A stretch of 64,000 bases of DNA, taken from NCBI GenBank assembly GCA_030679255.1, contig JAUXTO010000019.1, positions 1,699 to 65,698 of the forward strand, given 5' to 3'. This document shows, one piece after another, positions 1-64,000 of the stretch. Within the stretch, counting starts at the first letter, position 1. Every line of letters begins with the position of its first letter. A program made the translations under genes and the position numbers. This DNA comes from Candidatus Gottesmanbacteria bacterium. GTDB lineage: Bacteria > Patescibacteriota > Microgenomatia > UBA10105 > UBA927. The notes beneath the pieces were generated by a model. That model was not told the origin of the DNA. It did no database searches and saw only the letters and a list, made by a program, of their open reading frames with translations.

Positions 1-673
1 GAGCGGTCCCCTCCTCGTTGGGACTGATGGTATCAGTACTACTTCTGATACTCTTTATATAGAAAAGAATAAAACAGCAAACCTTGATATCATGAATGGC
101 ACCATCGTCGTCAATACCGCGGGTGACGTCATCGTGACCGGCAACCTGGCCATTTCAGGAAATGTAGCAATTGGTGGCGTCCTGGGAGTCAACCGACTCT
201 CCCCGACCAACGGCGAACTAACCATAGACCTTACCCGTTATGGGGGGACCGGGACAGAATCCGCAGACCTCGTCGACCGCTTTGGCCGGTTCCTCATCGA
301 ACGCGAAGGAAAAACTGTTGCAAGTATCACAGCGTCAGGATCTGGGATATTCGCCGGAGATATCATCGCTTCCGGATCAGGAACATTTAGAAAATTGCTC
401 ATCAGCGGTGTTGATTCCGGGAATTCAACGGATTCCCGGAATCTGCTGGCCACGCCATCTGCTGGCACTGCTACCCTTCCTGCCGGGTCCACTCAAATCA
501 CCATTCCCAACGCGCTCGTCACCGGGGAGTCTCTCATCTACATCACTCCCGTCTCCTCGACAGGGAACCAGGTCCTCTATATATATAGGAAGCGTGGTGG
601 ACTGGACTTCACCGTGGGGGTCGACCAAGCACTGAACCAGGATATCCAGTTTAACTGGTGGATAATAAATTAA
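1..673 (+). CDS. C-terminal fragment of a fibre/surface-repeat-like protein. The frame is open from the window edge; the listed ORF's ATG at 92 is internal.
   Basis: No stop codon in this frame from nt 2 to 673. Gly/Ser/Thr-rich repeats (GNLAISGNVAIGG). Confidence 0.45.
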   Translation, partial: SGPLLVGTDGISTTSDTLYIEKNKTANLDIMNGTIVVNTAGDVIVTGNLAISGNVAIGGVLGVNRLSPTNGELTIDLTRYGGTGTESADLVDRFGRFLIEREGKTVASITASGSGIFAGDIIASGSGTFRKLLISGVDSGNSTDSRNLLATPSAGTATLPAGSTQITIPNALVTGESLIYITPVSSTGNQVLYIYRKRGGLDFTVGVDQALNQDIQFNWWIIN

Positions 674-852
674 CTGCGTAGCCCCGCACCAGCGCCCTTC
701 GCGAGCCTCCCGCTTAGCGGGACGGCGCGAAGCAAGCTTGGTGCTGGGGGTGGATTATCAATTAGATGCGAAGCCCCGTACAGACGCCCCTCGGCTGCAC
801 GGACGCCAGACTGTGAGACGAGGTAAGTGTTGTACTGGGGTTGGATTATCAA

Positions 853-1374
853 TTAATCAGCACATACCGCGTAGTCGGTACTGCTGACTTTGCCGCTGCA
901 CGGGGTCGCACATTTCGTCTGGCTCTTGGCAATCTCGGCGTCTGAGGCATTATCCAGAGGCACCTTGAGACAAAAGTCATCAGTATTACTTGCTACAGGA
1001 TAATAAAACATACTACTCCCTAAATCACTTGGAAACTTCTTCATATAGATTACAGCGCATCCATCAGTCCCTCCTGCAGTAAAATCAGCGGCACTTGTGC
1101 ACGCTGGTGTCATTGGACACTCGCTAGTACCGAGACTTCCACAACCCTTGATATAATTCTGTTTCCCGATACCGCCGTTAAAATTAGTAGGGTAACTATT
1201 GTAATCATTATAGTACAACCGGAGTGCTTGCTTAAGCTGCTGTATTTCTGATTTCTTTTTGGTATCTTTTGCCCGTTCACGCGCACTGAGAAGATTGGGA
1301 ACCGCCGCGCCAATAATGACGGCGATAATGGCTATGACGACAAGAAGCTCGATGAGGGTGAATCCTTTTTTCAT
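853..1374 (-). CDS. Type IV pilin-like / pseudopilin protein with a prepilin N-terminal methylation motif
   Basis: Internal start MKKG|FTLIELLVVIAIIAVIIG, the classic prepilin-peptidase site and hydrophobic helix, reached by trimming the listed ORF to the ATG at 1374. The C-terminus is Cys-rich. Confidence 0.7.
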   Translation of the reverse strand: MKKGFTLIELLVVIAIIAVIIGAAVPNLLSARERAKDTKKKSEIQQLKQALRLYYNDYNSYPTNFNGGIGKQNYIKGCGSLGTSECPMTPACTSAADFTAGGTDGCAVIYMKKFPSDLGSSMFYYPVASNTDDFCLKVPLDNASDAEIAKSQTKCATPCSGKVSSTDYAVCAD

Positions 1375-1375
1375 A

Positions 1376-1984
1376 TTACTGAAGTGGTGTCCTCCCATCC
1401 TCCGGCGTTTTATTGGCTGAGGACACACCATAATTACAGGTGAGACTTGTGGATCCACTGCTGCAATTGGTTCCTGTATAACTCTGAGCAGTGGTCCCAC
1501 TGTGTGGTATGTCATTGTCTTGGGTATTTTCAAGTCGTGCATAGAGTTGATATGAAGGTGGACTCGTGCCAGTCTTATCGTAATAATACACGCGTCCGGT
1601 TGCGGGATCGCTTGGCAACTTTGGCATGTACATGGTTTTCACATTTGTCCCACCAGTTTTCAACGTTTGAAATGGACTCCCCCATTCACAAACCGATGTC
1701 CCCGCTGTTCCGCAACCATAAATTTGAAAGTTTGTGTCACTGGGATACGTCCCATAATCATTAAAATAGAATTCCAAAGCAGTGGCGATTTGTTTGAGAT
1801 CGCTTTTCCGTTTACTATCACGCGACTTGGCCTGCACACTCTTGTAACTCGTGAGCCCGACCGTCACGAGGATGCCGAGGATGGCCATAACGACCAATAA
1901 TTCCATCAACGTAAAGCCAGAGGACGGAAAACGGAAAACTGAAAACGGAAAAATCTTTTTATGTTTCACTGTATGGTTTTTCAT
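1376..1984 (-). CDS. Type IV pilin-like protein
   Basis: G|FTLMELLVVMAILGIL motif after a 22-aa leader. Tandem with the neighbouring pilin genes. Confidence 0.6.
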   Translation of the reverse strand: MKNHTVKHKKIFPFSVFRFPSSGFTLMELLVVMAILGILVTVGLTSYKSVQAKSRDSKRKSDLKQIATALEFYFNDYGTYPSDTNFQIYGCGTAGTSVCEWGSPFQTLKTGGTNVKTMYMPKLPSDPATGRVYYYDKTGTSPPSYQLYARLENTQDNDIPHSGTTAQSYTGTNCSSGSTSLTCNYGVSSANKTPEDGRTPLQ

Positions 1985-2023
1985 AGCCTTCTTCAGTTTA
2001 CATTTTACCGTTTACCATGTCTA

Positions 2024-2665
2024 TTATAAGCAACGATTATCCCAACGGGTCGGACTACATTGATTATAACAATTGCTATCCGCATATGACACGGGACAAG
2101 TACTCAAGTTCGTAGTTGAATTACATATTCCGTTCGCATCACAGGCATTAAATCCAGTCTGGAAGGGAGGCGTCGGTGTGGGCGTGTAATTGGGATTAAA
2201 TCCCGGTAGAGCCACCGTCGCACCGGAAGATATGCCATAATTAAATCCGACCCCAAATCCACACCCCGTCACGCCATTACACCCTTGTTTTCCGATGTCC
2301 GCGTCGCTTGTATCCCGCAGACTCGTAAACACCCGGTACCCACTGCACAAATTTGCATCATTGACTGGGACATATTTATACGGGAGTTTGGATACCGGGT
2401 CACAAGGAATCGCGGCAAGATACGGCTGAAGCGCGGTACCGTTGCACGTGCTTAAAACAGTCGCCGACGGATAGCACCCTTTATCGTTAAAATATTCTTC
2501 AAAGGCACGTTTAATGTCCGTGAGATGTTTTTTCCGCAGCACATCCTGGCCCCGGTTGATCTGCACGCGCCAATTGATGAAAATGACGCCCAAGATGAGG
2601 GCAATGATCGAGACAGCGATCATAAGCTCGACGAGGGTAAATCCGTGAGAGTACTTGTACTTCAT
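2024..2665 (-). CDS. Type IV pilin-like protein
   Basis: MKYKYSHG|FTLVELMIAVSIIALILG from the ATG at 2665. The C-terminus is Cys-rich. Confidence 0.65.
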   Translation of the reverse strand: MKYKYSHGFTLVELMIAVSIIALILGVIFINWRVQINRGQDVLRKKHLTDIKRAFEEYFNDKGCYPSATVLSTCNGTALQPYLAAIPCDPVSKLPYKYVPVNDANLCSGYRVFTSLRDTSDADIGKQGCNGVTGCGFGVGFNYGISSGATVALPGFNPNYTPTPTPPFQTGFNACDANGICNSTTNLSTCPVSYADSNCYNQCSPTRWDNRCL

Positions 2666-3124
2666 ATATTTATTGTGTACTATGTTTTTAATGGAGTCAA
2701 TGCGATGAAAGCACATCAACAGTATCGGCTACAATTCTCAGAAAAACTCATGGATCTAGGCAATCTCACTGCAGGGGCCCTTATTTTCGGACAATTTCTA
2801 TCAGGCAAGGAGTTTTCCTTATCGCTGTTTCTCGTCGGTATAGGGCTCATGGTATCGTGTTATACGATAAGCTTTCTCATTATCAACAGAAAGGAGGCAT
2901 CATGGAACCGGTAATATGGTTTTTACTCAGTATAATGGTCTTGGTTATTACAGGAGGTTTATTGGTCAATAAATATACAAAATAATCATGCCGATAAATT
3001 TAGATCAGGTACTCAACACAGGGTCACTGCTTCTTACATTATATGTCATCGCCGCAGTGCTTCTTTATGTCGTGTTTATCAAAAAATCATCAAAACCCAA
3101 ACGGGCATAACTCCCGACGGGTCT

Positions 3125-3388
3125 ATGAAAAAACCACTGAACATACCGACGTTTAAAAACGAGGACGAAGAACGCAAGTTTTGGCGGGCTCTTGATCTGT
3201 CCGAGTACTACGAACCCAAAGACCTCGTGCCCGTAAGTTTTCCAAACCTGAAGCCCACCACGCGGGCAATCTCCATCCGCATCCCGGAGTACCTCATAGA
3301 CCGGGTCAAGGAAAAAGCCAACGCGATCAACATACCGTACCAGTCCCTCATCAAACAGTACATCGCCTGGGGTACGGCTACCCCTTGA
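3125..3388 (+). CDS. CopG/BrnA-family type II antitoxin-like protein, with no toxin partner adjacent
   Basis: KNEDEERKFW...VSFPNLKPTTRAISIRIPEYLIDRVKEKANAINIPYQSLIKQYI matches the short RHH-type antitoxin family, recalled from memory. Confidence 0.55.
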   Translation: MKKPLNIPTFKNEDEERKFWRALDLSEYYEPKDLVPVSFPNLKPTTRAISIRIPEYLIDRVKEKANAINIPYQSLIKQYIAWGTATP

Positions 3389-3473
3389 CATCTCACCCGA
3401 AAAAAATAATTTTCCTTGTGGTATAGTACATTCATAACGCGTTTCCGGATAGAAATTTTCGACAGGAGGTACA

Positions 3474-3705
3474 ATGAAATTTCATTATTATCAAGACACC
3501 GATACGCTCTACCGATACGCTCTACATTGAACTCATGGATACGCCCAGCGCCGATACCCGTGAGGTGGTGCCGGGTGTCCTCATGGATTTGGATAGTAAA
3601 GGAAAACTCGTGGGTATCGACATAGACCACGCAAGTAATTTCGTCAATCTCACGAAGCTTGAAGCACAAGGCCTGCCAAACGCCCGCTTCTCCGTCCACG
3701 CGTAG
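3474..3705 (+). pseudogene. DUF2283-family small protein disrupted by a 13-bp tandem duplication
   Basis: Strong SD AGGAGG then ATG 3474. The duplication cgatacgctctac x2 at 3510-3535 creates a premature TGA. Removing one copy restores MKFHYYQDTDTLYIELMDTPSADTREVVPGVLMDLDSKGKLVGIDIDHASNF... Confidence 0.6.
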
Positions 3706-3765
3706 CGCACAAGCATAACTCCCATCTTGACATCCCGCCCGAAACTCCATACAACTATATAGAGC

Positions 3766-6540
3766 ATGTCCCTTGCCCGCACGTTTATTCGTCGTAAATT
3801 TCTCACATTGGTCGGATTGTCCCGAAGCTGTTCCCGATTCTTATCGGGATTACAGCATCGTGGATCCCGCTTCGCGGGAGTCGTATTTATATTGGTGTTA
3901 TTGGTCGGATTGGTCGGATTCTCCGCACCCCCTGCGGCGCACGCAGAGGTCGGTACTCTTGATCTGAAAGCATCAACAGCCTCCTACTCCGGCACCATGA
4001 CGCAAGCAGGCAACCAGCCACTCCGCACTGCATTTGGACCGCTTCGTTTTGATTATAAAAGCGGACCCAACACATGGACCACGGGATTTCTCATCCGCGA
4101 AGGAGATGGGAATGTATCCATAGGATCCAATATCACGAGTGCTGACTTTAATAGTACCAGCAAACTCCGGGTCCTGGGAATCGTTGAATCCACGACCGGC
4201 GGCTTCAAATTCCCCGACGGCACGACCCAGACGTCTGCTGTAACAGCAGCTGTGGGAGGCGGATGGACGGATGGAGGGACTGATGTGTATTTGACAACCA
4301 CGACAGATAACGTCGGCATCGGGACGACGACGCCGGGGACAAAACTTCATATACAGGGCGCGGATGGTGCTACTCCTCCTGTGCTTAAAATTTCAGGACT
4401 TTCAACAAGTGGTTCTGCTCTTGGGGGTTTGGTATTTTCGGATGCAGCAGGTAATGAGTATTCTGCAATAAGACAGTTTCATACAAGTCCTACAGTAGGT
4501 CTTTCTTTTGATGTGTGGACTGGTTCGGTATTAACCCCTAAAATGGTTATTAAAGGAGACGGCAACGTCGGCATCGGGACGTCGAGCCCGGGACTTTACA
4601 CTGGTGGAATGGGAACAAACTCGCTATATGTATCACTTAATGATGCTGAGGGTTCAGTACTGGAATTAGCTAGGGGCATAAATGGTGATGGAGGGGTGCC
4701 AGGCGTATTAGCATTTGTCAATCCAAATAACTCCAGTGTTACAACAAATAATGCAAATGCTCGTGTAGTCAGCGCGATTTATTCTGTGCTAGAAACAACA
4801 AATGTCAATGCAGGATTAGATAGTGGAGGACATCTCTACTTCGATACAAAACCAGAAGCAGGAGCAACGGCAACTCGCATGGTGATTACAAGTGCCGGCA
4901 ACGTCGGGATCGGATCTACCGCTCCGGGAGCGAAGCTCGAAGTTGCAGGCAACATTGACTCCTCTACCGGCGCCCTCCAGACGGCAGGGGTGACGCGGAT
5001 CGACAACTCCGGCGTCGGCACCCTCGCCGCAGGAACGACAATCGGAGGAAGCGCCGTTGGATGCTCAGGTGCTCCAAATAGCAGTGCCTGTCTCAAAGCC
5101 ACCGGCACCGGCACGGGGAGTACGGGGACGGGGAGTATTTACTTTTTGGATAGCAGTGGGGGCACAAGGGGAAGGTTTTCGACACTTCCGAGCGATGCTG
5201 CACTCGATACAAATTTTGGCACAGGAGCAGATGGTGCAGTCACCATTTCCACGGCAAAAAACATCAACACACAAACGATAAATACTGATAGAAGTTACGC
5301 TGATGGCATTGCCTATCGCGTCAACGCTCCAGCAGACAGCGCCACCAGTGTCACTCGCTACTCAGGTTCGGACACTCTCACAAATGGCCTGGTCGCAAAC
5401 GACGAGGTCCTGCTCATCAATATTCAGGGAGCTTCCGGCGACTCGGCAGATGGAGGAAATTACGAATTCATGAGAATAAAAAATATTTCAATAAGCACGG
5501 TAACTTTTACGACCGCTATAACAAAATCCTTCAACGGCACTACTGCTTCCAACCAAAAAGTCGTCATCCAACGTATCCCCCAATACACCAACGTCACCCT
5601 CTCCGGCTCCGGTTCTCTCACGGCTTCGGCATGGCAGGGGTTGACAACTACTCCCACCGGTGCCGCCGGATACCTCACCGGAATCGTCGCCTTTCGAGCA
5701 ACAGGGACGGTAAGTGTCGGAGCCGGAACGAGTATTACCACGACTAATTTAGGTTTCCGGGCAGGTCCCGGCAATCCTGCTCTCCAAGGTGAATCGTATG
5801 GAAATTATGGAACTGCAAGTAGTAATGCTAATCTTGGGGGCGGAGGAGGCGGTGGTAATTATGGAGGTGGAGGTGGAGGTGGTTACGCAGCTACAGGATC
5901 AAGTGGAACAAACGGCGGTACTCCAGGTACGGGGGGAACAAGTCATGGTTTAGCAGCATTAACAACATTATTTCCAGGATCCGGAGGTGGAGCTGGAGGG
6001 AATGATCCTGTGGCATCGCATGCGGGTGCTGGGGGTGGCGCAGGTGGAGGAATAATATTTATTGCCGGATCTACGGTAACAAACTCCGGAACAATCACCT
6101 CAAATGGTCAAGGGGGAACTACCCAAAATGGAGATGCCAGAGCGGGAAGTGGAGGAGGAGGCACGGGAGGCTCAATTTTCATAACAGGCAATACCATCAC
6201 TTTGGGAACAAGCATCGTGACCGCTTCGGCAGGATCGGGAACCGGCAGTGGACCTGGCACTGGTGGATACGGTGGAGCAGGGTCAGTGGGTCGTGTTCGA
6301 GTAGAGTATACTGGTTCTCTTTCCGGAACGACTTCACCGGCAGCCTCGACTGCCACCTCAATCTCCGCTAACGCACAAGCTCCTTCAAACACCGGAATCT
6401 ATGGCACTCTCTATCTTGGTGCCACCAATACCTCCTCGGCTGACTTGGCAGAATATTATGTGAGTGGTGACAGCTCCATCGCTGCGGGGGATGTGGTAGT
6501 CATAAATCAAAAGTCAAAAGTCAAAACGGGGAAGACGTAG
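3766..6540 (+). CDS. Large secreted Gly/Thr/Ser-rich repeat protein, tail-fibre-like
   Basis: N-terminal hydrophobic signal region. Repeated GNVGIGT(T/S)xPGxKL(H/E)(I/V) motifs at least four times, and long Gly-rich tracts. The stop TAG at 6538 lies inside an (AAAGTCA)2 repeat. Confidence 0.6.
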   Translation: MSLARTFIRRKFLTLVGLSRSCSRFLSGLQHRGSRFAGVVFILVLLVGLVGFSAPPAAHAEVGTLDLKASTASYSGTMTQAGNQPLRTAFGPLRFDYKSGPNTWTTGFLIREGDGNVSIGSNITSADFNSTSKLRVLGIVESTTGGFKFPDGTTQTSAVTAAVGGGWTDGGTDVYLTTTTDNVGIGTTTPGTKLHIQGADGATPPVLKISGLSTSGSALGGLVFSDAAGNEYSAIRQFHTSPTVGLSFDVWTGSVLTPKMVIKGDGNVGIGTSSPGLYTGGMGTNSLYVSLNDAEGSVLELARGINGDGGVPGVLAFVNPNNSSVTTNNANARVVSAIYSVLETTNVNAGLDSGGHLYFDTKPEAGATATRMVITSAGNVGIGSTAPGAKLEVAGNIDSSTGALQTAGVTRIDNSGVGTLAAGTTIGGSAVGCSGAPNSSACLKATGTGTGSTGTGSIYFLDSSGGTRGRFSTLPSDAALDTNFGTGADGAVTISTAKNINTQTINTDRSYADGIAYRVNAPADSATSVTRYSGSDTLTNGLVANDEVLLINIQGASGDSADGGNYEFMRIKNISISTVTFTTAITKSFNGTTASNQKVVIQRIPQYTNVTLSGSGSLTASAWQGLTTTPTGAAGYLTGIVAFRATGTVSVGAGTSITTTNLGFRAGPGNPALQGESYGNYGTASSNANLGGGGGGGNYGGGGGGGYAATGSSGTNGGTPGTGGTSHGLAALTTLFPGSGGGAGGNDPVASHAGAGGGAGGGIIFIAGSTVTNSGTITSNGQGGTTQNGDARAGSGGGGTGGSIFITGNTITLGTSIVTASAGSGTGSGPGTGGYGGAGSVGRVRVEYTGSLSGTTSPAASTATSISANAQAPSNTGIYGTLYLGATNTSSADLAEYYVSGDSSIAAGDVVVINQKSKVKTGKT

Positions 6541-6557
6541 ACAATAAAGGAGTTTTG

Positions 6558-7061
6558 ATGAAGGCGGAGAAGGCGTATGATCAAAAACTCATCGGTATCA
6601 TCTCGACCAATCCCGGAGTCTTGATGGGAAGTATTGAAGGAGAGAACAAGGAAGATAAACGGATGCTCGCCCTTGCGGGGAGAGTGCCGGTGAAGATTGA
6701 CCCGGAATCCCCTACTATAGAAGTTGGCGACTTTTTAACCTCAAGTGATAAACCCGGACTGGCGATGAAAGCCACCAAGGCAGGATATGTCGTCGGAAGG
6801 GCGCTGGAAAAATGGACCCCCCTTCGCCAAGGCTTCGGAGGGGCAAGCAAAATTGAGGCTTTTGTGTCACTGAGTTATTACATGGGCGAGCTCAATGAAA
6901 AAGGCGATCTGCGTACCTTTACTGCAGACACAATTAAGGCAAACACCGTATCAACAAAGATGCTCAATGTTGGTGGGGTGGATGTCATAGACAGGATGAA
7001 CAAACAGCAAACCGAAATAGACGACCTCAAGAGACGGTTGGAAACGGTAGAAAAACGGTAA
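6558..7061 (+). CDS. C-terminal module of the fibre protein (KAYD..IGIISTNPG..LAGRVPVKID..GDFLTSS.. then a coiled coil), now in a different frame from 3766..6540
   Basis: This frame is open from 6471. The conserved DLAE-Y..GDVV.. motif is split across the two ORFs. An AAGGAG sits 8 nt upstream of the ATG. Confidence 0.5.
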   Translation: MKAEKAYDQKLIGIISTNPGVLMGSIEGENKEDKRMLALAGRVPVKIDPESPTIEVGDFLTSSDKPGLAMKATKAGYVVGRALEKWTPLRQGFGGASKIEAFVSLSYYMGELNEKGDLRTFTADTIKANTVSTKMLNVGGVDVIDRMNKQQTEIDDLKRRLETVEKR

Positions 7062-7074
7062 CTCACACCATTGA

Positions 7075-7105
7075 CTCCCACCCTTCGGGTGAACCCCAGA
7101 TTTTA
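7075..7105 (+). terminator. Weak hairpin (CACCC-TTCG-GGTG) then a T-run, after the 6558..7061 gene
   Basis: cccacccttcgggtgaaccccagatttt. Confidence 0.3.
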
Positions 7106-7137
7106 ATATCATTTGTATTCACCGTATTAATCTATCA

Positions 7138-7166
7138 TTGACATCCATAAATATCCGGTGTAATAT
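7138..7166 (+). promoter_or_regulatory. Sigma70-like promoter: TTGACA, 17-nt spacer, TAATAT
   Basis: ttgaca tccataaatatccggtg taatat, 6 nt upstream of ATG 7173. Confidence 0.45.
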
Positions 7167-7172
7167 GGGAGT

Positions 7173-8345
7173 ATGATCACAATCCGTCATCTGGATGCTG
7201 CTATCACCACCCATGTTCGTACCTTCAAAGAAGTACTCATTCTTCTCGGCGCCCGCCAGGTAGGCAAAACAACCATGCTTACCCGACTCTTTCCCCAAGC
7301 GCAGTACGCAACAGTTGACAACGAGCATGTCCGCAGTATTTTGGATCGATATGATATCAGTGCATATCGGGAGCTCGTCCCTCGGGGCACAACCATGCTC
7401 ATACTCGATGAAGTGCATCTGCTCAAAGACCCAGGAAGAGCGGTAAAAATACTGTATGACCAGTTACCTGAGATACGGCTCATCGTGACGGGATCTTCAG
7501 CATTTTGGATAAAAAACCGCACCACAGAGAGTTTAGCCGGTAGGAAGATAGAGTACCATTTATTTCCGTTGACGATGAGCGAGTATCTTGTGCAAACGGG
7601 GAGCGCACAGCAACTTTACTACCCCATCCTTCGTCACACGGGCGATCATGCGAAATTTCCTTCCGAACGGATATACCCGTTTGATCTCTCCGCCATCACC
7701 CAATCTGTGATGCGGTATGGACTGTATCCGGCTACCGTTGGTCACTCCAACAAAGAACTATACCTGACCAATCTCGCGGAAAGCGTCGTGTTTCGGGACC
7801 TTTTGGAATTATCGCTTATCGAAAACAGATCCGCGGCAAGGAACCTCCTCAAGCTCCTTGCGTTTCAAACAGGAAATCTCGTCAACTTCAGTGAACTCGC
7901 GGAAAAACTTTCTATTGACGTCAAAACCGTACGGCGCTACCTGACGCTTTTTGAACAAAGCTCCATCGTGTTTACTCTCCCGCCCTACATGAAAAGCGGC
8001 AGAAAAGAGATCGGAAAAATGGCCAAGGTCTATTTTTTTGATGTGGGACTACGCAATGCGATCATTGGTAATTTCAATCCTATGAACTCGCGACCGGACA
8101 GCGGAGCACTCTTTGAAAATCTTGTCGTATCGGAATGCTACAAAGCCAATGTCTACGGTCATTTTGGCTACCAGCTCCATTTCTGGCGCACAACCGATGG
8201 ATCAGAAGTGGATCTGGTTCTTTCTAAAGGAGATACGCTTATAGGACTTGAGGTAAAATCCTCTTCTCGTCGGACAAATCAGGCATTTCTCAATCGGTAT
8301 CCAACCGCGACCCTTTCGACCATTACACCAAATAATTATCTGTAA
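7173..8345 (+). CDS. AAA+ ATPase of the COG1373 / DUF4143-containing type
   Basis: Walker A LLGARQVGKTT, Walker B MLILDEVH, and the C-terminal DUF4143-like region typical of this family. Confidence 0.65.
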   Translation: MITIRHLDAAITTHVRTFKEVLILLGARQVGKTTMLTRLFPQAQYATVDNEHVRSILDRYDISAYRELVPRGTTMLILDEVHLLKDPGRAVKILYDQLPEIRLIVTGSSAFWIKNRTTESLAGRKIEYHLFPLTMSEYLVQTGSAQQLYYPILRHTGDHAKFPSERIYPFDLSAITQSVMRYGLYPATVGHSNKELYLTNLAESVVFRDLLELSLIENRSAARNLLKLLAFQTGNLVNFSELAEKLSIDVKTVRRYLTLFEQSSIVFTLPPYMKSGRKEIGKMAKVYFFDVGLRNAIIGNFNPMNSRPDSGALFENLVVSECYKANVYGHFGYQLHFWRTTDGSEVDLVLSKGDTLIGLEVKSSSRRTNQAFLNRYPTATLSTITPNNYL

Positions 8346-8401
8346 GCGCCACCCTTTGGGTAATTTACGTTCACACCCCTTCTTTTTAATTTGCCATTCA
8401 A

Positions 8402-8430
8402 TTGACAGAGATTTTATCTCTTGATACACT
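8402..8430 (+). promoter_or_regulatory. TTGACA, 17-nt spacer, TACACT promoter directly before a leaderless GTG start
   Basis: ttgacagagattttatctcttgatacact. Confidence 0.35.
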
Positions 8431-8436
8431 CTTCGT

Positions 8437-8652
8437 GTGATAGGTATTTTCACTCTACCGAGAGCTAAATTTTTAACAGGATTGTTTACCAATCTTGCTG
8501 CGGGTTGGATCGGAGTCATCTTCATCGCACCCAACTTTTCTAATCTAGCCAATATTGAAGATGTTTGGTCTTTGACACTTGATATCTTTTTTGCTATCCT
8601 ATTTTCGTGGCTAGCAATAAAATTTGAAGAATATATAAAAAAGTATGAGTAG
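8437..8652 (+). CDS. Small membrane protein (GTG start), hypothetical
   Basis: 71-aa ORF with two hydrophobic helices. Bounded by ~40-nt direct repeats. Confidence 0.3.
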   Translation: MIGIFTLPRAKFLTGLFTNLAAGWIGVIFIAPNFSNLANIEDVWSLTLDIFFAILFSWLAIKFEEYIKKYE

Positions 8653-8782
8653 AGAATTTTTTTTACAAATTACTGCTAATGCACAAATAGCGAGCGCGCT
8701 TTTCTTGATTGCAGTTGCACTATGGTTCATTGTTTTTAGATTATTAGAACCTAAACAAGGTTCATCTAAATCCACAAGGTGA
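8645..8782 (+). CDS. Small hydrophobic peptide (45 aa), start overlapping the previous stop
   Basis: ATGAGTAG overlap. MSREFFLQITANAQIASALFLIAVALWFIVF... Confidence 0.2.
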   Translation: MSREFFLQITANAQIASALFLIAVALWFIVFRLLEPKQGSSKSTR

Positions 8783-9003
8783 CCCACACCCTGAGTACCA
8801 CCCTTCGGGTGATTTACGTTCACACCTCTTCTTGACACGGCCTTTGGCCCCCATGCTTCGGGTTTGATAAGAAAAACTTCGTACATTAGTTAGATATTCG
8901 TTCTTGAGTACTCCGTAAGAGAATAAATTCCCCATAATTTGACAATTTCGGGGAATTGTAAGCACCACCCTTCGGGTGGACTAACTTCGCAAATAGAACT
9001 CAT

Positions 9004-9031
9004 TGACAAGACTTTTTTCACGAAGTAGCAT
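9004..9031 (+). promoter_or_regulatory. TTGACA / TAGCAT promoter giving a leaderless transcript
   Basis: ttgaca agacttttttcacgaag tagcat. ATG 9038 is 6 nt downstream. Confidence 0.4.
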
Positions 9032-9037
9032 GAAACC

Positions 9038-9292
9038 ATGCTCACATTTAAGGATCTTCAGGAAATTGAAGAGTTGATTCATAAGGTCGTCAAAGACCTC
9101 ATCAGTCACTTGCCTTCAAAAGATGACTTCTATACCCGCATGGATATGCTCTCCAAAGAAATCAAAGATGCCCGCGAGGAGCTTGCCGCCCATTCTATCA
9201 GCCACGATCGACTCACGGAAAATGATGAAGAACTCGAGAAGCGAGTCTCGGTGGTGGAGAAAAAGGTTGGCGCCTACACCATGAACAACTGA
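9038..9292 (+). CDS. Small coiled-coil protein, paralog of 9517..9843
   Basis: MLTFKDLQEIEEL...AAHSISHDRLTENDEELEKR versus ...AAHAIDHGRITDRFDHIDRHL. Confidence 0.45.
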   Translation: MLTFKDLQEIEELIHKVVKDLISHLPSKDDFYTRMDMLSKEIKDAREELAAHSISHDRLTENDEELEKRVSVVEKKVGAYTMNN

Positions 9293-9481
9293 CACTCTGA
9301 CCCCACCCTTCGGGTGGACTAGCTCCTGCCCGCTTCGCCTGAGCTTCAGCGAGACGAGCCCGCAATGCTTTCCGCATACCCGCCAGCAACGCTTCGCGTA
9401 GCGATGCGGGCTGGGCTCATGCAGGCGGGTCGCACCTTTTCTTACAAATACCATGGTAAAATACCATGGTGAAAAAAGAAC

Positions 9482-9510
9482 TTGACACGCCATGGTTCAC
9501 GCGGTAGAGT
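9482..9510 (+). promoter_or_regulatory. TTGACA, 17-nt spacer, TAGAGT promoter; leaderless
   Basis: ttgaca cgccatggttcacgcgg tagagt, immediately before the ATGs at 9511/9517. Confidence 0.4.
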
Positions 9511-9516
9511 ATGGGC

Positions 9517-9843
9517 ATGCTCACCAAGCAAGATAAACAATATCTTAAAGAAAACTTTGCTACCAAAGATGATCTCAAGCGTTTTGCTACCAAAGATGAA
9601 ACCCAAACGTTTATCCGGGTCGAGCTTGCACGCAATGAACCGGAACTTATCCGTAAAATATCGGATAAGGTGACGGAGACCCTTGGAGCAAAAATTGACA
9701 AGATGTACATCAAATTGGACTCGTTCGTTGGGGACATCAAAGCCCGTCGCGAAGAACAAGCCGCCCATGCCATCGACCACGGACGCATCACCGACCGCTT
9801 CGATCATATTGACCGCCATCTGGGTATCACCACCGCAGAATAA
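9517..9843 (+). CDS. Small coiled-coil protein, paralog of 9038..9292. An alternative ATG lies at 9511.
   Basis: Paralogy with 9038..9292. Both start ATGCTCAC. Confidence 0.45.
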   Translation: MLTKQDKQYLKENFATKDDLKRFATKDETQTFIRVELARNEPELIRKISDKVTETLGAKIDKMYIKLDSFVGDIKARREEQAAHAIDHGRITDRFDHIDRHLGITTAE

Positions 9844-9862
9844 TGACCCCCACCCTTTTGAC

Positions 9863-9900
9863 CCCCACCCTTCGGGGTTGATGACATATAGTTTGTTTTT
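9863..9900 (+). terminator. CCCC-ACCCTTCG-GGG hairpin plus a T-rich tract
   Basis: gacccccacccttcggggttgatgacatatagtttgtttttttt. Confidence 0.35.
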
Positions 9901-10226
9901 TTTGTTACTTTTTTGGGCGCTTCATGCCCCTGTAATTCCCCAGCGATTATGTCCTACGGCATTCCCCAGCGAAAATGTCCTATACTCTTCGTCATCCCGG
10001 ACAAGCGAAGCGCGATCCGGGATCCATTTATACAGTTAAAAACGTTTAATTGACTTCTACAAAGGCGCAATATGGATTCCCGCTTTCGCGGGAATGACAA
10101 ACATATCAATTCAAGTCTAGCCATACAACAGGACAAAATCCCTGGGTAATGAACAGGACATTATTGCTGGGGAATGACAGGCGCTTCATGCCCCTTGACA
10201 CCGATACCCTGGCCATTTCATACTGA

Positions 10227-10880
10227 ATGGAAGGGAAAAATTCTATGCAATCTATGAAACGTATTGGATTGATCGTCATCGTCCTCCTATCTCTTTCCCT
10301 TTTTGTCCACACGGCCGAGGCCGCTTCCACTCCCCCGCCCGATGTCGATGATAAAACCGTCTACGGGTCGCTCACAGGTGCAGCAATTTCCCCAGGATGG
10401 AATTATCTCAAACTTGGAGCTACCTCATGTTCTGCCGGAACCATCTTCGATGAACTGCAAGCTGATGCGGGTGGAGGGGTGCGGATTGACAGTCTCTGGG
10501 TGGGCTCTGGCACAACCCTTTTGAGCGGTCAAACCTGGAAAGAGTACGCGTCTGCCGATACTACGGCCATAAAATCCGTCATCCCAGCTGGATCCAAACT
10601 TGCCCTCTATACTGCATCCCGGTTTTATATAGATTTCAATGAGAGCACTTGTTCTAAAGAACGTACGGTCAAACAAAAAACGCAAATCGACCAGGCACGC
10701 GCCGTGGCGGTACAAAACGTTGCCCCAATCGATCCTCCAAAGCAAAACGTATCTCTGACCACGAAAATAACTGCACCAGCCGGACGCATATTCACATGGC
10801 TGGTCAACACGTGGACGAATGGAATTTCCATGGTTTGGAGCCAGGTGACAGGATTATTTGGACTAGGTTCAAAAAAATAA
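10227..10880 (+). CDS. Secreted hypothetical protein with a signal peptide. The true start may be at 10245 or 10254.
   Basis: MKRIGLIVIVLLSLSLFVHTAEA signal-like N-terminus. Confidence 0.45.
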   Translation: MEGKNSMQSMKRIGLIVIVLLSLSLFVHTAEAASTPPPDVDDKTVYGSLTGAAISPGWNYLKLGATSCSAGTIFDELQADAGGGVRIDSLWVGSGTTLLSGQTWKEYASADTTAIKSVIPAGSKLALYTASRFYIDFNESTCSKERTVKQKTQIDQARAVAVQNVAPIDPPKQNVSLTTKITAPAGRIFTWLVNTWTNGISMVWSQVTGLFGLGSKK

Positions 10881-10931
10881 CTTTGACCTCTTGAAGTCCC
10901 ATCAGCTCATTGCGTATAGTATCCATATCCT

Positions 10932-12938
10932 ATGCACCCAACCCACAAAACAACCGCGGATCACATCGGCAGTTGGACGATCATCGCGACTGCCGGATTA
11001 CTTCCTCTTTACTTTCTCCCCCTCACTCAGGACTATTACGATACGAATAAATGGATGCTCCTCGTCTCAAGTGCGCTCATCGTGACCGGGCTCTGGATAT
11101 GGCGCTCGATTGCGTCGCGTTCCCTATCGTTTTCCTGGAATGCCACGACCAAATCCCTGGGCTGCCTCTCTCTCGTTTCGCTCGTGAGTTTACTCGTCCC
11201 CACGATCAAAGCACTCTTTGGTGGCGCGGGATTTCCTGATGGCACACTGAGCATGCCAAGCCGCATAGAAGCCTTCACGACGCCCCTAGGGACAGGGACG
11301 ATGATCGCGGTATTTCTATTGGCATTCCTGGGATCCACATTTTTTGATGAAAAATCCCGCGGGACCCTGCGTTGGGTCTTGTATACCGTGGTGAGTCTCA
11401 CGGGTCTCGTCGCCATCTATCAATTTTTCGGCCTTTCCCGCGCGGCCGGTCTTACCGGACTTGCCGGACTTGCATATCTGGCTGATCCCCTCTGGACCCC
11501 CGTGGGAACGAGCGTCGGACTTATGACGATACTCGCCGTGACCATCCCCCTCCTCATCGGCGAAATAATCCACCGCAAAAAGCAGGGGGCTGACACGCAT
11601 ATGATAGCTGCCATCCTGATGACGATTGCCGCCATTGGAGGCCTCATCCTCACCGCATTTCAAGCGTTCCCCCTCCTCCTTTCCGGCATGCTCCCCTACT
11701 GGGCCGCGTGGCAAGTGCTTCTGGAGAGTTGGAAAAATCTCAAACAATTGTTCGTCGGGGTGGGCGCGGAAAACTTTATCACCGCATTTACCGCCGGACG
11801 TCCGGCGATCCTCAATATGACGGGGGCCTGGAGTACCCGCTACGCGATCAGCTCGTCATTTCTTTTTCACATTGCGACGATTTATGGGATCCTGGGACTT
11901 ACAGCGTTGGGGTATTTTTTCGTTTCTCTGATACGCGGGAAACACACAGTCGCCGTGTTCATCAGTAGAATTATTGCCTTGATTGCGTTCATCCTCCTCC
12001 CGCCAAGTTTTCCGGCATTGGTTGTGTTCATCATGGTACTCATGATGGATACCCACGGAAACGAAACACATATTACTCTCCCCAAAAAACCAGTGCTTCT
12101 TTACGGATTGGGGTGCCTAATCCTTCTCCTCACCCTTTGGGCGAGTTATGGTCTTATACGCGTATACCGTGCGGAACTCGCCTTTGGTCGGTCTCTTGCG
12201 GCTCTCCAAAAACGCGAAGGGACGGCTGCCTACAACGCACAGATTGAAGCGATAACTCTGAACCCCGGGATTGCGAGATTTCATACAAGCTACAGTCAAA
12301 CCAATTTGAGCCTCGCCAATGCCCTGGCCGGCACCGCAAGCTCCTCGGCCCAACCCGAACAGGTGAAAAAAGACCGGGAAACAGCCACTCAACTCGTCCA
12401 GCAAGCCATCCGTGAGGCTAAAATTGCCGTCAATCTCGCGCCCAACAATATCCTCGTCTGGGAAAATATTGCCGCCGTCTATCAGGAGCTCACGGGAGTC
12501 GCCCAAGGCGCGGACCAGTGGACCGTGGCCAGCTACAGCCAGGCCATGCAGCTTGATCCCACCAATCCCGCGCTCCGGCTCAGATTGGGAGGCGCCTACG
12601 TGGGCCAGCAAAAGTTTGACCGGGCGTCGGAGCAATATATCGCGGCCATTGGGCTCAAACCCGACTTTGCCAATGCCTACTACAACCTGGGCTTCGTTTA
12701 CCGTGAAACAAAAAAATATTTAGCGGCCGCCCAGGCTATCCGCGAAGCACTCAAGTATGTGACACCAGGCAGTGACGGCGCGACACAAGGCCAAAATGAG
12801 CTTGATGCTCTGCGCAATCTTTTGACGGAGAAGGAAAAAGCAATACTGGATAACGCCAATACGGTCCAAACTAATGAACCGCTTCTCACTCCGGCTCCCA
12901 AAAAATCAGCGACCGAACCCCTGTCCCCTCTACCATAA
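10932..12938 (+). CDS. O-antigen ligase (Wzy_C)-like polytopic membrane protein with C-terminal TPR repeats
   Basis: About 10 TM segments, then TPR-like repeats (AYYNLGFVYRETKKYLAAAQAIREAL). Confidence 0.55.
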   Translation: MHPTHKTTADHIGSWTIIATAGLLPLYFLPLTQDYYDTNKWMLLVSSALIVTGLWIWRSIASRSLSFSWNATTKSLGCLSLVSLVSLLVPTIKALFGGAGFPDGTLSMPSRIEAFTTPLGTGTMIAVFLLAFLGSTFFDEKSRGTLRWVLYTVVSLTGLVAIYQFFGLSRAAGLTGLAGLAYLADPLWTPVGTSVGLMTILAVTIPLLIGEIIHRKKQGADTHMIAAILMTIAAIGGLILTAFQAFPLLLSGMLPYWAAWQVLLESWKNLKQLFVGVGAENFITAFTAGRPAILNMTGAWSTRYAISSSFLFHIATIYGILGLTALGYFFVSLIRGKHTVAVFISRIIALIAFILLPPSFPALVVFIMVLMMDTHGNETHITLPKKPVLLYGLGCLILLLTLWASYGLIRVYRAELAFGRSLAALQKREGTAAYNAQIEAITLNPGIARFHTSYSQTNLSLANALAGTASSSAQPEQVKKDRETATQLVQQAIREAKIAVNLAPNNILVWENIAAVYQELTGVAQGADQWTVASYSQAMQLDPTNPALRLRLGGAYVGQQKFDRASEQYIAAIGLKPDFANAYYNLGFVYRETKKYLAAAQAIREALKYVTPGSDGATQGQNELDALRNLLTEKEKAILDNANTVQTNEPLLTPAPKKSATEPLSPLP

Positions 12939-12961
12939 GAAGCGGGAAACGTTGAGAAGAA

Positions 12962-14059
12962 TTATCCGTCGTGCTTCACCCGTCCGGCGAGGGCTCCGGC
13001 GAAGATGAAACAGTAAAGGATAAGCCCCATGAAAAAGCCTTTGATGGAAAAGACAATCCCCTTCTCCTTTACCATGAATGCGAGGAATTTACGGGTGAGG
13101 AAGAGATGGAGGAAGAGAATGACCAATGACCAATACACAATGACCAATGGATAATAACAGGAAAAAATACTCACCACATTTGACATTTGACATTTGACAT
13201 TTGACATTGCGGGAAGCGTAGGGAGAAGCAAAAGACTTATCAGTCCGAAGAAGACCGTACCGACACCAGTCACCGTGGTGAGCGCTTCCTGCAATGTCGT
13301 GGCCACCGGATCAAATTTTTTCCGACGTTGATAAAGTTTCGTCCAGTAGTATGCCCGCAGAAAATATTTTTTGGCGACGGGCCAAAAGGACTCAAACTCG
13401 TGCCGGACGCGGACGTTGGGGGCAAAGATAATTGCGTAGCGCCGGGCTATTCTATAGGTGAGTTCAATGTCTTCCACGAGCGGGGCCGGATACGTCTCGT
13501 CAAAGCCACCGAGGCGCTGGAAGACGGTTTTTTTAATCGAAGCAATGCGAGTGGAAAATAAAAAGTAGTACCCGCTTTTGTCCCGCTCGTTGATCCAATA
13601 CGACCAGTCGCGCAGGGCTTTGTAGTTAGGAAAAAAAGCTTTACTGCGCTGCTCTTTCACCCATACACCGGTGACGGCGACCACATCCGGATCATCCTGG
13701 TAAATCTTGGCTAAATTGTGCAGCGTATCGGGAAACAGCTCGACGTCGCTATCGAGAAATACGACGAATTTCCCCCGGGCTACCTTTACCCCTCTGTTGC
13801 GCGCCACCGCCGGCCCCATATTCTTATGCAGCGTCACGACACGAAGTGAAAATTTTGAATTTACTTGCCCGCCGAAGCCTTGGCGAAGGCGGGTTTGGAA
13901 TTTGGAGCTTGGGATTTGGAATTTCGTCGACGATCCATCGTCAACGACGATCACCTCATATGAGGGAGCCTTTTTCGACCCCTGTATTGACCCGAGAAGC
14001 CGCCCGATGGTCTCAGACGAGTTGTGGTAAGGAATGATGAGAGAAAGGAATGGTTTCAT
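12962..14059 (-). CDS. GT2 glycosyltransferase with a C-terminal membrane region
   Basis: LSLIIPYHNSSETI...YEVIVVDDGSS...FLDSDVEL. Contains in-frame (TTTGACA)4 and (ATGACCA)n tracts. Confidence 0.65.
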   Translation of the reverse strand: MKPFLSLIIPYHNSSETIGRLLGSIQGSKKAPSYEVIVVDDGSSTKFQIPSSKFQTRLRQGFGGQVNSKFSLRVVTLHKNMGPAVARNRGVKVARGKFVVFLDSDVELFPDTLHNLAKIYQDDPDVVAVTGVWVKEQRSKAFFPNYKALRDWSYWINERDKSGYYFLFSTRIASIKKTVFQRLGGFDETYPAPLVEDIELTYRIARRYAIIFAPNVRVRHEFESFWPVAKKYFLRAYYWTKLYQRRKKFDPVATTLQEALTTVTGVGTVFFGLISLLLLPTLPAMSNVKCQMSNVVSIFSCYYPLVIVYWSLVILFLHLFLTRKFLAFMVKEKGIVFSIKGFFMGLILYCFIFAGALAGRVKHDG

Positions 14060-14202
14060 AATTTTTTAATACTACCAATCCGACCCGCTTCGCCGATGCT
14101 TCAGCGAGGCGAGCAAATACTACCAATACTACCAAACGAAGCCAATACGTACTTTTATTCTTGGTAGTATTTGATATTGGTAGTATTGGATTATTGGTAG
14201 TA

Positions 14203-15756
14203 TTACTTTCGTATGAGTAATCCCCCTATCGTAGGGCTAGGCAGAAAGTGGGCAGCAATATAGGCTTGATCTACGGGCAAAAGCGTCGTCACGCGTTTCA
14301 CTCCCCCTTCAAAAATATACTTCGTGTTTGTTTTTTGTAGCGCTTCAATAAGCGCGGGCAGGGGGCGGGACAAGTACGGTGCTGATTGCCCAAAGGGCGT
14401 ACAGCAGACCACGTACGGATGCTTATAGTAGAGGGTTTCTCCGGTCAGATCAAGGATGTATTCTGTGGTGGGGATCGTTTTGTAAAGCATCGTCAATTGT
14501 TTGATCGTATCGGCATTGGTCCAACCGCGTTTGGGACTATTAACCGCCACAAAAACCTGCATGAGCCGGATCGAACCGAGGATAAACAGTGCTAAAAAAA
14601 CTCCGGTCGGGAGGAGATTAGCATGGTTTTTCGATAGCTCCACACTTCTGCGCCAAAGCATATCCACCGCATCGGCCGCGTAAAACGCGATGAATACAAC
14701 GATGGGGATGAGGTACTGCGTGTGTTTAAGCGGGACGATCTGGACGTAAAAAATGACATAAACGAAAAACGTTGAGGCGATCAAAAACTCTGACCAAGAC
14801 CTTCCTGGAGTAACGAGCCGGTAAAGTCCGACGAAAATAGCGGTAAGCCACATGGCGTGATTGGTGACCAGTCCCGCGTTCCATCCTGCCGTCCCATAGA
14901 ACGTGACGTTGGGATAGAAAAACAAATCCGGCATCATGATGAAGGTTTGACTGATTTTGTTGGCCTCAAGACCAAGCTTCGTGAGTGAGTATATTACCTG
15001 ATCAATATTGCCAAGGGTCAGCGTCCAGAGGGCAAATATAGATATAGGTAAAAACATTCCGGCAAGAAGATGCGCGAGCCCTTTGAAAGATTCCCGGAAT
15101 TCTAACTTCTTCCCCGCCTGCCGGACGGACAGGAATTCCGGGAATCGGATAGCACGAAGCAACTCTATCCCCACCGCCACCCCCACCTGCGGCAGAGTTT
15201 TGGGAAGGATGAGCAGGGATATGCCATAGAAAAAACCAGCGACCATCCCGCAAGACACTCTCTTGCAGCCTCGCAAGAGCATGTCTTGCGAGGCTAAGAC
15301 GTGAAAAACCATTCCGAGCATCGCGAACAAGACGGCCAAAGTATCCGGCCGGATTTCCAGGAATTTATCAAACGGCATGGGAAGAAATGCAAGGATCACG
15401 CCGGCCACGATCGCAGTCCACGACCGACGCATGAGCCAAAAGAGAAGCATCGTCACCCCGACCAATAAGACAAATATACCAAATTGAACTATTCTCGCCG
15501 CAAAAATTGGCGCGATCCCGCCTCCGAAGGCAAAAAGCGGCATGAGAAAAAGATGAAAACCCGGCGGAAAGAAAAAAAGGAAATCCACATAGGGCCGGCG
15601 GCCGGAAAACATCTGAAACGCCCACGACAAATGCGCAAATTCATCGACATCAAAATAGCGTGTCATGCCAAGCTGGAAGTGCCAATAAAGAAGAATAGAC
15701 AATAAACAAAAAGCAATAAACGAGAGAATAACTGAAATGAACTGACGTACATTCAT
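14203..15756 (-). CDS. GT-C fold membrane glycosyltransferase (ArnT/PMT-like). Start trimmed to an ATG overlapping the upstream stop (ATGA).
   Basis: FDVDEFAHL DE motif near the N-terminus, many TM segments. Paralog of 51263..53122. Carries an in-frame palindrome (ASQDMLLRG). Confidence 0.55.
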   Translation of the reverse strand: MNVRQFISVILSFIAFCLLSILLYWHFQLGMTRYFDVDEFAHLSWAFQMFSGRRPYVDFLFFFPPGFHLFLMPLFAFGGGIAPIFAARIVQFGIFVLLVGVTMLLFWLMRRSWTAIVAGVILAFLPMPFDKFLEIRPDTLAVLFAMLGMVFHVLASQDMLLRGCKRVSCGMVAGFFYGISLLILPKTLPQVGVAVGIELLRAIRFPEFLSVRQAGKKLEFRESFKGLAHLLAGMFLPISIFALWTLTLGNIDQVIYSLTKLGLEANKISQTFIMMPDLFFYPNVTFYGTAGWNAGLVTNHAMWLTAIFVGLYRLVTPGRSWSEFLIASTFFVYVIFYVQIVPLKHTQYLIPIVVFIAFYAADAVDMLWRRSVELSKNHANLLPTGVFLALFILGSIRLMQVFVAVNSPKRGWTNADTIKQLTMLYKTIPTTEYILDLTGETLYYKHPYVVCCTPFGQSAPYLSRPLPALIEALQKTNTKYIFEGGVKRVTTLLPVDQAYIAAHFLPSPTIGGLLIRK

Positions 15757-16439
15757 AAGAAAAATCGTATCATGTCGACGATTGTTTGAACGACGGTACG
15801 CCAACTGTTGCCTCCACCAACTTCATTATCGGAGCGTGCACGGTGAGCGATGGGAATTTCTGTGACCGAAAAGCCCAACCGTTTTGTCCGGATGACGAGC
15901 TCTGCATCGACGAACGCGGAAGAAGATGACAGATGCAGAGAGGTCAGAACAGACCGGCGAAGGAGACGTACCGAATTAACATCATGGAGTGTGACACCGA
16001 ACAACCATCGGAGCAATGTGTTATAAATCCACGAGGAAAAAAGTCTGTTAGTCGGATCGTGGCGTTTGACCCGCCAGCCCAAAATCATATCATTGTTTCC
16101 AATGTGCGGTATCAATTTTTGCACTTCCTTCGCCCCGATTTGATAATCCCCGGGGATCGTAAAGAGCCACTCATATTGGCCTGCAAAATACAGTTCCTTT
16201 ATCGTCCTGCCATACCCCTGATTCGTCCGATGGGTGATGACACGGATATTTTTATATTTCTTCATGAGATTGACAAGGCCAGGCCCTGTCCTATCGTGGG
16301 ATCCGTCATCCGTGACGATTATTTCAAATTTCTTTGCTACCCGCCGGCCCACCGCAACGGCTTCCGCAACAACTTTTTCTATCGTCGCTTCATCGTTATA
16401 CGCCGGGATGAGAAGGGAAAGAGAAGAAAGCTTGATCAT
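15753..16439 (-). CDS. GT2 polyprenyl-phosphate sugar synthase-like (DPM1/GtrB type)
   Basis: LLIPAYNDEATIEKVV...IIVTDDGSHDRT...HRTNQGYGRT. Start trimmed to ATG 16439. Confidence 0.65.
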   Translation of the reverse strand: MIKLSSLSLLIPAYNDEATIEKVVAEAVAVGRRVAKKFEIIVTDDGSHDRTGPGLVNLMKKYKNIRVITHRTNQGYGRTIKELYFAGQYEWLFTIPGDYQIGAKEVQKLIPHIGNNDMILGWRVKRHDPTNRLFSSWIYNTLLRWLFGVTLHDVNSVRLLRRSVLTSLHLSSSSAFVDAELVIRTKRLGFSVTEIPIAHRARSDNEVGGGNSWRTVVQTIVDMIRFFL

Positions 16440-16441
16440 AG

Positions 16442-17446
16442 TTACCAGTAGTGTATTTTGTATTTCCCGTAATACGCAACAGTTTGTTTGAGTCCTGCTT
16501 CCAAACTCGTCACGGGTTTCCAGCATGTCAATTTTATTATTTTGGTGATATCACTCGTAAAGTCGCCCGGCTCCTGGGCTGCCCGCCCCGGGGAAAATGG
16601 CGTTCGCTTGATACTCCCCGATCCGGCGACCCGGACGATGGTTTTGGCGAGTGTCATAAAATCGCTCGCTGTGGGTTGACCAACGTTTATTATCTCGCCG
16701 TAACAGGATGGCTCTAGTGTGCAACGAAGCATGGCCTCAATGCAATCATCGATATACAAGAAGTCTCGCTTGAGCTTTCCGTCGCCGTAGACCGGGATCG
16801 TTTTGCCGTCCATAGCAAGGCGCACAAACCAGTTGACGACACCATAATGGTCATGACGCATTTGACTTCGTGGGCCATAGATATTGGTCAACCTCAGACA
16901 AACCGAGCGGACTCCATGCACGTCGTGATAAACCTGCACCATTTTTTCGGCAGTCAAATTCGTGATCTCATACATCCCACGCGGGTTGGTCGGGGCATCT
17001 TCACGGACGGGTAATTTCACTTGTTTCCCGTACTGGCCGCGCGTCCCGGCATAGATCAAACGGACCGAAGGATTATATTTTTTACACGCTTCCAATAAAA
17101 TTGCAGTACCGCGGATATTGACGTCGATATCGGGGAAGGGATCCGTAAGGCTCAGGATGTGATCCGTCTGACGGGCGAGATGAAAAATATAGTCTTTATC
17201 TTTGACGGCATTCCCCACTAGTGCCGAGTCGCGGACATCACCATGAATAATGGTGGTTTTCTTCTTAATGGGTTCAATATTAAAAACATTTCCCCCCAGC
17301 CCGGGAGTGAGATTGTCGAGGATGGTCACCTTTGCCCCGTCTTTCACCAAGGCAATGGCAAGATTACTCCCGATAAATCCGAGGCCCCCGGTGATGAGGA
17401 TAGTTTTACCGTCAAAACTTTGTTGCATCATGGGAAATTGTAGCAT
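16442..17446 (-). CDS. NAD-dependent epimerase/dehydratase (SDR). The start is probably a few codons in.
   Basis: ILITGGLGFIGSNL Rossmann motif and a YxxxK region. Confidence 0.7.
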   Translation of the reverse strand: MLQFPMMQQSFDGKTILITGGLGFIGSNLAIALVKDGAKVTILDNLTPGLGGNVFNIEPIKKKTTIIHGDVRDSALVGNAVKDKDYIFHLARQTDHILSLTDPFPDIDVNIRGTAILLEACKKYNPSVRLIYAGTRGQYGKQVKLPVREDAPTNPRGMYEITNLTAEKMVQVYHDVHGVRSVCLRLTNIYGPRSQMRHDHYGVVNWFVRLAMDGKTIPVYGDGKLKRDFLYIDDCIEAMLRCTLEPSCYGEIINVGQPTASDFMTLAKTIVRVAGSGSIKRTPFSPGRAAQEPGDFTSDITKIIKLTCWKPVTSLEAGLKQTVAYYGKYKIHYW

Positions 17447-17462
17447 AGAATAGCAAAGGAAA

Positions 17463-17807
17463 ATGAAAACGAACGTACTCTACTACGCCACACCCAACGG
17501 CACAAACGTTATACGCGAGTTTATTCTTTCGCTTGAGAAACGCCAACAAGCAAAAATCCGCCGAATATTTCAAACGATCAGCCAGTACGGTCTCTCCTCT
17601 ATCCTCCCCCATACAAAAAAATTGACCGGAACGCCACTTTGGGAAATACGCATCCTCGGGGGTGACAATATACGAGTCATATACATTGTCCCACTGGTAA
17701 ACACCGTACTCGTCCTCCATGGATTTATCAAAAAATCACAAAAAACACCACCGCGGGAACTGCAGATTGCCCAACATAGACTGAGTGACTGGCAACAGAG
17801 TCATTGA
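17463..17807 (+). CDS. Type II toxin, RelE/ParE superfamily, Gp49/HigB-like
   Basis: KKLTGTPLWEIRILGGDNIRVIY...VLHGFIKKSQKTPPRELQIAQHRL. Confidence 0.65.
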   Translation: MKTNVLYYATPNGTNVIREFILSLEKRQQAKIRRIFQTISQYGLSSILPHTKKLTGTPLWEIRILGGDNIRVIYIVPLVNTVLVLHGFIKKSQKTPPRELQIAQHRLSDWQQSH

Positions 17808-17840
17808 CGAGTGACATCATATATGATATAAAATCTGTAT

Positions 17841-18134
17841 ATGAAAAAAAGAAAAATTCGCTACTACACATTTGAGGATGATCTAAAAAAAAGCTTGAAA
17901 GATCCCGGATTTCGTAAGGCCTGGAAAGATTCTGAGGCTGAATATCTCGTCTCCAGGGGAATCATAGAAAAACGCCTTGCCAAAAAACTTTCCCAACGGG
18001 ATCTTGCTCTCCGCGTCAAAACGTCTCAGGCAGCTATCTCGCGGGTAGAGGCCATGAATGGTAATCCTTCTCTTGGATTCCTTAAGCGTATTGCCACCGC
18101 ACTTGGGACAAATCTACGCATTTCATTCTCATAA
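17841..18134 (+). CDS. HTH XRE-family antitoxin (HigA-like)
   Basis: LSQRDLALRVKTSQAAISRVEAMNGNPSLGFLKRIATALG, downstream of the toxin. Confidence 0.65.
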   Translation: MKKRKIRYYTFEDDLKKSLKDPGFRKAWKDSEAEYLVSRGIIEKRLAKKLSQRDLALRVKTSQAAISRVEAMNGNPSLGFLKRIATALGTNLRISFS

Positions 18135-18136
18135 CT

Positions 18137-19738
18137 ATGGGCACATTCTTGCCTGTCTTCGTAGCCCTTATCCTCACCCTTGCCAACTCCGCTAATTTTC
18201 TCTCCGGCGTGATGGCGACCCGGGCCGGAGAAGTGTATCTGGGGACCACGCATTACTATGAAGATTATTTTCTCTACCTCAACCAATTCTTCCAGGGCGC
18301 CCATGGTGGGTGGCTGACCTTCAACCGCTACACGAGCGAACCAACGCCGGCAAGCATTCTGTTCTGGCCAAACATACTCCTCGGCAAACTCGGCGGGCTC
18401 TTCGGATTATCTCCCGAAATAAGTTATAACCTATCCGTCATGCTCCTTTCGTTTAGCGTGCTCATAACCCTTTTCTCTCTCATGGCGCATACGTTTCTGA
18501 AGGATAAAACGAAAGCGTTCATCGGTTTTCTCCTGGTCGCCCTCTCGACCTCCCTCATCAATCACATTTGGGTAGGGGGAAAACCCATGTGGTATCCGTT
18601 TCAACTCTGGAAAACGCCAAACTTTGCTCTCGACCGCTTGGGCGGCGTCCCGCACCAACTCGTCCAAACACTTTTATTTTTACTCGCGATGCACGCATGG
18701 TTTTTCTTCCGTCCAAAACGATATCCCGCTATGCTGGTCTTGCTGGTCCCGCTTGTATTACTGGTATTACTATCAAGTCTCAACCCCGTCATGAGCGCCA
18801 TCTTTCTTGGGACTCTTTGGATGACCCAAATGATTATCCGTCCCAAACAAGCAGCTTCATGGATGACCCTTTTGGTGATCAGTGTGGGCGTAGGGGCGAC
18901 TGCCTGGTATTACAATGGTGTATCAAGTCTAGAGCCGCATATCCAATCCAAACTCTGGGAAGCGGGACAGCAAATCACGACGACCCCGCTCTTCATGCTT
19001 CTCTCGATTGGCCCGATTAGTCTCCTCGGCGTCATCGGGGCAATAGCCACAATAAAACGTGCCCGCCCGATTGAGATCTTTTCTATTATTTTACTATCGG
19101 TAAGCTATATGCTCTATTTCTCGCCTATTCCCAAACTCATTGGTATCTCCAATAGCCGTGTCCTCTTCCCCGCCATGTACGCCGCGTGGGGCATCCTGGG
19201 AGTCCTGGGCATTGAATTCTTGGCCAGTCAACTCCATAAATATATTTCATCAATAAAAATCTCCTCTCTTACTATCTGTCTATCTACTATCTTTCTCCTC
19301 ATCTCCCTCCCCACTCTCAAATGGGAACTCGGACAAAAGCTCGTCGTCAAGCCAGAGGAACGTACCCCCTTGTTATATCTGACCAATGACGTCTTTAAGG
19401 CATTTGCATATCTCAAGACTCAAGGGTCATTTGACGATGTTGTATTGGGCAACCCCGCAAGCCATATGGACGCACTACTCCCCGCCATCACGGGCCACAC
19501 GGGTTACACCGGCCACCCGTTTGCGACCATACATAATGAAAATAAAAAGTCGGACGTGATGAAATTTTTTCAATTAAAAATGACGACGAATGAAGCCAAG
19601 CAGTGGTTGAACAATAGAAAAATCCACTACATCCTCTTCACGAAATTTGACGGTGATATCAAACGGTTTTGGCTTGCCTATCCATTTCTCAAAGTACTTT
19701 TTTCCACGCCCTCTGCAACGGTCCTGGAATCTTTATAG
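18137..19738 (+). CDS. Polytopic membrane protein; family X paralog 1 of 4 (uncharacterised, GT-C-like)
   Basis: Shared motif H.YEDYFLYL..QG..GW....TSEP with 19760, 47542 and 49563. Confidence 0.45.
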   Translation: MGTFLPVFVALILTLANSANFLSGVMATRAGEVYLGTTHYYEDYFLYLNQFFQGAHGGWLTFNRYTSEPTPASILFWPNILLGKLGGLFGLSPEISYNLSVMLLSFSVLITLFSLMAHTFLKDKTKAFIGFLLVALSTSLINHIWVGGKPMWYPFQLWKTPNFALDRLGGVPHQLVQTLLFLLAMHAWFFFRPKRYPAMLVLLVPLVLLVLLSSLNPVMSAIFLGTLWMTQMIIRPKQAASWMTLLVISVGVGATAWYYNGVSSLEPHIQSKLWEAGQQITTTPLFMLLSIGPISLLGVIGAIATIKRARPIEIFSIILLSVSYMLYFSPIPKLIGISNSRVLFPAMYAAWGILGVLGIEFLASQLHKYISSIKISSLTICLSTIFLLISLPTLKWELGQKLVVKPEERTPLLYLTNDVFKAFAYLKTQGSFDDVVLGNPASHMDALLPAITGHTGYTGHPFATIHNENKKSDVMKFFQLKMTTNEAKQWLNNRKIHYILFTKFDGDIKRFWLAYPFLKVLFSTPSATVLESL

Positions 19739-19759
19739 CCGTTTCATTAGAATGATGGA

Positions 19760-21472
19760 ATGGAATGGATGATAGTTTTAATAGTTTCCGCGGGCTTAAC
19801 ACTTATCAATAGCGCGCATGTCATCATCCAGTGGACCCTCAATAAACCCGGGGAAACATTTACCGGCATTGCCCACTCATTCGCCGATTATTTTCTCTAC
19901 GTGGGAGCGATGGCCCAGGGAGCCGCAGGACGGTGGATTTGGATGGAGAATCTCTTCACTAATGAGCCGACAAACCTAACGTGGTACTACTGGTTTTACG
20001 TAAGCCTTGGCCACATCGGTAGTTGGGGTCGTCTCTCCCCGTTTGCCACCTACAACGTGAGCCTCTTTCTTTTCGTTATCGCACTTTGCCTCGTCTGGTA
20101 TAAGCTCACGAAACTTCTCTATCCCACAAATACCTTCCTCCGGCTGACCACCTGGCTCCTAATCCTCACATCGACGAATTTTATTAGCTTCGCAAGGCCT
20201 GGCCTTGCGAAGCTAGGTATATTGGGTTTTTCTCAAATGGAACTTCTTGGTCAATTTTGGTTCTCGCCTGCTCCGGTGTTTAGTCGGCTCGGCGGGGTCC
20301 CCTACCATGTAGTGCAGTCCATCTTGTTTATCCTCCTTGCAATCACTTTTTCCCATCTCCTTGCCTCGAAATCAATTACTCGGGATTATAGTGGGTCACA
20401 TGGTAACATGTTAGCATGGTTACAAAATAAAAAATTACGCTCTTTTCTTTCATTGGTCATTCTGGCTGCCATCGCAGCCAGTGCCAATCCTGTCCAAATG
20501 CTCGTATTTGGCGTGGCGGCGCTTATCACCACAGCGGTCATGACCAATGCCGCGATCTACAAAAAAATTGCGCTGCTGGTGTGTCTTTTCATTGCCGCAG
20601 GGGCCGGAGCATGGTTAACGCAGATGGAATTTTCCCGCCAGGCAGTATTTCTCGCGGCCCGCAGTTGGGAACTCGTGCAACAGGTCCGTAACAACCCATC
20701 GATCCTTATTCTTTCCATAGGTCCAGTACTACTCTTTATCCCATTCGGCATGCAAAAAGTATTCAAAGAAAAAAATCCATTACACATCCTCTTTGTGATC
20801 TGGGGACTCCTCTCTTTTGCATTATTTCTCTCTCCCATCCCCCGACTTCTTGCCCTCTCTCCGGTCCGGTTCCTCCACCCGGTGCCCTACGCGGCGGCGC
20901 TCGCCATCCTCGGGGTGGAAGGATTGGTGCAGTTAGCCGGCTTGCTTCATCGGAGATTAAAAAATAAAGTAACACTCACCACTATCCGCGTGGCATTACT
21001 ACTTGCCTATCTCATCCTCACCATTCCCGCGATCTCCCGCCAATTTATCGACCGCATCACCCCGGCCCGTAATCCGCAACTCCTCATGGACACCATCTAC
21101 AACCACGTCCCCGCCCCCATCGCCGACGCCCTCACCTGGCTCAGAGTGACAGGGCCTGGCCCTGTCATAGAGCGTCCGGTCGTGCTTGTTGATCCGGCTA
21201 TCCCCATAGAAGTGCTCGTGCCAGTATTCACCGGAAAAATCTCCTTCTCCGGCCACCCCATCCATACGCTCTACCCCGATGTGAAAGAAGCCAAACGGCA
21301 GAAGTTTTTCGGAGGGAAAATGAGCGAGACTGAAGCGAATCAATTCTTAAAAGATCACCGGATAGGATATATTATTTCCAAACCGATATCCCCCACTCTG
21401 GCGGACTATTCAAAATTTGTTACAATGGTTTTTCAAAACGATGTAATCGCGATATTCAAAACAATGAAATGA
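19760..21472 (+). CDS. Polytopic membrane protein; family X paralog 2. Contains an in-frame REP palindrome.
   Basis: FADYFLYVGAMAQGAAGRW...TNEP. REP encodes SFARPGLAKL. Confidence 0.45.
   Translation: MEWMIVLIVSAGLTLINSAHVIIQWTLNKPGETFTGIAHSFADYFLYVGAMAQGAAGRWIWMENLFTNEPTNLTWYYWFYVSLGHIGSWGRLSPFATYNVSLFLFVIALCLVWYKLTKLLYPTNTFLRLTTWLLILTSTNFISFARPGLAKLGILGFSQMELLGQFWFSPAPVFSRLGGVPYHVVQSILFILLAITFSHLLASKSITRDYSGSHGNMLAWLQNKKLRSFLSLVILAAIAASANPVQMLVFGVAALITTAVMTNAAIYKKIALLVCLFIAAGAGAWLTQMEFSRQAVFLAARSWELVQQVRNNPSILILSIGPVLLFIPFGMQKVFKEKNPLHILFVIWGLLSFALFLSPIPRLLALSPVRFLHPVPYAAALAILGVEGLVQLAGLLHRRLKNKVTLTTIRVALLLAYLILTIPAISRQFIDRITPARNPQLLMDTIYNHVPAPIADALTWLRVTGPGPVIERPVVLVDPAIPIEVLVPVFTGKISFSGHPIHTLYPDVKEAKRQKFFGGKMSETEANQFLKDHRIGYIISKPISPTLADYSKFVTMVFQNDVIAIFKTMK
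20186..20214. repeat. REP-A, 29-nt perfect palindrome AGCTTCGCAAGGCC-T-GGCCTTGCGAAGCT, inside a CDS
   Basis: Exact palindrome seen directly. Confidence 0.9.
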
Positions 21473-23196
21473 ATAAAAAACATATTATTACCGGGTTCGT
21501 CCTGACCATCCTTCTGTTCGCTGTTCACCTCGTCATCATCGATGACTACGGCATCACGTGGGACTTCCACCATCATTTCTTTGCGGGGCTCTATCACCTT
21601 GGGATCCCACTCAAAGAGAGCTTAACGAAAAACATCCCCTTCACGATGCCTGACCCGCGCGGGACGTATGACCTGCCGTTTGGGCCGCTTATGCTCATCG
21701 CGCCCACCATCACGTACCAGATATTTCATGAATGGCTCGGGCTTCTTGCGTTTGATAACGCCTATCACCTCTCCATTATCGTTTCGGGGGTTGCCGGAGT
21801 CTTCATCCTCTATCTTTTTCTTCTGGAAGCATTCGGCTTGGCGACTGCGCTTGCCGGTTTTGCGTTTCTTGCGCTCCTGCCTCGTTACTTCGGGGACCTG
21901 CATAACAACATGAAGGACGTACCGCAGGCAGCCGCATTTGCTCTGGCCATCTATATGTTCTGGCGCCTCGCGCGGTATAAACGGTTGAAGGATTTGATCT
22001 TGGCCACCCTCGCCTTCGCAATAGCATTTAATACGAAGGTGAATACGCTGTTGGTGCCGGTGATTGCGGGAATGTGGATGTTCCTCACGAGTATAAAGGG
22101 ATTAGTATATAGGGGTAAGGATAAATCATTTTTTATTGGTCATTGGTCCGCCAGCTGGCGGATGGTCATTGGATATTTCCTCCTCGCTCCCCTCATGGCC
22201 TTCCTCCTCTGGCTCCCATTTTGGAAAGATCCCATTGACCGGCTGATCTACATGTTCCGGTTCTTTCTGGACAATACACTCAATCTCGAAGTCCTCTACT
22301 TCGGCACGATCTATAAAAGTGCCATCAACGTCCCCTGGCACTATGCATTGGGGTACCTGGGGGTGACGACACCGATTCCCACGCTTATATTTTTTCTTAT
22401 TGGAATTTTGATAATTGTTTGGAAATTGAGATTTGAGATTTGGGATTTGAAAAAGGCCACCGGCCTTCTGCTCCTCCTCTGGTTCTTCCTCCCCCTCACC
22501 CGCTACCTCAATCCTAAGATTGGCGTCATCGACGGCATCCGGCATTTTGAGGAAGTCGTGTTTCCACTGGCCGCCATTGCCGCGGTGGGAGCGGTAAACG
22601 TCATGAGACGCATGAGTCACATGGGTCGCATGAGTCTCATGGTGATCATCCTCCTCTCCCTCATCCTCCCCATCGTCCGCTATCACCCCTACCAGATCTC
22701 CTATTTCAATGAGTTAGTCGCGTCAAACGCGACTACTGGACGCATTTCGGAAGTCGCGTCAAACGCGACTCGCGCGTTTCTAACCGGCGCGGGCGGCATA
22801 CGGGGAGCCTGGAAAAACTTTGACGTGGAGTACTGGGGCACCTCACAAAAAGCTGCGATGCGCTGGCTCAACGCCAATGCGCCGAAGGATAGCTATGTCC
22901 ACGTCCTCATGGCCGGCGACTCGGCGGCTAAATATCTTCGTCCCGATCTTCTCGCCCGCGTCAACAAAAAAGGGTTTGATGAAGCCGACTACGTGGTGGT
23001 CCTCAACCGGCAATCGTTTTTTAACCGCTACTGGGGCATCACCGACTACATGCCCAAACATAAAATCGCTTACACAGTGAGTGTACAAGGAGTTCCGTTG
23101 ACGCTTATTTACGATAACAAACTCGGGCTCGTCTCCCCTCCTGCGTTCCCTTGGTGGGAAAAACCCAACAGTCCAACTACCTTCCAAATCCCGTAG
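21469..23196 (+). CDS. GT-C fold membrane glycosyltransferase (PMT/ArnT-like) carrying several in-frame simple-repeat tracts
   Basis: Many TM segments. Tracts at 22418-22450, 22600-22640, and an 19-nt direct repeat at 22717/22752. Confidence 0.45.
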   Translation: MNKKHIITGFVLTILLFAVHLVIIDDYGITWDFHHHFFAGLYHLGIPLKESLTKNIPFTMPDPRGTYDLPFGPLMLIAPTITYQIFHEWLGLLAFDNAYHLSIIVSGVAGVFILYLFLLEAFGLATALAGFAFLALLPRYFGDLHNNMKDVPQAAAFALAIYMFWRLARYKRLKDLILATLAFAIAFNTKVNTLLVPVIAGMWMFLTSIKGLVYRGKDKSFFIGHWSASWRMVIGYFLLAPLMAFLLWLPFWKDPIDRLIYMFRFFLDNTLNLEVLYFGTIYKSAINVPWHYALGYLGVTTPIPTLIFFLIGILIIVWKLRFEIWDLKKATGLLLLLWFFLPLTRYLNPKIGVIDGIRHFEEVVFPLAAIAAVGAVNVMRRMSHMGRMSLMVIILLSLILPIVRYHPYQISYFNELVASNATTGRISEVASNATRAFLTGAGGIRGAWKNFDVEYWGTSQKAAMRWLNANAPKDSYVHVLMAGDSAAKYLRPDLLARVNKKGFDEADYVVVLNRQSFFNRYWGITDYMPKHKIAYTVSVQGVPLTLIYDNKLGLVSPPAFPWWEKPNSPTTFQIP

Positions 23197-24392
23197 CCTG
23201 CAAACACCGCAACCCACGGGTATGCCGGGAGCGAAAAACGTTCTTCACTCGTCGAAAACATGTGAGCGAGAGAAATATAGAGAAAGAAAATGAACACTGC
23301 CAAGACAAGCGCCTTGTTTCTCTTGAAGGCCATCGCCATCCCTGCGATGGCCAATAAGAGTACTGCGAGATTTCCCCAGTAGGTCAAGGCTTTCGCCTCC
23401 GGCGATGGCTTGCCCATGACGTAGGGATAGATGAAATGCTTCTCCCATACATACCCCATTTTGGCAATCCGCGACTGAATAAATCCCACGGGATCACGAT
23501 TGATGATGTCCGCGGCCATCGTCAAGTGCCGCCCGGCAACTTCTTCCCGTCCAGCCCGATCTTTGGGAGCAGTGAACGCGCCCCACGCGTTTTGGGCCTC
23601 TACCGGCCAGTCGCCCCATTTCTCGTCGGTGAAGGGCATCCCGCGGCCGATGTAGAGGCTTGCGTAGAGTTCACGGACAAATGTGGGCTCGACCCCAAGC
23701 ACGCTAAACTGTTTGTAATACACCAGATTGCCCGCAATCGTGTACCAAAACGGAAGACTAAAAAGGACAAGTGCAATCAGACCGTTGATCATTCTTTCTT
23801 TTGCCCTCCTCATCGAGGATAATTTCGTCCAACAGATTGCACCAAAGACGACAATCGAAAGGACAATAAAAACCGGCCGGACTTGAGGGAGGAATCCCAA
23901 GAGTAAACTCAAGAATGCGAAGATTACCAATGATTTTTTCTCAAAGAATCGGATAAAGAGCACGCTCATTAATGTGATTAAAAACACCGTGACGACTTCA
24001 GAAAGCAGCACCCCCACGTATCCGGCGGTGAAGGGGTTAAAGAGATAGAGAATAAAGGCGATCCATGACGGTACAGTTTTTTTGAATACTTTATGGGCTA
24101 TCCCATACACCAACCCTGCCGTCATAGTATCCAATACCGCATGAAACACCGTCCACGGCATGGCGGACTTCACCCCAAACAACGCGATAAGTGGAGCCAC
24201 GATCAGCGGATACCCGTAGAGCCGGTACAAATCCGCGTGCAGGCCTTTATTGATAATACCGAGCGCATACCCGTAATATTCATCTTGATCATAAACAAAC
24301 GGCTGAGGAACGAGCCGCGCAATCCAGAGGCGGAAGAGGAAACCTGCAATAAGGAAACCTACAAAAATAACTGTGGATTTGAGGATACGCAT
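23109..24392 (-). CDS. ArnT/PMT-like (GT39-type) membrane glycosyltransferase
   Basis: N-terminal YDQDEYY DE motif then about 10 TM segments. Confidence 0.55.
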   Translation of the reverse strand: MRILKSTVIFVGFLIAGFLFRLWIARLVPQPFVYDQDEYYGYALGIINKGLHADLYRLYGYPLIVAPLIALFGVKSAMPWTVFHAVLDTMTAGLVYGIAHKVFKKTVPSWIAFILYLFNPFTAGYVGVLLSEVVTVFLITLMSVLFIRFFEKKSLVIFAFLSLLLGFLPQVRPVFIVLSIVVFGAICWTKLSSMRRAKERMINGLIALVLFSLPFWYTIAGNLVYYKQFSVLGVEPTFVRELYASLYIGRGMPFTDEKWGDWPVEAQNAWGAFTAPKDRAGREEVAGRHLTMAADIINRDPVGFIQSRIAKMGYVWEKHFIYPYVMGKPSPEAKALTYWGNLAVLLLAIAGMAMAFKRNKALVLAVFIFFLYISLAHMFSTSEERFSLPAYPWVAVFAGYGIWKVVGLLGFSHQGNAGGETSPSLLS

Positions 24393-24738
24393 TAGAAGAA
24401 AGTATACACCTTCTCACAAACAACGCTTATTGAAATAAATTCGGCACTCGATATGCCACTGTTATTGGACGAGGCGTTAAACCGACTCCACGACAAGAGT
24501 ATCCCCCATATTCCGCATTTTCATGCCAACCGATTCCCCTGTGTCCAACTTCTTCTGGTGGTAACGATGGGCGTCCACACTCCGGACATTCGTAGCCCAC
24601 GATCACTACTACTTCTTTATATTCCGGTCCTCTCCGATCAAATGGATAATGCACTTCTTGCATAATTAATATACGAATACGTCTCCAGGCAGGACAATAA
24701 ACAGGAGAGTACTCTCTCTCTTTGGACAAAAGTCAACG

Positions 24739-24767
24739 TTGACAACATTGATCGGAAGTAGTACAAT
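24739..24767 (+). promoter_or_regulatory. Consensus sigma70 promoter: TTGACA, 17-nt spacer, TACAAT
   Basis: ttgaca acattgatcggaagtag tacaat, 16 nt upstream of ATG 24784. Confidence 0.55.
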
Positions 24768-24783
24768 AGTTCATACTTACAGT

Positions 24784-25038
24784 ATGAATACTCAACGTAT
24801 CACCATCAGTATTCCGACGAACGTCTATACGCTCCTTGCTCAACAGATCGGCTCCGGCAAAGTGAGCCAGTATGTGAGCGAAACGATTCATAGTAGACTC
24901 ATCGAAGAATCCATGAAAAAAAGACTTACCAAAGGCCCTGTCGAAGAATTTTTCGCTCTTCGCAAAATCACTAAAAAACTCCCAACGGCCAAAATTCTTA
25001 CTGCCATCCATACCGGCCGCCGTATGAGTGCTGTATGA
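24784..25038 (+). CDS. VapB-type (RHH-like) antitoxin
   Basis: Small protein ITISIPTNVYTLLAQ...; its stop overlaps the PIN gene start (ATGA). Confidence 0.55.
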   Translation: MNTQRITISIPTNVYTLLAQQIGSGKVSQYVSETIHSRLIEESMKKRLTKGPVEEFFALRKITKKLPTAKILTAIHTGRRMSAV

Positions 25039-25442
25039 AATCTATCGTTATCGCTGACGCATCTGTGCTCCTTACCGCTCTTTTTGGCTCGAACGATCGC
25101 ACAGCCACAAAGCTCAACCGATTATTACACGACGATGCTTCTCTGGTGCATATTCTCCCCTTCACGATCATAGAATTTGCCAATGGGGTACGCTTTTCTA
25201 CCCGCGATGTGCCCGCCGCGACACGAATACTGAAACAGTTTAACGCGCTAACACTTCCCGTTATGGAAATAACATCAGCAGACGTTCAGGCGATTGTCGA
25301 ACTTTCCTACCGACTCGATACGACCGTCTATGACACCGCGTACCACCACATGGCCCTTATGCAGGGCGGGGTATTTGTAACCTGTGATAAAGGCTACTTC
25401 AAAAAAGCATCAACGCTGGGGCATGTAGAACTGTGGGGATAA
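25035..25442 (+). CDS. PIN-domain toxin (VapC-like)
   Basis: IVIADASVLLTALFG...D..YHH pattern of a PIN fold. Confidence 0.6.
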   Translation: MKSIVIADASVLLTALFGSNDRTATKLNRLLHDDASLVHILPFTIIEFANGVRFSTRDVPAATRILKQFNALTLPVMEITSADVQAIVELSYRLDTTVYDTAYHHMALMQGGVFVTCDKGYFKKASTLGHVELWG

Positions 25443-25454
25443 TGCTGAAGGACT

Positions 25455-26435
25455 TCACCCCAAATATCGGAACCAATCCTTCGTTGCCTTTTTGATCGCT
25501 GCGGGGGTGAAGATGGGGGCCTTATCCCAATCGTGGATGTGGGCAAGGACTTCTCCTACTCCTTCTTCAAAAGAAACCTGAGGTCGAAAACCTAATACTT
25601 TTTTTATTTTAGTGATATCGGCGTGAGTACTATCCGGCTCGCCGGGGCGTTTGGGGATATGGACGCGCCTTTGCCCGCCTAATAACTCAACGAGTCTGTT
25701 GACACTCTGTGGGTTACCGGTACCCACATTAAACACCTCTCCAACTACGTTTGACCGCGCGGCCGCAATCATCGCCGCCACCACATCACTCACATACGTA
25801 AAGTCCCGTTTTTGACTGCCGTCCCCCACCACCGTATACGGCTTATTGTTAATTTTTTGTGCCATAAAGGTACTAAACACCGGTCCGTAATCACCCGACA
25901 CGCGCGACCGCGGGCCGTAGACATTAAAGAACCGTAAACTCACGACGGGCAGCTTATAGACTTGAAAGTAATGCAGGGCGTAGAGCTCGCCCAGATACTT
26001 CGTAAGTGCATACGGGAACTGGGGAGCTATCGGCGCTGTTTCCGGAGTCGGTACGGGCGGATTCTTGCCGTAGCACGTCGAGGATGCGGCGTAGACAAAC
26101 TTCTTAATATTGACCTTACGGCAGGCCTCCAATACATTGACGGTCACGGTGACATTAGCACGGTGATATTCGGCCGGACGCAGGATTGACGGCACAATAT
26201 CAGAGTATCCTGCCAGATGAAAGACCCAGTCAATGTTTTGAAAATATGCCGGATTGACGACCGTTTCGTCGGCTAAATCCAATACATGAACCTTCAACTT
26301 TTTTTCTTTCCTGAAGGCTTTGATAAAATCCGATACGACGAAGTCTAATGCAGTAACCTTGTGCCCATCAGAAAGCAGCCGCTCGACCAGGTGGCTCCCA
26401 ATAAATCCCGACGCACCAGTGACTATTACTTTCAT
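25455..26435 (-). CDS. NAD-dependent epimerase/dehydratase (SDR)
   Basis: MKVIVTGASGFIGSHLVERLL. Confidence 0.7.
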   Translation of the reverse strand: MKVIVTGASGFIGSHLVERLLSDGHKVTALDFVVSDFIKAFRKEKKLKVHVLDLADETVVNPAYFQNIDWVFHLAGYSDIVPSILRPAEYHRANVTVTVNVLEACRKVNIKKFVYAASSTCYGKNPPVPTPETAPIAPQFPYALTKYLGELYALHYFQVYKLPVVSLRFFNVYGPRSRVSGDYGPVFSTFMAQKINNKPYTVVGDGSQKRDFTYVSDVVAAMIAAARSNVVGEVFNVGTGNPQSVNRLVELLGGQRRVHIPKRPGEPDSTHADITKIKKVLGFRPQVSFEEGVGEVLAHIHDWDKAPIFTPAAIKKATKDWFRYLG

Positions 26436-26451
26436 AGAGTCAAATCAATGT

Positions 26452-26561
26452 GTCATCCCCGCGCTCCTTGTTGTCATTCCCGCCCGCCGCGACGGGTAAA
26501 CTCCGGCGGGAATCCATTCCTCATTTTAACACTGGATCCTCGGGTCAAGCCCGAGGATGAC
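26452..26561. repeat. MITE-C, a bipartite hairpin element (GTCATYCC...GGRATGAC). It provides the C-terminus and stop codon of the 26474 gene.
   Basis: gtcattcccgcc..ggcgggaatcc .. ggatcctcgggtcaagcccgaggatgac. Confidence 0.7.
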
Positions 26562-27781
26562 AATAATGAAATGAGCAGTTCTACCCCACTCCCCGCCCAA
26601 AGGCTCAAAATAGGGTAATAGACGAGCGTGTGGCGACTTTCGTTGGAGAGGAGTGGGAAGAGGAACGTAATGTAACAAAACAAGAGTGTTGAAAAAAGAA
26701 AAACAGGTTCGCCCAAAACCTTCTTACCTTTCCCCCCTACCTGCCGGAGTATCCCCACGAACCACATCCCGATCAGGGTTATATTCAGGATCCGCATGGG
26801 CCACTGATCCCACGGATAAAATTTATCAACATACGTATAGATATGATCCTTATCCCACAGCCACACGACGTTCATGGCAATATTGGAAAGGAACGTGGGC
26901 CACTCCCCCGGCAGACGCGCGAGAAGCATGCCTTTATATTTTTCCGAATGCGCGGCTTTGCCTTCGAGCGGCGTGTTCCAATAGCTCTGGACAACCTGCC
27001 CGTACTCGGGAATCTCGCCTTTAAACTCGACCTCCGGATACTTCCACCGGAAAAAGTTGAGGTAGATGATTTCATACTTGAGGTTATACGGCGGGACGAG
27101 CGAGACTTTGCCGAACGTTTTATAATTGACGATCAGCGAATAGGACGAGGCGAGGAGAAAACCGGCAAGCAAAAACGCCAATAATTTCCCTCCCCGAAAT
27201 ACCCCAAATTCCCTCAAAGCCCCAAATCCCAGTATTCCAAAAAAGACAAACAGGAAGTAGTAAAACGAATGGCGGGTAAAAAGAAGAAGCCCGGCCGTCA
27301 GCCCAAAGCCAAGCCAAAGGAACGCGTGCGTCCGAAGCGCCGGCCGCGAAAGGATATACACGAAAAGTGATACAAGGAAGATACTCACGGTTTCGGCTAG
27401 AGCTAGGCCGGTAAACGCGGCAACAAAGGGATTAAAGAGGTAGATAATAAATGAGAATAACGCTGCCTTCTGATTGAATAGTTTTTTGGCAGTTTCATAA
27501 AGAAGGATGGCGGAAGTGAGATCAATGACGATGTGGACCAATCGGACGGCAGTAAGATTTTCAATTCCAAAAAAGTTGTAGATGACCGCCAAAAACGCTC
27601 CGTAGCCCATATTTTTGGCACAGCAGTCGATGGGCCATTTCCCTAGAAGAAATTGAATAGCAAAATCCGAATAGCCTTTGCTGTCAAAAACTATCGTATT
27701 GTAAGCGTTAAACGCGAGGATCAGGCGGAATACCAATCCCCCCAGAAAAAGCCAAATCAATAATTTAGTCTGTTTCGTCAT
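26474..27781 (-). CDS. ArnT/PMT-like GT-C membrane glycosyltransferase
   Basis: Polytopic; N-terminal loop motif similar to the other ArnT-like paralogs. Confidence 0.5.
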   Translation of the reverse strand: MTKQTKLLIWLFLGGLVFRLILAFNAYNTIVFDSKGYSDFAIQFLLGKWPIDCCAKNMGYGAFLAVIYNFFGIENLTAVRLVHIVIDLTSAILLYETAKKLFNQKAALFSFIIYLFNPFVAAFTGLALAETVSIFLVSLFVYILSRPALRTHAFLWLGFGLTAGLLLFTRHSFYYFLFVFFGILGFGALREFGVFRGGKLLAFLLAGFLLASSYSLIVNYKTFGKVSLVPPYNLKYEIIYLNFFRWKYPEVEFKGEIPEYGQVVQSYWNTPLEGKAAHSEKYKGMLLARLPGEWPTFLSNIAMNVVWLWDKDHIYTYVDKFYPWDQWPMRILNITLIGMWFVGILRQVGGKGKKVLGEPVFLFSTLLFCYITFLFPLLSNESRHTLVYYPILSLWAGSGVELLISLLSSSGLTRGSSVKMRNGFPPEFTRRGGRE

Positions 27782-27784
27782 GTA

Positions 27785-28321
27785 TTATTTACTATAGACG
27801 ATGTTCGTCCTGCCATACACCCACCAAAAGAAATGAAGCATCAGAGCCGGTACAAGAAAAAATGTAAACGGCTTACGGCTTACGTATACCTCGCCCATTC
27901 GCTCAATATCCCCTGACGCCACAAACCGCGCGAGGCGCTTGTCGACGATCTTCATATGATTATAGTGTGTAAGAAGCGTTCTTCGTGATACGCCCGCGCG
28001 TCCCGCCCGGACGACCTCGCCCAACACCCGCATCCTGATTGATGACTCCATGACGCCAAAAATCCCCATAAAATAATTGCCCGTGAGAAGGGTCGAAAGC
28101 AGGAATGACGCTGCCACAATGCCCAACGTCGGGACGGCACCCATACCACGCATACTACTCACGATGCCCAGGAATACATGGGCCGCCATACTCACAAAAA
28201 CGTACGTCATCCAAAAGACCGGGATCACCGACCGGTCAGAAATCTGCCGGAGAACCAGGACGTGAAGGGCCAAAAAAATCAGAAACGTCCCCACTGATCC
28301 CGCAAGAATAAAGATATCCAT
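27785..28321 (-). CDS. Membrane protein with a C-terminal winged-helix-like domain; paralog of 28325..28828
   Basis: VSRRTLLTHYNHMKIVDKRLARFV versus ITREEILTHFSDAETVVNRVNTLLYEKFL. Confidence 0.4.
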   Translation of the reverse strand: MDIFILAGSVGTFLIFLALHVLVLRQISDRSVIPVFWMTYVFVSMAAHVFLGIVSSMRGMGAVPTLGIVAASFLLSTLLTGNYFMGIFGVMESSIRMRVLGEVVRAGRAGVSRRTLLTHYNHMKIVDKRLARFVASGDIERMGEVYVSRKPFTFFLVPALMLHFFWWVYGRTNIVYSK

Positions 28322-28324
28322 AGA

Positions 28325-28828
28325 TTACCCTCCCCGCTCCCATTTCATGAGCCGTCGGTACCAGGTCATGAATCGTGCGATGGGGATTGCTTTAGGAGCT
28401 GCATGCAACCGGTTACCGCCCTCTACGAGGAATTTCTCATAGAGAAGGGTATTCACGCGGTTGACGACCGTTTCCGCATCAGAAAAATGCGTGAGAATTT
28501 CCTCCCGCGTGATCGGACCATGGCGCCGGACAAGAAACAATACCTTCATCGAGGGACTCCGTGCGTCAAAAAAGAAACTCATGAAAAACAAAAAATGCGC
28601 GCCGGAAAAAAGAAGAAAGAGAAATAGAGCGCTCATTGGTAGAGTTCCGGGTATCTTGAAATAAAGTAGCCAACCAATGACCATGGCGCTTGGAATAAAA
28701 ATAAGAAAACTATTCTTCGTCAGCTTTCCAAATCCCAACGCGAGGGCACGGTGAAGAATAACATGAATCAAAGCAGTCAGGAGATACCAGCCCAAACTCA
28801 CAAAAAATTGCACCATAGAAATCCTCAC
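28325..28828 (-). CDS. Membrane protein, paralog of 27785..28321
   Basis: As above. Confidence 0.4.
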   Translation of the reverse strand: MRISMVQFFVSLGWYLLTALIHVILHRALALGFGKLTKNSFLIFIPSAMVIGWLLYFKIPGTLPMSALFLFLLFSGAHFLFFMSFFFDARSPSMKVLFLVRRHGPITREEILTHFSDAETVVNRVNTLLYEKFLVEGGNRLHAAPKAIPIARFMTWYRRLMKWERGG

Positions 28829-29535
28829 TGTTTTCTCAATGTTCCGGTTATATCTTCTGATACGAGGTCAACGAGAATTTTCGCGGTATGATAGATCGTT
28901 TTCCACCGGAATACCGACGCGACCCCGCTCCTTCGCGGTTCAAACAAAAATGGAATCTCGAGTAGGGTTGCTCCTCGGCCAATAAGGCGGATCCGGAGTT
29001 CTGCAAGAAACGTATTCCCATCGCTCGCCAGCCCCGCTTGTTTTACGAGCGACGTTTTACACATAAACGGCCCGGTATAGTAGCGCAGATCGAGGTGAAA
29101 CAAGAGGTTGCAGACCGTCACAAACAGATGGGAAATTATTCTCCGGTCAATCGTGCGCATGAGGGGGTTGGCCATATAGGCCGAGATAAAATCGGCTTTA
29201 TTGCGGGCTTTGATCAAATCTTCAAGCGATTCTTTTTTCATCTCGTTGTCGCTTGGAAACAGGGTCGTGTAGTCAAAGGAGGCTCGTGCCAGTCCCAAAC
29301 GGAAGGCGTGTCCGAATCCCATATTTTGTGGGGATTGGATGACCTGCACATGAGGAGATTTTTTGGCTATCTTCTGGGCGGCTGCCCCTGTATCATCGCT
29401 ACTGCCATCATTGATAATGATAATTTCGTACGGAATGCGCAATTTTTTGCAAACATCCGATACAGAAGAGACCGCGCGATCCAGATTGCCGGCTTCGTTA
29501 TACGCGGGCATGATGATACTTATTCCGGCTTTCAT
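28825..29535 (-). CDS. GT2 polyprenyl-phosphate sugar synthase-like
   Basis: ISIIMPAYNEAGNL...IIIINDGSSDDT. Confidence 0.65.
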   Translation of the reverse strand: MKAGISIIMPAYNEAGNLDRAVSSVSDVCKKLRIPYEIIIINDGSSDDTGAAAQKIAKKSPHVQVIQSPQNMGFGHAFRLGLARASFDYTTLFPSDNEMKKESLEDLIKARNKADFISAYMANPLMRTIDRRIISHLFVTVCNLLFHLDLRYYTGPFMCKTSLVKQAGLASDGNTFLAELRIRLIGRGATLLEIPFLFEPRRSGVASVFRWKTIYHTAKILVDLVSEDITGTLRKQ

Positions 29536-30662
29536 ACCTTGGTATAAAATTTTTGGATCACGGAGACGATCTGCCCCACATCACGGCCCGTCATATATTG
29601 GTGGCACGGGAGGGTGAGGATCGTATCGGCCTGCCGCTCGCACACCGGGAAATCTCCCTTTTTGTATCCGAGATACCGTGCGGCTTTCTGCAAATGAATC
29701 GGGGTGGGATATTGGATAACCGCCTCTATGCCTTGTTTGGCAAGATACGTGATCAATGCGTCCCGACGTTTGGCCATCACGACATAATTGGTGTACGTGT
29801 GAACAATAGGAGCTGTACACAAATTTCTGTCGGGTACATGCACATGCCCAGCTAACGGCTTGAGGAGCCGATCGTAGAGGACGGCAAGCGACCGGCGCTT
29901 TTTGACGACACCGGGCATCTGGGGCAGGAGAACGGAGGCAATCGCGGCGTGAATGGTGTCCAGCCTGCTGTTATGGGCAAAAAATTCAACTTCGTTTCTC
30001 GTCTTTAACCCGTGGTTACGCCAAAGTTTGAGCTTGGTGGCGAGTGTCGCGTCATTGGTCGTAATCATGCCGCCGTCCCCCCAGACGTGGAGAATCTTCA
30101 TAGGATGGAAACTGTAGGCCCCCGCCGTCCCAATGGTCCCCAAATATTTGCTGCCGTAGCGAGCGAGAAATGCCTGCGCCACATCTTCAACGACTGCCAG
30201 ATGGTGGCGCTTGGCGATAGCCATAATGGGCTTCATGTCCGCCGGTTGTCCCGTAAGATGGACGGGAATAATGGCTTTTGTTTTTTTCGTGATTACTTTT
30301 TGGATACATGCTGGATCGATAGTGTAGTCATCCCGCACATCAGCAAACACCGGACGGGCGCCGGTCAGGGCGATAGCCGCCGCTGTCGCGACAAAACTAT
30401 TTGGGGCGGTGATGACCTCGTCTCCTACCCCGATGCCAAGGGCTTTGAGAATAAGATACAACGCATCCGTACCGTTGCCAACCCCGATGACATGTTTGAC
30501 GCCCAGTATTTTGGCAGCCTGCGCTTCAAAAACAGCAACCTCTTTTCCTAAGGTAAAATCCCCGCGCCGGGCAACGGCTTCAATTTTTTTAAGATACGTG
30601 CCCGGCCGTTCGAACTGTTTTTTGAGATACGCGTAGGGCAATGTCCATGCTGGTGATTTCAT
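29532..30662 (-). CDS. DegT/DnrJ/EryC1/StrS-family PLP-dependent sugar aminotransferase
   Basis: GVGNGTDALYLILKALGIGVGDEVITAPNSFVATA. Confidence 0.75.
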   Translation of the reverse strand: MKSPAWTLPYAYLKKQFERPGTYLKKIEAVARRGDFTLGKEVAVFEAQAAKILGVKHVIGVGNGTDALYLILKALGIGVGDEVITAPNSFVATAAAIALTGARPVFADVRDDYTIDPACIQKVITKKTKAIIPVHLTGQPADMKPIMAIAKRHHLAVVEDVAQAFLARYGSKYLGTIGTAGAYSFHPMKILHVWGDGGMITTNDATLATKLKLWRNHGLKTRNEVEFFAHNSRLDTIHAAIASVLLPQMPGVVKKRRSLAVLYDRLLKPLAGHVHVPDRNLCTAPIVHTYTNYVVMAKRRDALITYLAKQGIEAVIQYPTPIHLQKAARYLGYKKGDFPVCERQADTILTLPCHQYMTGRDVGQIVSVIQKFYTKV

Positions 30663-30709
30663 ACGATATCGCCTACTCTAGCACGGGAAAGAATTTTGTG
30701 CAATGAAGA

Positions 30710-31786
30710 TTAAAATGGGCCGGTGAAGGTAGGGTCGGGCTGGTCGGGGGAAAATCCGGGTACCTCGGTGATTGCCGCGGCGTATTCCTTTACGATGCGA
30801 GCAACAACTGTCTGCTTCCTCCCGCACAACACAAGCGCGCTTCGCAGGATATCGATGCCCGTGGGGTAATACGATCCAGCCAGTGCCGGGCTCGTAGGGG
30901 TGGGCATATCCGGGAGCGCAATACGCACCGGCGGCATAGCAAAATGAACCCCGGCCTCGGCAACCATTGCCACGATCTCCGCTCCGATGCCAAAGGATTT
31001 CCAGCCGGTATCAGCGACGATCAGACGGTGGGTTTTTTGCACTGATTTGACGATGGTGTTGCGGTCTAGCGGTCGGATAGACCGCAGGTCAACCACTTCC
31101 GCGGCAATCCCCTCTTGAAGGAGTGCCTCGGCAGCTCTCATCGCTTCAATCGTCATGTACGACGCGGCGACAATCGTCACATCCCTCCCAGCTTTAGCAA
31201 CCCGCGCGTTCCCGATCGGGACTTCGTAATATCCTTTCGGCACATCTCCCGTCAGGGCGTGGAGCCAGCGGTGTTCAATGAAGATAACTGGATTGTTATC
31301 GCCAATGGCAGACAGTAACAAGCCCTTCGCATCAGCGGGGACAGCAGGCATGACCACTTTTAAACCTGGAATATGAGCAAAAAGAGCCTGTAAACTTTGT
31401 GAGTGCTGCGGCCCCGGCCCCCATCCCCTCCCCACGACCATACGGATCACAAGAGGAACGCTTTGCTTTTGGCCGAACATAAAGTACCACTTTGCCGCAG
31501 TATTGACGATGGCGTCAAAAGACATAAGCGTAAAGTCCATGCGCGCGTGGACCATAATCGGGCGCATGCCGGAAATAGCGGCCCCCACACAGATGCCAGT
31601 CATCCCGTTTTCGGCAACGGGCATATCCATGACCCGGCCGGGAAATTTTTGTGCGAGTCCAATGGTCGTCCCGAATATACCCTTCGCGTCCGGCACGCCC
31701 TCGCCGATGACAAACACGGACGGGTCGCGGGTAAGGGCGATTTCCTGGGCCTCGTTTATCGCCTGGGCGTAGGTTACGGTTCTCAT
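30710..31786 (-). CDS. TPP-dependent 2-oxoacid dehydrogenase E1 beta-like subunit (transketolase-like)
   Basis: VFVIGEGV....GRVMDMPVAENGMTGICVGAAISGMRP. Confidence 0.65.
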   Translation of the reverse strand: MRTVTYAQAINEAQEIALTRDPSVFVIGEGVPDAKGIFGTTIGLAQKFPGRVMDMPVAENGMTGICVGAAISGMRPIMVHARMDFTLMSFDAIVNTAAKWYFMFGQKQSVPLVIRMVVGRGWGPGPQHSQSLQALFAHIPGLKVVMPAVPADAKGLLLSAIGDNNPVIFIEHRWLHALTGDVPKGYYEVPIGNARVAKAGRDVTIVAASYMTIEAMRAAEALLQEGIAAEVVDLRSIRPLDRNTIVKSVQKTHRLIVADTGWKSFGIGAEIVAMVAEAGVHFAMPPVRIALPDMPTPTSPALAGSYYPTGIDILRSALVLCGRKQTVVARIVKEYAAAITEVPGFSPDQPDPTFTGPF

Positions 31787-32739
31787 GATTGATGATCCTC
31801 CTTATACACAAGCCGTTCGTCTTCCCTATTCACCGATGGAAAAGGGCTCTTGCGGGCAAAGGAAAAAGCGTCCCGGATTTCCTTGCTGATTTTTTCTTTC
31901 ATGGAATCAATCTCTTTTCCTTTAAAAAGCCGTCCCATGCGGGAGAGCGGATCATTCTTTTTCCATCGCGCGAGCTCCCCCGCCGGACGCAGCGCAGGCC
32001 CATCCTCGTGAGGTCCGCAATGCTCCAAAAACCGGTACGTCAGACATTCCAAAAAACCCGGCCCCTTCCCGTTTCGGATGAACCCGACAAATTTGTTGGC
32101 GGCTGTGTACACCGCTCCCGAGTCTTGACCGTCCACGGTTTGAGCGGTCATGCCATGGCCACTGGCAAGATTTGCGATAGGACGGCGGGCCTGACGGTCA
32201 AGGATATTCGTGACTGTTGAATACATATTGTTTTCACAAACAAAGAGGACCGGAAGTTTCCTGAGAACGGCAAAATTCATGGCTTCATGTGCTATCCCCT
32301 CCTCGACTGCCGCATCGCCGAAAAAACAAACGGCAATACCCGGCTTCTTGAGCATCGTGCGCGAAAACGCAACTCCTACAGCAACGGGAATGGTGGATGC
32401 AACGATAGGGGCGGCTCCCAAAAAATTCGCATCCAGGTCGATAAGGTGCATTGAGCCACCGATGCCTTCGGAACACCCTGTTGCTTTCCCATAAAGCTCG
32501 GCTATCATTGCTCTCAAGCTCCCGCCTTTGGCCAAATAATGTCCATGGGAGCGATGGGTGGAGAAGACCACATCTTCCTTTTTAAGAGCTGCGCAGACAC
32601 CTGCCGCAATTGCCTCCTGCCCGATGCAAAGGTGCGTGGGGCAGCGCATTTCCTGTTTCGGATACTCTCGGGCTATCGCCTCCTCCACCATACGGATACG
32701 GAGCATTTCGTAGAATAGCTTTTTATCTATTTTTATCAT
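31783..32739 (-). CDS. TPP-dependent dehydrogenase E1 alpha-like subunit
   Basis: HLCIGQEAIAAGV...HRSHGHYLAKGG...GGSMH. The 4-nt overlap with the beta gene suggests an operon. Confidence 0.65.
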   Translation of the reverse strand: MIKIDKKLFYEMLRIRMVEEAIAREYPKQEMRCPTHLCIGQEAIAAGVCAALKKEDVVFSTHRSHGHYLAKGGSLRAMIAELYGKATGCSEGIGGSMHLIDLDANFLGAAPIVASTIPVAVGVAFSRTMLKKPGIAVCFFGDAAVEEGIAHEAMNFAVLRKLPVLFVCENNMYSTVTNILDRQARRPIANLASGHGMTAQTVDGQDSGAVYTAANKFVGFIRNGKGPGFLECLTYRFLEHCGPHEDGPALRPAGELARWKKNDPLSRMGRLFKGKEIDSMKEKISKEIRDAFSFARKSPFPSVNREDERLVYKEDHQS

Positions 32740-32751
32740 AGATCACCTATA

Positions 32752-33747
32752 TTACCGAGGGTACTTAGGAAAGTTTGCTTGCATGACCCTGATGTTGTAA
32801 TATTTTTTGTTTGTAAGTACATCCGGCAATAGTCCTCTTTCATAGGCAATTTTAATATCCCCTATCGCTTCCTCGACGGTGTGACGGGAAGTAAATCCCA
32901 ACTCATTCTTAATTTTTTCTGATGAGATGTGATAGGAACGGTTATCGTTCGTGGGCTTCACGTCAATGACAATAGATGGATCTCCCAATACCCGTTTAAC
33001 CATCAGAGCCAACTCCATGACGGAATAATTTTGATACCCTGCATTGTAAATCTTTCCTGCGATCTTTTTCTTTGGCGACTCAAGAAGAGTCATATATGCC
33101 CTACACATATCGGTAATATGAATATTCGGGCGCTTTTGCGCTCCGCCAAAAACAGTAATGGATTTTTGTGTGAGCGCGCTCATTGTCAAAATATTCACCG
33201 AGAGATCCAGCCGCATCCGGGGAGAGTACCCGCATACCGTCGCGGGCCGGATGATGACCGGAGTGAAATCACCATCTTGTTTGGATAATAAATATTGTTC
33301 ACAACGTGCCTTGTATTTGGAATAATCGGTGAGAGGCTCGAGGGGTAAATCTTCCGTAACATTTTTTTCGGCTTTCACGCCATAGACGCTTGAGCTCGAG
33401 GCATAGATGAATCGCCGGACGCCTGCTTTTTTGGACTGATCAATAAGCGCGGTCGTCGCATCAAAATTAATGGATTTGCCTAAGGTAGGATCGAGCTCAA
33501 AACTCGGATCGTTGGAGATACACGCCAGATGGATGACCGTATCAATGCCCTTGAGGGACTTTTTGATCACAGCCGGATCGCGGATATCCCCCCGGACACA
33601 TTCAAGATTCTTGTGCGTCGTCAATACGTCGCCATACAGAAACAAGTCAAGAACACGGACACGATACCCTTTTTTCAACAACAATGGCACGAGGACTGCT
33701 CCGACGTACCCCGCCCCACCGGTGATCAACACGTTCTTATTTGTCAT
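32752..33747 (-). CDS. NAD-dependent epimerase/dehydratase (SDR)
   Basis: VLITGGAGYVGAVLVPLLL. Confidence 0.7.
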   Translation of the reverse strand: MTNKNVLITGGAGYVGAVLVPLLLKKGYRVRVLDLFLYGDVLTTHKNLECVRGDIRDPAVIKKSLKGIDTVIHLACISNDPSFELDPTLGKSINFDATTALIDQSKKAGVRRFIYASSSSVYGVKAEKNVTEDLPLEPLTDYSKYKARCEQYLLSKQDGDFTPVIIRPATVCGYSPRMRLDLSVNILTMSALTQKSITVFGGAQKRPNIHITDMCRAYMTLLESPKKKIAGKIYNAGYQNYSVMELALMVKRVLGDPSIVIDVKPTNDNRSYHISSEKIKNELGFTSRHTVEEAIGDIKIAYERGLLPDVLTNKKYYNIRVMQANFPKYPR

Positions 33748-33770
33748 AGGATAAAGAATTGTGTCATCCT

Positions 33771-34868
33771 CTAACGCAATAATTTTGATATAAATCGCGT
33801 CAGATCATCAAACGTAATCGGTGTTTTATTGCCGACGGTTTGTATTTTGATCGCTGCAGCAGCGTTTCCCACAAAAAGCGCCGTAGATAAATCCATGCCC
33901 ATTGCCAAACACGGTGCAATGACGGAATACAGCGCATCCCCTGCCCCTACCCGGTCAACTATCGTATCGGTGAAGGCCGGCACATCGACAAATCCCTTTT
34001 CTTTATTGTAGCCGGTGCTGCCGTGAGCGCCGCGGGTGACGATAAGCGTCTGGGTATGGAGATGCCGTGCGACCATCTTGGCAAGCCTCAAGACATCGCT
34101 ATAGCGGTCATGCGTCGCAAGTCTAATCTCATGGATATCGGTGGTGGCAATATCTGCCCGCGGATATTTCGTGATGATATTAAATCCATAGTTGGCACTA
34201 TTAGCCTGGACGTTGATGGCCAGGAGCTTGGCTTTTCGGGTAATGAGCCGGATGAGTTTTGGGGTCAAAAATCCATGACCAAAGTCATTGACCATGATCA
34301 GGTCATATTTCGGAAGTTCGCGTTTCAAATACACCGCAATGGTTTTTTCGAGTGTCGGACTGATGAAATCGTCCCAGATAAAACTCACTTGAAATAATTT
34401 TTGGTTGGCGTATTGGTCAATATACCGGCGTTTGATAATGGTCGACCCTTCCCGGAAAAAAAACTTCGGCTTAATCGATTTTTTTAGATGCGTACGGATG
34501 AACGGTTCGCAAGAAGGAGATTTGCCTAAGAGTGTGACCAGTGTGACATTGTCCGAAAGCGCCGCAGTATGGTTGACGGTTGCTAACGCCCCGCCGGCGT
34601 AAGATTCTTCCCGTGCGTAGCGGTGGACCACGAGCGGTTCTTTGGAGGATTTCCCCATGGGCGTCGTGTAGTGATACTCATCGATGATCGCCTCCCCAAT
34701 GACGAGGATCTTCATGGATCGAAGTTTTCCCAGTTCCTCAATAACAGTCCGGGCGCTATGACTTTTGGAAAATGATGATAGGAAACTCGCGCGGTCAATA
34801 GGTTCCTGCATGGGTGTCATCATATACCACTCCGCTTTATTTTTGCAATCAAAGCTTCGCCGGCACAA
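33771..34868 (-). CDS. PfkB-family sugar kinase (RfaE/HldE kinase-domain-like). The start is probably near 34823.
   Basis: KILVIGEAIIDEY...DRVGAGDALYSVIAPCLAMG. Confidence 0.65.
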   Translation of the reverse strand: MCRRSFDCKNKAEWYMMTPMQEPIDRASFLSSFSKSHSARTVIEELGKLRSMKILVIGEAIIDEYHYTTPMGKSSKEPLVVHRYAREESYAGGALATVNHTAALSDNVTLVTLLGKSPSCEPFIRTHLKKSIKPKFFFREGSTIIKRRYIDQYANQKLFQVSFIWDDFISPTLEKTIAVYLKRELPKYDLIMVNDFGHGFLTPKLIRLITRKAKLLAINVQANSANYGFNIITKYPRADIATTDIHEIRLATHDRYSDVLRLAKMVARHLHTQTLIVTRGAHGSTGYNKEKGFVDVPAFTDTIVDRVGAGDALYSVIAPCLAMGMDLSTALFVGNAAAAIKIQTVGNKTPITFDDLTRFISKLLR

Positions 34869-34909
34869 GGCACGCGAGGGGCAAGATTCAAGAGTGTCTC
34901 AAAAAACTA

Positions 34910-35329
34910 TTATTTCGGCCAGAGAAAGGCGCCGAGCATTTCGTCCAACATCAGTTCTTTTTCTTCGCCGGACTCGTGAGTGAGAAGGATCGTCATGGGA
35001 ATGCCTGACCGCTTTTGGCTTTCATACAGGAGCTGTTTGCACATGTGGCAGGGATAAGCAAATTGTCCTTTTTCAAGTTTCTCATTACTCAAGCACGCCA
35101 TCGTAACGACCTCCCCTTCTCCGTGGGCTGCGGCGTGAACCAGGGCGCACTGTTCTCCGTGGAGAGTCAATGAATATGTATCGGAAAAATATTGGGCTGC
35201 CGCGTACACGTTTCCGGATTTGGTGAGCACCGCTGCAGCATAGGTAGTGGCGGCACCTTTAGGATAGGAATTTTTCATCGCCTCCGTAAGGGCGGCTTTC
35301 AATTTCGTTTTCTGATGATCAGTAAGCAT
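34910..35329 (-). CDS. CMP/dCMP-type (cytidine) deaminase family protein
   Basis: HGEQCAL ... PCHMCKQ zinc-binding motifs. Confidence 0.6.
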   Translation of the reverse strand: MLTDHQKTKLKAALTEAMKNSYPKGAATTYAAAVLTKSGNVYAAAQYFSDTYSLTLHGEQCALVHAAAHGEGEVVTMACLSNEKLEKGQFAYPCHMCKQLLYESQKRSGIPMTILLTHESGEEKELMLDEMLGAFLWPK

Positions 35330-35359
35330 AAAGAGTTTACTAAATACTATCCTGCCCGA

Positions 35360-35839
35360 CTATCTCCACAATGAAAATTTCTTGGTTAATTCAGAAAGAG
35401 TCATACGGTCACCAAAAAAACAGATGCCATAATATTCAAGTTCCACCTCAACCGTTTCGCTTGTTCTCTGCTTTTGCTCTACGAACGTCCCAACGGTCAT
35501 GGTGTTTGTAAAATCTGTGAAGGGAATAGAATGTTCTTTAAGTGCATTCCTTAGTGTACGTATCTGGTTGGAGTTATCGCTCGATACTATGATAAAGGGA
35601 TTATCGGATATGCTGGGATGCACTCCCCCATCCTTGTCTCTATAGCTATCAAACCGCATGGCTTCTTTATCCGGCACAAGGGCAGAAAGACCAGCCGTCA
35701 TATGTCCCAAAGCGTTCATGAGCTTGCCGGTTTCAATTTTCTTATTGAGCACTGCAACAAATTTGTGTGTCGTGGGATTGGTATTCATAATCATTATTGT
35801 ATGAAGATAGTACTCGTTGCTATTTTCAAAGTCTAGCAC
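35360..35839 (-). CDS. DUF2000-family protein
   Basis: KFVAVLNKKIETGKLMNALGHMTAGL. Confidence 0.45.
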   Translation of the reverse strand: MLDFENSNEYYLHTIMIMNTNPTTHKFVAVLNKKIETGKLMNALGHMTAGLSALVPDKEAMRFDSYRDKDGGVHPSISDNPFIIVSSDNSNQIRTLRNALKEHSIPFTDFTNTMTVGTFVEQKQRTSETVEVELEYYGICFFGDRMTLSELTKKFSLWR

Positions 35840-35896
35840 TCGTCTTCATGTGTTCGTCTTCATTTCGACAAAATACGACCAATAATCCAAAAAGTT

Positions 35897-35925
35897 AGCT
35901 TCGCAAGGCCAGGCCTTGCGAAGCT
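35897..35925. repeat. REP-A palindrome (centre A), 26 nt upstream of the RAYT gene
   Basis: agcttcgcaaggccaggccttgcgaagct. Confidence 0.9.
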
Positions 35926-35950
35926 AGAAATTCTATGATAGGTTGATGGT

Positions 35951-36667
35951 ATGCCAGCAAAAAATCGAACCAAACAATATGAGGAAGACGCCCGGTACCA
36001 TCTCTACAACCGAGGCGTGGATAAGCAAAAAATTTTTCGGGATCGTCAGGATCATAGTGTATTTCTCTCCTACCTCAAAACGTATTTAGAACCCAAGGAT
36101 GAAATCACTCTTCGGGCGACCATTATGGATGAAACTGCTTCCTGGAGGGCAAAAGGCCAAGCGATAAAGTTGCTTAGGCTAAATAATTTCTATGACAATC
36201 TCACCCTGCTTTCCTATTGTCTTATGCCCAATCATTTTCATTTTCTCGTGCATCAAAGAGATGAGGATGGCATAGACCGATTCGTCAATTCCCTGGGTAC
36301 ACGCTACACGATGTATTTCAACAAAAAATACAAACGCGTTGGTCCATTGTTTCAAGGAGTCTATAAAGCAGTACTTGTAAAAACCGATGACCAGCTTCTC
36401 TACCTCTCGAGATACATTCACCGAAACCCACTCGGATTAGATAAATCGAAAATATTAGCTTCGCAAGGCCTGGCCTTGCGAAGCTGGGAGTATAGTTCGT
36501 ATAAGGAATATTTGGCATTACGACAGACCAAATGGGTGAATCGAAAGGAAATACTCACTCAATTCGGAAAAAAAGGAACGACATCATATCAGTCGTTCGT
36601 TGAGGGATTTGATGAAAATGAAAACGCAGCCTATATTCTCCATGATACAGCTATCGACGTTGATTGA
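35951..36667 (+). CDS. IS200-like Y1/HUH transposase of the REP-associated (RAYT, COG1943) type
   Basis: YHLYNRGVDKQKIF; LLSYCLMPNHFHFLV (HuH); GPLFQGVYKAVLV; YLSRYIHRNPL (catalytic Tyr region); WEYSSY. One REP-A copy is inserted in-frame (ILASQGLALRS). Confidence 0.8.
   Translation: MPAKNRTKQYEEDARYHLYNRGVDKQKIFRDRQDHSVFLSYLKTYLEPKDEITLRATIMDETASWRAKGQAIKLLRLNNFYDNLTLLSYCLMPNHFHFLVHQRDEDGIDRFVNSLGTRYTMYFNKKYKRVGPLFQGVYKAVLVKTDDQLLYLSRYIHRNPLGLDKSKILASQGLALRSWEYSSYKEYLALRQTKWVNRKEILTQFGKKGTTSYQSFVEGFDENENAAYILHDTAIDVD
36457..36485. repeat. REP-A palindrome inside the RAYT coding sequence
   Basis: Exact palindrome. Confidence 0.9.
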
Positions 36668-36685
36668 CGTAATATTAGAAAAAAG

Positions 36686-38920
36686 CTAAATAGCTAGCTT
36701 CGCAAGGCCTGGCCTTGCGAAGCTAAAGATAATGACAAGTATGGTCAATATGCTTATTGCGGCGCCCCAAAGGACGATCGTTGGGCGGTAGGAAAAGACG
36801 ATCGTGTGGGTGCCCTTCGGGAGATAGAGCGTCCGGAAGGCGGCGTTGCTTTCAAAAATCGGAGTGCTTTTGCCGTCAACCGTTGCCTTCCATCCCGGAT
36901 ACATAACTTCGCTTGTGGCAAGAAACGCGTTACAGGGAGTAGCCGCGGTCAGTGATATTTTTCCATATCCGTAGGAATTGACAGTGACCGTTCCTTTAGT
37001 GTCCGCCGGACAATCCGGATTGAATCCCGATACATCCACTCGAGTCCCGTCCACGATGATTGTCGTTTTCGGGTCCACGCTCCCACGTTTGATTGCTGAT
37101 AATACCGCTTCCCTATTAGGTTCTTTTTGCATCTTCGTTGCGATAAAAAAGCGAGGGCTTACATTTTTATTTTCATACAACCTCCATCCGCGATTCTTAT
37201 TTTCTCTCACTAACTCAAATTGTTTCGTTGAAATATGTTTGATGGCATCACTCGCTATCGGCACGAGAATGTATTTAATGTTGAGATAATTTAAGTACGG
37301 TGATGTGATAGCACGAAACGGCGGGGTGGACTCGCTGTAGGAAAGCACGTCGGTAAATTTGTACCCGTTGGCGGCAAGGAGAAATTCGTACATATTGCGA
37401 AGTGGTGGCGTATCGTAACCGGATACGGACTGAATTTTATGCGCAATCGGCGCGTTAAACTCGAGGACGTCCCGCAGGGGATCGCCGTGATAAAAATTCG
37501 GGAGAAAACGATAGAGACTTTTGTCATTGATAAACGCGGAAACTAATGCGGTATCCTCGCTTTTTTCCGGAATGGGAACCAATGAAAGGTGGCGGCGGGC
37601 AAACGGAACGAGATCAAGGAGGAGTAAACCTACAACAATCACCTGCAATATTTTTGATTTGACCATGCTCAATCCAATTCCAAATAATACACTTGCCGAC
37701 AGCACAAAAAGCACGATGTGCCGAGCCGGAATACGGATTTGGCTGTAGAGAGGCATCCACGAACGAACCCAAGAAAAAAGATCGAGGGGCGCGTTCTGCC
37801 CCAACCACATCCATATCCCAAAAATACCGACGAGGACAAACGCCGGAATTTCCCACGATGTTTTCTTTTTCACGACCCACGAGGCGACCGCTAGAAGTGC
37901 AAAGAGAAGCGATACTTTTCCAAAGTACCCCACGTGCTCAAATCCGAAGCCCGAGTCCGGCAGACGCGAGTAAAAATAAAATGGATCTATAAATTCAAGC
38001 AGGTGTCCGACTGTCGGCGTCCCAAGTTGGGCCCAACTATCCGGAAACGAAAACGTCCGGATGCTATGGGCTATGAATTGGGCGTTGGGGAGAAGTTGGA
38101 TTACTGCCAGACCAAATCCGATTAATATTGCAGCTCCGACACGAACCATTGGTTGGAAAATAATAGATAGGTTAAGAGTTGTCATCCCCGTGCCTGTAGG
38201 GGATCCAGTTTTTACTCTGGATTCCCGCGTACGCGGGAATGACTGAAAAATATTATAGCATTGATAAATCAACATCATGATAAACACTCCTTCCAGCGTA
38301 AACACTGCAACCATCGGATGACCAGCCAATAGCTGTATGGCCAACGCCACCCCGGCAAACGCGATGTTTTTTCTGCTGATAGCTGATAGCTGACCCGCTT
38401 CGCCAAAACAGCGAGGCGAGCAGCTGAAAGCTAAAATCACCCACGGCATCCACGCCGATGCAGCAATGATATCGATGTGTCCGGCTGGAATGCGGGCCAC
38501 AAAGTACGCGGACAATCCGAAGGCGACTCCCGCCCCCCACGCGGCAATTTTTGACATTTGACCTTTGATATTTGACATTGCGCGAAGCGCGCAGTACATC
38601 CCGGACATCGCGATAAACAGATGCAGGGCAATGTACCAGGAAATAGCAGCATTGGTGGGCAACAATACAAATAAAATATTCGGGAGATACCAAAAGGGAA
38701 TTTGCGGATGCTCAAGATATGGCTGACCGCCGAAAATGTACGGATTCCACCACGGAATAGTTCCCAGTTTAAGCGACTCCCCCAAAAACTGCCGCTGCCA
38801 ATAATGGTACCGCCAGATATCCGGTCCAAATAATATTTTTCCCTCCGGTGGCCATAGAACTCCCCAAAACACCACGAGAACAAGGATGGCATAGGCCAAA
38901 AATGGAAAAAACTTTTTCAT
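36686..38920 (-). CDS. YfhO-family membrane glycosyltransferase, paralog A
   Basis: WWNPYIFGGQPY...SAWMPWV...C-terminal YPGWKATVDGK..AFR..LPKGTHTIVFSYRP. Carries in-frame MITE-C, Elem-F, an SSR and a terminal REP. Confidence 0.7.
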   Translation of the reverse strand: MKKFFPFLAYAILVLVVFWGVLWPPEGKILFGPDIWRYHYWQRQFLGESLKLGTIPWWNPYIFGGQPYLEHPQIPFWYLPNILFVLLPTNAAISWYIALHLFIAMSGMYCALRAMSNIKGQMSKIAAWGAGVAFGLSAYFVARIPAGHIDIIAASAWMPWVILAFSCSPRCFGEAGQLSAISRKNIAFAGVALAIQLLAGHPMVAVFTLEGVFIMMLIYQCYNIFQSFPRTRESRVKTGSPTGTGMTTLNLSIIFQPMVRVGAAILIGFGLAVIQLLPNAQFIAHSIRTFSFPDSWAQLGTPTVGHLLEFIDPFYFYSRLPDSGFGFEHVGYFGKVSLLFALLAVASWVVKKKTSWEIPAFVLVGIFGIWMWLGQNAPLDLFSWVRSWMPLYSQIRIPARHIVLFVLSASVLFGIGLSMVKSKILQVIVVGLLLLDLVPFARRHLSLVPIPEKSEDTALVSAFINDKSLYRFLPNFYHGDPLRDVLEFNAPIAHKIQSVSGYDTPPLRNMYEFLLAANGYKFTDVLSYSESTPPFRAITSPYLNYLNIKYILVPIASDAIKHISTKQFELVRENKNRGWRLYENKNVSPRFFIATKMQKEPNREAVLSAIKRGSVDPKTTIIVDGTRVDVSGFNPDCPADTKGTVTVNSYGYGKISLTAATPCNAFLATSEVMYPGWKATVDGKSTPIFESNAAFRTLYLPKGTHTIVFSYRPTIVLWGAAISILTILVIIFSFARPGLAKLAI
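36696..36724. repeat. REP-A palindrome forming the 3' end (FARPGLAKLAI-stop) of YfhO paralog A
   Basis: Exact palindrome. Confidence 0.9.
38181..38243. repeat. MITE-C element in-frame within YfhO A (adds SFPRTRESRVKTGSPTGTGMTT)
   Basis: gtcatccccgtgcctgtaggggatcc agtttttactct ggattcccgcgtacgcgggaatgac. Confidence 0.75.
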
Positions 38921-40026
38921 GATTTTGTCTGGATAGTTCCGAGTACTGCAAGAAGAGCCTCATAGCTTGCCCCGCGTACATCGATCCATTTCGCGTTGAT
39001 CGACTGGGCAAGACCATTGTCATCATCGCTGTTGCCCAAGACGACCACCTTGTCAAATTCAGTCATTTTTTTACCAAGCGAAAAGAGCGCGTCGGTCACC
39101 ATGGCCGGAGAAGGTTTACGCTTCGTCGTCTTTTTGACAAAGGATGTTTTCCAGGCGATCTCAGGGTGGGATCCTACAAACTCGGCATCCACATCCGGAC
39201 AATACTGCCAAGAGTCGATTTTAATTCCCTGTTTTTTGAGTAAATCATTGACTGCCTCATTAACCTCATCCACTTTTTTCTCATCAAAGTATCCCCGCGC
39301 GACACCGGATTGATTGCTGACGACTATCTTCGTTGTTTTATATTTCGTCTGCATGTAGGAGAGGAAGCTCACAACCGGCATGTTAAGGGTAATTTTTTTC
39401 TTCCAATCTTCTGTTCGGCCTAAAAAATCGTCGTTTGTGATGAGCGTTCCGTCGCGGTCAAGAACAACCAATAATCGTTTTGAGGGGATCTTCTGTTGGA
39501 TATAATCGATGACTTCCGTCGTCGAAAGCTTCGGGTCATCGGTATAGGCCATTGTGCCGCCAACGGCTTTTATTGCTTCACGCTCACTGGTAATCCCCGG
39601 CGTTTGTTTGCCGATAAAATCCGGACCTTTCATATACATCGAGGGCTTGAGCGCGTTGATCACGTCTACGCCGAGTTTAACGTCCGTAACAACAACGTAA
39701 TCTACCATCCGCAGATTGGCAATCATGTACGCGCGTAATGTATCAGGAAATATCGGCCGCCCCGCGCCTTTCCGGCCCTCTACAAACCGGTCGCTCGTCA
39801 CAGAAACGACAAGTACGTCGCAGAGTTTTTTAGCCGACTCAAAGTGTTTGACGTGGCCGGGATGCAGAAGATCAAATCCCCCGTGGCAAAGCCCGACCGT
39901 TTTCCCCTCCTGACGAAGCCGACGGATGACCGATGCTGCGGCGGCAAGCGAAATAATTTTCCCGGACGTATATATTTTTGTCGATGAGATCTGCATCATA
40001 AATTTATCATGGTACGCCCTGATCAT
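38917..40026 (-). CDS. Bifunctional nucleotidyltransferase (HldE/RfaE domain II-like) fused to a HAD phosphatase (GmhB-like)
   Basis: GLCHGGFDLLHPGHVKHF (HxGH cytidylyl/adenylyltransferase) plus VVLDRDGTLI (HAD motif I). Start trimmed to an ATG overlapping the stop of YfhO B. Confidence 0.6.
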   Translation of the reverse strand: MIRAYHDKFMMQISSTKIYTSGKIISLAAAASVIRRLRQEGKTVGLCHGGFDLLHPGHVKHFESAKKLCDVLVVSVTSDRFVEGRKGAGRPIFPDTLRAYMIANLRMVDYVVVTDVKLGVDVINALKPSMYMKGPDFIGKQTPGITSEREAIKAVGGTMAYTDDPKLSTTEVIDYIQQKIPSKRLLVVLDRDGTLITNDDFLGRTEDWKKKITLNMPVVSFLSYMQTKYKTTKIVVSNQSGVARGYFDEKKVDEVNEAVNDLLKKQGIKIDSWQYCPDVDAEFVGSHPEIAWKTSFVKKTTKRKPSPAMVTDALFSLGKKMTEFDKVVVLGNSDDDNGLAQSINAKWIDVRGASYEALLAVLGTIQTKS

Positions 40027-42296
40027 ACCCGCTTTTTCATCCAAATCAAACAGCCAAGAAGGGTCATGAGACTCACAAAGATTCCCATGATAAATACCGT
40101 TGGCCGGTAAACCATGACCATGGTGTGTTTCCCTTTGGGAATGACGACCGTCCGGAACGCAAGGTTGCCTTCAATGAGTTTCGCCGGTTTCCCGTCAATG
40201 GTAGCCTGCCAGCCCGGATACATCACCTCACTGGTTGCGAGCATGGCGTTACACGGCGTATCGGTCTTCAAAATTATTTTGTTCATGGAATAGGACGCGA
40301 CCGTAACCGGCGGGAGCGGTTGACTACCGCAATTGAACGCAACATCAGAGGGAACATCCTTTTGTTGCACTAAAACGACTTTTCCCGGATCATGCTCCCC
40401 TGCCCGGATGGCACGGGCAATGGACGGGCGATCAGGGAGTCCAACAATCTGTGAAGCAAGAAAAAATCTGGGTAACACGGTGGTGTTTTCATACAGACGG
40501 AAATAATCTTTTTTGTTTTCCTCCATAACTAATTTATACTTCGGCGAAGATCCGGCAACCGAGTCAAACCAGGACGGGACAAAAATATATTTGACGTTGA
40601 GAAAATCCACATACCGCGAAGACGGTTTTAAATACGGAATCTGTACATCAGTTTGCTGGACGTCCGGGTTTTCGACCCCTGCAACGGCGGCCCCAAATTC
40701 ATAGTAGTTGCGCAGGATAGCCGGGTCATACCCCGATGCACTGTAGAGCCGATAACCCATCGCAGCGTCAAAATCCAGGGCATCGCGCGTCCCCATGCCG
40801 ACGTTAAAGTTGGGAAGAATCCGCGCCATCCCCAAATTCTTTTGAAGGTAGCTCACTAATTCTTGATTATGCCGCGTCGCCGGATCGGGCCGCAGGACAA
40901 CAAAGTTTTTTGCAAACCAGAGCATATCAACAGTGATAAACAATGAAATTATGAAAACAGCTAGCTTCGCAAGGCCAGGCCTTGCGAAGCTAAGATTCTT
41001 CAAATAATTCAAGCCGATGCCGGCGAGGGCGCTCATGCCGAAGACAAAGAGAATAAGATGGCGGGAAGGGATTCGGAGATATTTATATATTGGAACGGTG
41101 TCCCAGAGAATTTTATTGAGGTCGATGGGCGCGTTCCAGCCGAGGGAAACCCACAGGCCGAAGATTGCAATACACACCATTGCACCGCCAAATACTAATA
41201 CTTGGCGGTCGTGAGTGAACAATTTCGTGACGGGGTTACTTCGTTTAATAATCATTTGAAGGACATGAATGACGAATGCAATGATAGAAATCAATGCAAG
41301 CAATAGTCCCCCCTTGCCCATATATGCCGCCATTTCGCCGAAATTGGGACTTGGACCTTTATAACTCCATGGGAATCCGAGGACAAACGGATCAATAAGT
41401 TGCTTGAGATTGCCGATCGTATACGATCCAAACACTGCCCATGAGTAGGGCAATGGATAGGTCCGGATGCTTGCGCGAAAAAATTCCTGACCGGGAAGAA
41501 TCTGGATAGCTGATAAGCCAAGCCCGATAATTACCGAGAGTCCTGCATATAAAAAAGGTTTCACACTTCTTGCATTGATGCATTGACCCACGGACACCAT
41601 GCCGACGGCAATGACGGTCATCATCGCCATCGTCTGATACCCCGCCAAAATCTGCATGGCAAATACTATCCCGGCAATAACGCAATTTGTTTTCCATTTG
41701 ACATTTGACTTTTGACATTTGACATTTGCCCATACCACCCACGGCATCCAGGAGGCCGAAAGGATAAGCTCTATATGCCCTTCCCAAATCCGCCCCATAA
41801 AAAAGCCGGAAAGGCCAAAGACTAATCCTGCGATCCAGGGACCAATAGGATGGAGGACATAAGACATAGGACGTAGGATAGAACTGTTTTTGATTCCATT
41901 GGAAATTGGTAATTGGTCATTGGTCATTACACTTCTGATCAGGATGTACATCCCCAGCATCGCCCAAAAGATGTGCAGCGGAATGATCCATGAGTAGACG
42001 AAGCGGTATGGCATCAGGGCAAAGAGCCAATTGACGGGATACCAAAATGCGAGCGACGGGTTAGCGATCAACGGCTCGCCGGAAAACAGGTACGGATTCC
42101 ACCACGGAAACTCCCCACGGGCAAGAGCGTCACCAAATAATTGCCGGAAAAAATGATACGACCGATGGATGTCATCGCCAAATACGAGCGTCCCCGGCGC
42201 AGGCCACAGGATAGGCCAAAAAACAAAGAGCACGATGGCGAGATAAAAAATGGCAGCGACAATGTACGGATTTTTCAGTACTCTCACGATTCTCAT
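40023..42296 (-). CDS. YfhO-family membrane glycosyltransferase, paralog B
   Basis: WWNPYLFSGEP; SASWMPWVV; C-terminal YPGWQATIDGK. Contains in-frame REP-A and SSR tracts. Confidence 0.7.
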   Translation of the reverse strand: MRIVRVLKNPYIVAAIFYLAIVLFVFWPILWPAPGTLVFGDDIHRSYHFFRQLFGDALARGEFPWWNPYLFSGEPLIANPSLAFWYPVNWLFALMPYRFVYSWIIPLHIFWAMLGMYILIRSVMTNDQLPISNGIKNSSILRPMSYVLHPIGPWIAGLVFGLSGFFMGRIWEGHIELILSASWMPWVVWANVKCQKSNVKWKTNCVIAGIVFAMQILAGYQTMAMMTVIAVGMVSVGQCINARSVKPFLYAGLSVIIGLGLSAIQILPGQEFFRASIRTYPLPYSWAVFGSYTIGNLKQLIDPFVLGFPWSYKGPSPNFGEMAAYMGKGGLLLALISIIAFVIHVLQMIIKRSNPVTKLFTHDRQVLVFGGAMVCIAIFGLWVSLGWNAPIDLNKILWDTVPIYKYLRIPSRHLILFVFGMSALAGIGLNYLKNLSFARPGLAKLAVFIISLFITVDMLWFAKNFVVLRPDPATRHNQELVSYLQKNLGMARILPNFNVGMGTRDALDFDAAMGYRLYSASGYDPAILRNYYEFGAAVAGVENPDVQQTDVQIPYLKPSSRYVDFLNVKYIFVPSWFDSVAGSSPKYKLVMEENKKDYFRLYENTTVLPRFFLASQIVGLPDRPSIARAIRAGEHDPGKVVLVQQKDVPSDVAFNCGSQPLPPVTVASYSMNKIILKTDTPCNAMLATSEVMYPGWQATIDGKPAKLIEGNLAFRTVVIPKGKHTMVMVYRPTVFIMGIFVSLMTLLGCLIWMKKRV
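40963..40991. repeat. REP-A palindrome in-frame in YfhO B (SFARPGLAKL)
   Basis: agcttcgcaaggccaggccttgcgaagct. Confidence 0.9.
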
Positions 42297-42381
42297 TGTA
42301 TCGCCCAGTTCTCCTTTTGCAACAGAGAATGAACAACGCGCGAGATCTTGCTATTGTCAATAGAAACAAAACGCTCTATTC

Positions 42382-43179
42382 TTGTGTCCAATGTTTACCG
42401 TAACTCCACGGACCATCACCGTGCGCAACGCATCGCTTACCTATGCCGCTATCCCCTGGGATTGCCAGTATCTGGACAATACCACCATACAGATCAAGAA
42501 GTTTACGTTCACGACCAAACAGGAAGCCAAACATCTTCTGTTTACGATTACGAAACAACTAAAACTTGCTAAAGGCGATCTGCTGTTTCTCAAAACTTCC
42601 CCGCTTGATATCAAACATTTACATATCCTTACTTCCTTGGGCTTTTACGTTATTGAGGAAGCCGTTGAGATTTCCTTTGACCTTTCCGACTGGAATCCAA
42701 ACGCATTTTCTCAACATGCCATGCGGGGGTATCGACTCGTTAGCGCGACAAAGTCGCATCTCCCGTCCATCAAAAAAATTGCAGGATCAGCCTTCACGCA
42801 TGACCGGTATCATCTGGATCCAAATATTCCGGCGCGTGGGGCGAATAAGCGGTTCATCGGATGGGTAGAAACGAGCATGAAGAGCACTGACGAAGTGTTT
42901 GCGTTTGTTGATGCCAACAGTGTTGTTATCGGATTTTTTATCATCGCGAAAAACCCGGATGGTACAAACCTTCGCCTTGCGGCAATTGATCCATCGCTCG
43001 TGGGAAAAGGATTAGGGAAACTTCTGTACTATTCGATGTTTTCTATTCTAAAAAAACGCGGCGACACATCCATACAAACACAGATATCGCTCAATAACAC
43101 AGCGGTACTTAACGTCTACACCTATCTCGTCCACCCGAAGGTTACCCGCGTGGAAATGGTGTTACACTTTATCGTATGA
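42382..43179 (+). CDS. WecD-like two-domain N-acetyltransferase (GNAT)
   Basis: RFIGWVE.. C-terminal GNAT-like segment. Adjacent to a GT2 gene and close to the aminotransferase. Confidence 0.5.
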   Translation: MCPMFTVTPRTITVRNASLTYAAIPWDCQYLDNTTIQIKKFTFTTKQEAKHLLFTITKQLKLAKGDLLFLKTSPLDIKHLHILTSLGFYVIEEAVEISFDLSDWNPNAFSQHAMRGYRLVSATKSHLPSIKKIAGSAFTHDRYHLDPNIPARGANKRFIGWVETSMKSTDEVFAFVDANSVVIGFFIIAKNPDGTNLRLAAIDPSLVGKGLGKLLYYSMFSILKKRGDTSIQTQISLNNTAVLNVYTYLVHPKVTRVEMVLHFIV

Positions 43180-43916
43180 AACGAATTTCATTCGTCATCC
43201 CTCTCTATAATGCCGCCGCGTCCGTGCGGGAACTGACCACGAGGATCCTATCCCCTTCGATCCCGGGAAATAAAGAAATTATTTATACGAACGACGGCTC
43301 GACGGATGACACTGACCGCATCGTCCGAGCTTTAGCTACCAAAAACAAATCCATCATATATATCCAACTGGCTGGAAACTTTGGCCAGCATAATGCAATT
43401 CTCACCGGACTCAAATTTGCACGGGGAAACATTGTGGTTTGTTTAGACGATGATCTGCAAACGCCGCCGGAGGAAGCAGTCATTTTGCTTGATGCATTGA
43501 CCGATCGGGATGTCGACGTCGTGTATGGACAGTATGAAACCAATGAAGATCCGGTCCGCAGGATCGGTACGAGACTTCATAACCTGATGGCGCAGGTATT
43601 CGGGAAGCCCAAAGACGTGACGCTGACGAGCTTCTTTTGTATGACGAAATCTGTAGCCCACACAGTAAGCCAATACAAAGGAACGCTTGTATACCTCCCT
43701 GGGCTCGTCTTCCGTGCGACAAAAAAAATAACCTCCGTCCCCGTTCGTCACGTTCCCCGCAAATACGGCCGCTCCGGGTATACCTTTTTGGGTTTATTGA
43801 AATTGTGGCTGATCGGAGTCTTGGTGTACCTGCGTTTAGCAGATATATTTACGTACGGGAAAGCGACGACGGTTGCGGACTCGGTCAACGCACGCGTCAC
43901 ATCCAACCACCGTTAA
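43176..43916 (+). CDS. GT2 polyprenyl-phosphate glycosyltransferase, GtrB/ArnC-like
   Basis: ISFVIPLYNAAASV...IYTNDGSTDDT...GNFGQHNAILTG. Confidence 0.65.
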   Translation: MKRISFVIPLYNAAASVRELTTRILSPSIPGNKEIIYTNDGSTDDTDRIVRALATKNKSIIYIQLAGNFGQHNAILTGLKFARGNIVVCLDDDLQTPPEEAVILLDALTDRDVDVVYGQYETNEDPVRRIGTRLHNLMAQVFGKPKDVTLTSFFCMTKSVAHTVSQYKGTLVYLPGLVFRATKKITSVPVRHVPRKYGRSGYTFLGLLKLWLIGVLVYLRLADIFTYGKATTVADSVNARVTSNHR

Positions 43917-44637
43917 TGGGGATGGCCGCGCCCGTGATATAGCCGGCTTGGGGGCTTGCCAGATAGACGGCGAGACTGGCAATTTCTTCCGGCTGGGCTT
44001 TGCGTCCCAGCGGAATTTGTTTGATCATTGTTTCCATATAAGAAGTTGGAACGTCTTTAAGAATTTCTGTATCGACAAGTCCCGGGCAAATGGCATTGAC
44101 GGTAATGCCAAAGCGCGCCACTTCTTTGGCTAACGACTTTGTAAATCCAATAAGGGCCGCTTTGGACGCACTATAGTTCGTTTGCCCGAAATCTCCCCGC
44201 TGCCCGCTTATAGAAGAAAGGAAAATAATCCTCCCCCACCCGGAGGCAATCATGCCGGGAAGTAATTGTTTGGTGACAAAGAATGCACCATACACATTGG
44301 TTTTCATGACGATATCCCAATCCTCTCCACTCATCTTGGTAAATAAAACATTACGGACGATCCCCGCGTTGTTGACGAGAATATCGATATGACCGAATTG
44401 GGAAATAACTTTTGCGCATCCGCGGGCCACTGCGTTGGGATCGGTGATGTCAAAATACACCGCGTTGCTTTTGGGTGATAAACGTTTTATCTGCCTAAGG
44501 ACATCCTTGCTCTCCGGCGACGGATGTGATGCATGGGTGACAACGATATTCCCCTCCCGAGCAAATCCCAACGCTATCGCCCGCCCAATGCCACGGGACG
44601 AGCCGGTGACGAACACAATTTTTTCTTTTGTTTTCAT
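43897..44637 (-). CDS. SDR-family oxidoreductase (FabG-like)
   Basis: IVFVTGSSRGIGRAIA...NNAG...YSASKAA. Confidence 0.7.
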   Translation of the reverse strand: MKTKEKIVFVTGSSRGIGRAIALGFAREGNIVVTHASHPSPESKDVLRQIKRLSPKSNAVYFDITDPNAVARGCAKVISQFGHIDILVNNAGIVRNVLFTKMSGEDWDIVMKTNVYGAFFVTKQLLPGMIASGWGRIIFLSSISGQRGDFGQTNYSASKAALIGFTKSLAKEVARFGITVNAICPGLVDTEILKDVPTSYMETMIKQIPLGRKAQPEEIASLAVYLASPQAGYITGAAIPINGGWM

Positions 44638-46775
44638 AGAGAGGTGCGGATATCATAAGACTTCTTCCATAAAAATACCATGATACCCGCGGTAATGAAC
44701 GAGATGACTCCCCCGATGACGAAAATCCTGGGATTGTACCGATAGATGACGGTGTGGTTTCCTGCGGGGACAAAAAGTGCTCGGAATGCATTGTTTGCCT
44801 TGATTATCTCTACCTTTTGTTCATCGATAAATCCTTCCCATCCGGGGTAATATACTTCGGAACTCATGAGTGTTGCCCCAGTGGTGGACTGGGTTGACAG
44901 GATGATTTCGTTGGGTGAATATTTTACGATATTCACCTTCCCCTCTTTATGATCGGCAAAATAGAACCTTGGGAAGACCGTGGTATTTTCATACAATCTA
45001 TAATCACGAGCCACATCTTCGCGGATGAGACGGAATCTCGGGTCTTTCGTACCAAAAAGTGGATCGTACGCGCGCGGGTGGAGAATATATTTGATGTTGA
45101 GGAAATCCGTGGCTTTGGAAAATATATTCAAGTACGGAATCTGCACATCATGATCGAGAATACTCGGCGTCGTCTTGCCATTGGACGCATCAATAAATGC
45201 ATAATACGGTTTTAGTATCATCGTGTCGTAGCCGGTCGCATTAAAAACACCGTACTGCATCCCCGCGTCGAAATCAAAACTATCCCGGGGTGGTGCCCAC
45301 GCGCCGAAGTTAGTAAGAACTCTATACGGATCGCGGTTTTGTTTAAGAATCTTAATAAGGTCAACGTCGTGGCGCGTCTCGGGAACGGGCTTGAGGGTGA
45401 TGAAGTGATGGGAGTAAAAAATCATTTCCGCCGCGATGAGTACTCCCGCGATTCTCACAATGTGCTGAGAGCGGATTGCGTGAATGGACATCCCAATAAG
45501 TCCGCTGAGCCCAAAGGCAACGAGGATGAGATGGCGCGGAGGAATACGAAGGAATTTATACGTGGGGACAAGCTTCCAGAGGATATATTGCAAGTCAATG
45601 GGGGCGTTGGGACCCATGGATACCCAGAGACCAAAGAAGGCGATACAACCGAACGCGAGTATCATAGGTGACTTAGGTATCTTAAGTACCCTCGGTAACC
45701 GAAACAATAAAACTGCCAGAACAACGAGCAACCCCACTCGTCCCACAAAAAACGCATGTTCGGCAAAATTGGGTGGCGGGCCGCTATAGGTGAGTTGATC
45801 CCCAAAGAAAAATGGGTTAAAAAATTGCCCTAAACTCCTCCACTCAAACGATCCGTATGCAATCCAGGAATACGGAAGAGCGTATGTCCTTATGGTTTGA
45901 CGAAAAAACTCCTGTTGAGGGAGAAGGACCACCGCAAAAAGTCCGATAGCCAGAAGCACGCTCAAGGCGATACTCGCAATGACGATCACTATCCTCTTCA
46001 TACTTGCCCGTTGAGAAATAAACGTGATCGCTGCCATGATCCCCACTGCCTCGAGCGTCAACATAGCCATCGTCTGATACCCGGCAAACAACTGCATGGC
46101 CAAGACTACCGCAGCGATAACAATCCTCCGCCGCTCCTGGTATTTTTGTGTGTATTCTTCCAGTTTTGAATTTTTAGTTTTGAGTTTTGAGATTGCGCCA
46201 AAGGCGCATACCACCCACGGCATCCACGAGGCCGCAGCAATCACATCCACATGCCCGGCCCAGATGCGGGCGGCAAAGAAGCCGGAGAGACCGAAAACGA
46301 GACCGGCGATCCACGGACCAATAGGATGGAGGACATAGGACATAGGACATAAGATAGAGAAATTGCTCTTTTCATTGGATAATTTGATTATTGGATTATT
46401 GGATAATTCCCTGCGAAGCAGGGTATACATCCCCGTCATCGCCCACAGGAGGTGTAGGGCGATATGCCACGAATACGCAATATTGAGGGGCAAAAGTACG
46501 AAAAGCCAATTCGGTGGATACAACATGTTGACGATCGGATGGGCTATAAACGGAGTCCCTGCGAAGTTGTAGGGATTCCACCACGGCCAGACGCCTTGAG
46601 CCAAAAAGTTGTTGAAAAATTGCCGGTAAAAATAATACGCCCGGTGGATATCGTCGCCCCAGATCATCTCCGTGGCTCCAGGAATGAGCGCGCGGCCAAA
46701 CACCACCGCGACCGCCAGCGCGTAGAACGCGATCGGCACACCATACGGCCACACCCTACGGAAAAACGATCTCAT
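44634..46775 (-). CDS. YfhO-family membrane glycosyltransferase, paralog C. Start trimmed to an ATG overlapping the methyltransferase stop.
   Basis: WWNPYNFAGTPF; AASWMPWVV; C-terminal YPGWEGFIDEQ..AFRALFVPAGNHTVIYRY. Confidence 0.65.
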   Translation of the reverse strand: MRSFFRRVWPYGVPIAFYALAVAVVFGRALIPGATEMIWGDDIHRAYYFYRQFFNNFLAQGVWPWWNPYNFAGTPFIAHPIVNMLYPPNWLFVLLPLNIAYSWHIALHLLWAMTGMYTLLRRELSNNPIIKLSNEKSNFSILCPMSYVLHPIGPWIAGLVFGLSGFFAARIWAGHVDVIAAASWMPWVVCAFGAISKLKTKNSKLEEYTQKYQERRRIVIAAVVLAMQLFAGYQTMAMLTLEAVGIMAAITFISQRASMKRIVIVIASIALSVLLAIGLFAVVLLPQQEFFRQTIRTYALPYSWIAYGSFEWRSLGQFFNPFFFGDQLTYSGPPPNFAEHAFFVGRVGLLVVLAVLLFRLPRVLKIPKSPMILAFGCIAFFGLWVSMGPNAPIDLQYILWKLVPTYKFLRIPPRHLILVAFGLSGLIGMSIHAIRSQHIVRIAGVLIAAEMIFYSHHFITLKPVPETRHDVDLIKILKQNRDPYRVLTNFGAWAPPRDSFDFDAGMQYGVFNATGYDTMILKPYYAFIDASNGKTTPSILDHDVQIPYLNIFSKATDFLNIKYILHPRAYDPLFGTKDPRFRLIREDVARDYRLYENTTVFPRFYFADHKEGKVNIVKYSPNEIILSTQSTTGATLMSSEVYYPGWEGFIDEQKVEIIKANNAFRALFVPAGNHTVIYRYNPRIFVIGGVISFITAGIMVFLWKKSYDIRTSL

Positions 46776-47527
46776 ACGCCTACCTTCGTCGCGTACACCA
46801 CGAGGGTTGCGCCTCTCGGGAACGGACACCAAAGAAAAAACAACTGTTCCAACCGTAACAAATAATACAACATAGCATTGACCAAAGGATGTGGGACACG
46901 CAAATACATGGGGACGACCGGGACAGACGTCTGGCGCTTGGTGTACATCCTGAAAAGGATATACCACGGCAGGGAAAACACGTTCCAATAATTCATATAG
47001 TGCACATGAAATCCGGCAGTACGGAGTTTTTCCCTGAGCTCACCCGGCTCATATCTCCTCTTATGCCCGCCAATGTCATCCAGACTACTCCAAAGCCACT
47101 TCCCTGCTGGTACGGTCAAGAGAAACGTACCGTCTTTTTCCAACATGTCCCAACACCGTCGTAAAAATAAACGGTCGCGCGTTTGATGTTCAAGGACATC
47201 AAATGCCCCGACCCCGCTAAATTTTTGTTTGCTCTGAAATGTATAGAGGGACTGACGGACAAACCGGGCAGCAGGACAACTGTTTTTTGCATAGGTGAGC
47301 GCTGCCTCATTGACATCCAAGCCCACGACACGATATCCCAGATTGTCTAACACGCGCAGCATGATGCCGGTCCCACATCCTACTTCAAGGAATGACCGGC
47401 GATCATTTTTTGGAATGAACCGTTCAATAAGTCCAGCAAGCATGGAGCCACGCGCACGGAACCAGAAATGCTCGTTCTCGACTTGGGCTACCTCCCTATA
47501 GTGCGATATATGATACGTTGCGGACAT
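46772..47527 (-). CDS. Class I SAM-dependent methyltransferase
   Basis: FLEVGCGTGIMLRVL...VVGLDVNE. Confidence 0.65.
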   Translation of the reverse strand: MSATYHISHYREVAQVENEHFWFRARGSMLAGLIERFIPKNDRRSFLEVGCGTGIMLRVLDNLGYRVVGLDVNEAALTYAKNSCPAARFVRQSLYTFQSKQKFSGVGAFDVLEHQTRDRLFLRRCWDMLEKDGTFLLTVPAGKWLWSSLDDIGGHKRRYEPGELREKLRTAGFHVHYMNYWNVFSLPWYILFRMYTKRQTSVPVVPMYLRVPHPLVNAMLYYLLRLEQLFFLWCPFPRGATLVVYATKVGV

Positions 47528-47541
47528 AATCCAAGAGCTGG

Positions 47542-49548
47542 TTATAGCGATCGGTATACCGTCACAAAGGAATTCTTATACACCTCTGTGAGGAACGGAT
47601 AGATTTTGACAAGACCCCCTACTCCCCTTGCCTCGCCGCCCCGCTTCGCCGAATCGAGGCGAGCAGGCGGGCCATCCTCTTTCTCCTGCGGACCGAAAAA
47701 TATCCAATGAAGATTTTCGCGGGTCATCCATGCTTTGGCGTCATCCGGTTTCATCCGGCCGGAAAAAAACTCTTTGACTTTTACTTCTTTTGCTTCAGCG
47801 TCGACCGTGTTGGCGTGCCCCACATAGACCGTATTGCCGGCATAGACCGGGATATAGTTGCCCGCGGTCGTCTCAGAAAGAATAATTGTTTTGCGGCTGG
47901 GCGTCGCGTCCTGGATATAACGGATAGCGGCAATGAAATCTTTCAGCGGATACATGACGTAGCTCCCCGTCGGCACGAGCGGGTAAGTCGCCCGCATCTT
48001 GTGATCGATGAAGTCCTTTTGCCAGAGGAATGAGGAAGACATCACCCCGAAACCCACACCTATCAATATCGTAATCAATATACACACCATTAAGCGCAGC
48101 ATACTCCTGAGGAAAATTCCAAATGATCCAAACATTTGGTATTTGGTGCTTGATGCTTGGTGCTTGTTTGGTATTTGGTGCTTGATGCTTGGTGCTTGTT
48201 GATAATTCCAATGAAATGCAAACCAACAGAGATACGCCGTCAGGACCCCCAGCGGGACGTGCGGGATCATTTCGCTAAAGCGAAGGGGCGACTGGGCCGG
48301 GATAAATTTGAAAATAAAAAGGAGAAGCGCCCACGCGAGGACCCAAGCCGCGGCAGGCCACATCCTGCGGTCTCTCATTTTTAGCGCGACCAGAAGTCCG
48401 ATGATCCCCAAGGGAAGAATGGGCCCGACTGCCTTCAAGTATTCGATGTAATCAAACGGCAGGGGCTTCACGATGTCAAACTCGACGAGCCGCTTCCATG
48501 GATAAAACGAGGTCATGAGGGAGAGATAGATGAGAGAAGGAAGACCCAAAATCAAGACTACCACCCTTCCTGTCATCCTCGGGCTTGACCCGAGGATCCA
48601 GTTTCTTAAAAGCGAGATTCCAGCTCGGAGGCCGGAACGACAAAAATATGCCCAGCTTCGCAAGGCCTGGCCTTGCGAAGCTAACAATTTTAGATTATAT
48701 GATAGTTCAAGGCATGTTAGGGCGCCAATGGTGACAATAATAAACAATAAGCCCGGAGGGAATATGATGCCTTCGGCGAATGCGATCACTCCGAGAAATA
48801 CCCAATTGCCCGGCTTTTTCATGGTCGCCTCATCGGAGAGGGCCATAATCAAAAATATAATCAGTGCTTGCCCCACGAGAAGATGCGGGATGAAGGTGAT
48901 GCGCTGCAGACTGTCCATGACGGACCACCACGGCATGTAGCCGCCGAAACGCCAGTTGGTGATATTGGCAATCGTTGCGGGGACGACTTGATTGTTAATG
49001 ACAGCAACAATCTTGGGCCAGGTGGAGGCGGTGACAGCAAGGAGAAAGGCAAGAATCGGGACGTAGGACGTAGGATCTAGGACGTAGGGAAAAAATGCAA
49101 GACGTTCCGATTTATTCTTATGTCCTATGTCATCACTCATACGTCCTTGTTCAAACGTTTTCTTACAAAACTGGACGATCATGACGAGGAGAAATCCTCC
49201 GAAGACGATGCGCGCGACGTGGTAGACGTCCGAAGCCCGATGCCAGGGCACACGAACCCACGCCCCAAGCCACCCCAGGAAAAGATAAAAAATGTGGATG
49301 AATGATCCCTGATGCGGCTCGCTCGTGTATTGCTCGCGGACCACGACATTTCCCTCTATCCCCTGCCGGATACGGGAGAGATAAAAATTAAAGTCCGTCG
49401 GAAAATTATGGATGAGTTCGAATTCACGGTTAGATTGCAGACGGTTGCTATGGGCAATCTCATACGCCGCCGGGGCGAGGGAGCCAAGAAGAAACAAAAT
49501 AATAAGGAAACCAAATACTTTATCTCTCATGTCCCCCATTCTACGCAA
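47542..49548 (-). CDS. Polytopic membrane protein, family X paralog 3. Contains REP-A, MITE-C, Elem-F and tandem-repeat insertions in-frame.
   Basis: HNFPTDFNFYLSRIRQGIEGN..TSEP motif. Inserted peptides LLASQGQALRSW, RSGLRAGISLLRNWILGSSPRMTG. Confidence 0.45.
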   Translation of the reverse strand: MRRMGDMRDKVFGFLIILFLLGSLAPAAYEIAHSNRLQSNREFELIHNFPTDFNFYLSRIRQGIEGNVVVREQYTSEPHQGSFIHIFYLFLGWLGAWVRVPWHRASDVYHVARIVFGGFLLVMIVQFCKKTFEQGRMSDDIGHKNKSERLAFFPYVLDPTSYVPILAFLLAVTASTWPKIVAVINNQVVPATIANITNWRFGGYMPWWSVMDSLQRITFIPHLLVGQALIIFLIMALSDEATMKKPGNWVFLGVIAFAEGIIFPPGLLFIIVTIGALTCLELSYNLKLLASQGQALRSWAYFCRSGLRAGISLLRNWILGSSPRMTGRVVVLILGLPSLIYLSLMTSFYPWKRLVEFDIVKPLPFDYIEYLKAVGPILPLGIIGLLVALKMRDRRMWPAAAWVLAWALLLFIFKFIPAQSPLRFSEMIPHVPLGVLTAYLCWFAFHWNYQQAPSIKHQIPNKHQASSTKYQMFGSFGIFLRSMLRLMVCILITILIGVGFGVMSSSFLWQKDFIDHKMRATYPLVPTGSYVMYPLKDFIAAIRYIQDATPSRKTIILSETTAGNYIPVYAGNTVYVGHANTVDAEAKEVKVKEFFSGRMKPDDAKAWMTRENLHWIFFGPQEKEDGPPARLDSAKRGGEARGVGGLVKIYPFLTEVYKNSFVTVYRSL
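48572..48638. repeat. MITE-C element (second hairpin degenerate) in-frame
   Basis: gtcatcctcgggcttgacccgaggatcc agtttcttaaaagcgag attccagctcggagg. Confidence 0.65.
48654..48682. repeat. REP-A palindrome in-frame
   Basis: Exact palindrome. Confidence 0.9.
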
Positions 49549-49562
49549 AAAACTTTACATTG

Positions 49563-51215
49563 TCATTGGAGAGAATACGCTTGAAAATCCTTATTACTCA
49601 ATCGCTTCACAACACCACTACGTTGTGGTGGAATCCAAGCGGACGGGGCGAGGATCCAACGGACGTTATGGGCAGAAAGAATGCGGTTGGCGACGACTGG
49701 ATCGCGGGTGGTAAAAAATTCATTGATGGCGGCGCGTTTGGCGCCTACGTCCTTGGTAAACATGACGTGGCCGGCGACCACTCTTCTACCAGTAAATGAA
49801 GGGGTCATCGTGCTGATCTCGTAGGGGGCCATCACGACATCTTCGGGCTGACTGTTTTGTGATAGATAAGAAAATGCATCCATGAGCTCCTTTGGTATAT
49901 AGACTTGAATATTATTCCGGTTCTCCGCCACATACCCCGCGTGTTCGCGGAAACTGGCAATCAAACCGACGGAAAAATAAAGAAGTAACACCGATATCAA
50001 CACAAATTTCATAAGGCCACCCCTTGTCCTTCGACTTCGCTCAGGATAAACAGCCAAGGGAGTGGCCTTAAACGCAGTTACATCACCCAGCCTTAAAAGG
50101 TGAGACCTTTTAAGGCTAAATATCCAGACGGCGGTACCGATACCGAGGGGGATGAATTGATAGCCGCCGAGGAACCGCTCGGGGGTGACCGGCACGAAAG
50201 GACCTATTATATAAAGCATAATCCAGCTACTCGCGGCCCAGGCAAGGAGGAGACTTCCCACCCGCCCCAAACGCCAGATGGTGGGAATTGCAAGCAAAAA
50301 CAATACGAGCGTTGGTCCGAAACTTACCGCGTACTCAACCGGATTTACTTTATAGTCAAGCGTCTGCTCCCACAAAAGATAGCTCGTCCACGGAAATATG
50401 TTCATCTGGAGGTAACGATGATAAAGCATAACAAATCCGGCGGTCACAACCAAAATTATGACCATTATAATTTCAAAGCCTGGCTTTGATTTGTTTCGGA
50501 GCGTCAGGACGGTATATATAAGAAGGGTGGGTATGAAGGTGACGTAGACCACGGGGTTGGTAAATCCCATCGCCGCGACAAGGCCGACGATCGTAAGGAG
50601 GGAAACGAATTTTCTAAATTGACCCGGCGATTCTCCATTTATTATTAGAAGAAATACGGCAAGCATCCCCACTTTACTCCATAAATGATGCGGCACAAAT
50701 GACCACCGGAAGATGGGATCAAGCTCCGTCCATGCGTGGGGGAGACTTGCAACAATTGGGCCGTTACTCCCCCATCCCCAGAAATACGTACCAAAGAGGA
50801 CAAAGCAGAATGCGACAATCCTTTTTATAATAGATTGTGGAAATGTTTTCCGGATCAATTGATAGACCAATACCATGAGCGCCAATCCTCCGAAAATCCG
50901 CGCTCCCGTATACGCTATAGGTAAAGAGATATCAAGAAGACGCGCTATATGCCCGAGGGTGAGAAGAAATATGCTCACGACCATCCGGGGATAGATTTCC
51001 GGTGTCATCCTGCTGGTGGCGACCCACCACCCATCCCATCCCTGCCGCATGATATCCAAATATATGTAATAATCTTCAACAAAATTATGAACCAACGGAT
51101 AGACAGTCCCCGGAGGGGTATTCCATAGATAGAGAATCGTTTGGGAAACGCTCAAAAGAGCCGCCAATAAAATAAGAAGAATAATGATGACTCGATCCCA
51201 TGAAACTCTTGGCAT
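49563..51215 (-). CDS. Polytopic membrane protein, family X paralog 4. Contains an Elem-D plus Elem-E pair in-frame.
   Basis: LVHNFVEDYYIYLDIMRQGWDGW..TPE motif. Confidence 0.45.
   Translation of the reverse strand: MPRVSWDRVIIILLILLAALLSVSQTILYLWNTPPGTVYPLVHNFVEDYYIYLDIMRQGWDGWWVATSRMTPEIYPRMVVSIFLLTLGHIARLLDISLPIAYTGARIFGGLALMVLVYQLIRKTFPQSIIKRIVAFCFVLFGTYFWGWGSNGPIVASLPHAWTELDPIFRWSFVPHHLWSKVGMLAVFLLIINGESPGQFRKFVSLLTIVGLVAAMGFTNPVVYVTFIPTLLIYTVLTLRNKSKPGFEIIMVIILVVTAGFVMLYHRYLQMNIFPWTSYLLWEQTLDYKVNPVEYAVSFGPTLVLFLLAIPTIWRLGRVGSLLLAWAASSWIMLYIIGPFVPVTPERFLGGYQFIPLGIGTAVWIFSLKRSHLLRLGDVTAFKATPLAVYPERSRRTRGGLMKFVLISVLLLYFSVGLIASFREHAGYVAENRNNIQVYIPKELMDAFSYLSQNSQPEDVVMAPYEISTMTPSFTGRRVVAGHVMFTKDVGAKRAAINEFFTTRDPVVANRILSAHNVRWILAPSAWIPPQRSGVVKRLSNKDFQAYSLQ
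50005..50117. repeat. Elem-D (AAGGCCACCCCTTG..CAAGGGAGTGGCCTT hairpin) plus Elem-E (29-nt palindrome AGCCTTAAAAGGT-GAG-ACCTTTTAAGGCT)
   Basis: The second copy pair lies at 51763..51790 and 51890..51957, in the divergently transcribed neighbouring gene. Confidence 0.75.
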
Positions 51216-51262
51216 AGGGGTAGTATACTATGTAAAAAGGATAGTAATCTACAAATCTACCA

Positions 51263-53122
51263 ATGACAAATCTACAAATAAATCCGCGAAAAATTGTTCA
51301 GGCAGTACTCTTTTTGACTATACTCATTGTCCTTCTCATGCGGCTGCAGCTCGCTCTCACCCGGGCATTTGATCCGGATGAGTTTGCCTACCTCCATTGG
51401 ACCTGGCTCTCCCTCAATGGATATCTTCCGTACCGCGACTTTTTCTTTTATATTCTGCCGGGATTTCCCTGGGCACTCTCCCCCATCCTGTGGCTGACCG
51501 GTGACTCAATAAACTTTCTGATCGCAAGCCGGATCTTTATGTTTCTCATCTACGGATTATGTGCCGGAGTCGTGTATAAAATGGCACAGTCAATAGCGAC
51601 TCTATCTCAACACCAGAATACCCACACACCCGGGGTGTGGGCGCCGATCCTTGCCACCCTCATCTTTCTCACCTTCCCCGTCACCATAGACAAGACCATC
51701 GATATCCGGCCGGACATGGTGATGTTGCTCTTCTATTTTGCAAGTGCCTTGATTATTTTTCAGCCTCAAAAGGTGAGACCTTTTAAGGCTACATTATTGA
51801 TGTCGGGGATGTTATTTGGCGCGAGCATTTTCGTATTTCCGAAGATCATTTTTGGATTGCCGGCACTTCTTTACCTCTTGTTTTCTCAAAATTTCATAAG
51901 GCCACCCCTTGCCCTTCGACTTCGCTCAGGGCTAGCCGCCAAGGGAGTGGCCTTTAGAACTCTCCTTCCATGGGTCCTTGGCGCAGGGCTTATGGGGTTA
52001 GGATTCCTCGGTTACTTGTGGGTAAACAATCTCATCCCCCAGGCAGTCACGAGTCTCACGAGCGACGCGCTTGCCGTGACTTCGGGCAAACATGGATTTT
52101 CTCCCCTTCTCCTATTCACTCCCTATCCACTTATCTACCTCTCACGAGGTGGTGTAAGTCTGCCGTGGGCGGTCAATACCATTATATGGATGTTGGGGGT
52201 GGTCGGATTGGTGATACTTTTCAAAATCAACCGTCAGTGGGCTATCTTTTGGAGTCTTTTTACTGCAGGAAATATTCTATTCGTGCTCCTCTTCCCCGTG
52301 CCATACGTCCAATATTTATTGCCGCTGTCTGTGGCTGCGAGTGTGTTGGCGGCGATTGCAATCCAGTATTTAGGTCATAGTATATTGGGGTTAGGAAAAA
52401 ATACTATTCCCTATATACTCGTTCCAGTCCTCCTCCTACCATCCTTCTTCCTCCAATACCGGGAGCGCGTGGCGCCGGGGGCCGGAAACAGCGAACAACT
52501 CCAGGTGATCCGCGATGTATTGCGCGTGACTAAACCCAATGAATCCGTCTATGACATGGTGGGCTCCTACGTCTTCCGGCCGGACGGCTACTACATTTGC
52601 TGCCATCCGTATGCGGAGTTCGTGCAAAAACTAGGCACAAGCTTGCCCGCCGAAGTCCCGCCGGGCGGGACGAAGGAGGGGCCAGGCCTCAATCTGACAA
52701 AATCATTAATCAAACACCAGACCAAATTTCTCGTCATGGACAGGGTGGGATTTGTGTTTTGGCAGAGTCTCGAGCCGGATAAAATATTTATGCTGACCAA
52801 TTATTTGCCGATGGGAAATCCCGCAGCCCCCGGTACTCCATTAAGTAAACTCTATTCCTTGGGTCAGACATTCAGATGTATAAATGGCGCGTGTGTACAA
52901 TACGATATGGACGGAAAACCTGCTGCTCCCCGATCGACCAATACATTCACATTAATCGCAGGAGAAAAGTATTCGGCAGCCATACAGCCTGAATTTGCAA
53001 CCGCTATGATTGACGGCAGCGCCGTTAAAAACGGTCAGACTGTAGAGCTGGCAGCCGGCCCCCACGGATTTACTACCGATCAAACCGTCCAGGAGTTCAG
53101 AATACAGCTCAGGAGAAATTAG
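51263..53122 (+). CDS. GT-C fold membrane glycosyltransferase (ArnT/PMT-like), paralog of 14203..15756. Carries Elem-D' and Elem-E' in-frame.
   Basis: FDPDEFAYLHW...LPYRDFFFYILPGF versus FDVDEFAHLSW...RPYVDFLFFFPPGF. Confidence 0.55.
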   Translation: MTNLQINPRKIVQAVLFLTILIVLLMRLQLALTRAFDPDEFAYLHWTWLSLNGYLPYRDFFFYILPGFPWALSPILWLTGDSINFLIASRIFMFLIYGLCAGVVYKMAQSIATLSQHQNTHTPGVWAPILATLIFLTFPVTIDKTIDIRPDMVMLLFYFASALIIFQPQKVRPFKATLLMSGMLFGASIFVFPKIIFGLPALLYLLFSQNFIRPPLALRLRSGLAAKGVAFRTLLPWVLGAGLMGLGFLGYLWVNNLIPQAVTSLTSDALAVTSGKHGFSPLLLFTPYPLIYLSRGGVSLPWAVNTIIWMLGVVGLVILFKINRQWAIFWSLFTAGNILFVLLFPVPYVQYLLPLSVAASVLAAIAIQYLGHSILGLGKNTIPYILVPVLLLPSFFLQYRERVAPGAGNSEQLQVIRDVLRVTKPNESVYDMVGSYVFRPDGYYICCHPYAEFVQKLGTSLPAEVPPGGTKEGPGLNLTKSLIKHQTKFLVMDRVGFVFWQSLEPDKIFMLTNYLPMGNPAAPGTPLSKLYSLGQTFRCINGACVQYDMDGKPAAPRSTNTFTLIAGEKYSAAIQPEFATAMIDGSAVKNGQTVELAAGPHGFTTDQTVQEFRIQLRRN

Positions 53123-53494
53123 GAGGATTTAGGAGGAAGTAGGAGATGTTCGGAGAAAATCGGAACAGATACAGACATACGGGAGATTTACGGGAGCTTA
53201 CGGGAAAATACGGGAAGATACTTGAATACACACTTCGTTTGACTTCCTCTCTCTCTCTCTCTCTCTGTAAAATCCCCACTATAGGATAGACAACGAACTC
53301 ACCGTTAAACCCTTCTATCTGCGGGAGATCGTTTGACCGCGTTGGTTGTCCAACCTATGTGTCTTGCACATTAACAACGTGCCTCCTTCTAATTCCGTTG
53401 TACCACGAGCGTCTGCCGACTCCGGACTCTTCTGGTACAACGGAAAAATTGTACCCGTGAAAAAAAGTATTTTTTATGCCAAAAGGAGGCAGCT

Positions 53495-53680
53495 ATGTCA
53501 AAAAGTTTAACAATTTTTAGAGTGTTGTGGACCATCCTTAGCATCATCCTGTTTTTCTATATATTGGCCCAAGTGCCAACACCGATGCTGTTAGGCAATA
53601 TGCTGGCCGCACTGTTTATCAGTGCATGCGCCTGGGGTGGAGGGCTCATGGTCGCGAGCGCATTTACCACAAAAACTTAA
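53495..53680 (+). CDS. Small two-helix membrane protein, hypothetical
   Basis: Strong SD AAAAGGAGG, 6 nt, then ATG. Hydrophobic 61 aa. Confidence 0.4.
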   Translation: MSKSLTIFRVLWTILSIILFFYILAQVPTPMLLGNMLAALFISACAWGGGLMVASAFTTKT

Positions 53681-53846
53681 TGATCCGCAAGACACACTCC
53701 CCTCCCAATCCGCCAAACAACAAAAACGACCAAAATAAATAACCAATATATTATTGACCAATATATATTGGTTTTGTTTTTTTTGTCTGGTAATTGGGGG
53801 GGTGTTTTTTTTTCATCAAATTACCTCTGTGGTATGATGACTCCGT

Positions 53847-54171
53847 ATGATCCTCGGTACAGCGCGCTCCAAAAATGGCGTTCTCATACGCCTCACTCAC
53901 GAACGCTGGTTCCATATCACTTCCTCCCATAAAGAAATTGACACTGCTTCTTACTCGACCGTCTTTCGAGCCATCAACATCCCAGACATCATCTTCCAAG
54001 GCGACCGTGGGGAACACGCTCGCGGTACGAAAACAACCTAGGAGAAAAAACTGGATCGTGATAGTATATAAAGAAAGGGACGCCACGGATGGCTTCGTGC
54101 TCACCGCATACGTGACGACAGATTTCCGTTGGCTCCTCAAACGAAAAATCCTATGGAGCAAACCATCATAA
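53847..54171 (+). pseudogene. DUF4258-family (toxin-like) gene with a +1 frameshift
   Basis: The N-terminal half reads in frame 0 (..IPDIIFQGDRGEHARGTKTT-stop 54041). The C-terminal half reads in frame +1 (NWIVIVYKERDATDGFVLTAYVT...ILWSK ending 54171). Confidence 0.5.
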
Positions 54172-54404
54172 ACTCCGCGACCCCAGCCATAGCCGACCTC
54201 GTCCGGCTCGCTCAGGCTGGCAATTCTAATCTACAGGTAGACTATGACAAAGAAGCGGATGTCCTGTATATCAACTTTGGTGCTCCCCAAAAATCCGACG
54301 ATGCCCAACAAGGAAGCGACGGCATCATTAGACGGAAAAAGAAGAATAAGCTCATTGGACTAACTGTCCTCAATGCTAGCCGGTACCCGCACGCAACGAA
54401 CTAA
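54129..54404 (+). CDS. DUF2283-family small protein, partner of DUF4258
   Basis: VDYDKEADVLYINFG....DGIIRRKKKNKLIGLTVLNAS. Confidence 0.5.
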   Translation: MAPQTKNPMEQTIINSATPAIADLVRLAQAGNSNLQVDYDKEADVLYINFGAPQKSDDAQQGSDGIIRRKKKNKLIGLTVLNASRYPHATN

Positions 54405-54410
54405 CGAACC

Positions 54411-55163
54411 ATGAGTGATGAAGTATCCGAAGAGCCCACTGGTGATATCTCTAAAACGCTTCCGGTGATCGGGGGGGCGTTTTTAATTCTAGTGGCCATC
54501 GTATTCCTTGCCTACCAATACAGCAAACCCCGGCCGGGGACGGTGGTTTTGCCGGGAGGGATAACGTATTTGGGGCCAAGTCCGACAGAGAGTCAAAAGT
54601 CTCCGCCAAAGGCGGACCAGCCTCTGGCCGGGAAAGTCGAAAGTCAAAAGTCAGCGCAAGAGAACGTGGCGGAGGCGGAGCGCTCTCGTTTCACAACTGA
54701 TGCATCGGTACCCTGGACCACAGTGAAAAGCACGAAGTATGGCTATACTTTTTCCGTCCCGGAGACACTCACCCTTGAGCCATTTCTCACCGATGAGTTT
54801 GATGCGTATGCCATCACCTGGAACAATGTATCTAAAGAAGCCAATGTCCTGGTCGGCGTGGAAAACTTATCCAACGACGACAAACGCGCTCCGTACGTCA
54901 AAAAGACCAAAAAAGAATATATCGAATCATTTTGGTCCAAACAATACAATCTGACCGGAGTCAAACAGATCACATCATTCACCAATAAAAAAGGATTGAA
55001 AGGCTACAAGGTGAAATTTCAAACGGCGGGTGGCGTATCCCCCTTTGACGATGTGTTTCTGGAAGTTCCGGCAAAACCGAATCTCCTCATCCACCTATCA
55101 AACGCAATTATCGAAGGGAAATTGTTTGATAAAATCGTGGACAGTGTCGCTTGGGGACAATAA
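54411..55163 (+). CDS. N-terminally membrane-anchored extracytoplasmic hypothetical protein
   Basis: A single TM segment near the N-terminus, then a soluble domain. Confidence 0.4.
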   Translation: MSDEVSEEPTGDISKTLPVIGGAFLILVAIVFLAYQYSKPRPGTVVLPGGITYLGPSPTESQKSPPKADQPLAGKVESQKSAQENVAEAERSRFTTDASVPWTTVKSTKYGYTFSVPETLTLEPFLTDEFDAYAITWNNVSKEANVLVGVENLSNDDKRAPYVKKTKKEYIESFWSKQYNLTGVKQITSFTNKKGLKGYKVKFQTAGGVSPFDDVFLEVPAKPNLLIHLSNAIIEGKLFDKIVDSVAWGQ

Positions 55164-55167
55164 CTTG

Positions 55168-55455
55168 TTACTCAATCTTCTTCGTAAAACACCATCCTGC
55201 ATTTCCGTTCGCTCCATTACAGTCCCACTGGCAACAATTTCCTTGAAAATAATAACCATATTGCTCCGAAAAAGCGCTTGCGTCCCGAAACCCTGGCGGT
55301 CCCCCAAAAGTACTATGAAACGCAACAATCGCTCCTTGTAATTTCCCGTCATCCCCTTCCTGAGGCTCTACAAACGGACAATTAGAGCTACACGCGCGTA
55401 ACTGTATTAATGCTTCCCCAGTACCAATTTTTGCAATCGTTTCTCCTTTTCTCAT
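55168..55455 (-). CDS. Small Cys-containing protein, paralog of 55612..55920. Start trimmed to the MRKGETIAK ATG, which has an AAGGAGG SD.
   Basis: M[RA]KG[ED]T[IV].....AC...CP motif shared between the two. SD 8 nt upstream. Confidence 0.4.
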   Translation of the reverse strand: MRKGETIAKIGTGEALIQLRACSSNCPFVEPQEGDDGKLQGAIVAFHSTFGGPPGFRDASAFSEQYGYYFQGNCCQWDCNGANGNAGWCFTKKIE

Positions 55456-55611
55456 ACGTACTCCCTCCTTAGGAATAGTGTGCACTATACTGTATTCCAT
55501 AACGGAACACAATTCGAACCGTTCTTCATGGAATGCTCGGGTCGGGAGTGTTTGAGAAGATTGTGGAGTATGTTTCCTGGCTATAGAAATAAAATCAAAT
55601 TCTGCTTTTAC

Positions 55612-55920
55612 TTACCTCGTAAAGCACGCCATCCGACGCCCTTCGCTAGCTGGTGGTTGTGTGCCGCAATGTTCTGCGCTGGTACAAAGCCCCCTATAGG
55701 TATAGCCCTTTTCCGCAGCTATTGCATTGATATTACTAGGATCCGTGGGGTGACTACCTTCTCTCATATCAAATTTAGTCGATGCTCCCTCAGTCGCAGA
55801 ATTTTCTTCTATCTTGGGGCATGCATCACCGCAAGCCTTAAATACGACTATATCTGGCATGACACCATCCTCAGTCAAAAATTTTACACTACCGCTGGTG
55901 ACCGTATCTCCTTTTGCCAT
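55612..55920 (-). CDS. Small Cys-containing protein, paralog
   Basis: MAKGDTVTSGSVKF...ACGDACP; SD AGGAG upstream. Confidence 0.4.
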   Translation of the reverse strand: MAKGDTVTSGSVKFLTEDGVMPDIVVFKACGDACPKIEENSATEGASTKFDMREGSHPTDPSNINAIAAEKGYTYRGLCTSAEHCGTQPPASEGRRMACFTR

Positions 55921-56004
55921 ATTTTTCTCCTATACGGATAACAATGGTGAGTATAATACTGATTAAATCAAAAAAATGCAAATTTTTCTGCTACAATAAT
56001 TTTT

Positions 56005-57921
56005 ATGAAGTTTCCGAAGTGGTTTTGGGTGGGAATACTGATTGCGCTTTTTGTGCGTCTCGCGCTCATCCCCAATCCTGGCTTTGAGGCGGATGTGTCG
56101 TTTTGGAAGGCGTGGGGACTGGCGGTCGTTGACAAAGGTGTCATTGAGGGCCTGAAGGTGAGCAACAGTAACTACCCTACCCCATTTATGTATACGCTCG
56201 GCGTCATGGTATGGGTGTATAAACTTTTTGCCGATCCCCATAACTTTAATGAATTTTGGAATAACAGCAATCTTCTCTTCTTGACCATCTCGAAAATGCT
56301 GCCGATCATGGCAGATTTTGGAATTGCCGGAATCATTCTTTGGATAAGCACCAAATACCAAGCATCAAGCATCAAACAAGCACCAAATTCCAAGCATCAA
56401 ACGTTTGGAACATTGGGATTTAGAATTTTGAATTTGTTTGGAATTTGGAATTTGGAATTTGGAGCTTCTCGTGTCGGTTTTTTATTTGCCCTTGTCTACC
56501 TCCTCTCCCCCATCTCCCTCATCGACGGGGCGTGGTGGGGGCAAGTCGATAGCGTCGGGGTATTTATATTTCTTGCGGCTGTGGTCGCCGTCCTCAAAAG
56601 GTGGCCTGTGCTTGCCGGAGTGATCTACATGGTGGGCGTCATGACCAAGCTCCAAAATATGATCTACGGCCCGGTGTTTTTTCTGTTCGTTTGGCAGTCG
56701 CTTGGATACCAGGGATTGGTCCGCGCTATAGCCGGCAGCACACTCGGTTTTTTCGGCCTGAATATCGAATTTTTCCTCTCGCGAAACATGGCCAGGGTGA
56801 TGGCAAGCCTCACCGAAAACTATGACTACTTCCCTCTCATGAGCCTGAACGCCTACAACCTTTGGTGGATATTCTCCGGAGCCAAAGGCATGGCGATGAG
56901 TGATAAATTTTTGAGCGTGGGGATCATGAATGCGAAGACGGTAGGTCTGGTATTGTTTTCGGGGGTGTATTTGTTTGCGGTACTCCGGCAGACTTTTACA
57001 AGGCACTTCCTTGCAGCTTCGCAAGACATGCTCTTGCGAGGATTCCTCGAATCCCTGATCCTCGTCAATGGGGCATTTTTTCTTTTCCAAACACAGTCGC
57101 ATGACCGGTATGCGTTTCCGCTGTCCGTGTTTCTTCTGCTGTGGGCACCGTTTTTCATTTCGCAAGACATGCTCTTGCGAGGCTACAAGAGCATGTCTTA
57201 TGGAATCAATATCCGTCTTTTTGCAATGTTCTATACACTTTTCACCATCTTTTATTTCTACAATCTCCATACAGCGCTCATCGTCAATTATCCTAATAAC
57301 GGAATCCCGGGGCTCACGCTTCTTACTCAGCCTTTTTTCACGATCATGACCTCCGTCGTGTTGTTGGGATTATTCGGCGTCATTCTTTGGCATTTTGCGC
57401 GACAATCCAGGCTCGCATTCTTTGTCTCCTGTCTCGTGTCTCTTGCCGCCTTGACTGCCCTCAACCTCCCCCTCATCACGAAAAAACCAGTATCGCTTAC
57501 TAAACTCACTCCCTACGTCGCCGAAGTAGGCTACGGAAAGCGGCAAACCGATATGCCCGTCAATGCATTTTTAGGCTACTCCAAACAATCATATCTCTCG
57601 GTGCAGTATGCGTTTTATCGGAGCGGTCTGGGCCTCCACTCACCGAGCTTTCTCAATTATGATATCGGCGGGCACTTCAAAACATTGATCACCGATTACG
57701 GGATTGACACAGAAGCAGGAGGAAAAGGATCGGCGGTCTTTGAAGTGTACGGCGATGATAGACTGTTATGGCGGTCGGAGAAAATCGGACGGTATGAAAA
57801 TCCGCGGCATGCGGAAGTGAACGTGACGGGAGTGCGGAAACTGGGACTCATCACGACGGATGCCGGGGACGGCCGTGACGATGATCATGTGGATTGGCTC
57901 CGGCCGATGCTGTGGCCATAA
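56005..57921 (+). CDS. GT-C-like polytopic membrane protein with two in-frame Pal-B palindromes and an in-frame simple-repeat insert
   Basis: ASQDMLLRG and ISQDMLLRG peptides encoded by CTCGCAAGACATGCTCTTGCGAGG; insert STKYQASSIKQAPNSKHQ..FGIWNLEFG. Confidence 0.45.
   Translation: MKFPKWFWVGILIALFVRLALIPNPGFEADVSFWKAWGLAVVDKGVIEGLKVSNSNYPTPFMYTLGVMVWVYKLFADPHNFNEFWNNSNLLFLTISKMLPIMADFGIAGIILWISTKYQASSIKQAPNSKHQTFGTLGFRILNLFGIWNLEFGASRVGFLFALVYLLSPISLIDGAWWGQVDSVGVFIFLAAVVAVLKRWPVLAGVIYMVGVMTKLQNMIYGPVFFLFVWQSLGYQGLVRAIAGSTLGFFGLNIEFFLSRNMARVMASLTENYDYFPLMSLNAYNLWWIFSGAKGMAMSDKFLSVGIMNAKTVGLVLFSGVYLFAVLRQTFTRHFLAASQDMLLRGFLESLILVNGAFFLFQTQSHDRYAFPLSVFLLLWAPFFISQDMLLRGYKSMSYGINIRLFAMFYTLFTIFYFYNLHTALIVNYPNNGIPGLTLLTQPFFTIMTSVVLLGLFGVILWHFARQSRLAFFVSCLVSLAALTALNLPLITKKPVSLTKLTPYVAEVGYGKRQTDMPVNAFLGYSKQSYLSVQYAFYRSGLGLHSPSFLNYDIGGHFKTLITDYGIDTEAGGKGSAVFEVYGDDRLLWRSEKIGRYENPRHAEVNVTGVRKLGLITTDAGDGRDDDHVDWLRPMLWP
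57015..57041. repeat. Pal-B palindrome (REP-A-related, different centre). Second copy at 57159..57182; third copy at 15269..15293.
   Basis: agcttcgcaagacatgctcttgcgagg. Confidence 0.8.
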
Positions 57922-58042
57922 AAGTCCGTAAAGTCAAAAAGTCCTTAAAGTCCGTAAAGTCAAAAAGTCCGTAAAGTCCGTAAAGTCCGTAAAGTATTTG
58001 ACTTTATAGACATTCGACTTTATAGACTTTCGACTCTAAGTT

Positions 58043-60592
58043 ATGAAACATCTTGAAAAACTAATTGGTATCGGCATGCTTCTCTTCGCCATCGGGTTTA
58101 ACCTCTGGCTCTATCGGATGGAACCCCGGGCTTCCATCGATCCCAATGACAATGCATTCCAGTATGCTCTGGTTGACCGGACAAACCAAATATGGGATTT
58201 TGCATCTAAAAAGTGTTCATCCAAATTTGGTACTTGGAATTTGGCGCTTGGTGCTTTCTGCCAAGTATCATACTTGGCAGATCATTGGGTTCCCAACTGG
58301 GCAGAGGGATATAATCTCCCCTTCTACTATTCCCACGTGCCGCAAATACTCATCGTGGGTACGTATCGTTTCTTCCATTCGTTTATTCAATTATTTAATT
58401 ATTCCTTTATTTCATTATTCACTTATTATCACTGGGTGATCTACCTCCTACTCTCTCTCTTCCCTCTTACCGTCTTCCTCGCGTTACGGATTATTAAACT
58501 ACCTTGGGTGATAGTAGGCGTCGGCGCACTCCTGGCAAGCCATATCTCGACGGACGGACTCTATGGACTCGATCCCCCATCATTCTTATGGAGGGGATTT
58601 GGATTATCGAGCCAGCTTTTTGGCATGATATTTCTGCCGATGGCGATTGCATATAGCTACCGCTATTTCGCTCAAAGCACCAAATTTTGGCCTGCGGTCT
58701 TTTTCCTCACGGCCACTGCCATGGGGCACTTGGGTCTGGGCATCATGGCGATGCTCTCCCTTGTCCCACTTACTTTGGCCCGCCCGCTTCTGATGATCCT
58801 TGAGTCCCATCGGCCATCAGATATCTACCAAGTAACCAAAACCCAACTCACGAAGCTCATCCTTCTCTCGGCCACCGTCATATTCTTTCTCAGTTACTGG
58901 GTCGTCCCCATATTCCTTGCAGACAACTACCACAACATCTCCTTCTGGGATCCGCCGTGGAAATTTGCGTCCTACGGCGCCAAAGAGATCATGACGCGAC
59001 TCTTCAACGGTGATCTCTTTGACTGGGGAAGAGGTCCTTGGATGACAGTACTTGTGATTGTGGGACTGATTGGAGCGGCATGTCCGAGAGCTCAAGTATA
59101 TAGGGAGAAGTATTTAGGAACTAGGGAAAACCTGCAAACAGATGCCAATATACTAAATACTTATCCCTATCTACCTTTCTCCCTTCTCTTCCTCTTCTGG
59201 CTCCTCATGTATTTTGGACGCGCGACATGGGGGCCGCTTATCGATCTCATCCCGGGCATGAAGGAGTTTCATCTGTCCCGCTTTATCGTAGGGCTCCATG
59301 TGGCGGGACTGTTTTTGATGCCTATAGGTATATGGTGGCTATGGGATATGATGTCTCGGATAATCATGCGTCTGAGCCGTTTACCGGTTCGCTTCATGGG
59401 ACTTATGGGTCTTATGGGACTTATGGGACTTATGGGACCTCCGATCTATAAGCAAACCATCGAGTACGCACGACACAATGACCGGCTGATAAAGCAGTCA
59501 ATAGAAAACCATGCAAAGGTAAAAGATGATGAGGCAGCGCTTTTTGCCGCGATTCGAAATTTACCATCAGGAAGAGTCTATGCAGGGCGGGGTGGCGGAT
59601 TTGGCAAAGACTTCCGCGTCTCGGAAACCCCGTACTATATGGATCTGTCGACCTATGGCATCCCAAGCGTCCTGTGGCTCCCGGAAACGTGGTCGCCCAA
59701 CTCGGATGTGGAGCAGTATTTTAATGAAGATAGGGCGCGTGATTACGACCTGTTTGGCATCCGCTATGTGGCCGCTCCGCCTAAACAGGAGCCAAAGAAA
59801 TTTTGGAGGCTTATTGCGGAAAAACCAACATGGAAATTATATGAGGTTGAGCTATCTGTCACTGCGGGCTTGAAAAAAGATGGATCCCGGCTCCCCGTAT
59901 CGGGGTACGGGGCAGGCTTGGGCCGGGATGACAATAAATCCGTTGGATATTTTATGACCGGCGTGCGGCCGGCAATTGTGGCTACCGATAAACGCTCGTA
60001 CGGCAATGTGGTGCGGTTTTGGATCCAATCGGGTGCCCATGAGCAGGGCTTGTATCCTGAACTGACGTTTGCCAAGGGCTATCCGAAGGCGACCGGTCTG
60101 CCCAACTTTAAAATGCTTGACGAAGTGACGTATGTCATACCAAACGGGTCCAAACATAATCTATTCAAAGAGCCGCCGGTCTATATGCCTCCAGGTATAC
60201 AATCTCTCGAACAATTCAACAAATTAACCCTACAACAATACAACACCGCAACCATTGAGAAAGAAGATTCGGAAGGAGACATGATCTTCCGAGCCACCGT
60301 AACCGTGGGCAATAATTGTACCGAGTGTATCGTGGTTCTCAAGCAATCGTTCCATCCAAACTGGCGCGCGACGATTGACGGCAAACCTGCCTCAACCTTC
60401 ACCGTCTTCCCTTTCTATCTCGCCGTCTCCGCGCCATCTGGAACCCATGAGGTCGTTTTTTCGTACGAACCGAGCCGTCTAAAAATCGGACTGCTGACTC
60501 TTGAGGTGATTGCCCTCCTGTACCTCGTAGGGAGATTTATGGTTATTCGTTTCGCCAACCGCCCTCTTGGGCTATCTGACGAAGAGTTGTAA
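58043..60592 (+). CDS. Large YfhO-like polytopic membrane protein with an in-frame (GGGACTTAT)n tract
   Basis: C-terminal FHPNWRATIDGKPA...SGTHEVVFSYEP resembles the YfhO C-terminal signature. MGLMGLMGLMGLMG comes from the nonamer repeat at 59395-59438. Confidence 0.5.
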   Translation: MKHLEKLIGIGMLLFAIGFNLWLYRMEPRASIDPNDNAFQYALVDRTNQIWDFASKKCSSKFGTWNLALGAFCQVSYLADHWVPNWAEGYNLPFYYSHVPQILIVGTYRFFHSFIQLFNYSFISLFTYYHWVIYLLLSLFPLTVFLALRIIKLPWVIVGVGALLASHISTDGLYGLDPPSFLWRGFGLSSQLFGMIFLPMAIAYSYRYFAQSTKFWPAVFFLTATAMGHLGLGIMAMLSLVPLTLARPLLMILESHRPSDIYQVTKTQLTKLILLSATVIFFLSYWVVPIFLADNYHNISFWDPPWKFASYGAKEIMTRLFNGDLFDWGRGPWMTVLVIVGLIGAACPRAQVYREKYLGTRENLQTDANILNTYPYLPFSLLFLFWLLMYFGRATWGPLIDLIPGMKEFHLSRFIVGLHVAGLFLMPIGIWWLWDMMSRIIMRLSRLPVRFMGLMGLMGLMGLMGPPIYKQTIEYARHNDRLIKQSIENHAKVKDDEAALFAAIRNLPSGRVYAGRGGGFGKDFRVSETPYYMDLSTYGIPSVLWLPETWSPNSDVEQYFNEDRARDYDLFGIRYVAAPPKQEPKKFWRLIAEKPTWKLYEVELSVTAGLKKDGSRLPVSGYGAGLGRDDNKSVGYFMTGVRPAIVATDKRSYGNVVRFWIQSGAHEQGLYPELTFAKGYPKATGLPNFKMLDEVTYVIPNGSKHNLFKEPPVYMPPGIQSLEQFNKLTLQQYNTATIEKEDSEGDMIFRATVTVGNNCTECIVVLKQSFHPNWRATIDGKPASTFTVFPFYLAVSAPSGTHEVVFSYEPSRLKIGLLTLEVIALLYLVGRFMVIRFANRPLGLSDEEL

Positions 60593-60905
60593 CCGTCTCT
60601 TCTACCGAACGATATTGTTGGCCGGGCTTAACCGATAATTGCCTTATTACGACAGTGCCATCTTCAGCGAACTGCGCCACTGCGTCTGGTCCGAATGTAG
60701 CACAACTATACATAAACTGACTCACGTCTGGTTCGATTGATAGTCCATCCAATCCTACATGTATGTGTCTCCCTAAGATCCCAACACGCACATTTCGTGG
60801 TAATTGCTTTGGATCGGTAACGCCGTGCTCGAGCATCGCGATGGATAAATCAGTATCCCACGGTTCTCGTAATCCAAGCGCTTCGGCTGCCCCCCCCCAC
60901 AACAC
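60543..60905 (-). CDS. Hypothetical ORF, possibly a gene remnant, starting across a G8 homopolymer
   Basis: C8 on the + strand at 60891-60898 encodes WGG at codons 3-5. Confidence 0.2.
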   Translation of the reverse strand: MLWGGAAEALGLREPWDTDLSIAMLEHGVTDPKQLPRNVRVGILGRHIHVGLDGLSIEPDVSQFMYSCATFGPDAVAQFAEDGTVVIRQLSVKPGQQYRSVEETVTTLRQIAQEGGWRNE

Positions 60906-61163
60906 CTGCTAAATTTCGTTTAAAATCTTCGTATACCATAAGACTCCTTCATCACGTTTAAACCAATAATAGACCGAATTCTAGCCGCTCATACCAAAAA
61001 ACGCAACCACCGGTAACTTCCCCTATCACTTCAATACTTGCCAATTCAATGCCAAATGAAAGTTGATAATTGACCAAGCACGTACATGAGCAATATACTA
61101 AATTCATCGAAGATCGATAATTGACAGAATGTTAGGGGTATAGTTAGTGGTAAACAGAGAGGT

Positions 61164-61961
61164 ATGAAAAACGCGACTGCACGACGACGCATCGGATCAA
61201 TGATCCTCTCAGCTACCGATGGACTTATTGGCACAGCGACGAACTTCGTCTTGCTTCAGCTATACGTGATGGCCTCTATCGGCGGCGTAAAAACCATGGG
61301 TGATGCTAACCGTATGGCAGAGGATGTCCATGACATGCTCGATACTTTCAACTACAAAACGATCAAGCAGACGATTTATCAATTGACCAAACAAGGACTT
61401 ATTGAACGGCCGAAAAAGTATGACCGGACGACGATCGCGATTACAAAACTAGGGAAACAACGGATCAAAGAGCTCATCCCTACTTACAAAACGGATCGGC
61501 CGTGGGACTCGCACGTCTACCTCGTATCCTACGATATCCCAACGCATCACAATAGAAGCCGCGACATCCTCCGCGAATATATCCACCGGACCGGAGGCGC
61601 GCTTCTTCAAGAAAGTCTCTGGATCAATCCCTATAACCCATCACTTCTCCTCCGAACTTTCATGGATGACCATGAGATACCCGGTACCGTACTCATATCG
61701 AAGTTAGGCAGTGACGGAACCATAGGCGACGAAACCCTTCCGGACCTTATCATCCGCGTCTATCATCTGGACAAACTTACCGAGCGATACGAGGAATTTT
61801 TGGAAACATACCGAAAGCAACCGTCCATCTCAAAAACGAAATGTTCCATCGACTATCTGGCTATCCTCAAAGACGATCCTCAACTCCCGTTTCCGCTGCT
61901 TCCAAAGGATTTCCCCGCTGAAAAGGCGTGGGAACGCTACCGGAAACTCATGAAATCCTGA
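61164..61961 (+). CDS. PaaX-family-like transcriptional regulator
   Basis: N-terminal wHTH, then W.SHVYLVSYDIP..R.RD.LR..I...G...LQESLWINPY, the PaaX C-domain pattern. Confidence 0.55.
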   Translation: MKNATARRRIGSMILSATDGLIGTATNFVLLQLYVMASIGGVKTMGDANRMAEDVHDMLDTFNYKTIKQTIYQLTKQGLIERPKKYDRTTIAITKLGKQRIKELIPTYKTDRPWDSHVYLVSYDIPTHHNRSRDILREYIHRTGGALLQESLWINPYNPSLLLRTFMDDHEIPGTVLISKLGSDGTIGDETLPDLIIRVYHLDKLTERYEEFLETYRKQPSISKTKCSIDYLAILKDDPQLPFPLLPKDFPAEKAWERYRKLMKS

Positions 61962-62215
61962 CTTAACACGATTCATACTCTATCGAAAGTTGATAATTGA
62001 CCAAGCACGTGCGTACTAAATTATCAACTTTCATCAGGGAAGGAGTGAGAAAGCATTGAGAAACGCGAGTAGGTAAATCCAGAAACCTCTCGGAATTGAA
62101 TAGACATGGAGTACGAAACCACTAAGGCGTGCCAACTTGCGTTGATAGTGAAAGTTCTGGACGCTGTTACCGGATATCCCAATACCCTAAAATTGCGCGA
62201 AAAAAAGAAGTGGCG

Positions 62216-62965
62216 TCACCGTAATTCAAAAATGACCGTTACGGATTTGGAGATCGTGCCGGTGCCGGGTTCGAGGCCACCTCCGCCTCCCCCACCTCCA
62301 CCGCCGCCTTCCATACGAAGGAGCGTGATGGGGCCGGTGGCCGATACGCCTTCGGTCACTGAAAGAATAGCGCCTAGCTTGCGGCCTGCGGCTCTCGCGA
62401 CATTGGCGGCCTTGGTTTTGGCGTTCTCAACGGCATCCGTAAATAATGCGTCGGAGGCGGTGCTATCTTCATCCAGGGCAAAATTCGGGCCGTAGACGTT
62501 GTTGGCTCCGGATTTAGCGAGGAGGTCAGCAAGAGCTTGAGCGCGGTCAACATCATGCAGTTTAATCTCTACGGAGTTACTCACACTCCACTGGCCCGGG
62601 CGCTGCTTTTGACGGTTATCCTCGTAATAGGATTCCTGATTTTGGTAGATGTTAAGGTTTTGGGTCTTCACATCAGCGGATTTGATACCGAAAGATTTGA
62701 CGGACTCGATAATCGCGTTCACTTTGCTGTTAACTTCCGTTACTGCCTTTTCTTTATCATCATTGATTGCGTTCACGCCTGCGCTAAACGAGGCAATTTC
62801 GCTTTTGAGCTTGCTTTTGGCCTCCCCCACGACCGTCACCGTTCTCGCGGGCTTGAGGCTCAATGCTCCCCAGTCAATCCCCGACCACGGGAGGAAGAAG
62901 GAAAGACCGAGTAACAGGAGTCCGGAAAGAAGAAAACCAAGAAAAGCAAAAAGAAAAGGTTTCAC
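62216..62965 (-). CDS. SIMPL-domain (DUF541) periplasmic protein with a Gly12 tract
   Basis: N-terminal TM/signal sequence. The C-terminal ...TLLRMEGGGGGGGGGGGGLEPGTGTISKSVTVIFEL is typical of SIMPL. Confidence 0.55.
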   Translation of the reverse strand: MKPFLFAFLGFLLSGLLLLGLSFFLPWSGIDWGALSLKPARTVTVVGEAKSKLKSEIASFSAGVNAINDDKEKAVTEVNSKVNAIIESVKSFGIKSADVKTQNLNIYQNQESYYEDNRQKQRPGQWSVSNSVEIKLHDVDRAQALADLLAKSGANNVYGPNFALDEDSTASDALFTDAVENAKTKAANVARAAGRKLGAILSVTEGVSATGPITLLRMEGGGGGGGGGGGLEPGTGTISKSVTVIFELR

Positions 62966-63169
62966 CAGGTAGTAGAACTTCGATACTGTTCTTTTTCAAG
63001 AACAGCACCTCTGTTTTTATCGATAACGATTATAAACGCAGTCCAGGTGTGATTAGTCCTGCCTTCAATCGAAGTTTCACTACCTGGTCATGCTTTCTTT
63101 CAGAATATCACTGCGGACGAGTACAATGCAAGGACAAAGGGGAGGACTTCCAGAGAATGGGAAAAAAGT

Positions 63170-63198
63170 AGCTTCGCAAGGCATTGCCTTGTGAAGCT
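63170..63198. repeat. REP-A variant (agcttcgcaaggcattgccttgtgaagct), intergenic, preceded by GTAG
   Basis: Imperfect palindrome. Confidence 0.8.
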
Positions 63199-63208
63199 AG
63201 ATTCCTCC

Positions 63209-63796
63209 CTAGGTTCCCTGCGTAATACGGCGGATGATACCTACTACTTTCTCTCCCCCAAACCCCGCGCCTTTGCCCAGAAGCTCGAGGAGAAACCGTG
63301 CGGGACGCAATACGGTGGCGCCCAGAGCCGTCGCTCCAAAAAAAGAACCACCTTTGATATTATGCCGTGCCGGAAGTCTAACAACTGATGAATCGTTCGT
63401 CATAAGCACCTTTGACGCCAGCAAATTACCTTCTGTATTCATCGGTTTATTTCCAACAGCTTTGAAAAAAGATACGCTTAGATACGTGGCGGTTGCGGTA
63501 AGGAGGACGTCGATCGCGCTTGCGGACATGCCGGCAGCCTGGGCGAATCCGTGGAACCGGCGGGCAAGCTCGGCGCTTTGTTTCTCATCTAGATTTGGAC
63601 TGGCTTCTTTGGTAATACGCGCAATTGCCTCATCCCAGGAAGCCACCACGCTATCGGAACGGTACTGATCAACCACGCGCTTGCCGGCCGCTTTGACCGC
63701 GGTTGTCAGCCGGTCAACCACCGAAGGCGTCTTGTCAATTTCCGGTATTGGTGTTTCCATCATGATTACTGTATCAAGATGCGTCACCGGGCGCAA
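63209..63796 (-). CDS. Hypothetical protein
   Basis: ORF only. Confidence 0.3.
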   Translation of the reverse strand: MRPVTHLDTVIMMETPIPEIDKTPSVVDRLTTAVKAAGKRVVDQYRSDSVVASWDEAIARITKEASPNLDEKQSAELARRFHGFAQAAGMSASAIDVLLTATATYLSVSFFKAVGNKPMNTEGNLLASKVLMTNDSSVVRLPARHNIKGGSFFGATALGATVLRPARFLLELLGKGAGFGGEKVVGIIRRITQGT

Positions 63797-63915
63797 TACT
63801 CTTTCCCATCAAATACCTGATCACGGAAATAGGCATAACGTGTAGGAGAAAGGGCTTTGAGAAAACATCCGTTGATAATCAACCCACGACCTTACGGTCG
63901 GGGTTTTATGATTAT

Positions 63916-63951
63916 GCAACTCCGAAACGGAGTTGCCCTGCATCTTTTTTT
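63916..63951 (+). terminator. Rho-independent terminator
   Basis: gcaactccg-aaa-cggagttgc then cctgcatcttttttt. Confidence 0.5.
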
Positions 63952-64000
63952 CCTTGTTCTTCGATATATCTCATGATGACCTGATCATTGATGCCTACGG

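Follow-up and report, generated by a model that had tools for sequence, protein, structure and literature searches.

A probable heptanucleotide slippage mutation splits a large surface-fibre gene in an uncultured groundwater Gottesmanbacteria

Two adjacent open reading frames in a Gottesmanbacteria contig, ORF1 and ORF2, are deposited as separate hypothetical proteins, and they raise the question of whether the locus holds two genes, one gene with a switch in it, or one gene that has recently been broken. The original prediction for this DNA, made from a stretch of 64,000 nucleotides (hereafter the window), placed a heptanucleotide repeat at the frame break between the ORFs and proposed either a slipped-strand phase switch or a very recent 7-nt deletion, with two real genes as the alternative. 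We find that the loss of one copy of the repeat, a real mutation most likely due to slippage, splits a large surface-fibre gene in this uncultured groundwater bacterium. The explanation we favour, with some reserve, is a recent one-unit slipped-strand contraction that turned a natively single gene into a null allele, and not a dedicated switch. The features of the locus are as follows.

3766..6540, + strand: ORF1, 924 aa, deposited hypothetical protein MDP1722089.1 (Q8L37_02675); N-terminal 84% of the fibre gene
3874..3945, + strand: N-terminal hydrophobic segment (...AGVVFILVLLVGLVGFSAPPAAHA|E), read from the translation; likely a signal peptide or membrane anchor
6400..6504, + strand: N-terminal part of the auto-chaperone module (YGTLYLGATNTSSA|DLAEYYVSGDSSIAAGDVVVI), in the ORF1 frame
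Codons 6439-6444, + strand: predicted autocleavage site A892|D893, in the N-terminal part of the module
6471..6540, + strand: 70-nt overlap in which the ORF1 frame and the -1 (ORF2) frame are both open
6498..6526, + strand: heptanucleotide array AGTCATA AATCAAA AGTCAAA AGTCAAA A, site of the missing unit
6538..6540, + strand: ORF1 stop codon, TAG
6547..6552, + strand: SD-like AAGGAG, 5 nt from the ATG at 6558; K-G-V codons in the ancestral frame
6558..7061, + strand: ORF2 (ATG at 6558, stop at 7059-7061), 167 aa, deposited hypothetical protein MDP1722090.1 (Q8L37_02680); C-terminal 16% of the fibre gene
6549..6815, + strand: core of the auto-chaperone module (GVLMKAEKAYDQKLIGIISTNPG...LALAGRVPVKI...GDFLTSS..PGLAMKATKAGY..ALEKW), in the -1 frame
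7014..7058, + strand: C-terminal helix (EIDDLKRRLETVEKR), a probable trimerising coiled coil; helix 257-273 in the P0002 model, alignment A1

Read directly, the ORF1 translation contains GNVGIGT repeats and glycine-rich stretches, with a weak AgmC_N-like match; searches against PHROGs and NCBIfam gave marginal matches only. The gene sits in a surface-glycan island in which YfhO, PMT_2 and GT2 genes also bear heptamer arrays, and a search of the window found no paralogue of it. Rfam and tRNA scans returned no matches. Many ORF starts in the window are preceded by a TATAAT-like box.

The sequence statements of the original prediction all hold: the 924-aa length of ORF1, the position of the next ORF in the -1 frame, the 70 nt open in both frames and the (AAAGTCA)2 repeat at 6510-6523. 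ORF1 ends ...GDVVVINQKSKVKTGKT before the TAG at 6538-6540, and the -1 frame has a stop at 6468-6470 and is open from 6471 through the whole of ORF2. Because both frames are open over 6471-6540, any frame-restoring indel must fall there, and it is only because of the frameshift that a ribosome meets the ORF1 stop at all. The two AAAGTCA units lie within a perfect period-7 run (6507-6526; 20 nt, or 2.9 units), and TRF reports 6498-6526 as 4.1 copies with an 86% match. The exact (AAAGTCA)2 sequence occurs twice in the window against an expectation of 0.02, and the tract is no chance feature. When one further AAAGTCA is placed after 6523, the native ORFs of 924 and 167 aa become a single ORF of 1100 aa without a stop, as had been predicted, reading ...KSKVKSQNGEDVDNKGVLMKAEKAYDQKLIG... 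with the predicted junction peptide KSKVKSQNGEDVDNK.

What the break interrupts is a recognizable domain. The last ~210 residues of the ~1100-aa fibre are a C-terminal auto-chaperone domain of the phi29 gp12 type (Peptidase_G2-like), followed by a short coiled coil. An HMM of the N-terminal part of the module matches the window at E 1e-18, the fold of the module matches the gp12 C-terminal fragment (3GQH), and in a profile alignment SSA|DLAEYY falls on DFAEYF at residue 1 of 3gqh_A, the cleaved fragment. The cleavage-site motif, (small residue)|D-x-A-E-Y, is present at the start of the domain and is conserved in alignment A1. In the domain search of the joined translation, which the original prediction had called for, the best match of the fused C-terminus to Pfam PF11962 (21.1 bits) is under the gathering score (cut-off 25); 2 of the 23 family members have sub-threshold matches to this entry.

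Like the phi29 gp12 pre-neck appendage (MEROPS/Pfam Peptidase_G2, 3GQH), the fibre has D-[FL]-A-E-Y-[FY] right after a small residue, and in both proteins the module forms the C-terminal end of a long fibre or spike rich in beta structure. It differs from gp12 in several respects: the modules share 26% identity, and the match is below the Pfam gathering score; the fibre is a cellular protein with an N-terminal signal-like segment; an inserted, hypervariable loop takes the place of the tight hairpin of gp12; and the fibre ends in an extra coiled coil. A search of IMG/VR found no relatives, and we rejected a viral origin of the protein on that ground. The Peptidase_S74 chaperone domains (endosialidase K1F, T5 pb1, GA-1 appendage) are similar in that a C-terminal domain nucleates trimer folding and is later cut off (PMC4690869), but they have another fold and another catalytic motif (Ser-Lys), and the fibre module gave no Peptidase_S74 match in sequence or fold.

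The tract corresponds to residues 100-118 of the P0002 model (pLDDT 62-68), between strands 96-99 and 119-121, so that the structural model puts the break in a loop between two beta-strands, inside a single beta-rich domain. The repeat does sit at the frame break, as first noticed, but this break is not a boundary between fibre and C-terminal module: it falls within the module, ~30 residues past the module start. Loop length is hypervariable among the loci compared (18-114 nt), and three of them (L002, L007 and L009) have other period-7 arrays in the same loop.

Comparison with relatives supports the earlier view that the two ORFs form one contiguous conserved module, and the homologues are natively single ORFs. 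In ~23 fetched loci with both halves of the module detectable, the halves are in one stop-free frame each, the exceptions being the window itself and the error-rich locus L003; the junction is crossed within one ORF in P0002-P0008, P0014, P0015, P0018, P0021 and P0022. One relative, L001 (~80% nucleotide identity), is the only one that shares the AGTCAAA array, which it has at the same place as the window tract. L001 has exactly one unit more and is 7 nt longer–it reads ata AGTCAAA x4 ATGGGG, compared with ata AATCAAA AGTCAAA AGTCAAA ACGGGG in the window–and passes through the junction in a single frame as ...QKSKVKSQNGEDVDNKGVLMKA..., a peptide identical to the fusion predicted from the window. 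The alignment of the two has a single 7-nt gap, with 326 of 410 nt identical and all other codons in register. The array in L001 amounts to 4.3 copies, although its exact copy number is weakly founded because L001 is a contig of 2.1x coverage with several frame changes upstream of the module. The analysis as a whole demonstrates single-gene ancestry, an exact 7-nt difference from an in-frame relative, the identity of the domain, and the location of the break in a loop. The known tract alleles are two (3 and 4 units), from lineages ~80% identical at the nucleotide level. The contig of the closest syntenic genome (L039) ends before the fibre orthologue.

If ORF1 and ORF2 were a functional split, ORF2 would be translated by itself from AAGGAG-N5-ATG, or by termination-reinitiation 17 nt past the ORF1 stop, and would complement ORF1 in trans. 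The SD-like AAGGAG is strong and ideally spaced, with weaker sequences (AAGGGT or AAGGGC) at that place in relatives; ORF2 is intact and constrained; and the deposit annotates both ORFs as proteins. However, the two-ORF arrangement occurs in no other locus that we examined, the break falls within one beta-rich domain instead of between domains, and AAGGAG doubles as codons of a conserved K-G-V in the ancestral frame. SD-like motifs precede only ~7 of 60 ORF starts in the window, so SD-driven initiation is not the norm there, and AAGGAG is weak evidence for a separate gene and does not prove one. Intramolecular chaperones of phage spikes also reportedly act in cis. We consider a working split highly unlikely, and the proposal of two real genes is rejected because the break is intradomain and SD-like motifs are rare.

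Nor is it credible, in our estimation, that the full-length protein is recovered from this sequence because ribosomes make a programmed -1 shift, or transcription slips, on the A-rich tract. The 70-nt overlap would give room for it, and the tract contains A_AAG and A_AAA_G, motifs known to allow single-tRNA -1 slips in E. coli. Against this, the 0 frame lacks a canonical X_XXY_YYZ heptamer, no stimulatory structure lies downstream (z = -1.1 for the fold of 6516-6620), the A-runs are only 4 nt long, and the homologues are all single-frame, so that none needs a frameshift. Lacking both slippery heptamer and downstream structure, programmed frameshifting was rejected as extremely improbable.

The break could also be an artefact of assembly or consensus, in a population that is mostly in-frame with 4 units, if the assembler collapsed the repeat or took a minority path. 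Short tandem repeats can produce bubbles in assembly graphs, and a database search found no conspecific sequence: the species has been sampled only once, and both deposited proteins are singleton clusters. On the other hand, a 28-nt repeat is below the usual k-mer and read lengths, a 7-nt deletion is atypical as a sequencing error, and the window is otherwise dense with long intact ORFs and has no further repeat-associated break. Two other candidates for repeat-associated breaks were set aside: a 13-nt duplication at 9446-9474 falls among spurious ORFs in what looks like non-coding sequence, and in locus L005 removal of units does not join the two ComEC halves. We give the artefact little credence.

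A recent contraction fits the evidence best. On this account, ORF1 and ORF2 are one gene for a secreted surface fibre of ~1100 aa, and the array in the surface loop of its domain would have lost one 7-nt unit (from 4 to 3), most likely by replication slippage. Translation would then depart from the ancestral frame after ...NQKSKVK and reach a stop 5 codons on, with the remaining 167 codons left over as a seemingly separate ORF. Regain of a unit could restore the gene, though the tract is short. The allele is probably null (OFF), to judge from phage homologues, because its product would be without most of a domain needed for trimerisation and folding; spike fragments without the gp12-like D4 domain are insoluble, and D4 has been described as an auto-chaperone (PMC13317679; PMC4690869). 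We infer that the event was recent because ORF2 has not decayed: its core has Ka/Ks of 0.08-0.09 relative to relatives (Ks >1), and all the near-invariant residues are retained.

The same undecayed ORF2 would be expected if the heptanucleotide array were kept as a slipped-strand ON/OFF switch of the fibre, as in neuO, with the OFF phase having been assembled and 4-unit ON cells coexisting. Two hallmarks of SSR contingency loci are present: the unit lies in a coding region and is not a multiple of 3, and a change of one unit toggles between full-length and truncated products, with L001 providing a natural in-frame allele of one unit more. The setting is also apt, since a secreted fibre in a glycosylation island, with heptamer arrays in YfhO, PMT_2 and GT2 as well, belongs to the class of genes (surface fibres, surface-glycan islands) that contingency loci typically affect. 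The closest full-length orthologue, L002, is likewise off through a frameshift, which could mean that the gene is frequently switched off; this break falls at a G-rich run, and we rejected it as repeat-associated because a 1-nt homopolymer change explains it better.

Precedents exist. In neuO, the O-acetyltransferase gene of the CUS-3 prophage of E. coli K1, an array of (AAGACTC)n has 3-53 copies (mode ~20), is ON if n is divisible by 3, and is OFF in 66% of cases (PMC13001214). It resembles the fibre tract in being a 7-nt array within the ORF of a surface-affecting gene where one unit shifts the frame and where three units code for a polar, tolerated peptide of 7 aa (PMC13001214). In H. influenzae, heptamers within ORFs include the (AATTTTG)14 of the adhesin hmw1A and the (AACAACC)8-13 of a TonB-dependent receptor, which are similarly deep in large surface genes and have frameshifted alleles in some genomes (PMC2651432). 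But the neuO arrays are long, at the 5' end, and measurably variable within a culture, whereas the fibre array has 3-4 units, 84% into the gene and within a folding domain; and the H. influenzae arrays have 8-14 units in a species known for its repertoire of contingency loci, compared with a short tract in an uncultured CPR bacterium.

The tract is far shorter than those of characterised heptamer switches (8-53 units). Long perfect tracts of at least 8 units are typical of such loci, but the window has 2.9 perfect units and L001 has 4.3. Between these two sequences the tract DNA is no better conserved than its flanks. Just one of ~58 heptamer arrays examined–the fibre tract–is out of frame, in the sense that a change of one unit lengthens the ORF, in contrast to the 66% OFF of neuO. 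The copy numbers of the arrays fall into two groups, 4-5 and 7-9, a sign of purifying selection for frame, and in a sister species the heptamer arrays are identical in four independent assemblies that are themselves 99.97-100% identical. This invariance and the shortness of the tract speak, indirectly, against frequent and reversible changes of copy number. A maintained switch therefore seems to us possible but unlikely; the contingency locus of the original prediction is unproven, and dedicated use of the tract for phase switching looks unlikely.

Heptamer tracts were correctly described as abundant. The window has 21 period-7 arrays compared with 1.13 expected (19-fold; 30 dinucleotide shuffles, with a maximum of 3 per shuffle), mostly with 4-5 or 7-9 copies and mostly inside genes. 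Each lineage has its own array unit at the same site (concerted homogenisation)–for example, in the GT2-gene arrays all the units change in concert between species. Some arrays pair with a G-U-tolerant complementary array to form a long sense-strand hairpin with compensatory changes; we found no complementary partner of this type for the fibre tract, whose flanks fold with z of -0.3 and -0.4. These arrays might constitute a lineage-wide maintained system in Gottesmanbacteria and related Patescibacteria, in which frame-preserving arrays in coding loops of surface-fibre and glycosylation genes are not mutational debris but low-rate contingency switches genome-wide, or else in-frame elements that are mobile or regulate at the RNA level, and in which the fibre gene happens to be in its OFF state. 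We regard this as doubtful, and a literature search found no report linking heptanucleotide arrays or SSR-type switching to CPR/Patescibacteria. Our judgement is that the contraction is a by-product of lineage-wide turnover of heptamer arrays, and the tract at most a slow, weakly reversible switch.

MDP1722089.1 and MDP1722090.1, hypothetical proteins in the deposit, represent the two halves of a single fibre gene, and we can now identify its C-terminal module as a gp12-like auto-chaperone in cellular, non-phage fibres of CPR bacteria. The enrichment of heptamer arrays, the clustering of their copy numbers at 4-5 and 7-9, and their concerted evolution in conserved genes are signs of an unusual regime of mutation or selection. 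Because CPR bacteria are attached to host cells in life, turning the fibre on and off, if this occurs, would be relevant to host attachment and to phage evasion.

The surface-fibre gene is interrupted by a frame break at a heptanucleotide tract. The window sequence there is gtc ata AAT CAA AAG TCA AAA GTC AAA ACG GGG AAG ACG TAG. The features at the break are:

3766-6540: ORF1, 924 aa, with C-terminus ...GDVVVINQKSKVKTGKT-stop
ATG at 6558, stop at 7059-7061: ORF2, in the -1 frame, which is open from 6471 onwards through ORF2
6510-6523: AAAGTCA AAAGTCA
6507-6526: perfect period-7 run of 2.9 units

TRF calls the tract at 6498-6526 (4.1 copies, 86% match), and the exact 14-mer (AAAGTCA)2 occurs twice in the window, compared to 0.02 occurrences expected. 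The frames, stop and repeat coordinates are all as in the original prediction, which proposed a slipped-strand phase switch here, and inserting one extra AAAGTCA after 6523 in silico gives the fused junction that it foresaw, within a single ORF of 1100 aa. In the deposited record of this Candidatus Gottesmanbacteria MAG, ORF1 and ORF2 are separate hypothetical proteins (MDP1722089.1 and MDP1722090.1), both of which are singletons in a collection of 15 billion proteins.

For the comparison with single-ORF homologues suggested at the outset, we used the fused C-terminal 222 aa as a query; apart from ORF2 itself this retrieved 36 homologues, and in many of them one ORF continues across the junction. 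The analysis was then extended to 45 loci, drawn from ENA, Logan, JGI and GTDB genomes, whose stop-to-stop translations were scanned with one HMM for the upstream half of the conserved C-terminal module and another for its downstream half. The two halves share one stop-free frame in about 23 loci, which is every locus where both are detectable except the window and the contig L003, in which frameshifts are visibly numerous. We therefore reject the possibility, raised earlier as an alternative, that these are natively two genes.

The relative L001 (ENA ERZ2470813; approximately 80% nucleotide and 73% amino acid identity to the window) has the tract ata AGTCAAA AGTCAAA AGTCAAA AGTCAAA ATGGGG where the window has ata AATCAAA AGTCAAA AGTCAAA ACGGGG. 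A single 7-nt gap aligns 410 nt with all remaining codons in register, and translation of L001 gives ...SQKSKVKSQNGEDVDNKGVLMKA..., the fusion product that was predicted. The L001 contig has a coverage of 2.1x, and its reading frame changes several times in the glycine-rich part upstream, but its module and tract region form one clean frame. The 14 residues NGEDVDNKGVLMKA are encoded by the window's -1 frame, mostly 5' of the ORF2 start codon, so this stretch is ancestral coding sequence rather than a leader. A single gene and a 7-nt slippage (L001 having one more unit, in frame) are thus upheld, whereas a dedicated phase switch is unproven.

The best PDB sequence match of a 23-homologue profile of the module is the C-terminal fragment of phi29 gp12 (3gqh_A). 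Its E-value is weak (0.086), but we find the alignment itself convincing (DFAEYFES..GYLVTL..GKIRKAEK..KIIGVISE versus DLAEYYVS..GDVVVI..GVLMKAEK..KLIGIIST in the module). A domain search of the fused translation gave a Pfam Peptidase_G2 match that scores below threshold. Its alignment includes profile positions 45-99 in the fused sequence and 163-209 in ORF2, and hence extends across the break. 3gqh_A has 163 residues beginning with the Asp of DFAEYF, which fits the fragment released by gp12 cleavage at Ser691/Asp692, a cleavage that Xiang and colleagues reportedly described in 2009. By analogy, the fibre's cleavage site is predicted to be A892/D893 (codons 6439-6444), which puts the break some 30 residues into the auto-chaperone domain. 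The break lies in a loop between model strands 96-99 and 119-121 (pLDDT 62-68) whose length is hypervariable across relatives (18-114 nt). At its start, ORF1 has a hydrophobic segment resembling a signal sequence, and a search of IMG/VR found no relatives; this fibre is a cellular protein rather than a phage one.

The C-terminal D4 domain of gp12-like spikes acts as an auto-chaperone, and spike constructs are insoluble without it (PMC13317679; also PMC4690869). The ORF1 product retains just the first ~30 residues of this domain, so it probably cannot assemble, and the window allele would be the OFF form. ORF2 keeps all the near-invariant residues and shows no sign of decay (Ka/Ks of 0.08-0.09 where computable against five relatives, with Ks > 1), so we infer either that the frameshift arose late compared with the divergence of the species or that the cell still uses ORF2. 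Independent translation of ORF2 as part of a functional split gene would have a good Shine-Dalgarno (SD) sequence by consensus, AAGGAG-N5-ATG, but we consider it improbable: AAGGAG doubles as coding sequence for a conserved K-G-V, only about 7 of 60 window ORF starts have an SD-like motif, and many starts come directly after a TATAAT-like box. Restoration of the full-length product by programmed -1 frameshifting is highly improbable, because the region lacks both an X_XXY_YYZ motif and a structure downstream (z = -1.1), and no homologue depends on it. An assembly artefact is also improbable, since a 28-nt repeat is trivial to assemble and the window has no other broken genes.

The start-site survey, a crude first-start analysis, found many window ATGs 5-10 nt past a TATAAT/TATAGT-like box (for example 3766, 10932, 26474-27781 and 49563-51215). 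Together with the scarcity of SD-like motifs, this suggests widespread leaderless or SD-independent initiation in the window.

One heptamer unit would have been lost by a slipped-strand event, a mechanism common to an accident and a switch, which would differ in rate of change and adaptive value. A true contingency switch fits the gene class, a surface fibre within a glycan-biosynthesis island (YfhO-like, PMT_2, GT2, DegT and cytidylyltransferase genes), and heptanucleotide switches are known elsewhere: (AAGACTC)3-53 in neuO (PMC13001214), and the in-ORF heptamers (AATTTTG)14 in hmw1A and (AACAACC)n of H. influenzae (PMC2651432). The frame of the L002 orthologue is broken too, at a G-rich run. 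However, the fibre tract is very short and no more conserved than its flanks. Among ~58 period-7 arrays from the window and the collected loci together, the fibre tract alone gains ORF length when one unit is added or removed, whereas neuO is OFF in 66% of genomes (PMC13001214). Copy numbers form two clusters, 4-5 (34 arrays) and 7-9 (6 arrays), and hardly any array falls in between. This pattern is the hallmark of frame-preserving selection (1+3 or 1+6 units), as expected if only in-frame changes of +3 or +6 units survive. Arrays are also identical in four independent assemblies of a syntenic sister species (99.97-100% identity). We therefore regard a switch as unlikely, and the window allele as probably a recent null allele, a by-product of array turnover.

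The claim that heptamer tracts are abundant is borne out: the window has 21 period-7 arrays compared to 1.13 in shuffles (~19-fold enrichment), and 15 period-9 arrays compared to 1.6 expected (~10-fold). Nineteen of the 21 lie within long ORFs, mostly for multi-pass membrane glycosylation proteins (GT2, PMT_2, three YfhO-like, NPCBM and further membrane proteins). Examples of period-7 arrays in the window are:

13176-13208, 38550-38579, 41695-41728, 46162-46191
48143-48198, 49059-49088, 54633-54653, 56404-56463

Identical units (NGTCAAA, GTCCTAY, TTCCAAA, CAAGCAY) recur across unrelated genes. At 41898-41928 (- strand, ORF 40023-42296), the unit of an AATGACC array that would have an in-frame TGA reads TTA, which suggests an origin of the array at the DNA level, followed by purging of the stop codon. 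Between two large genes at 57921-58035, AAAGTC-containing 9-nt repeats (x8.6) are followed immediately by GACTTT-containing repeats, an inverted array pair based on the fibre tract's hexamer. A 13-nt tandem duplication (AAATACCATGGTA x2.2) at 9446-9474 adjoins a TTGACA box, where the long ORFs look spurious. Dense repeats also fill 53100-53270, intergenic after ORF 51263-53122, with a small SD-led membrane ORF downstream (53495-53680). They are TAGGAGGAnn x3-4 (period 10), ACGGGAnnnT x4 (period 10-11) and, at 53247-53266, a perfect (CT)10.

The GT2 gene carries an array block at one site in its orthologues across Gottesmanbacteria:

Window 12962-14059, - strand: GT2 gene, array block 13112-13214
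Orthologue blocks: L039 10821-10921; L043 1131-1228; L044 1143-1245; L045 986-1094

The unit is lineage-specific and homogeneous (AATGTCA, TGTCAAC, AGTGCAG, AGTGTAG or AGAATGG), all copies having altered in concert. A second array ~25-30 nt downstream is the G-U-tolerant complement of the first, forming hairpins on the sense strand with as many as 31 bp (in three of five orthologues, z lies between -3.4 and -5.7) and with double, compensatory changes in 8 of 23 consensus pairs. Shorter orthologues are without the entire ~100-nt block (~30 aa). The block may be an in-frame palindromic insertion, comparable to the Rickettsia palindromic elements, or an RNA structure under selection. We found no complementary partner array of this type for the fibre tract.

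In relatives, the fibre loop holds other period-7 arrays (AGCGCAA in L002, ATATCAG in L007, CAAATCC in L009), and GC-rich palindromic in-frame inserts such as cattcccgcGCAGgcgggaatc and atccccgaTCGGAGtcggggat occupy it in the homologous proteins P0004, P0007 and P0019. The palindromic inserts are located at:

L004, ~745-810
L006, ~8930-8990, - strand
L012, loop

The loop is a general hot spot for DNA-level insertions. In L002 (Logan SRR22388048), the closest full-length fibre orthologue, the break is at ~1187-1215 in the G-rich run GGGGGAGGAGGGGGGGAGG; removing 11 nt (equivalent to +1 nt) gives back a 683-codon frame, and the break may come from either true homopolymer variation or a sequencing error. 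In L005, at 3018-3112, a ComEC-like gene is present as two ORFs with a 77-nt gap that is largely two heptamer arrays; removal of units gave no joined frame. Its parts are:

3095-3994, - strand: membrane domain
2233-3018, - strand: metallo-beta-lactamase domain
Between them: TAAATAC x4.9 and TTAGTGC x2.6

The array pattern extends to the relatives L005, L009, L015, L016 and L026 but not to more distant ones, and our literature search found no link between heptanucleotide arrays and CPR bacteria. A repeat-mediated (SSR) frameshift in a surface-protein gene is an already known kind of event; the lineage-wide heptamer arrays are a more unusual lead than the frameshift in the fibre gene.

What the first reader, a model, noticed from the sequence alone, without database searches (positions are those of the whole stretch)
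13118..59438. In-frame heptamer/nonamer microsatellites inside many membrane-protein genes
Tracts seen:
- (TTTGACA)4 at 13179..13206 and (ATGACCA)n at 13118..13150 in the GT2 gene;
- (TTTGGAA)-type tracts at 13880..13925 and 56431..56470, sharing tttggaatttggagctt;
- (GATTTGA)n at 22418..22450;
- a catgag-type tract at 22600..22640;
- a 33-nt tandem duplication at 48135..48199, with the same motif present in reverse orientation at 56340..56400, giving related peptides KHQAPN... and KYQASSIKQAPNSKHQ;
- (GGACGTA)n at 49050..49088;
- (GGGACTTAT)5 at 59395..59438.

Every tract keeps the host ORF open. Heptamers change frame by +/-1 per unit, so these are potential contingency loci as well as sources of low-complexity loop peptides.
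Basis: seen in the sequence. Interest (0 to 1): 0.55.

Follow-up and report, generated by a model that had tools for sequence, protein, structure and literature searches.

The report
Translated heptamer repeats inside CPR genes
Short runs (about 30 bases) of 7-base repeats sit in frame inside many membrane-enzyme genes of this Gottesmanbacteria (CPR) genome and are read through as small loop insertions. They look like tolerated, lineage-wide repeat DNA filtered by translation, not on/off switches.

Summary
The tracts are real. Period-7 arrays occur 14 times against 0.03 expected, and every listed tract lies in an open reading frame. The window comes from a Candidatus Gottesmanbacteria MAG. It encodes many GT-C/YfhO-type membrane glycosyltransferases.

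The arrays are 4-5 units long (median 31 nt) and sit in variable loops that distant homologues lack.

Translation filters them:
- The stop-free strand is the coding strand in 25 of 27 strand-asymmetric units.
- The two window arrays whose unit carries a TGA are mutated exactly at the would-be stop.

The contingency-locus reading is not supported:
- No out-of-frame allele was seen among about 70 ORF-embedded arrays.
- All eight (TGTCAAA) arrays across three genomes have 4 units.
- Several arrays occur per gene, and many are imperfect.

The same (TGTCAAA)4 array sits in frame in PGK, TsaD, transketolase, MurE and P-type ATPase genes. The PGK host is Patescibacteria; the other hosts were not placed taxonomically.

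Arrays diverge less than their coding flanks (3% against 12%). How they arise is unresolved: pre-formed copy-and-paste or slippage.

The same genes also carry in-frame copies of a 31-nt palindrome. Two further copies flank a RAYT-like transposase gene at 35951-36667, which carries a third in frame.

The parts
12962..14059 (-). Host gene: family-2 glycosyltransferase with C-terminal TM helices. It carries three heptamer arrays.
   Evidence: Pfam PF00535, E=4.6e-25. Orthologues in L006 and L007 (63% identity) lack the array segments.
13118..13149 (-). (TTGGTCA)-type array, coding strand CATTGGT..., read as PLVIVYWSLVI. It is a 12-residue insertion that lengthens a TM helix.
   Evidence: It is the inverted match of the 41895-41928 array (I24).
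13176..13208 (-). Perfect (TGTCAAA)4.7 array of 33 nt, read as AMSNVKCQMSNV.
   Evidence: It shares a 45-nt segment, cgcttcScgcaa-(TGTCAAA)4-tgtgg, with loop-1 copies in YfhO genes.
13894..13924 (-). (AAATTCC)-type array read as KFQIPSSKFQ. The unit is stop-free on both strands.
   Evidence: The same unit is read in the opposite orientation at 56437-56463.
21469..23196 (+). Host gene: PMT_2-type (GT-C) membrane glycosyltransferase.
   Evidence: Pfam PF13231.
22426..22450 (+). (TTGAGAT)3.6 array read as LRFEIWDL. The unit contains TGA, and the in-frame TGA is changed to TGG.
   Evidence: Absent from orthologues.
22602..22641 (+). Nonamer array (CATGAGTCG)4.4 read as MRRMSHMGRMSLM.
36686..38920 (-). 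Host gene: YfhO-family membrane protein, paralogue 1.
   Evidence: Pfam PF09586; alignment A1.
38375..38393 (-). (TCAGCTA)2.7 array read as GQLSAIS, in loop 2.
38550..38579 (-). Degenerate (TGTCAAA)4 array read as AMSNIKGQMSK, in loop 1.
   Evidence: The orthologous L001 array differs at 2 of 28 positions, against 17 of 120 in the flanks.
40023..42296 (-). Host gene: YfhO-family membrane protein, paralogue 2. It is 100% identical to a Candidatus Gottesmanbacteria MAG protein.
   Evidence: AF2 model: mean pLDDT 85.7.
41695..41728 (-). (TGTCAAA)4.9 array read as ANVKCQKSNVKW, in loop 2.
   Evidence: It lies mainly in a confidently modelled helix, with a short turn. Conserved in L002 at 1 of 28 differences.
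41854..41878 (-). (ATGTCCT)-type array read as LRPMSYVL, in loop 1.
   Evidence: pLDDT below 50.
41898..41928 (-). (AATGACC)-type array read as MTNDQLPISN. The unit contains TGA, and the third unit is changed to AATTACC, which removes the in-frame stop.
   Evidence: pLDDT below 50.
44634..46988 (-). Host gene: YfhO-family membrane protein, paralogue 3. The true start is probably at Met72.
46162..46191 (-). (CTCAAAA)-type array read as SKLKTKNSK.
46330..46408 (-). Adjacent arrays (ATGTCCT)3 and the octamer (AATTATCC)4.4, read as ELSNNPIIKLSN...LCPMSYVL.
   Evidence: The same octamer array, 35 nt long, is in L001 and L004.
47542..49548 (-). Host gene: 668-aa polytopic membrane protein with no Pfam family.
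48135..48200 (-). Two identical 32-nt copies built of AAGCACC/AAGCATC heptamers, read as QQAPSIKHQIPNKHQASSTKYQ. The loop is hypervariable among relatives.
49059..49088 (-). (ACGTCCT)-type array read as PYVLDPTSYVP.
56005..57921 (+). Host gene: polytopic membrane protein with a C-terminal NPCBM domain.
   Evidence: Pfam PF08305.
56346..56463 (+). AAGCATC-type tract followed by a (TTTGGAA) array, read as KYQASSIKQAPNSKHQTFGTLGFRILNLFGIWNLEFG. This gives a net 20-residue insertion relative to L006 and L007.
57423..57442 (+). (TGTCTCC)2.9 array inside a TM segment.
58043..60592 (+). Host gene: YfhO-like 849-aa membrane protein. It carries arrays at 58224-58251, at 58383-58427 (octamer) and at 59396-59438, the last a (GGGACTTAT)4.8 nonamer read as MGLMGLMGLMGLMG.
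1924..1952 (-). (TTTTCCG)4 array in the leader peptide of a type IV pilin-like protein (ORF 1376-1984).
   Evidence: Metagenomic pilins L049 and L142 carry TGTCAAA arrays in the same position.
6498..6526 (+). (AGTCAAA)-type array at the C-terminus of the 924-aa Gly-rich protein.
54633..54653 (+). (AAAGTCA)3 array in a 250-aa protein with no family.
14116..14204 (-). Intergenic inverted nonamer arrays (AATACTACC / TTGGTAGTA) that form a long hairpin. This is a different class from the intragenic heptamer arrays.
   Evidence: RNA fold -26.9 kcal/mol, z = -4.8.
57921..58035 (+). Intergenic inverted arrays (AAAGTCCGT)n / (GACTTTATA)n that form a long hairpin.
   Evidence: RNA fold -28.2 kcal/mol, z = -6.8.
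35896..36726 (+). RAYT-like Y1 transposase gene (35951-36667). It is flanked by the 31-nt palindrome TAGCTTCGCAAGGCCWGGCCTTGCGAAGCTA at 35896-35926 and 36696-36726, with a third copy in frame inside it at 36456-36485.
   Evidence: Pfam PF01797, E=5.6e-9. NCBIfam NF047646 'REP-associated tyrosine transposase', E=4.9e-9 and below the curated cut-off. Sequence read; repeats.
40962..40992 (-). In-frame copy of the 31-nt palindrome in YfhO paralogue 2, read as SFARPGLAKLA. Further in-frame copies lie at 20186-20215 and 48654-48684.

Best explanation
The tracts are short tandem arrays of heptanucleotides, 4-5 units and median 31 nt, plus a few octamer and nonamer arrays. They belong to repeat families shared across Gottesmanbacteria: TGTCAAA, TTGGTCA/AATGACC, TTCCAAA, ATGTCCT, AAGCACC and others. 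At least the TGTCAAA family also occurs in other Patescibacteria.

They are embedded in frame in structurally permissive loops of proteins and are translated as insertions of 7-12 residues.

A heptamer array passes through all three reading frames every 21 nt. It therefore encodes the same cyclic 7-residue peptide whatever the codon phase. It stays open in every frame provided none of its seven cyclic triplets is a stop. Selection on the host protein therefore acts as a filter. Arrays survive only in the stop-free orientation, or after a point change at the would-be stop. They also need a total length that restores the frame and a position where an extra loop is harmless, which is why polytopic GT-C/YfhO enzymes collect them.

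Shown here: the arrays are real, in frame, orientation-filtered, located in loops, stable in length between orthologues, less diverged than their flanks, and present in relatives.

Inferred: arrays are seeded by copying pre-formed arrays between loci (ectopic recombination or conversion), and are kept homogeneous by slippage or conversion. They are selfish or neutral passengers, not expression switches.

The same genes are also colonised in frame by a REP-like 31-nt palindrome. Copies of that palindrome flank a RAYT-like transposase gene in the window, which is presumably what mobilises it.
For: Enrichment and identity:
- Period-7 arrays: 14 observed against 0.03 expected.
- The source is a Candidatus Gottesmanbacteria MAG.
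- Relatives L001-L005, L008 and L010-L012 also carry period-7 arrays, often with the same units.

Arrays are loop insertions:
- They lie in alignment segments missing from distant homologues.
- Two arrays sit in the one internal loop of more than five residues with pLDDT below 50 in a model with mean pLDDT 85.7.

Translation filter:
- In the window, 18 of 20 coding-strand units are stop-free, while 13 of their reverse complements contain a stop.
- The two stop-bearing units (22426 and 41898) are mutated exactly at the in-frame TGA.
- In the window plus relatives, 39 of 45 arrays lie in ORFs of at least 200 codons. The stop-free strand is the coding strand in 25 of 27 asymmetric units, p=5.6e-6.
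- Of 93 metagenomic (TGTCAAA)n arrays with at least 200 nt of sequence on each side, 38 have open frames on both sides in sense, against 5 in antisense.
- All three codon phases are used: 19, 15 and 17 of the 51 ORF-embedded arrays, my count.

Not switches:
- All 8 TGTCAAA arrays have 4 units.
- In-phase against out-of-phase counts are 37:1 and 34:0 genuine.
- Hosts include PGK, TsaD, transketolase, MurE, a P-type ATPase, RecG, DNA ligase, ProRS and RadA, assigned by reading the translations. Only PGK was confirmed, as Patescibacteria PGK.

Copying between loci:
- A 45-nt segment including non-array flank is shared between GT2 and YfhO loop 1.
- ORF-embedded TGTCAAA arrays peak sharply at 30-34 nt. 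Viral arrays spread from 21 to 100 nt and are rarely in ORFs.

Homogenisation:
- Arrays differ at 5 of 167 positions, against 84 of 720 in the flanks, p=3e-4.
- At YfhO loop 1 the unit changes in concert across orthologues.

Structure: intragenic arrays do not fold (z from -2.5 to +0.7), unlike the intergenic inverted arrays (z = -4.8 and -6.8).
Against: - No read-level data were available, so rare length variants cannot be excluded.
- Lower divergence than the flanks is unexpected for neutral passengers. It could mean DNA-level function or very recent insertion.
- The mechanism that would copy a roughly 30-nt array into a new gene is unknown. No terminal signature or target-site duplication was seen.
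- Stepwise slippage of a heptamer inside an essential gene must pass through frameshifted intermediates. In-situ homogenisation is therefore hard to reconcile with the absence of out-of-frame alleles.
- Twenty-seven different units occur among 39 ORF-embedded arrays. That fits local origin better than a few master elements.
- The membrane-protein bias comes from one 64-kb window that is itself a glycosylation gene island.
Confidence: 0.6

Rival explanations
1. Contingency loci. Slipped-strand mispairing changes the heptamer copy number by one unit, shifts the frame, and switches membrane glycosyltransferases on and off in part of the population.
For: - Unit length is not a multiple of three, so each unit change shifts the frame. 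This follows from the sequence.
- Some arrays are perfect: 13176-13208, 46330-46351 and 56437-56463.
- Hosts are envelope glycosylation enzymes.
- Concerted change of units at one site and low array divergence imply that unit gain and loss does occur on evolutionary time scales.
- An assembly gap (N run) abuts an array in L001.
Against: - Arrays have only 4-5 units and most are imperfect.
- Known heptanucleotide switches use long tracts. This is from my own knowledge; the papers on neuO and hmw1A listed were not read.
- All 8 TGTCAAA arrays across three genomes have 4 units.
- No genuine out-of-frame alleles were found among 37+34 arrays with open flanks.
- Up to three arrays sit in one gene.
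- Arrays with a potential stop carry fixed point changes that keep the ORF open.
- The same array occurs in single-function housekeeping enzymes such as PGK and TsaD.
Confidence: 0.1
2. Discrete mobile mini-elements. Arrays of about 30-33 nt are pre-formed units that an unknown enzyme or repair pathway actively inserts into genes. They would resemble Rickettsia palindromic elements or the small dispersed repeats of Nostoc, and their heptamer design makes them open in every frame.
For: - The identical (TGTCAAA)4 array sits in frame in dozens of unrelated proteins, in all three codon phases.
- Lengths peak sharply at 30-34 nt in ORFs, with a median of 31 nt over all units.
- Stepwise growth of a non-triplet repeat in an essential gene would need frameshifted intermediates (inference).
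- GT2 and YfhO share a 45-nt segment.
- Arrays are less diverged than their flanks.
- Palindromic elements are nested inside arrays in P0027 and P0005 and in L005.
Against: - No terminal motifs, target duplications or associated enzyme were found.
- A composition-matched control heptamer, (GTTCAAA)3, is more common than (TGTCAAA)3 in viral contigs (43 against 13). Heptamer arrays as such therefore arise generally.
- There are 27 different units among 39 arrays.
- Several arrays replace native loop residues rather than simply adding 11 residues. Net gain is +2 aa in GT2 and +5 aa in PGK.
- Concerted evolution at a fixed site points to long residence, not repeated insertion.
Confidence: 0.2
3. 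Functional motif. The arrays are kept because the DNA, the RNA or the encoded heptad peptide does something, for example as a binding site for a lineage-specific protein.
For: - Arrays diverge about four times less than adjacent coding sequence, including at positions that would be synonymous.
- The array at YfhO loop 2 is retained in orthologues of 61-68% protein identity.
- In the window, period-7 arrays are essentially confined to coding DNA.
Against: - Units are very diverse and are exchanged at the same site between orthologues.
- Many arrays are degenerate.
- Two arrays lie in a low-confidence loop, though the 41695 array is modelled as helix.
- There is no RNA structure, no Rfam match and no promoter-like arrangement.
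Confidence: 0.08
4. Assembly or sequencing artefact.
For: Repeats can be mis-assembled. One relative has an N run next to an array.
Against: - Arrays are far shorter than reads.
- They occur at orthologous positions in independent MAGs from different studies.
- They keep frames open and show orientation selection.
Confidence: 0.01

Closest known systems
Long simple-sequence repeats of prokaryotes with heptanucleotide units (Mrazek, Guo and Shah 2007, as summarised in PMC4679880), and the cyanobacterial STRR heptamers
   Same: Both are tandem heptamers with a few units per array and several unit families dispersed through a genome. The earlier survey found heptamers to be the commonest 5-11-nt class and proposed polymerase slippage. 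The unit TTGGTCA at 13118 and 41898 is, from memory, the STRR2 unit of Nostocales.
   Different: Those repeats are described as mainly intergenic, and repeats inside genes are said to favour units divisible by three (PMC4679880, PMC9879509). Here 39 of 45 period-7 arrays are inside long ORFs of conserved proteins, in a CPR lineage.
TAACTGA direct repeats of marine Beggiatoaceae (PMC4679880)
   Same: Both are heptamer direct repeats whose permitted orientation inside genes is set by stop codons. The forward orientation has stops in all frames, and the reverse orientation gives a cyclic 7-residue peptide. That paper also raises possible mobility.
   Different: TAACTGA is one unit, mostly upstream of start codons and proposed to be regulatory. 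Its intragenic copies are few and lie at protein ends. Here there are many units, mostly intragenic and in the middle of proteins.
Rickettsia palindromic elements (RPE; reviewed in PMC10969869)
   Same: Both are dispersed repeats inserted in frame into unrelated genes, including metabolic genes, at positions compatible with the protein fold, and translated as extra peptide.
   Different: RPEs are about 150-bp palindromic MITE-like elements. The arrays here are about 30-nt, unstructured tandem heptamers. The 31-nt palindrome of this genome is the closer structural analogue.
Phase-variable simple-sequence contingency loci (for example Haemophilus influenzae SSRs, the subject of PMC2651432, abstract; heptanucleotide tracts of hmw1A and neuO, from my own knowledge)
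   Same: Both are non-triplet tandem repeats inside genes for envelope functions. One unit change shifts the frame.
   Different: Tracts here are short, often imperfect and identical in length between species, and no out-of-frame alleles were seen.
Borg tandem repeats that create disordered regions (PMC9879509)
   Same: Both are tandem repeats in ORFs that add low-complexity, disordered segments and are enriched in membrane or extracellular proteins.
   Different: All Borg in-ORF repeats have unit lengths divisible by three and give perfect amino-acid repeats. Here the dominant unit is 7 nt. Only the nonamers at 22602 and 59396 fit the Borg pattern.
REP/REPIN elements with RAYT transposases (PMC3116915), for the palindromes only
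   Same: Both have a short palindrome repeated through the genome and a Y1 (HUH) transposase gene flanked by copies.
   Different: Classical REPs are extragenic. Here at least four copies are in frame inside genes, including the RAYT-like gene itself. The match to the RAYT model is below its curated cut-off.

Membership tests
Phase-variable contingency locus (SSR switch) | Long, perfect repeat tract prone to slippage | tested here: not met
   Arrays have 2.4-4.9 units. Only 5 of 20 are perfect, and the longest perfect tract is 4.7 units.
Phase-variable contingency locus (SSR switch) | Copy number differs between strains or relatives, including out-of-frame (OFF) alleles | tested here: not met
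   All 8 TGTCAAA arrays have 4 units. No genuine out-of-frame alleles were found among 71 arrays with open flanks. This was tested on assemblies only.
Phase-variable contingency locus (SSR switch) | Length heterogeneity within a population (reads) | not testable with these tools
   No reads were available. A flank-gap-flank scan for variants of the 13176 array in metagenome contigs found nothing.
Phase-variable contingency locus (SSR switch) | A unit change alters the reading frame of a gene for a surface or envelope function | tested here: met
   The 7-nt units lie inside ORFs of GT2, PMT_2 and YfhO enzymes. The same array is also found in cytosolic housekeeping enzymes elsewhere.
Heptanucleotide LSSR / STRR-type repeats | Tandem arrays of 7-nt units, far more frequent than chance | tested here: met
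   14 observed against 0.03 expected. Relatives show the same enrichment.
Heptanucleotide LSSR / STRR-type repeats | Several unit families dispersed through the genome and shared by related genomes | tested here: met
   TGTCAAA, TTTGGAA, AATTATCC, ATCACTC and TCGTTACT recur in the window and in L001-L005 and L010.
Heptanucleotide LSSR / STRR-type repeats | Predominantly intergenic location | tested here: not met
   No period-7 array lies in 4.7 kb of intergenic DNA, against 19 in genes. In the window plus relatives, 39 of 45 lie in ORFs of at least 200 codons.
RPE-like in-frame selfish elements | The same repeat inserted in frame in unrelated genes and translated | tested here: met
   (TGTCAAA)4 occurs in GT2, in YfhO and in more than 40 other ORFs including PGK, TsaD and transketolase. 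Translation is inferred from orientation and stop filtering, not observed.
RPE-like in-frame selfish elements | Palindromic or MITE-like structure of about 100-150 bp | tested here: not met
   Arrays are about 30 nt and do not fold.
RPE-like in-frame selfish elements | Insertion sites compatible with the protein fold (surface loops) | tested here: met
   pLDDT is below 50 in the loop at residues 127-148, in a model with mean pLDDT 85.7. Insert positions coincide with gaps in homologues.
REP/RAYT system (31-nt palindrome only) | Y1/HUH transposase gene flanked by copies of the repeat | tested here: met
   ORF 35951-36667 has palindrome copies 25 nt upstream and 29 nt downstream. HUH-like 'HFH' and 'YIHRNP' motifs can be read in the sequence.
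REP/RAYT system (31-nt palindrome only) | Protein scores as a RAYT with the curated model | tested here: inconclusive
   NF047646 is the only hit, at 36.2 bits against a cut-off of 80. Pfam Y1_Tnp scores 36.6 bits against a cut-off of 23. There was no PDB sequence match.
Borg-type amino-acid tandem repeats | In-ORF repeat unit divisible by three, giving perfect amino-acid repeats | tested here: not met
   The dominant unit is 7 nt. Only 22602-22641 and 59396-59438, both 9 nt, comply.

The most novel reading that the evidence does not exclude
Patescibacteria harbour a previously undescribed class of 'frame-proof' mini-elements. These would be tandem heptamer arrays about 30-33 nt long that an active process copies into protein-coding genes, essential enzymes included, and maintains at the DNA level. 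They would exploit the fact that a stop-free heptamer array encodes the same peptide in every frame. This would be the smallest known selfish DNA that lives inside genes, and a general source of loop insertions in CPR proteins.
Probability: 0.22. Interest if true: 0.7.

Novelty: new variant of a known kind. Interest (0 to 1): 0.5.

Why it matters
The usual rule is that tandem repeats inside genes have units divisible by three. This rule appears in a survey of prokaryotic repeats as summarised in PMC4679880, and for Borg elements in PMC9879509. Non-triplet repeats in genes are usually read as phase-variation switches.

Here a CPR lineage carries dozens of non-triplet arrays inside conserved genes without any sign of switching. 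A simple sequence logic explains how they are tolerated: the unit must be stop-free in all three frames.

If the pattern holds genome-wide, three things follow:
- It would account for part of the many lineage-specific insertions in Patescibacteria proteins.
- It would warn against annotating such tracts as contingency loci.
- It would raise a mechanistic question: what copies or maintains 30-nt arrays that diverge less than the genes around them?

It also gives a practical test for translation of a region, namely orientation with respect to cyclic stops.

Tried and rejected
- An exact look-up of the GT2 protein in public assemblies found no record.
- A flank-gap-flank scan of metagenome contigs for strain variants of the 13176 array found 0 hits. 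Population-level variation therefore could not be examined.
- The orthologue of ORF 47542-49548 in L001 is split at an array, which looked like a frameshifted allele. The sequence shows a run of N there, so it is an assembly gap and not evidence.
- Four 'out-of-phase' calls in my phase test were artefacts. One array sits at the end of a gene next to the following gene. One is the N run. Two are in L002, where a spurious longer frame competes with the intact 715-codon ORF.
- I considered whether (TTTGACA)n on the antisense strand acts as a row of -35 boxes (TTGACA). No promoter-like site involves the TGTCAAA array in 12900-14300, and flanks differ between copies. Rejected.
- I considered whether TGTCAAA is a special, universally mobile unit. 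A composition-matched control heptamer is more frequent in viral contigs, so the unit itself is not special.
- RNA structure in intragenic arrays: none. Known RNA families in the window: none.
- Literature searches for heptamer or tandem repeats in CPR/Patescibacteria coding regions found no report of this pattern. The library is incomplete, so this is weak evidence of novelty.

Full report
**1. What the window is**

ORF 40023-42296(-) is 100% identical to a YfhO-family protein of a Candidatus Gottesmanbacteria MAG, and its nearest relatives are all Gottesmanbacteria or Patescibacteria. The window (49% GC) is about 91% coding.

It is a glycosylation island. It holds GT2 enzymes, a PMT_2-type enzyme, four YfhO-like proteins, other large polytopic proteins, sugar-nucleotide enzymes and type IV pilin-like genes.

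**2. The observation**

One correction applies: the '33-nt duplication' at 48135-48200 is two identical 32-nt copies.

With a simple self-match score, period 7 gives 14 arrays against 0.03 expected from first-order Markov simulations. Period 9 gives 7. All other periods give 0-6.

Each listed tract lies within a long ORF and leaves it open. Others lie at 1924, 6498, 38375, 38550, 41695, 41854, 41898, 46162, 46330, 46374, 54633 and 57423.

In this window 16 of 19 period-7 arrays are in genes with three or more predicted TM helices (28.9 kb). Three are in other genes (30.4 kb) and none is in 4.7 kb of intergenic DNA.

Intergenic arrays have periods of 8, 9 or 16. They are arranged as inverted pairs that fold into long hairpins (14116-14204, z = -4.8; 57921-58035, z = -6.8). 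Intragenic heptamer arrays do not fold. These are two different classes.

**3. The arrays are loop insertions**

I aligned YfhO paralogue 2 with 19 homologues and the two window paralogues. The arrays sit in segments that are gaps in the more distant homologues (P0010-P0017) and are hypervariable among Gottesmanbacteria. The same holds for the GT2, the 668-aa protein, the NPCBM protein, the PMT_2 protein and the 849-aa protein against orthologues in L001-L011.

An AlphaFold2 model of paralogue 2 is confident overall (mean pLDDT 85.7). It drops below 50 at residues 1-4, at 127-148 (the loop holding arrays 41854 and 41898) and at 358-362. The 41695 array lies mainly in a confidently modelled helix, with a short turn.

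**4. Translation filters the arrays**

A heptamer array runs through all three frames every 21 nt. It is therefore open in every frame if none of its seven cyclic triplets is a stop, and it encodes one cyclic 7-residue peptide regardless of phase.

- In the window, 18 of 20 arrays have a stop-free coding-strand unit, while 13 of the reverse complements contain a stop.
- The two exceptions, (TTGAGAT)n at 22426 and (AATGACC)n at 41898, carry a substitution exactly where TGA would fall in frame.
- Across the window and 12 related loci, 39 of 45 period-7 arrays lie in ORFs of at least 200 codons.
- Among the 27 units that are stop-free on only one strand, that strand is the coding strand in 25 (p=5.6e-6). 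The median length is 31 nt.

**5. The same arrays occur elsewhere**

A genome scan gave syntenic Gottesmanbacteria loci (L001, L004, L011) at about 75% DNA identity. These loci carry period-7 arrays, often with the same units.

- Unit counts were 3:46, 4:59, 5:8, 6:4, 7:2 and 8:2.
- Arrays inside ORFs cluster at 30-34 nt.
- They are used in all three codon phases: 19, 15 and 17 of the 51 ORF-embedded arrays, my count.
- Of the 93 arrays with at least 200 nt of sequence on each side, 38 have open frames on both sides in sense, against 5 in antisense.
- From their translations, hosts include phosphoglycerate kinase (two genes, same site), TsaD (two), transketolase, MurE, P-type ATPase (two), GT2 (two, at the same site as the window's 13894 array), RecG, DNA ligase, ProRS, RadA and pilin leader peptides.

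The PGK host is Patescibacteria. An alignment of 22 Patescibacteria PGKs shows the same surface loops filled by different repeat-derived peptides or left empty. The phenomenon is therefore not specific to membrane proteins. The bias in this window most likely reflects how many permissive loops polytopic enzymes offer.

**6. Test of the contingency reading**

- Arrays are short and mostly imperfect.
- The eight TGTCAAA arrays in the window, L001 and L002 all have four units.
- Among arrays with at least 60 open codons on both sides, 37 of 38 metagenomic arrays and all genuine cases in the window and its relatives are in phase. The exceptions are explained in the record of rejected leads.
- The one apparent split gene, in L001, has an N run at the array.
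- A scan for strain variants of the 13176 array found nothing, so read-level or strain-level variation remains untested.

On this evidence I put switching at about 10%.

**7. What remains odd**

In six orthologous pairs, arrays differ at 5 of 167 positions against 84 of 720 in the 60-nt flanks (Fisher p=3e-4).

At YfhO loop 1 the unit changes in concert across orthologues and paralogues:
- AMSNVKCQMSNV
- AMSNIKGQMSKI
- EMSKVKGQMSNV
- AMTNDK[PALPAGR]WQMTNA
- KIPNSKFQIPKL

At other loops, different arrays replace each other between relatives of 70-75% identity.

GT2 and YfhO share a 45-nt segment that includes non-array flank. This suggests copying between loci.

Stepwise slippage of a 7-nt unit inside an essential gene would need frameshifted intermediates. 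That favours transfer of pre-formed arrays, or events of three units at a time.

Against a special element:
- A composition-matched control, (GTTCAAA)3, is more frequent than (TGTCAAA)3 in viral contigs (43 against 13). There, arrays have broad lengths and are rarely in ORFs.
- Twenty-seven different units occur among 39 arrays.

I therefore treat the origin as unresolved, between ectopic copying and slippage. I give an active 'mini-element' about 20%.

**8. Comparison with what is known**

- Heptanucleotides are reported as the commonest long simple-sequence repeat in many prokaryotes, with slippage proposed. In-gene repeats are reported to favour triplet units (summarised in PMC4679880; the same rule holds for Borg repeats, PMC9879509).
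- TAACTGA repeats in Beggiatoaceae show the same stop-codon and orientation logic but are mainly intergenic (PMC4679880).
- Rickettsia palindromic elements are the classic case of repeats inserted in frame in unrelated genes (PMC10969869).
- From memory, unverified here: TTGGTCA is the STRR2 unit of Nostocales, and small dispersed repeats of Nostoc insert into heptamer arrays (Elhai et al. 2008). The second point parallels the nested palindromes seen in P0027 and P0005 and in L005.

The present case differs in combining three things: non-triplet units, a predominantly intragenic location in conserved proteins, and a CPR host. I found no report of this pattern.

**9. Side finding**

A perfect 31-nt palindrome, TAGCTTCGCAAGGCCWGGCCTTGCGAAGCTA, occurs seven times in the window. 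Copies in frame in genes give FARPGLAKLA or LASQGQALRS.

Two copies flank ORF 35951-36667, and a third lies in frame inside it. That ORF is a Y1/IS200-like protein whose only NCBIfam hit is 'REP-associated tyrosine transposase'. This is a REP/RAYT-like system whose repeats, unusually, also live inside genes.

**10. Verdict**

The finding is best described as a new variant of known simple-repeat and in-frame selfish-DNA phenomena. It is of moderate interest, with an open mechanistic question.

Noticed in passing
window 35896-36726: A RAYT-like Y1 transposase gene (35951-36667) has 'HFH' and 'YIHRNP' motifs. Copies of a perfect 31-nt palindrome flank it on both sides, and a third copy sits in frame inside the gene itself.
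   Followed up: partly
window 20186, 35896, 36456, 36696, 40962, 48654, 63173: There are seven copies of the palindrome TAGCTTCGCAAGGCCWGGCCTTGCGAAGCTA. At least four are in frame in ORFs, giving FARPGLAKLA or LASQGQALRS. The palindrome is also present in L003, L004 (5 copies), L011 and L012, but in none of the non-Gottesmanbacteria loci.
   Followed up: partly
window 15270-15293, 57018-57041, 57159-57182: A second hairpin repeat, TCGCAAGACATGCTCTTGCGA, is read in frame as SQDMLLRG in two membrane-protein genes, twice in ORF 56005-57921. It is also present in L001 and L011.
   Followed up: no
window 26531-26562 and 48571-48602: A third palindromic repeat, ACTGGATCCTCGGGTCAAGCCCGAGGATGACA, has 32-nt arms that are 100% complementary. 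It lies in frame in two genes. It corresponds to the '...GSSPRMTG...'-type peptides seen in many homologues.
   Followed up: no
window 50004-50069 and 51889-51954: A 66-nt direct repeat (91% identity) contains an interrupted palindrome. It occurs inside two adjacent, divergently transcribed membrane-protein genes, in opposite orientation relative to the two coding strands.
   Followed up: no
window 14116-14204 and 57921-58035: Intergenic inverted nonamer and 16-mer arrays fold into long hairpins (z = -4.8 and -6.8). They lie between convergent or tandem genes and may act as terminator-like elements.
   Followed up: partly
window 61031-62059: Inverted repeats of about 64 nt (61031-61094 and 61996-62059) and a 51-nt direct repeat flank ORF 61164-61961, a PaaX-like protein with a Cas2-like central domain. 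Its homologue in L001 sits in a different genomic context, so the gene may be mobile.
   Followed up: no
L013 5987-6067, L015 2350-2420, L016 6210-6311, L017 8021-8091: In unrelated phyla (Anaerolineales, Thermoanaerobaculia, Flavobacteriales), heptamer arrays occur as an array followed by its inverted complement. That makes hairpins built of heptamer repeats. This organisation differs from the intragenic arrays of the window.
   Followed up: no
P0027, P0005 (alignment A1) and L005 3937-6126: Palindromic elements are nested inside heptamer arrays: AMSNVKC[RAVAEAAMARRR]QMSNV, NVKCQ[TRLPAGQ]VSNVKWK and AMTNDK[PALPAGR]WQMTNA. Arrays may be preferred targets for the hairpin elements.
   Followed up: no
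window 3766-6540: A 924-aa secreted-looking protein has repeated 'NVGIGT' motifs and long Gly-rich runs (GGGGGGNYGGGGGG). It lies next to several pilin-like genes.
   Followed up: no

Follow-up and report, generated by a model that had tools for sequence, protein, structure and literature searches.

Short palindromic repeats associated with a RAYT-like transposase gene lie in frame within genes of a Gottesmanbacteria genome

Hairpin repeats and their host genes

The window analyzed here (the whole stretch of DNA, 64,000 nucleotides long) comes from a groundwater Gottesmanbacteria (CPR) genome that is about 86% coding. It carries several membrane protein genes, a RAYT-like transposase gene, and ten hairpin copies with the common stem TCGCAAG/CTTGCGA, seven of which belong to a family termed REP-A and three to a family termed Pal-B. 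These features, together with two further hairpin families, are as follows:

15267..15295, minus strand: Pal-B with a 12-bp stem and 5-nt loop, in ORF 14203..15804 (minus); LASQDMLLRGC
20185..20215: REP-A in ORF 19760..21472 (plus), a membrane glycosyltransferase of GT-C fold; SFARPGLAKL, aa 143-152
35896..35926: REP-A, intergenic, 26 nt upstream of the RAYT ATG
35951..36667, plus strand: gene for a RAYT-like Y1/HUH tyrosine transposase of 238 aa (Pfam Y1_Tnp)
36457..36485: REP-A in the RAYT ORF; LASQGLALRSW, aa 169-179
36695..36725: REP-A at the 3' end of YfhO A (36686..38920, minus), also the downstream RAYT flank; SFARPGLAKL, aa 733-742
40962..40992: REP-A in YfhO B (40023..42296, minus); SFARPGLAKL, aa 436-445
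48575..48597: in-ORF hairpin of another family, ATCCTCGGG-N5-CCCGAGGAT, with a second copy at 26536-26558
48654..48682: REP-A in ORF 47542..49548 (minus); LASQGQALRSW, aa 289-299
50089..50117: in-ORF hairpin of another family, REP-X, AGCCTTAAAAGGT-N3-ACCTTTTAAGGCT, in ORF 49563..51215
57015..57043, plus strand: Pal-B site 1 in ORF 56005..57921; ASQDMLLRG, aa 338-346
57159..57199, plus strand: Pal-B site 2 in ORF 56005..57921, a doublet with an inverted second unit and a 14-bp outer stem; ISQDMLLRG, aa 385-393
63170..63198: degenerate REP-A with three mismatches, intergenic

A search for the core TCGCAAG-N7-CTTGCGA returned ten matches in the window with up to one mismatch (0.01 expected) and again ten with up to two (0.15 expected). 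Eight of the ten lie inside long intact ORFs, the number given by the initial annotation, which had counted eleven copies in all. REP-A, defined as AGCTTCGCAAGGCC-N-GGCCTTGCGAAGCT, has exact copies starting at 20186, 35897, 36457, 36696, 40963, and 48654 (0 expected), while the seventh, starting at 63170, carries three mismatches. At its full length of 31-33 nt, it is a perfect palindrome, YT-AGCTTCGCAAGGCC-W-GGCCTTGCGAAGCT-AR, with a predicted single-stranded DNA hairpin of -17.5 kcal/mol (z = -7.9). Conservation stops at 33 nt, and the flanks beyond are not conserved. The logo of 82 copies revealed a Y-T-A-G tag (position -3 being T in 43 and G in 9), mirrored as YTAG/CTAR at both palindrome ends, and no classical GTAG (or CGTC) tag at the hairpin end. 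Pal-B, CTCGCAAGACATGCTCTTGCGAGG, occurs exactly at 15269-15292 (minus strand) and with one mismatch each at 57018 and 57159 (0 expected); it shares the stem core of REP-A, differs in the loop, and forms doublets of inverted units. The exact Pal-B sequence had no match in 63 related loci or in JGI metagenome contigs, and the window holds no transposase dedicated to it. Repeat units are 24-36 nt long, and Pal-B and several of the other short hairpins are members of a broader population that also includes REP-A.

The encoded peptides agree with those first annotated except for one residue: ASQDMLLRG, annotated three times, is found at two sites, and the second copy in ORF 56005..57921 reads ISQDMLLRG. 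In the first Pal-B host, where ASQDMLLRG spans aa 171-179 and a degenerate second unit adjoins the palindrome, the longest ORF reaches 15804 and not 15756. The copies had further been described as translated; the ORFs are indeed intact and in frame, and translation may be read from that integrity. At the end of YfhO A, the palindrome had been credited with the last ten codons and the stop codon. It supplies ten of the last 12 codons, with the final two codons and the TAG lying outside it, 6 nt away. The syntenic element-free orthologue ends ...VFLLII*, compared with ...IIFSFARPGLAKLAI* here, and the YfhO A stop codon therefore appears to be native.

The host genes had been described as nearly all polytopic membrane glycosyltransferases. 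The hosts in the window are of GT-C type (YfhO identity is backed by Pfam, and the product of ORF 56005..57921 is a membrane protein bearing an NPCBM domain at its C terminus), but lineage-wide, the description is too narrow. REP-A hosts there are functionally unrelated and extend to soluble housekeeping enzymes, including LepA/EF4, so they are not membrane glycosyltransferases alone. In the LepA/EF4 of a relative, REP-A adds 9 residues compared with the solved Thermus thermophilus protein (5imq_B).

A loop position of the insert was clear for the 19760..21472 product. Its AF2 model (mean pLDDT 85.7) matches AftA, AglB, PglB, and STT3 and drops below a pLDDT of 50 at aa 145-160 and 167-171 and nowhere else, making the REP peptide the sole very-low-confidence loop of an otherwise confident GT-C model. 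In this model, the insert is a predicted disordered loop adjoining a transmembrane helix. The model of the 56005..57921 product is weak (mean pLDDT 66.6), with no more than dips at aa 334-338 and 389-395. By hydropathy, the remaining inserts are predicted to border transmembrane segments.

The RAYT-like gene and the distribution of REP-A

The 238-aa protein scored 36.6 bits against Pfam Y1_Tnp (cut-off 23), and its sole NCBIfam match was REP_Tyr_transpos (NF047646, equivalog) at 36.2 bits, under the cut-off of 80. This score, along with the lack of a classical GTAG in REP-A and of a dedicated Pal-B transposase in the window, counts against the interpretation that we favor below. The residues H95 and H97 (NHFH) and Y155 (in RYIHRNP) are the same in all 28 aligned homologues. 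Past the YIHRNP motif, the same alignment displays a hypervariable linker, and it is here that the REP-A copy within the RAYT ORF sits. This copy recurs at the identical codon in six related loci, exactly in L056, L062, and L024 and with one mismatch in L006, L030, and L059. The downstream flanking copy, the one inside the 3' end of YfhO A, begins 29 nt past the RAYT stop. The same two-sided flanking of a Y1 transposase gene was found in L006, L015, L030, L031, L056, and L062, amounting to seven genomes with the window, and in L048, a second, diverged RAYT is flanked by a variant REP with a compensatory stem change. Since REP-A stands on either side of the Y1/HUH gene in the window and in at least six relatives, the two are, judging from their sequences and arrangement, a REP/RAYT system (REPtron), in agreement with the coupling initially proposed.

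Our census covered the window plus 63 loci from about 20 related MAGs and yielded 83 unique exact REP-A copies, at least 13 of them in MAG H41-bin149_1. The mismatch spectrum is sharply peaked, with only 5, 1, and 4 copies carrying one, two, and three mismatches, respectively. Internal positions in ORFs of at least 120 aa account for 38 of the 83 exact copies, and a strict filter (ORF of at least 200 aa, with at least 40 codons either side of the copy) leaves 32, for an intragenic share of about 39-46%; under this filter, the three reading frames are used 20:11:1. Random positions fall inside ORFs 80% of the time, and REP-A therefore under-uses genes only about 1.7-fold. The predominantly extragenic location typical of REP/RAYT elements is thus not seen for REP-A.

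Empty sites, slot turnover, and the origin of the copies

Comparison with orthologues identified empty sites for four slots: that of the 19760..21472 host (P0006, P0009, and P0013-17, by protein with DNA also compared), both Pal-B sites of ORF 56005..57921, and the YfhO A tail (orthologue in JACREO010000038). At Pal-B site 1, the empty orthologues are 8 aa shorter, equal to the 24-nt element, and the net gain over empty orthologues ranges from +8 to +15 aa. The copies therefore behave as insertions. Together with the 9-residue gain in LepA/EF4, the insert-free orthologues or paralogues bear out the initial view of repeats inserted in frame within protein-coding genes and show that the copies lie in frame in functional genes, adding roughly 8-11 residues.

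The slots themselves are shared by different hairpins. At the 48654 site, L014 and L012 carry REP-A at the equivalent position, while JACREO010000038 carries a Pal-B-like hairpin instead. In that same contig, two tandem Pal-B-like units occupy the Pal-B site of the 14203..15804 orthologue, REP-X occupies the slot of the 19760..21472 host, and one of three copies of the ATCCTCGGG-N5-CCCGAGGAT family occupies the YfhO B slot. The YfhO B slot of P0084, P0087, and P0081 holds same-stem hairpins with other loops. Thus, in a second relative, the same slots are filled by other hairpin families, and the available 53.6 kb of a syntenic relative's contig contained no REP-A copy. Where REP-A is shared with a diverged syntenic relative, all six stems are unchanged (168/168 positions identical), although the well-aligned coding flanks are only 78-84% identical. 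The element is read in two frames, also occurs between genes, and keeps its stem against about 20% flank divergence, and these sequence comparisons show a constraint that acts on the nucleic acid and not on the peptide.

We consider it probable that REP-A is the cognate repeat of the RAYT-like HUH/Y1 transposase and that the in-gene copies are tolerated in-frame insertions. The transposase would move the hairpin as single-stranded DNA in an IS200/IS605-like manner. Unit lengths would be multiples of three (33 nt for REP-A and 24 nt for Pal-B), and two of the three element frames, the same on either strand, are free of stop codons, so that insertion into a permissive loop would lengthen the protein without truncating it. 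Many surviving copies would be intragenic because the genome is about 86% coding. Precise excision that leaves the target, combined with the small number of loops that tolerate inserts, would explain the re-use of slots by different hairpin families. Perfect stem conservation at shared sites is unlike what simple insertion and decay would predict and needs an added assumption, be it selection, gene conversion, or re-insertion. No mobility event was caught, nor did close strains provide a polymorphic filled/empty pair from which the inserted length, the target, or a target duplication could be defined exactly.

The perfect stem conservation could instead indicate that the hairpins are nucleic-acid elements selected by the host. 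They might terminate or attenuate transcription, affect mRNA stability, cause pausing, or bind a protein, and would have been spread or homogenized by recombination, with the RAYT association being secondary. We regard this as unlikely, even though the six stems remained perfect, slots are kept across genomes when the hairpin family is swapped, and the P0081 stem in the YfhO B slot is maintained on the sense strand by G-T (G-U) pairs. REP-A flanks are also A-rich upstream and T-rich downstream, and several copies, including the in-gene copies at 40963 and 48654 (sense strand), fit a permissive hairpin-plus-T-tract terminator pattern. However, the terminator scan has little specificity (22 sites versus 18 expected in the region), a terminator within the essential gene lepA would be harmful, orthologues with empty sites work without the hairpin, and neither the functionally unrelated hosts nor the consistent flanking of the transposase gene over seven genomes fits such a role.

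A formation in place, in which quasi-palindromes in variable loops are perfected by hairpin-templated repair (template switching) and homogenized by gene conversion, appears very unlikely. It would account for the central base of REP-A, which is A or T in all 82 copies, as loop inversion predicts, and has flipped between T and A at 4 of the 6 orthologous sites with stems intact; it would also suit the short-form YfhO B orthologues, which contain the hairpin yet show no net increase in length relative to distant homologues. Yet identical 29-33-nt sequences lie in dozens of unrelated genes and intergenic sites of about 20 genomes, the length gains over empty sites are clear, and the association with the transposase gene would be left unexplained.

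Two other origins are scarcely credible. Ancestral or convergent protein motifs are suggested by the look-alikes SFARPPLAK, SFARRVLAK, and SLARRRLAR in the YfhO B slot of orthologues, but at the DNA level these are hairpins of the same stem family, synonymous positions of REP-A are invariant, and genes use the element in two different frames, with further copies lying between genes; assembly artefacts are countered by identical junctions in MAGs assembled independently in different studies. A DNA uptake signal, comparable to the USS of Pasteurellaceae and DUS of Neisseria, which likewise occur within genes in frames that are tolerated and show conservation across species, would agree with the in-gene frame preference of REP-A and its exact conservation over many species-level genomes, but not with a density of about 1 per 9 kb in the window, where known signals reach roughly 1 per kb, a perfect 33-nt palindrome, the two-sided flanking of a Y1 gene in seven genomes, or the absence of copies from the relative's 53.6 kb of syntenic sequence.

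Comparison with known systems

IS200/IS605-family HUH transposons (IS608, ISDra2) likewise encode a Y1/HUH transposase whose gene is flanked by hairpin ends. They move as single-stranded DNA by "peel and paste", in which excision is precise and the target is not duplicated; this is the model adopted here for insertion in multiples of three and slot re-use. These elements mobilize the whole gene-carrying unit and insert beside a defined 4-5-nt target, whereas only the small hairpin appears dispersed here, with no target defined.

In the REPIN/RAYT systems of Pseudomonas and enterobacteria, the repeats lie outside genes and are imperfect palindromes tagged with GTAG (Nunvar 2010, PMC2817692; Bertels & Rainey 2011, PMC3116915). 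As here, the transposase gene is flanked by its own repeat, and one "master sequence" forms the sharp peak of the repeat population; REPINs and Pal-B also resemble each other in their doublets of inverted units. The six sites shared with the diverged syntenic relative suggest long-term vertical persistence of REP-A as well. In contrast, REP-A is a single perfect palindrome with many copies in coding sequence, and its RAYT scores 36 bits where the curated family requires 80.

Rickettsia palindromic elements (RPEs) lie in frame in unrelated functional genes (Ogata et al. 2000, summarized in PMC10969869 and PMC3733652). The parallel drawn at the outset with these elements is sound, as both are in-frame palindromes absent from orthologues, carried by a small, reduced genome whose proteins tolerate them as additional peptide segments. 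The two differ in length and host: RPEs span about 100-150 bp and encode longer peptides, and the units here measure 24-36 nt and belong to Candidatus Gottesmanbacteria. RPEs are not known to have an associated transposase, whereas the main hairpin family here flanks a RAYT-like gene.

Intragenic REPs and RPEs have thus already been published, and our literature search found no report of such in-gene hairpins for the Gottesmanbacteria lineage. The RAYT coupling of in-gene REPs is not a first, because GTAG/CGTC REPs lying wholly within ORFs of known proteins were described in RAYT-bearing bacteria (Di Nocera et al. 2013, PMC3733652). There, one unit corresponds to about 10 aa, and some copies at ORF ends provide stop codons (PMC3733652), just as the REP at the ORF end of the L056 orthologue does (...LASQGLALRS*). 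Both systems share short in-ORF hairpins of about 10 aa and a RAYT flanked by REPs. Most GTAG/CGTC REPs are intergenic (PMC3733652), whereas about 39-46% of REP-A copies are intragenic, and in place of GTAG, REP-A has YTAG/CTAR at the two ends of a perfect palindrome. The present system further differs in its CPR/Patescibacteria host, in a RAYT ORF that itself holds a copy, and in the different hairpin families that share slots between genomes.

REP-A and the transposase gene that it flanks

A scan for the core TCGCAAG-N7-CTTGCGA, which is common to REP-A and Pal-B, revealed 10 sites in the window, and still 10 when two mismatches were allowed, so that the 11 copies counted in the initial annotation are reduced by one. 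Long ORFs contain eight of the copies, for which the previously assigned peptides and reading frames were confirmed. The host proteins are 100% identical to NCBI entries of a Candidatus Gottesmanbacteria MAG (CPR/Patescibacteria), the kind of genome from which the window stems.

Palindromes and host genes in the window
REP-A, 31-33-nt perfect palindrome, AGCTTCGCAAGGCC-N-GGCCTTGCGAAGCT: exact at 20186, 35897, 36457, 36696, 40963 and 48654; with three mismatches at 63170
Pal-B, 24-nt hairpin with the same stem core and another loop: exact at 15269-15292 (-); with one mismatch at 57018 and 57159; 0 copies expected by chance
Other-family perfect hairpins in ORFs: 26536-26558, 48575-48597, 50089-50117 (the REP-X family), 38221-38240 and 413-443; they include ATCCTCGGG-N5-CCCGAGGAT (two copies), AGCCTTAAAAGGT-N3-ACCTTTTAAGGCT and ATTCCCGCGTACGCGGGAAT
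35951-36667 (+): transposase gene
19760..21472 (+): 19760 host
36686..38920 (-): YfhO A
40023..42296 (-): YfhO B
47542..49548 (-): 47542 host
14203..15804 and 56005..57921: 14203 and 56005 hosts

Folded as single-stranded DNA, the 33-nt REP-A and Pal-B reached -17.5 and -10.6 kcal/mol, respectively, both far beyond shuffled controls. No Rfam family matched anywhere in the window. Perfect hairpins with a stem of at least 9 bp number 21-22 in the window against 2.5 expected; 18 of them lie in ORFs, in line with the 86% coding density, and at least three further families are found among them.

The ORF at 35951-36667 encodes a Y1/HUH transposase with a Pfam Y1_Tnp score above the cut-off. A comparison of 28 homologues showed no variation at the HUH histidines or at the tyrosine of RYIHRNP. 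The gene has a REP-A copy on either side, one ending 26 nt before its start and the other beginning 29 nt after its stop. The same flanking on both sides recurs at six related-genome loci (L006, L015, L030, L031, L056 and L062), whose orthologous transposases are 55-84% identical, in agreement with the coupling of in-gene palindromes to a RAYT that had been proposed from the window. At a further locus, L048, a second, more diverged RAYT copy (58% identical) is flanked by a REP-A variant (AGCTTCACAAGGACAGGCCTTGTGAAGCT, at 1247-1275 and 2019-2047) whose stem has changed in a compensatory way (G>A / C>T), suggesting co-evolution of repeat and transposase. When one genome per species was scanned, exact REP-A turned up in 63 stretches; these belong to about 20 MAGs, almost exclusively Gottesmanbacteria or other Patescibacteria. 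We file REP-A and its transposase as a REP/RAYT system in which three textbook features fail: the GTAG tag is absent, the repeat does not lie mainly outside genes, and the transposase scores 36 bits where the curated family requires 80 (REP_Tyr_transpos, its sole NCBIfam match). The transposase ORF itself contains a REP-A copy at codons 169-179; L056, L062 and L024 have an exact copy at the equivalent position, and L006, L030 and L059 one with a single mismatch. It sits in a linker that varies between family members in sequence and length and that has lost or never had about 10 residues in the shortest homologues.

Alignment of 82 non-redundant REP-A copies from the window and related genomes revealed that conservation stops at 33 nt, with the form Y-T-[29 nt]-A-R and a central A or T in 82/82 copies; the flanks are A/T-rich only and hold no longer conserved element. 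The frame encoding SFARPGLAKL is open, the frame encoding LASQG(L/Q)ALRS is terminated by the element's terminal TAA, in place of which internal copies have TGG, TAY or TGY, and the third frame starts with the element's own TAG. Because REP-A is a palindrome, these properties are the same on either strand. Its center, GGCC-W-GGCC, holds CCWGG and GGCC twice, sequences of the kind that methyltransferases or restriction enzymes recognise, and a link to DNA modification is conceivable.

Host genes, empty sites and position in the proteins

The 83 unique exact REP-A copies comprise 38 within the interior of an ORF of at least 120 aa, 3 that supply a C-terminus, 3 near an N-terminus and 39 outside any long ORF; positions drawn at random from the same DNA were internal in 80% of cases. 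A stricter filter (ORFs of at least 200 aa, with at least 40 codons on either side) left 32/83 copies, distributed 20 : 11 : 1 over the frames. Among 34 hosts from relatives, Pfam recognised LepA, transketolase, PfkB kinase, RpiB, RmlD/epimerases, GT1/GT4 glycosyltransferases, an HhH-GPD glycosylase, a cytidylyltransferase, and PMT_2 and YfhO membrane proteins. The earlier description of the hosts as nearly all membrane glycosyltransferases thus holds as a bias within the window but not across relatives, and the soluble enzymes among the latter make that bias an effect of the locus rather than of the element.

Comparison with element-free orthologues revealed empty sites for the 19760 host, for both sites of the 56005 host and for the YfhO A tail. 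In the 19760 host, SFARPGLAKL is present in the orthologues P0002 and P0003, degenerate in P0004, P0005 and P0010, and replaced by a gap in P0006, P0009 and P0013-17; at the position of the window's complete hairpin, the P0006 DNA reads AAC TTC TAT TGG GAC. Several orthologues of the 56005 host are shorter at both sites and lack any hairpin peptide, and the shortfall at site 1 (8 residues) equals the 24-nt Pal-B. A turn of LepA/EF4 from the related locus L052 is nine residues longer, owing to REP-A, than in the solved T. thermophilus structure (5imq_B). No target site or duplication was definable from filled and empty orthologues, since these are only 60-75% identical and their loops carry further indels.

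For YfhO A, the initial annotation had the palindrome supply the stop codon, which is wrong for this genome: the syntenic orthologue on JACREO010000038 (GCA_016218205.1; locus L076) ends ...VFLLII*, against ...IIFSFARPGLAKLAI* in the window, so that the element is a clean 9-residue addition three codons ahead of a stop that looks native. In the syntenic relative H41-bin149_1, however, a 1-nt indel places REP-A in the other frame, where its terminal TAA does end the protein. The element is therefore read in two different frames in two genomes, producing a variable C-terminus.

The idea that the inserts fall in loops was upheld for the 19760 host by its AlphaFold model (mean pLDDT 85.7, pTM 0.86), in which pLDDT drops below 50 only at aa 145-160 and 167-171, namely the REP peptide and its immediate surroundings. 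The peptide is thus predicted to lie in a disordered loop of a fold matching the GT-C glycosyltransferases AftA, AglB, PglB and STT3 with probability 1.0. By hydropathy, the inserts of the other hosts lie between transmembrane-like segments or at their edges, and the weak AF2 model of the 56005 host (mean pLDDT 66.6) shows only dips in confidence beside the Pal-B inserts.

Further repeats accompany these genes. Tandem (TTTGACA)n heptamers occur in-frame at 13179-13208 (ORF 12962..14059), 38550-38579 (YfhO A) and 41697-41727 (YfhO B), encoding SNVKCQMSNV-like segments in a variable, gap-rich region of the YfhO alignment; several YfhO orthologues have similar NVKCQ strings, and the segments look like another class of in-frame repeat slot. 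The L052 LepA gene (2425-4464, -) carries two more inserts, of about 18 and 21 residues, which are mutually alike (AHQRVSASTSDHDAMTHGRNDA, THQRVNASASDDDATTHGRSDA), are missing from solved EF4 structures and probably represent yet another in-frame repeat family. A 66-nt direct repeat (91% identity) is found at 50004-50069 and 51889-51954, in the adjacent divergent ORFs 49563..51215 (-) and 51263..53122 (+), and tandem 8-9-nt units (AAAGTCCGT / AAAGTCAAA) at 57921-57990 begin directly at the ORF 56005..57921 stop codon. Three same-strand YfhO-family paralogues (36686..38920, 40023..42296 and 44634..46988, the latter two 38-41% identical to the first) span 36686-46988 and are part of a large gene cluster for GT-C, GT2 and sugar-epimerase proteins.

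Different hairpins in the same slots and constraint on the DNA

The host proteins on JACREO010000038 are 64-79% identical to those of the window. Its available 53.6 kb contains no REP-A, and nearly every slot holds another hairpin instead.

Occupants of corresponding slots (slot: window; JACREO010000038)
19760 host: REP-A; TAGCCTTAAAAGGT-CTC-ACCTTTTAAGGCTA (REP-X)
YfhO B: REP-A; ATCCTCGGG-CTTGA-CCCGAGGAT
47542 host: REP-A; Pal-B-like hairpin
14203 host: Pal-B; two tandem Pal-B-like units
56005 host, site 1: Pal-B; 36-nt palindrome
56005 host, site 2: Pal-B doublet; unrelated longer insert with another hairpin inside
YfhO A tail: REP-A; empty

Members of the REP-X and ATCCTCGGG families also sit in other genes of the window. 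In further genomes, the hairpin found in the 19760 slot has a REP-A stem but another loop (P0010) or is another palindrome, still starting with TTAG and ending with CTAG (P0007). Five matches to the latter in metagenome contigs were set aside, as all resemble ordinary GC-hairpin-plus-T-run terminators on unrelated contigs and lack the TTAG tag. Exact Pal-B had no match in 63 related loci and JGI metagenome contigs, and its distribution therefore rests on the near-variants on JACREO010000038. We also sought a REP cognate to the only Y1 transposase gene on that contig (L076:21460-22300, 35% identical to the window RAYT), which is flanked not by REPs but by long terminal inverted repeats of about 40 nt (GAGTTYCACCTCCGGTGTGT...GACACCTGTGG), the 'TIRYT' arrangement of Di Nocera et al.

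At the DNA level, REP-A is conserved. The contig JBBTWJ010000011 (H41-bin149_1) has REP-A at 6/6 corresponding sites, with all 28 stem bases unchanged at each (168/168), against 78-84% identity in well-aligned coding flanks; at 4/6 sites the central base has switched between T and A, which would fit hairpin loop inversion. Over all copies, the mismatch spectrum has a sharp peak at zero. Since REP-A is read in two frames and is also intergenic, the constraint cannot act on the peptide. Perfect stems amid about 20% flank divergence, together with different families in shared slots, point to concerted evolution of the repeats, which simple insert-and-decay models do not predict.

Stem conservation could also mean that the hairpins are RNA or DNA elements selected by the host, the main rival explanation, and on the sense strand of two hosts REP-A (40961-40993 and 48652-48684, -) matches a permissive intrinsic-terminator pattern, with a 15-bp stem and then a T-rich tail. 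Empty orthologues and the unrelatedness of the hosts speak against such selection, which we regard as improbable. An ancestral protein motif was rejected because the look-alike peptides of the YfhO B slot (SFARPPLAK etc.) are diverged hairpins, the slot DNA of P0084, P0087 and P0081 holding hairpins with the same stem and different loops, and because REP-A is both read in two frames and found between genes. Assembly artefacts are dismissed, as the same junctions recur in independently assembled MAGs.

Proposed mobility and relation to known systems

We consider it likely that REP-A belongs to a RAYT-associated REP family whose in-gene copies are in-frame insertions. By analogy with IS200/IS605 elements, the Y1 transposase described here may mobilise its hairpin as single-stranded DNA. 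Unit lengths in multiples of three and stop-free frames would let insertions in permissive loops survive, and the same slots could be re-occupied through precise excision combined with a scarcity of permissive sites, or through gene conversion. A far more tentative proposal, possible but doubtful as a whole, is that in Gottesmanbacteria, and perhaps more widely in the CPR, a few permissive loops serve as long-lived 'hairpin slots' that REP families leave and re-enter by precise HUH-transposase excision and re-insertion, or that gene conversion overwrites. Mobility would then be largely intragenic and would constantly rewrite 8-12-residue loops of many proteins, including the universal EF4, while the transposase might regulate itself via its own in-gene copy. 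For CPR annotation, short in-frame hairpins imply lineage-specific loops, variable C-termini and alignment gaps, and the resulting differences could pass for real functional differences or assembly errors.

Rickettsia palindromic elements have long been a curiosity, and we know of no enzyme that mobilises them. They are the classic in-frame case (PMC10969869); the present repeats behave alike but are very compact and have a HUH transposase clearly associated with them, which makes the link between hairpin transposition and protein-loop innovation testable. Di Nocera et al. 2013 (PMC3733652) described REPs within genes of RAYT-bearing bacteria, among them ones that supply a stop codon and ones located in DNA-repair genes. 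A literature search covering CPR, Patescibacteria and Gottesmanbacteria found nothing relevant on REP/RAYT systems or in-frame palindromes. What is distinctive of the present system is its lineage, its very high intragenic share, its compact perfect palindrome without GTAG, the copy within the transposase and the turnover of families within fixed slots.
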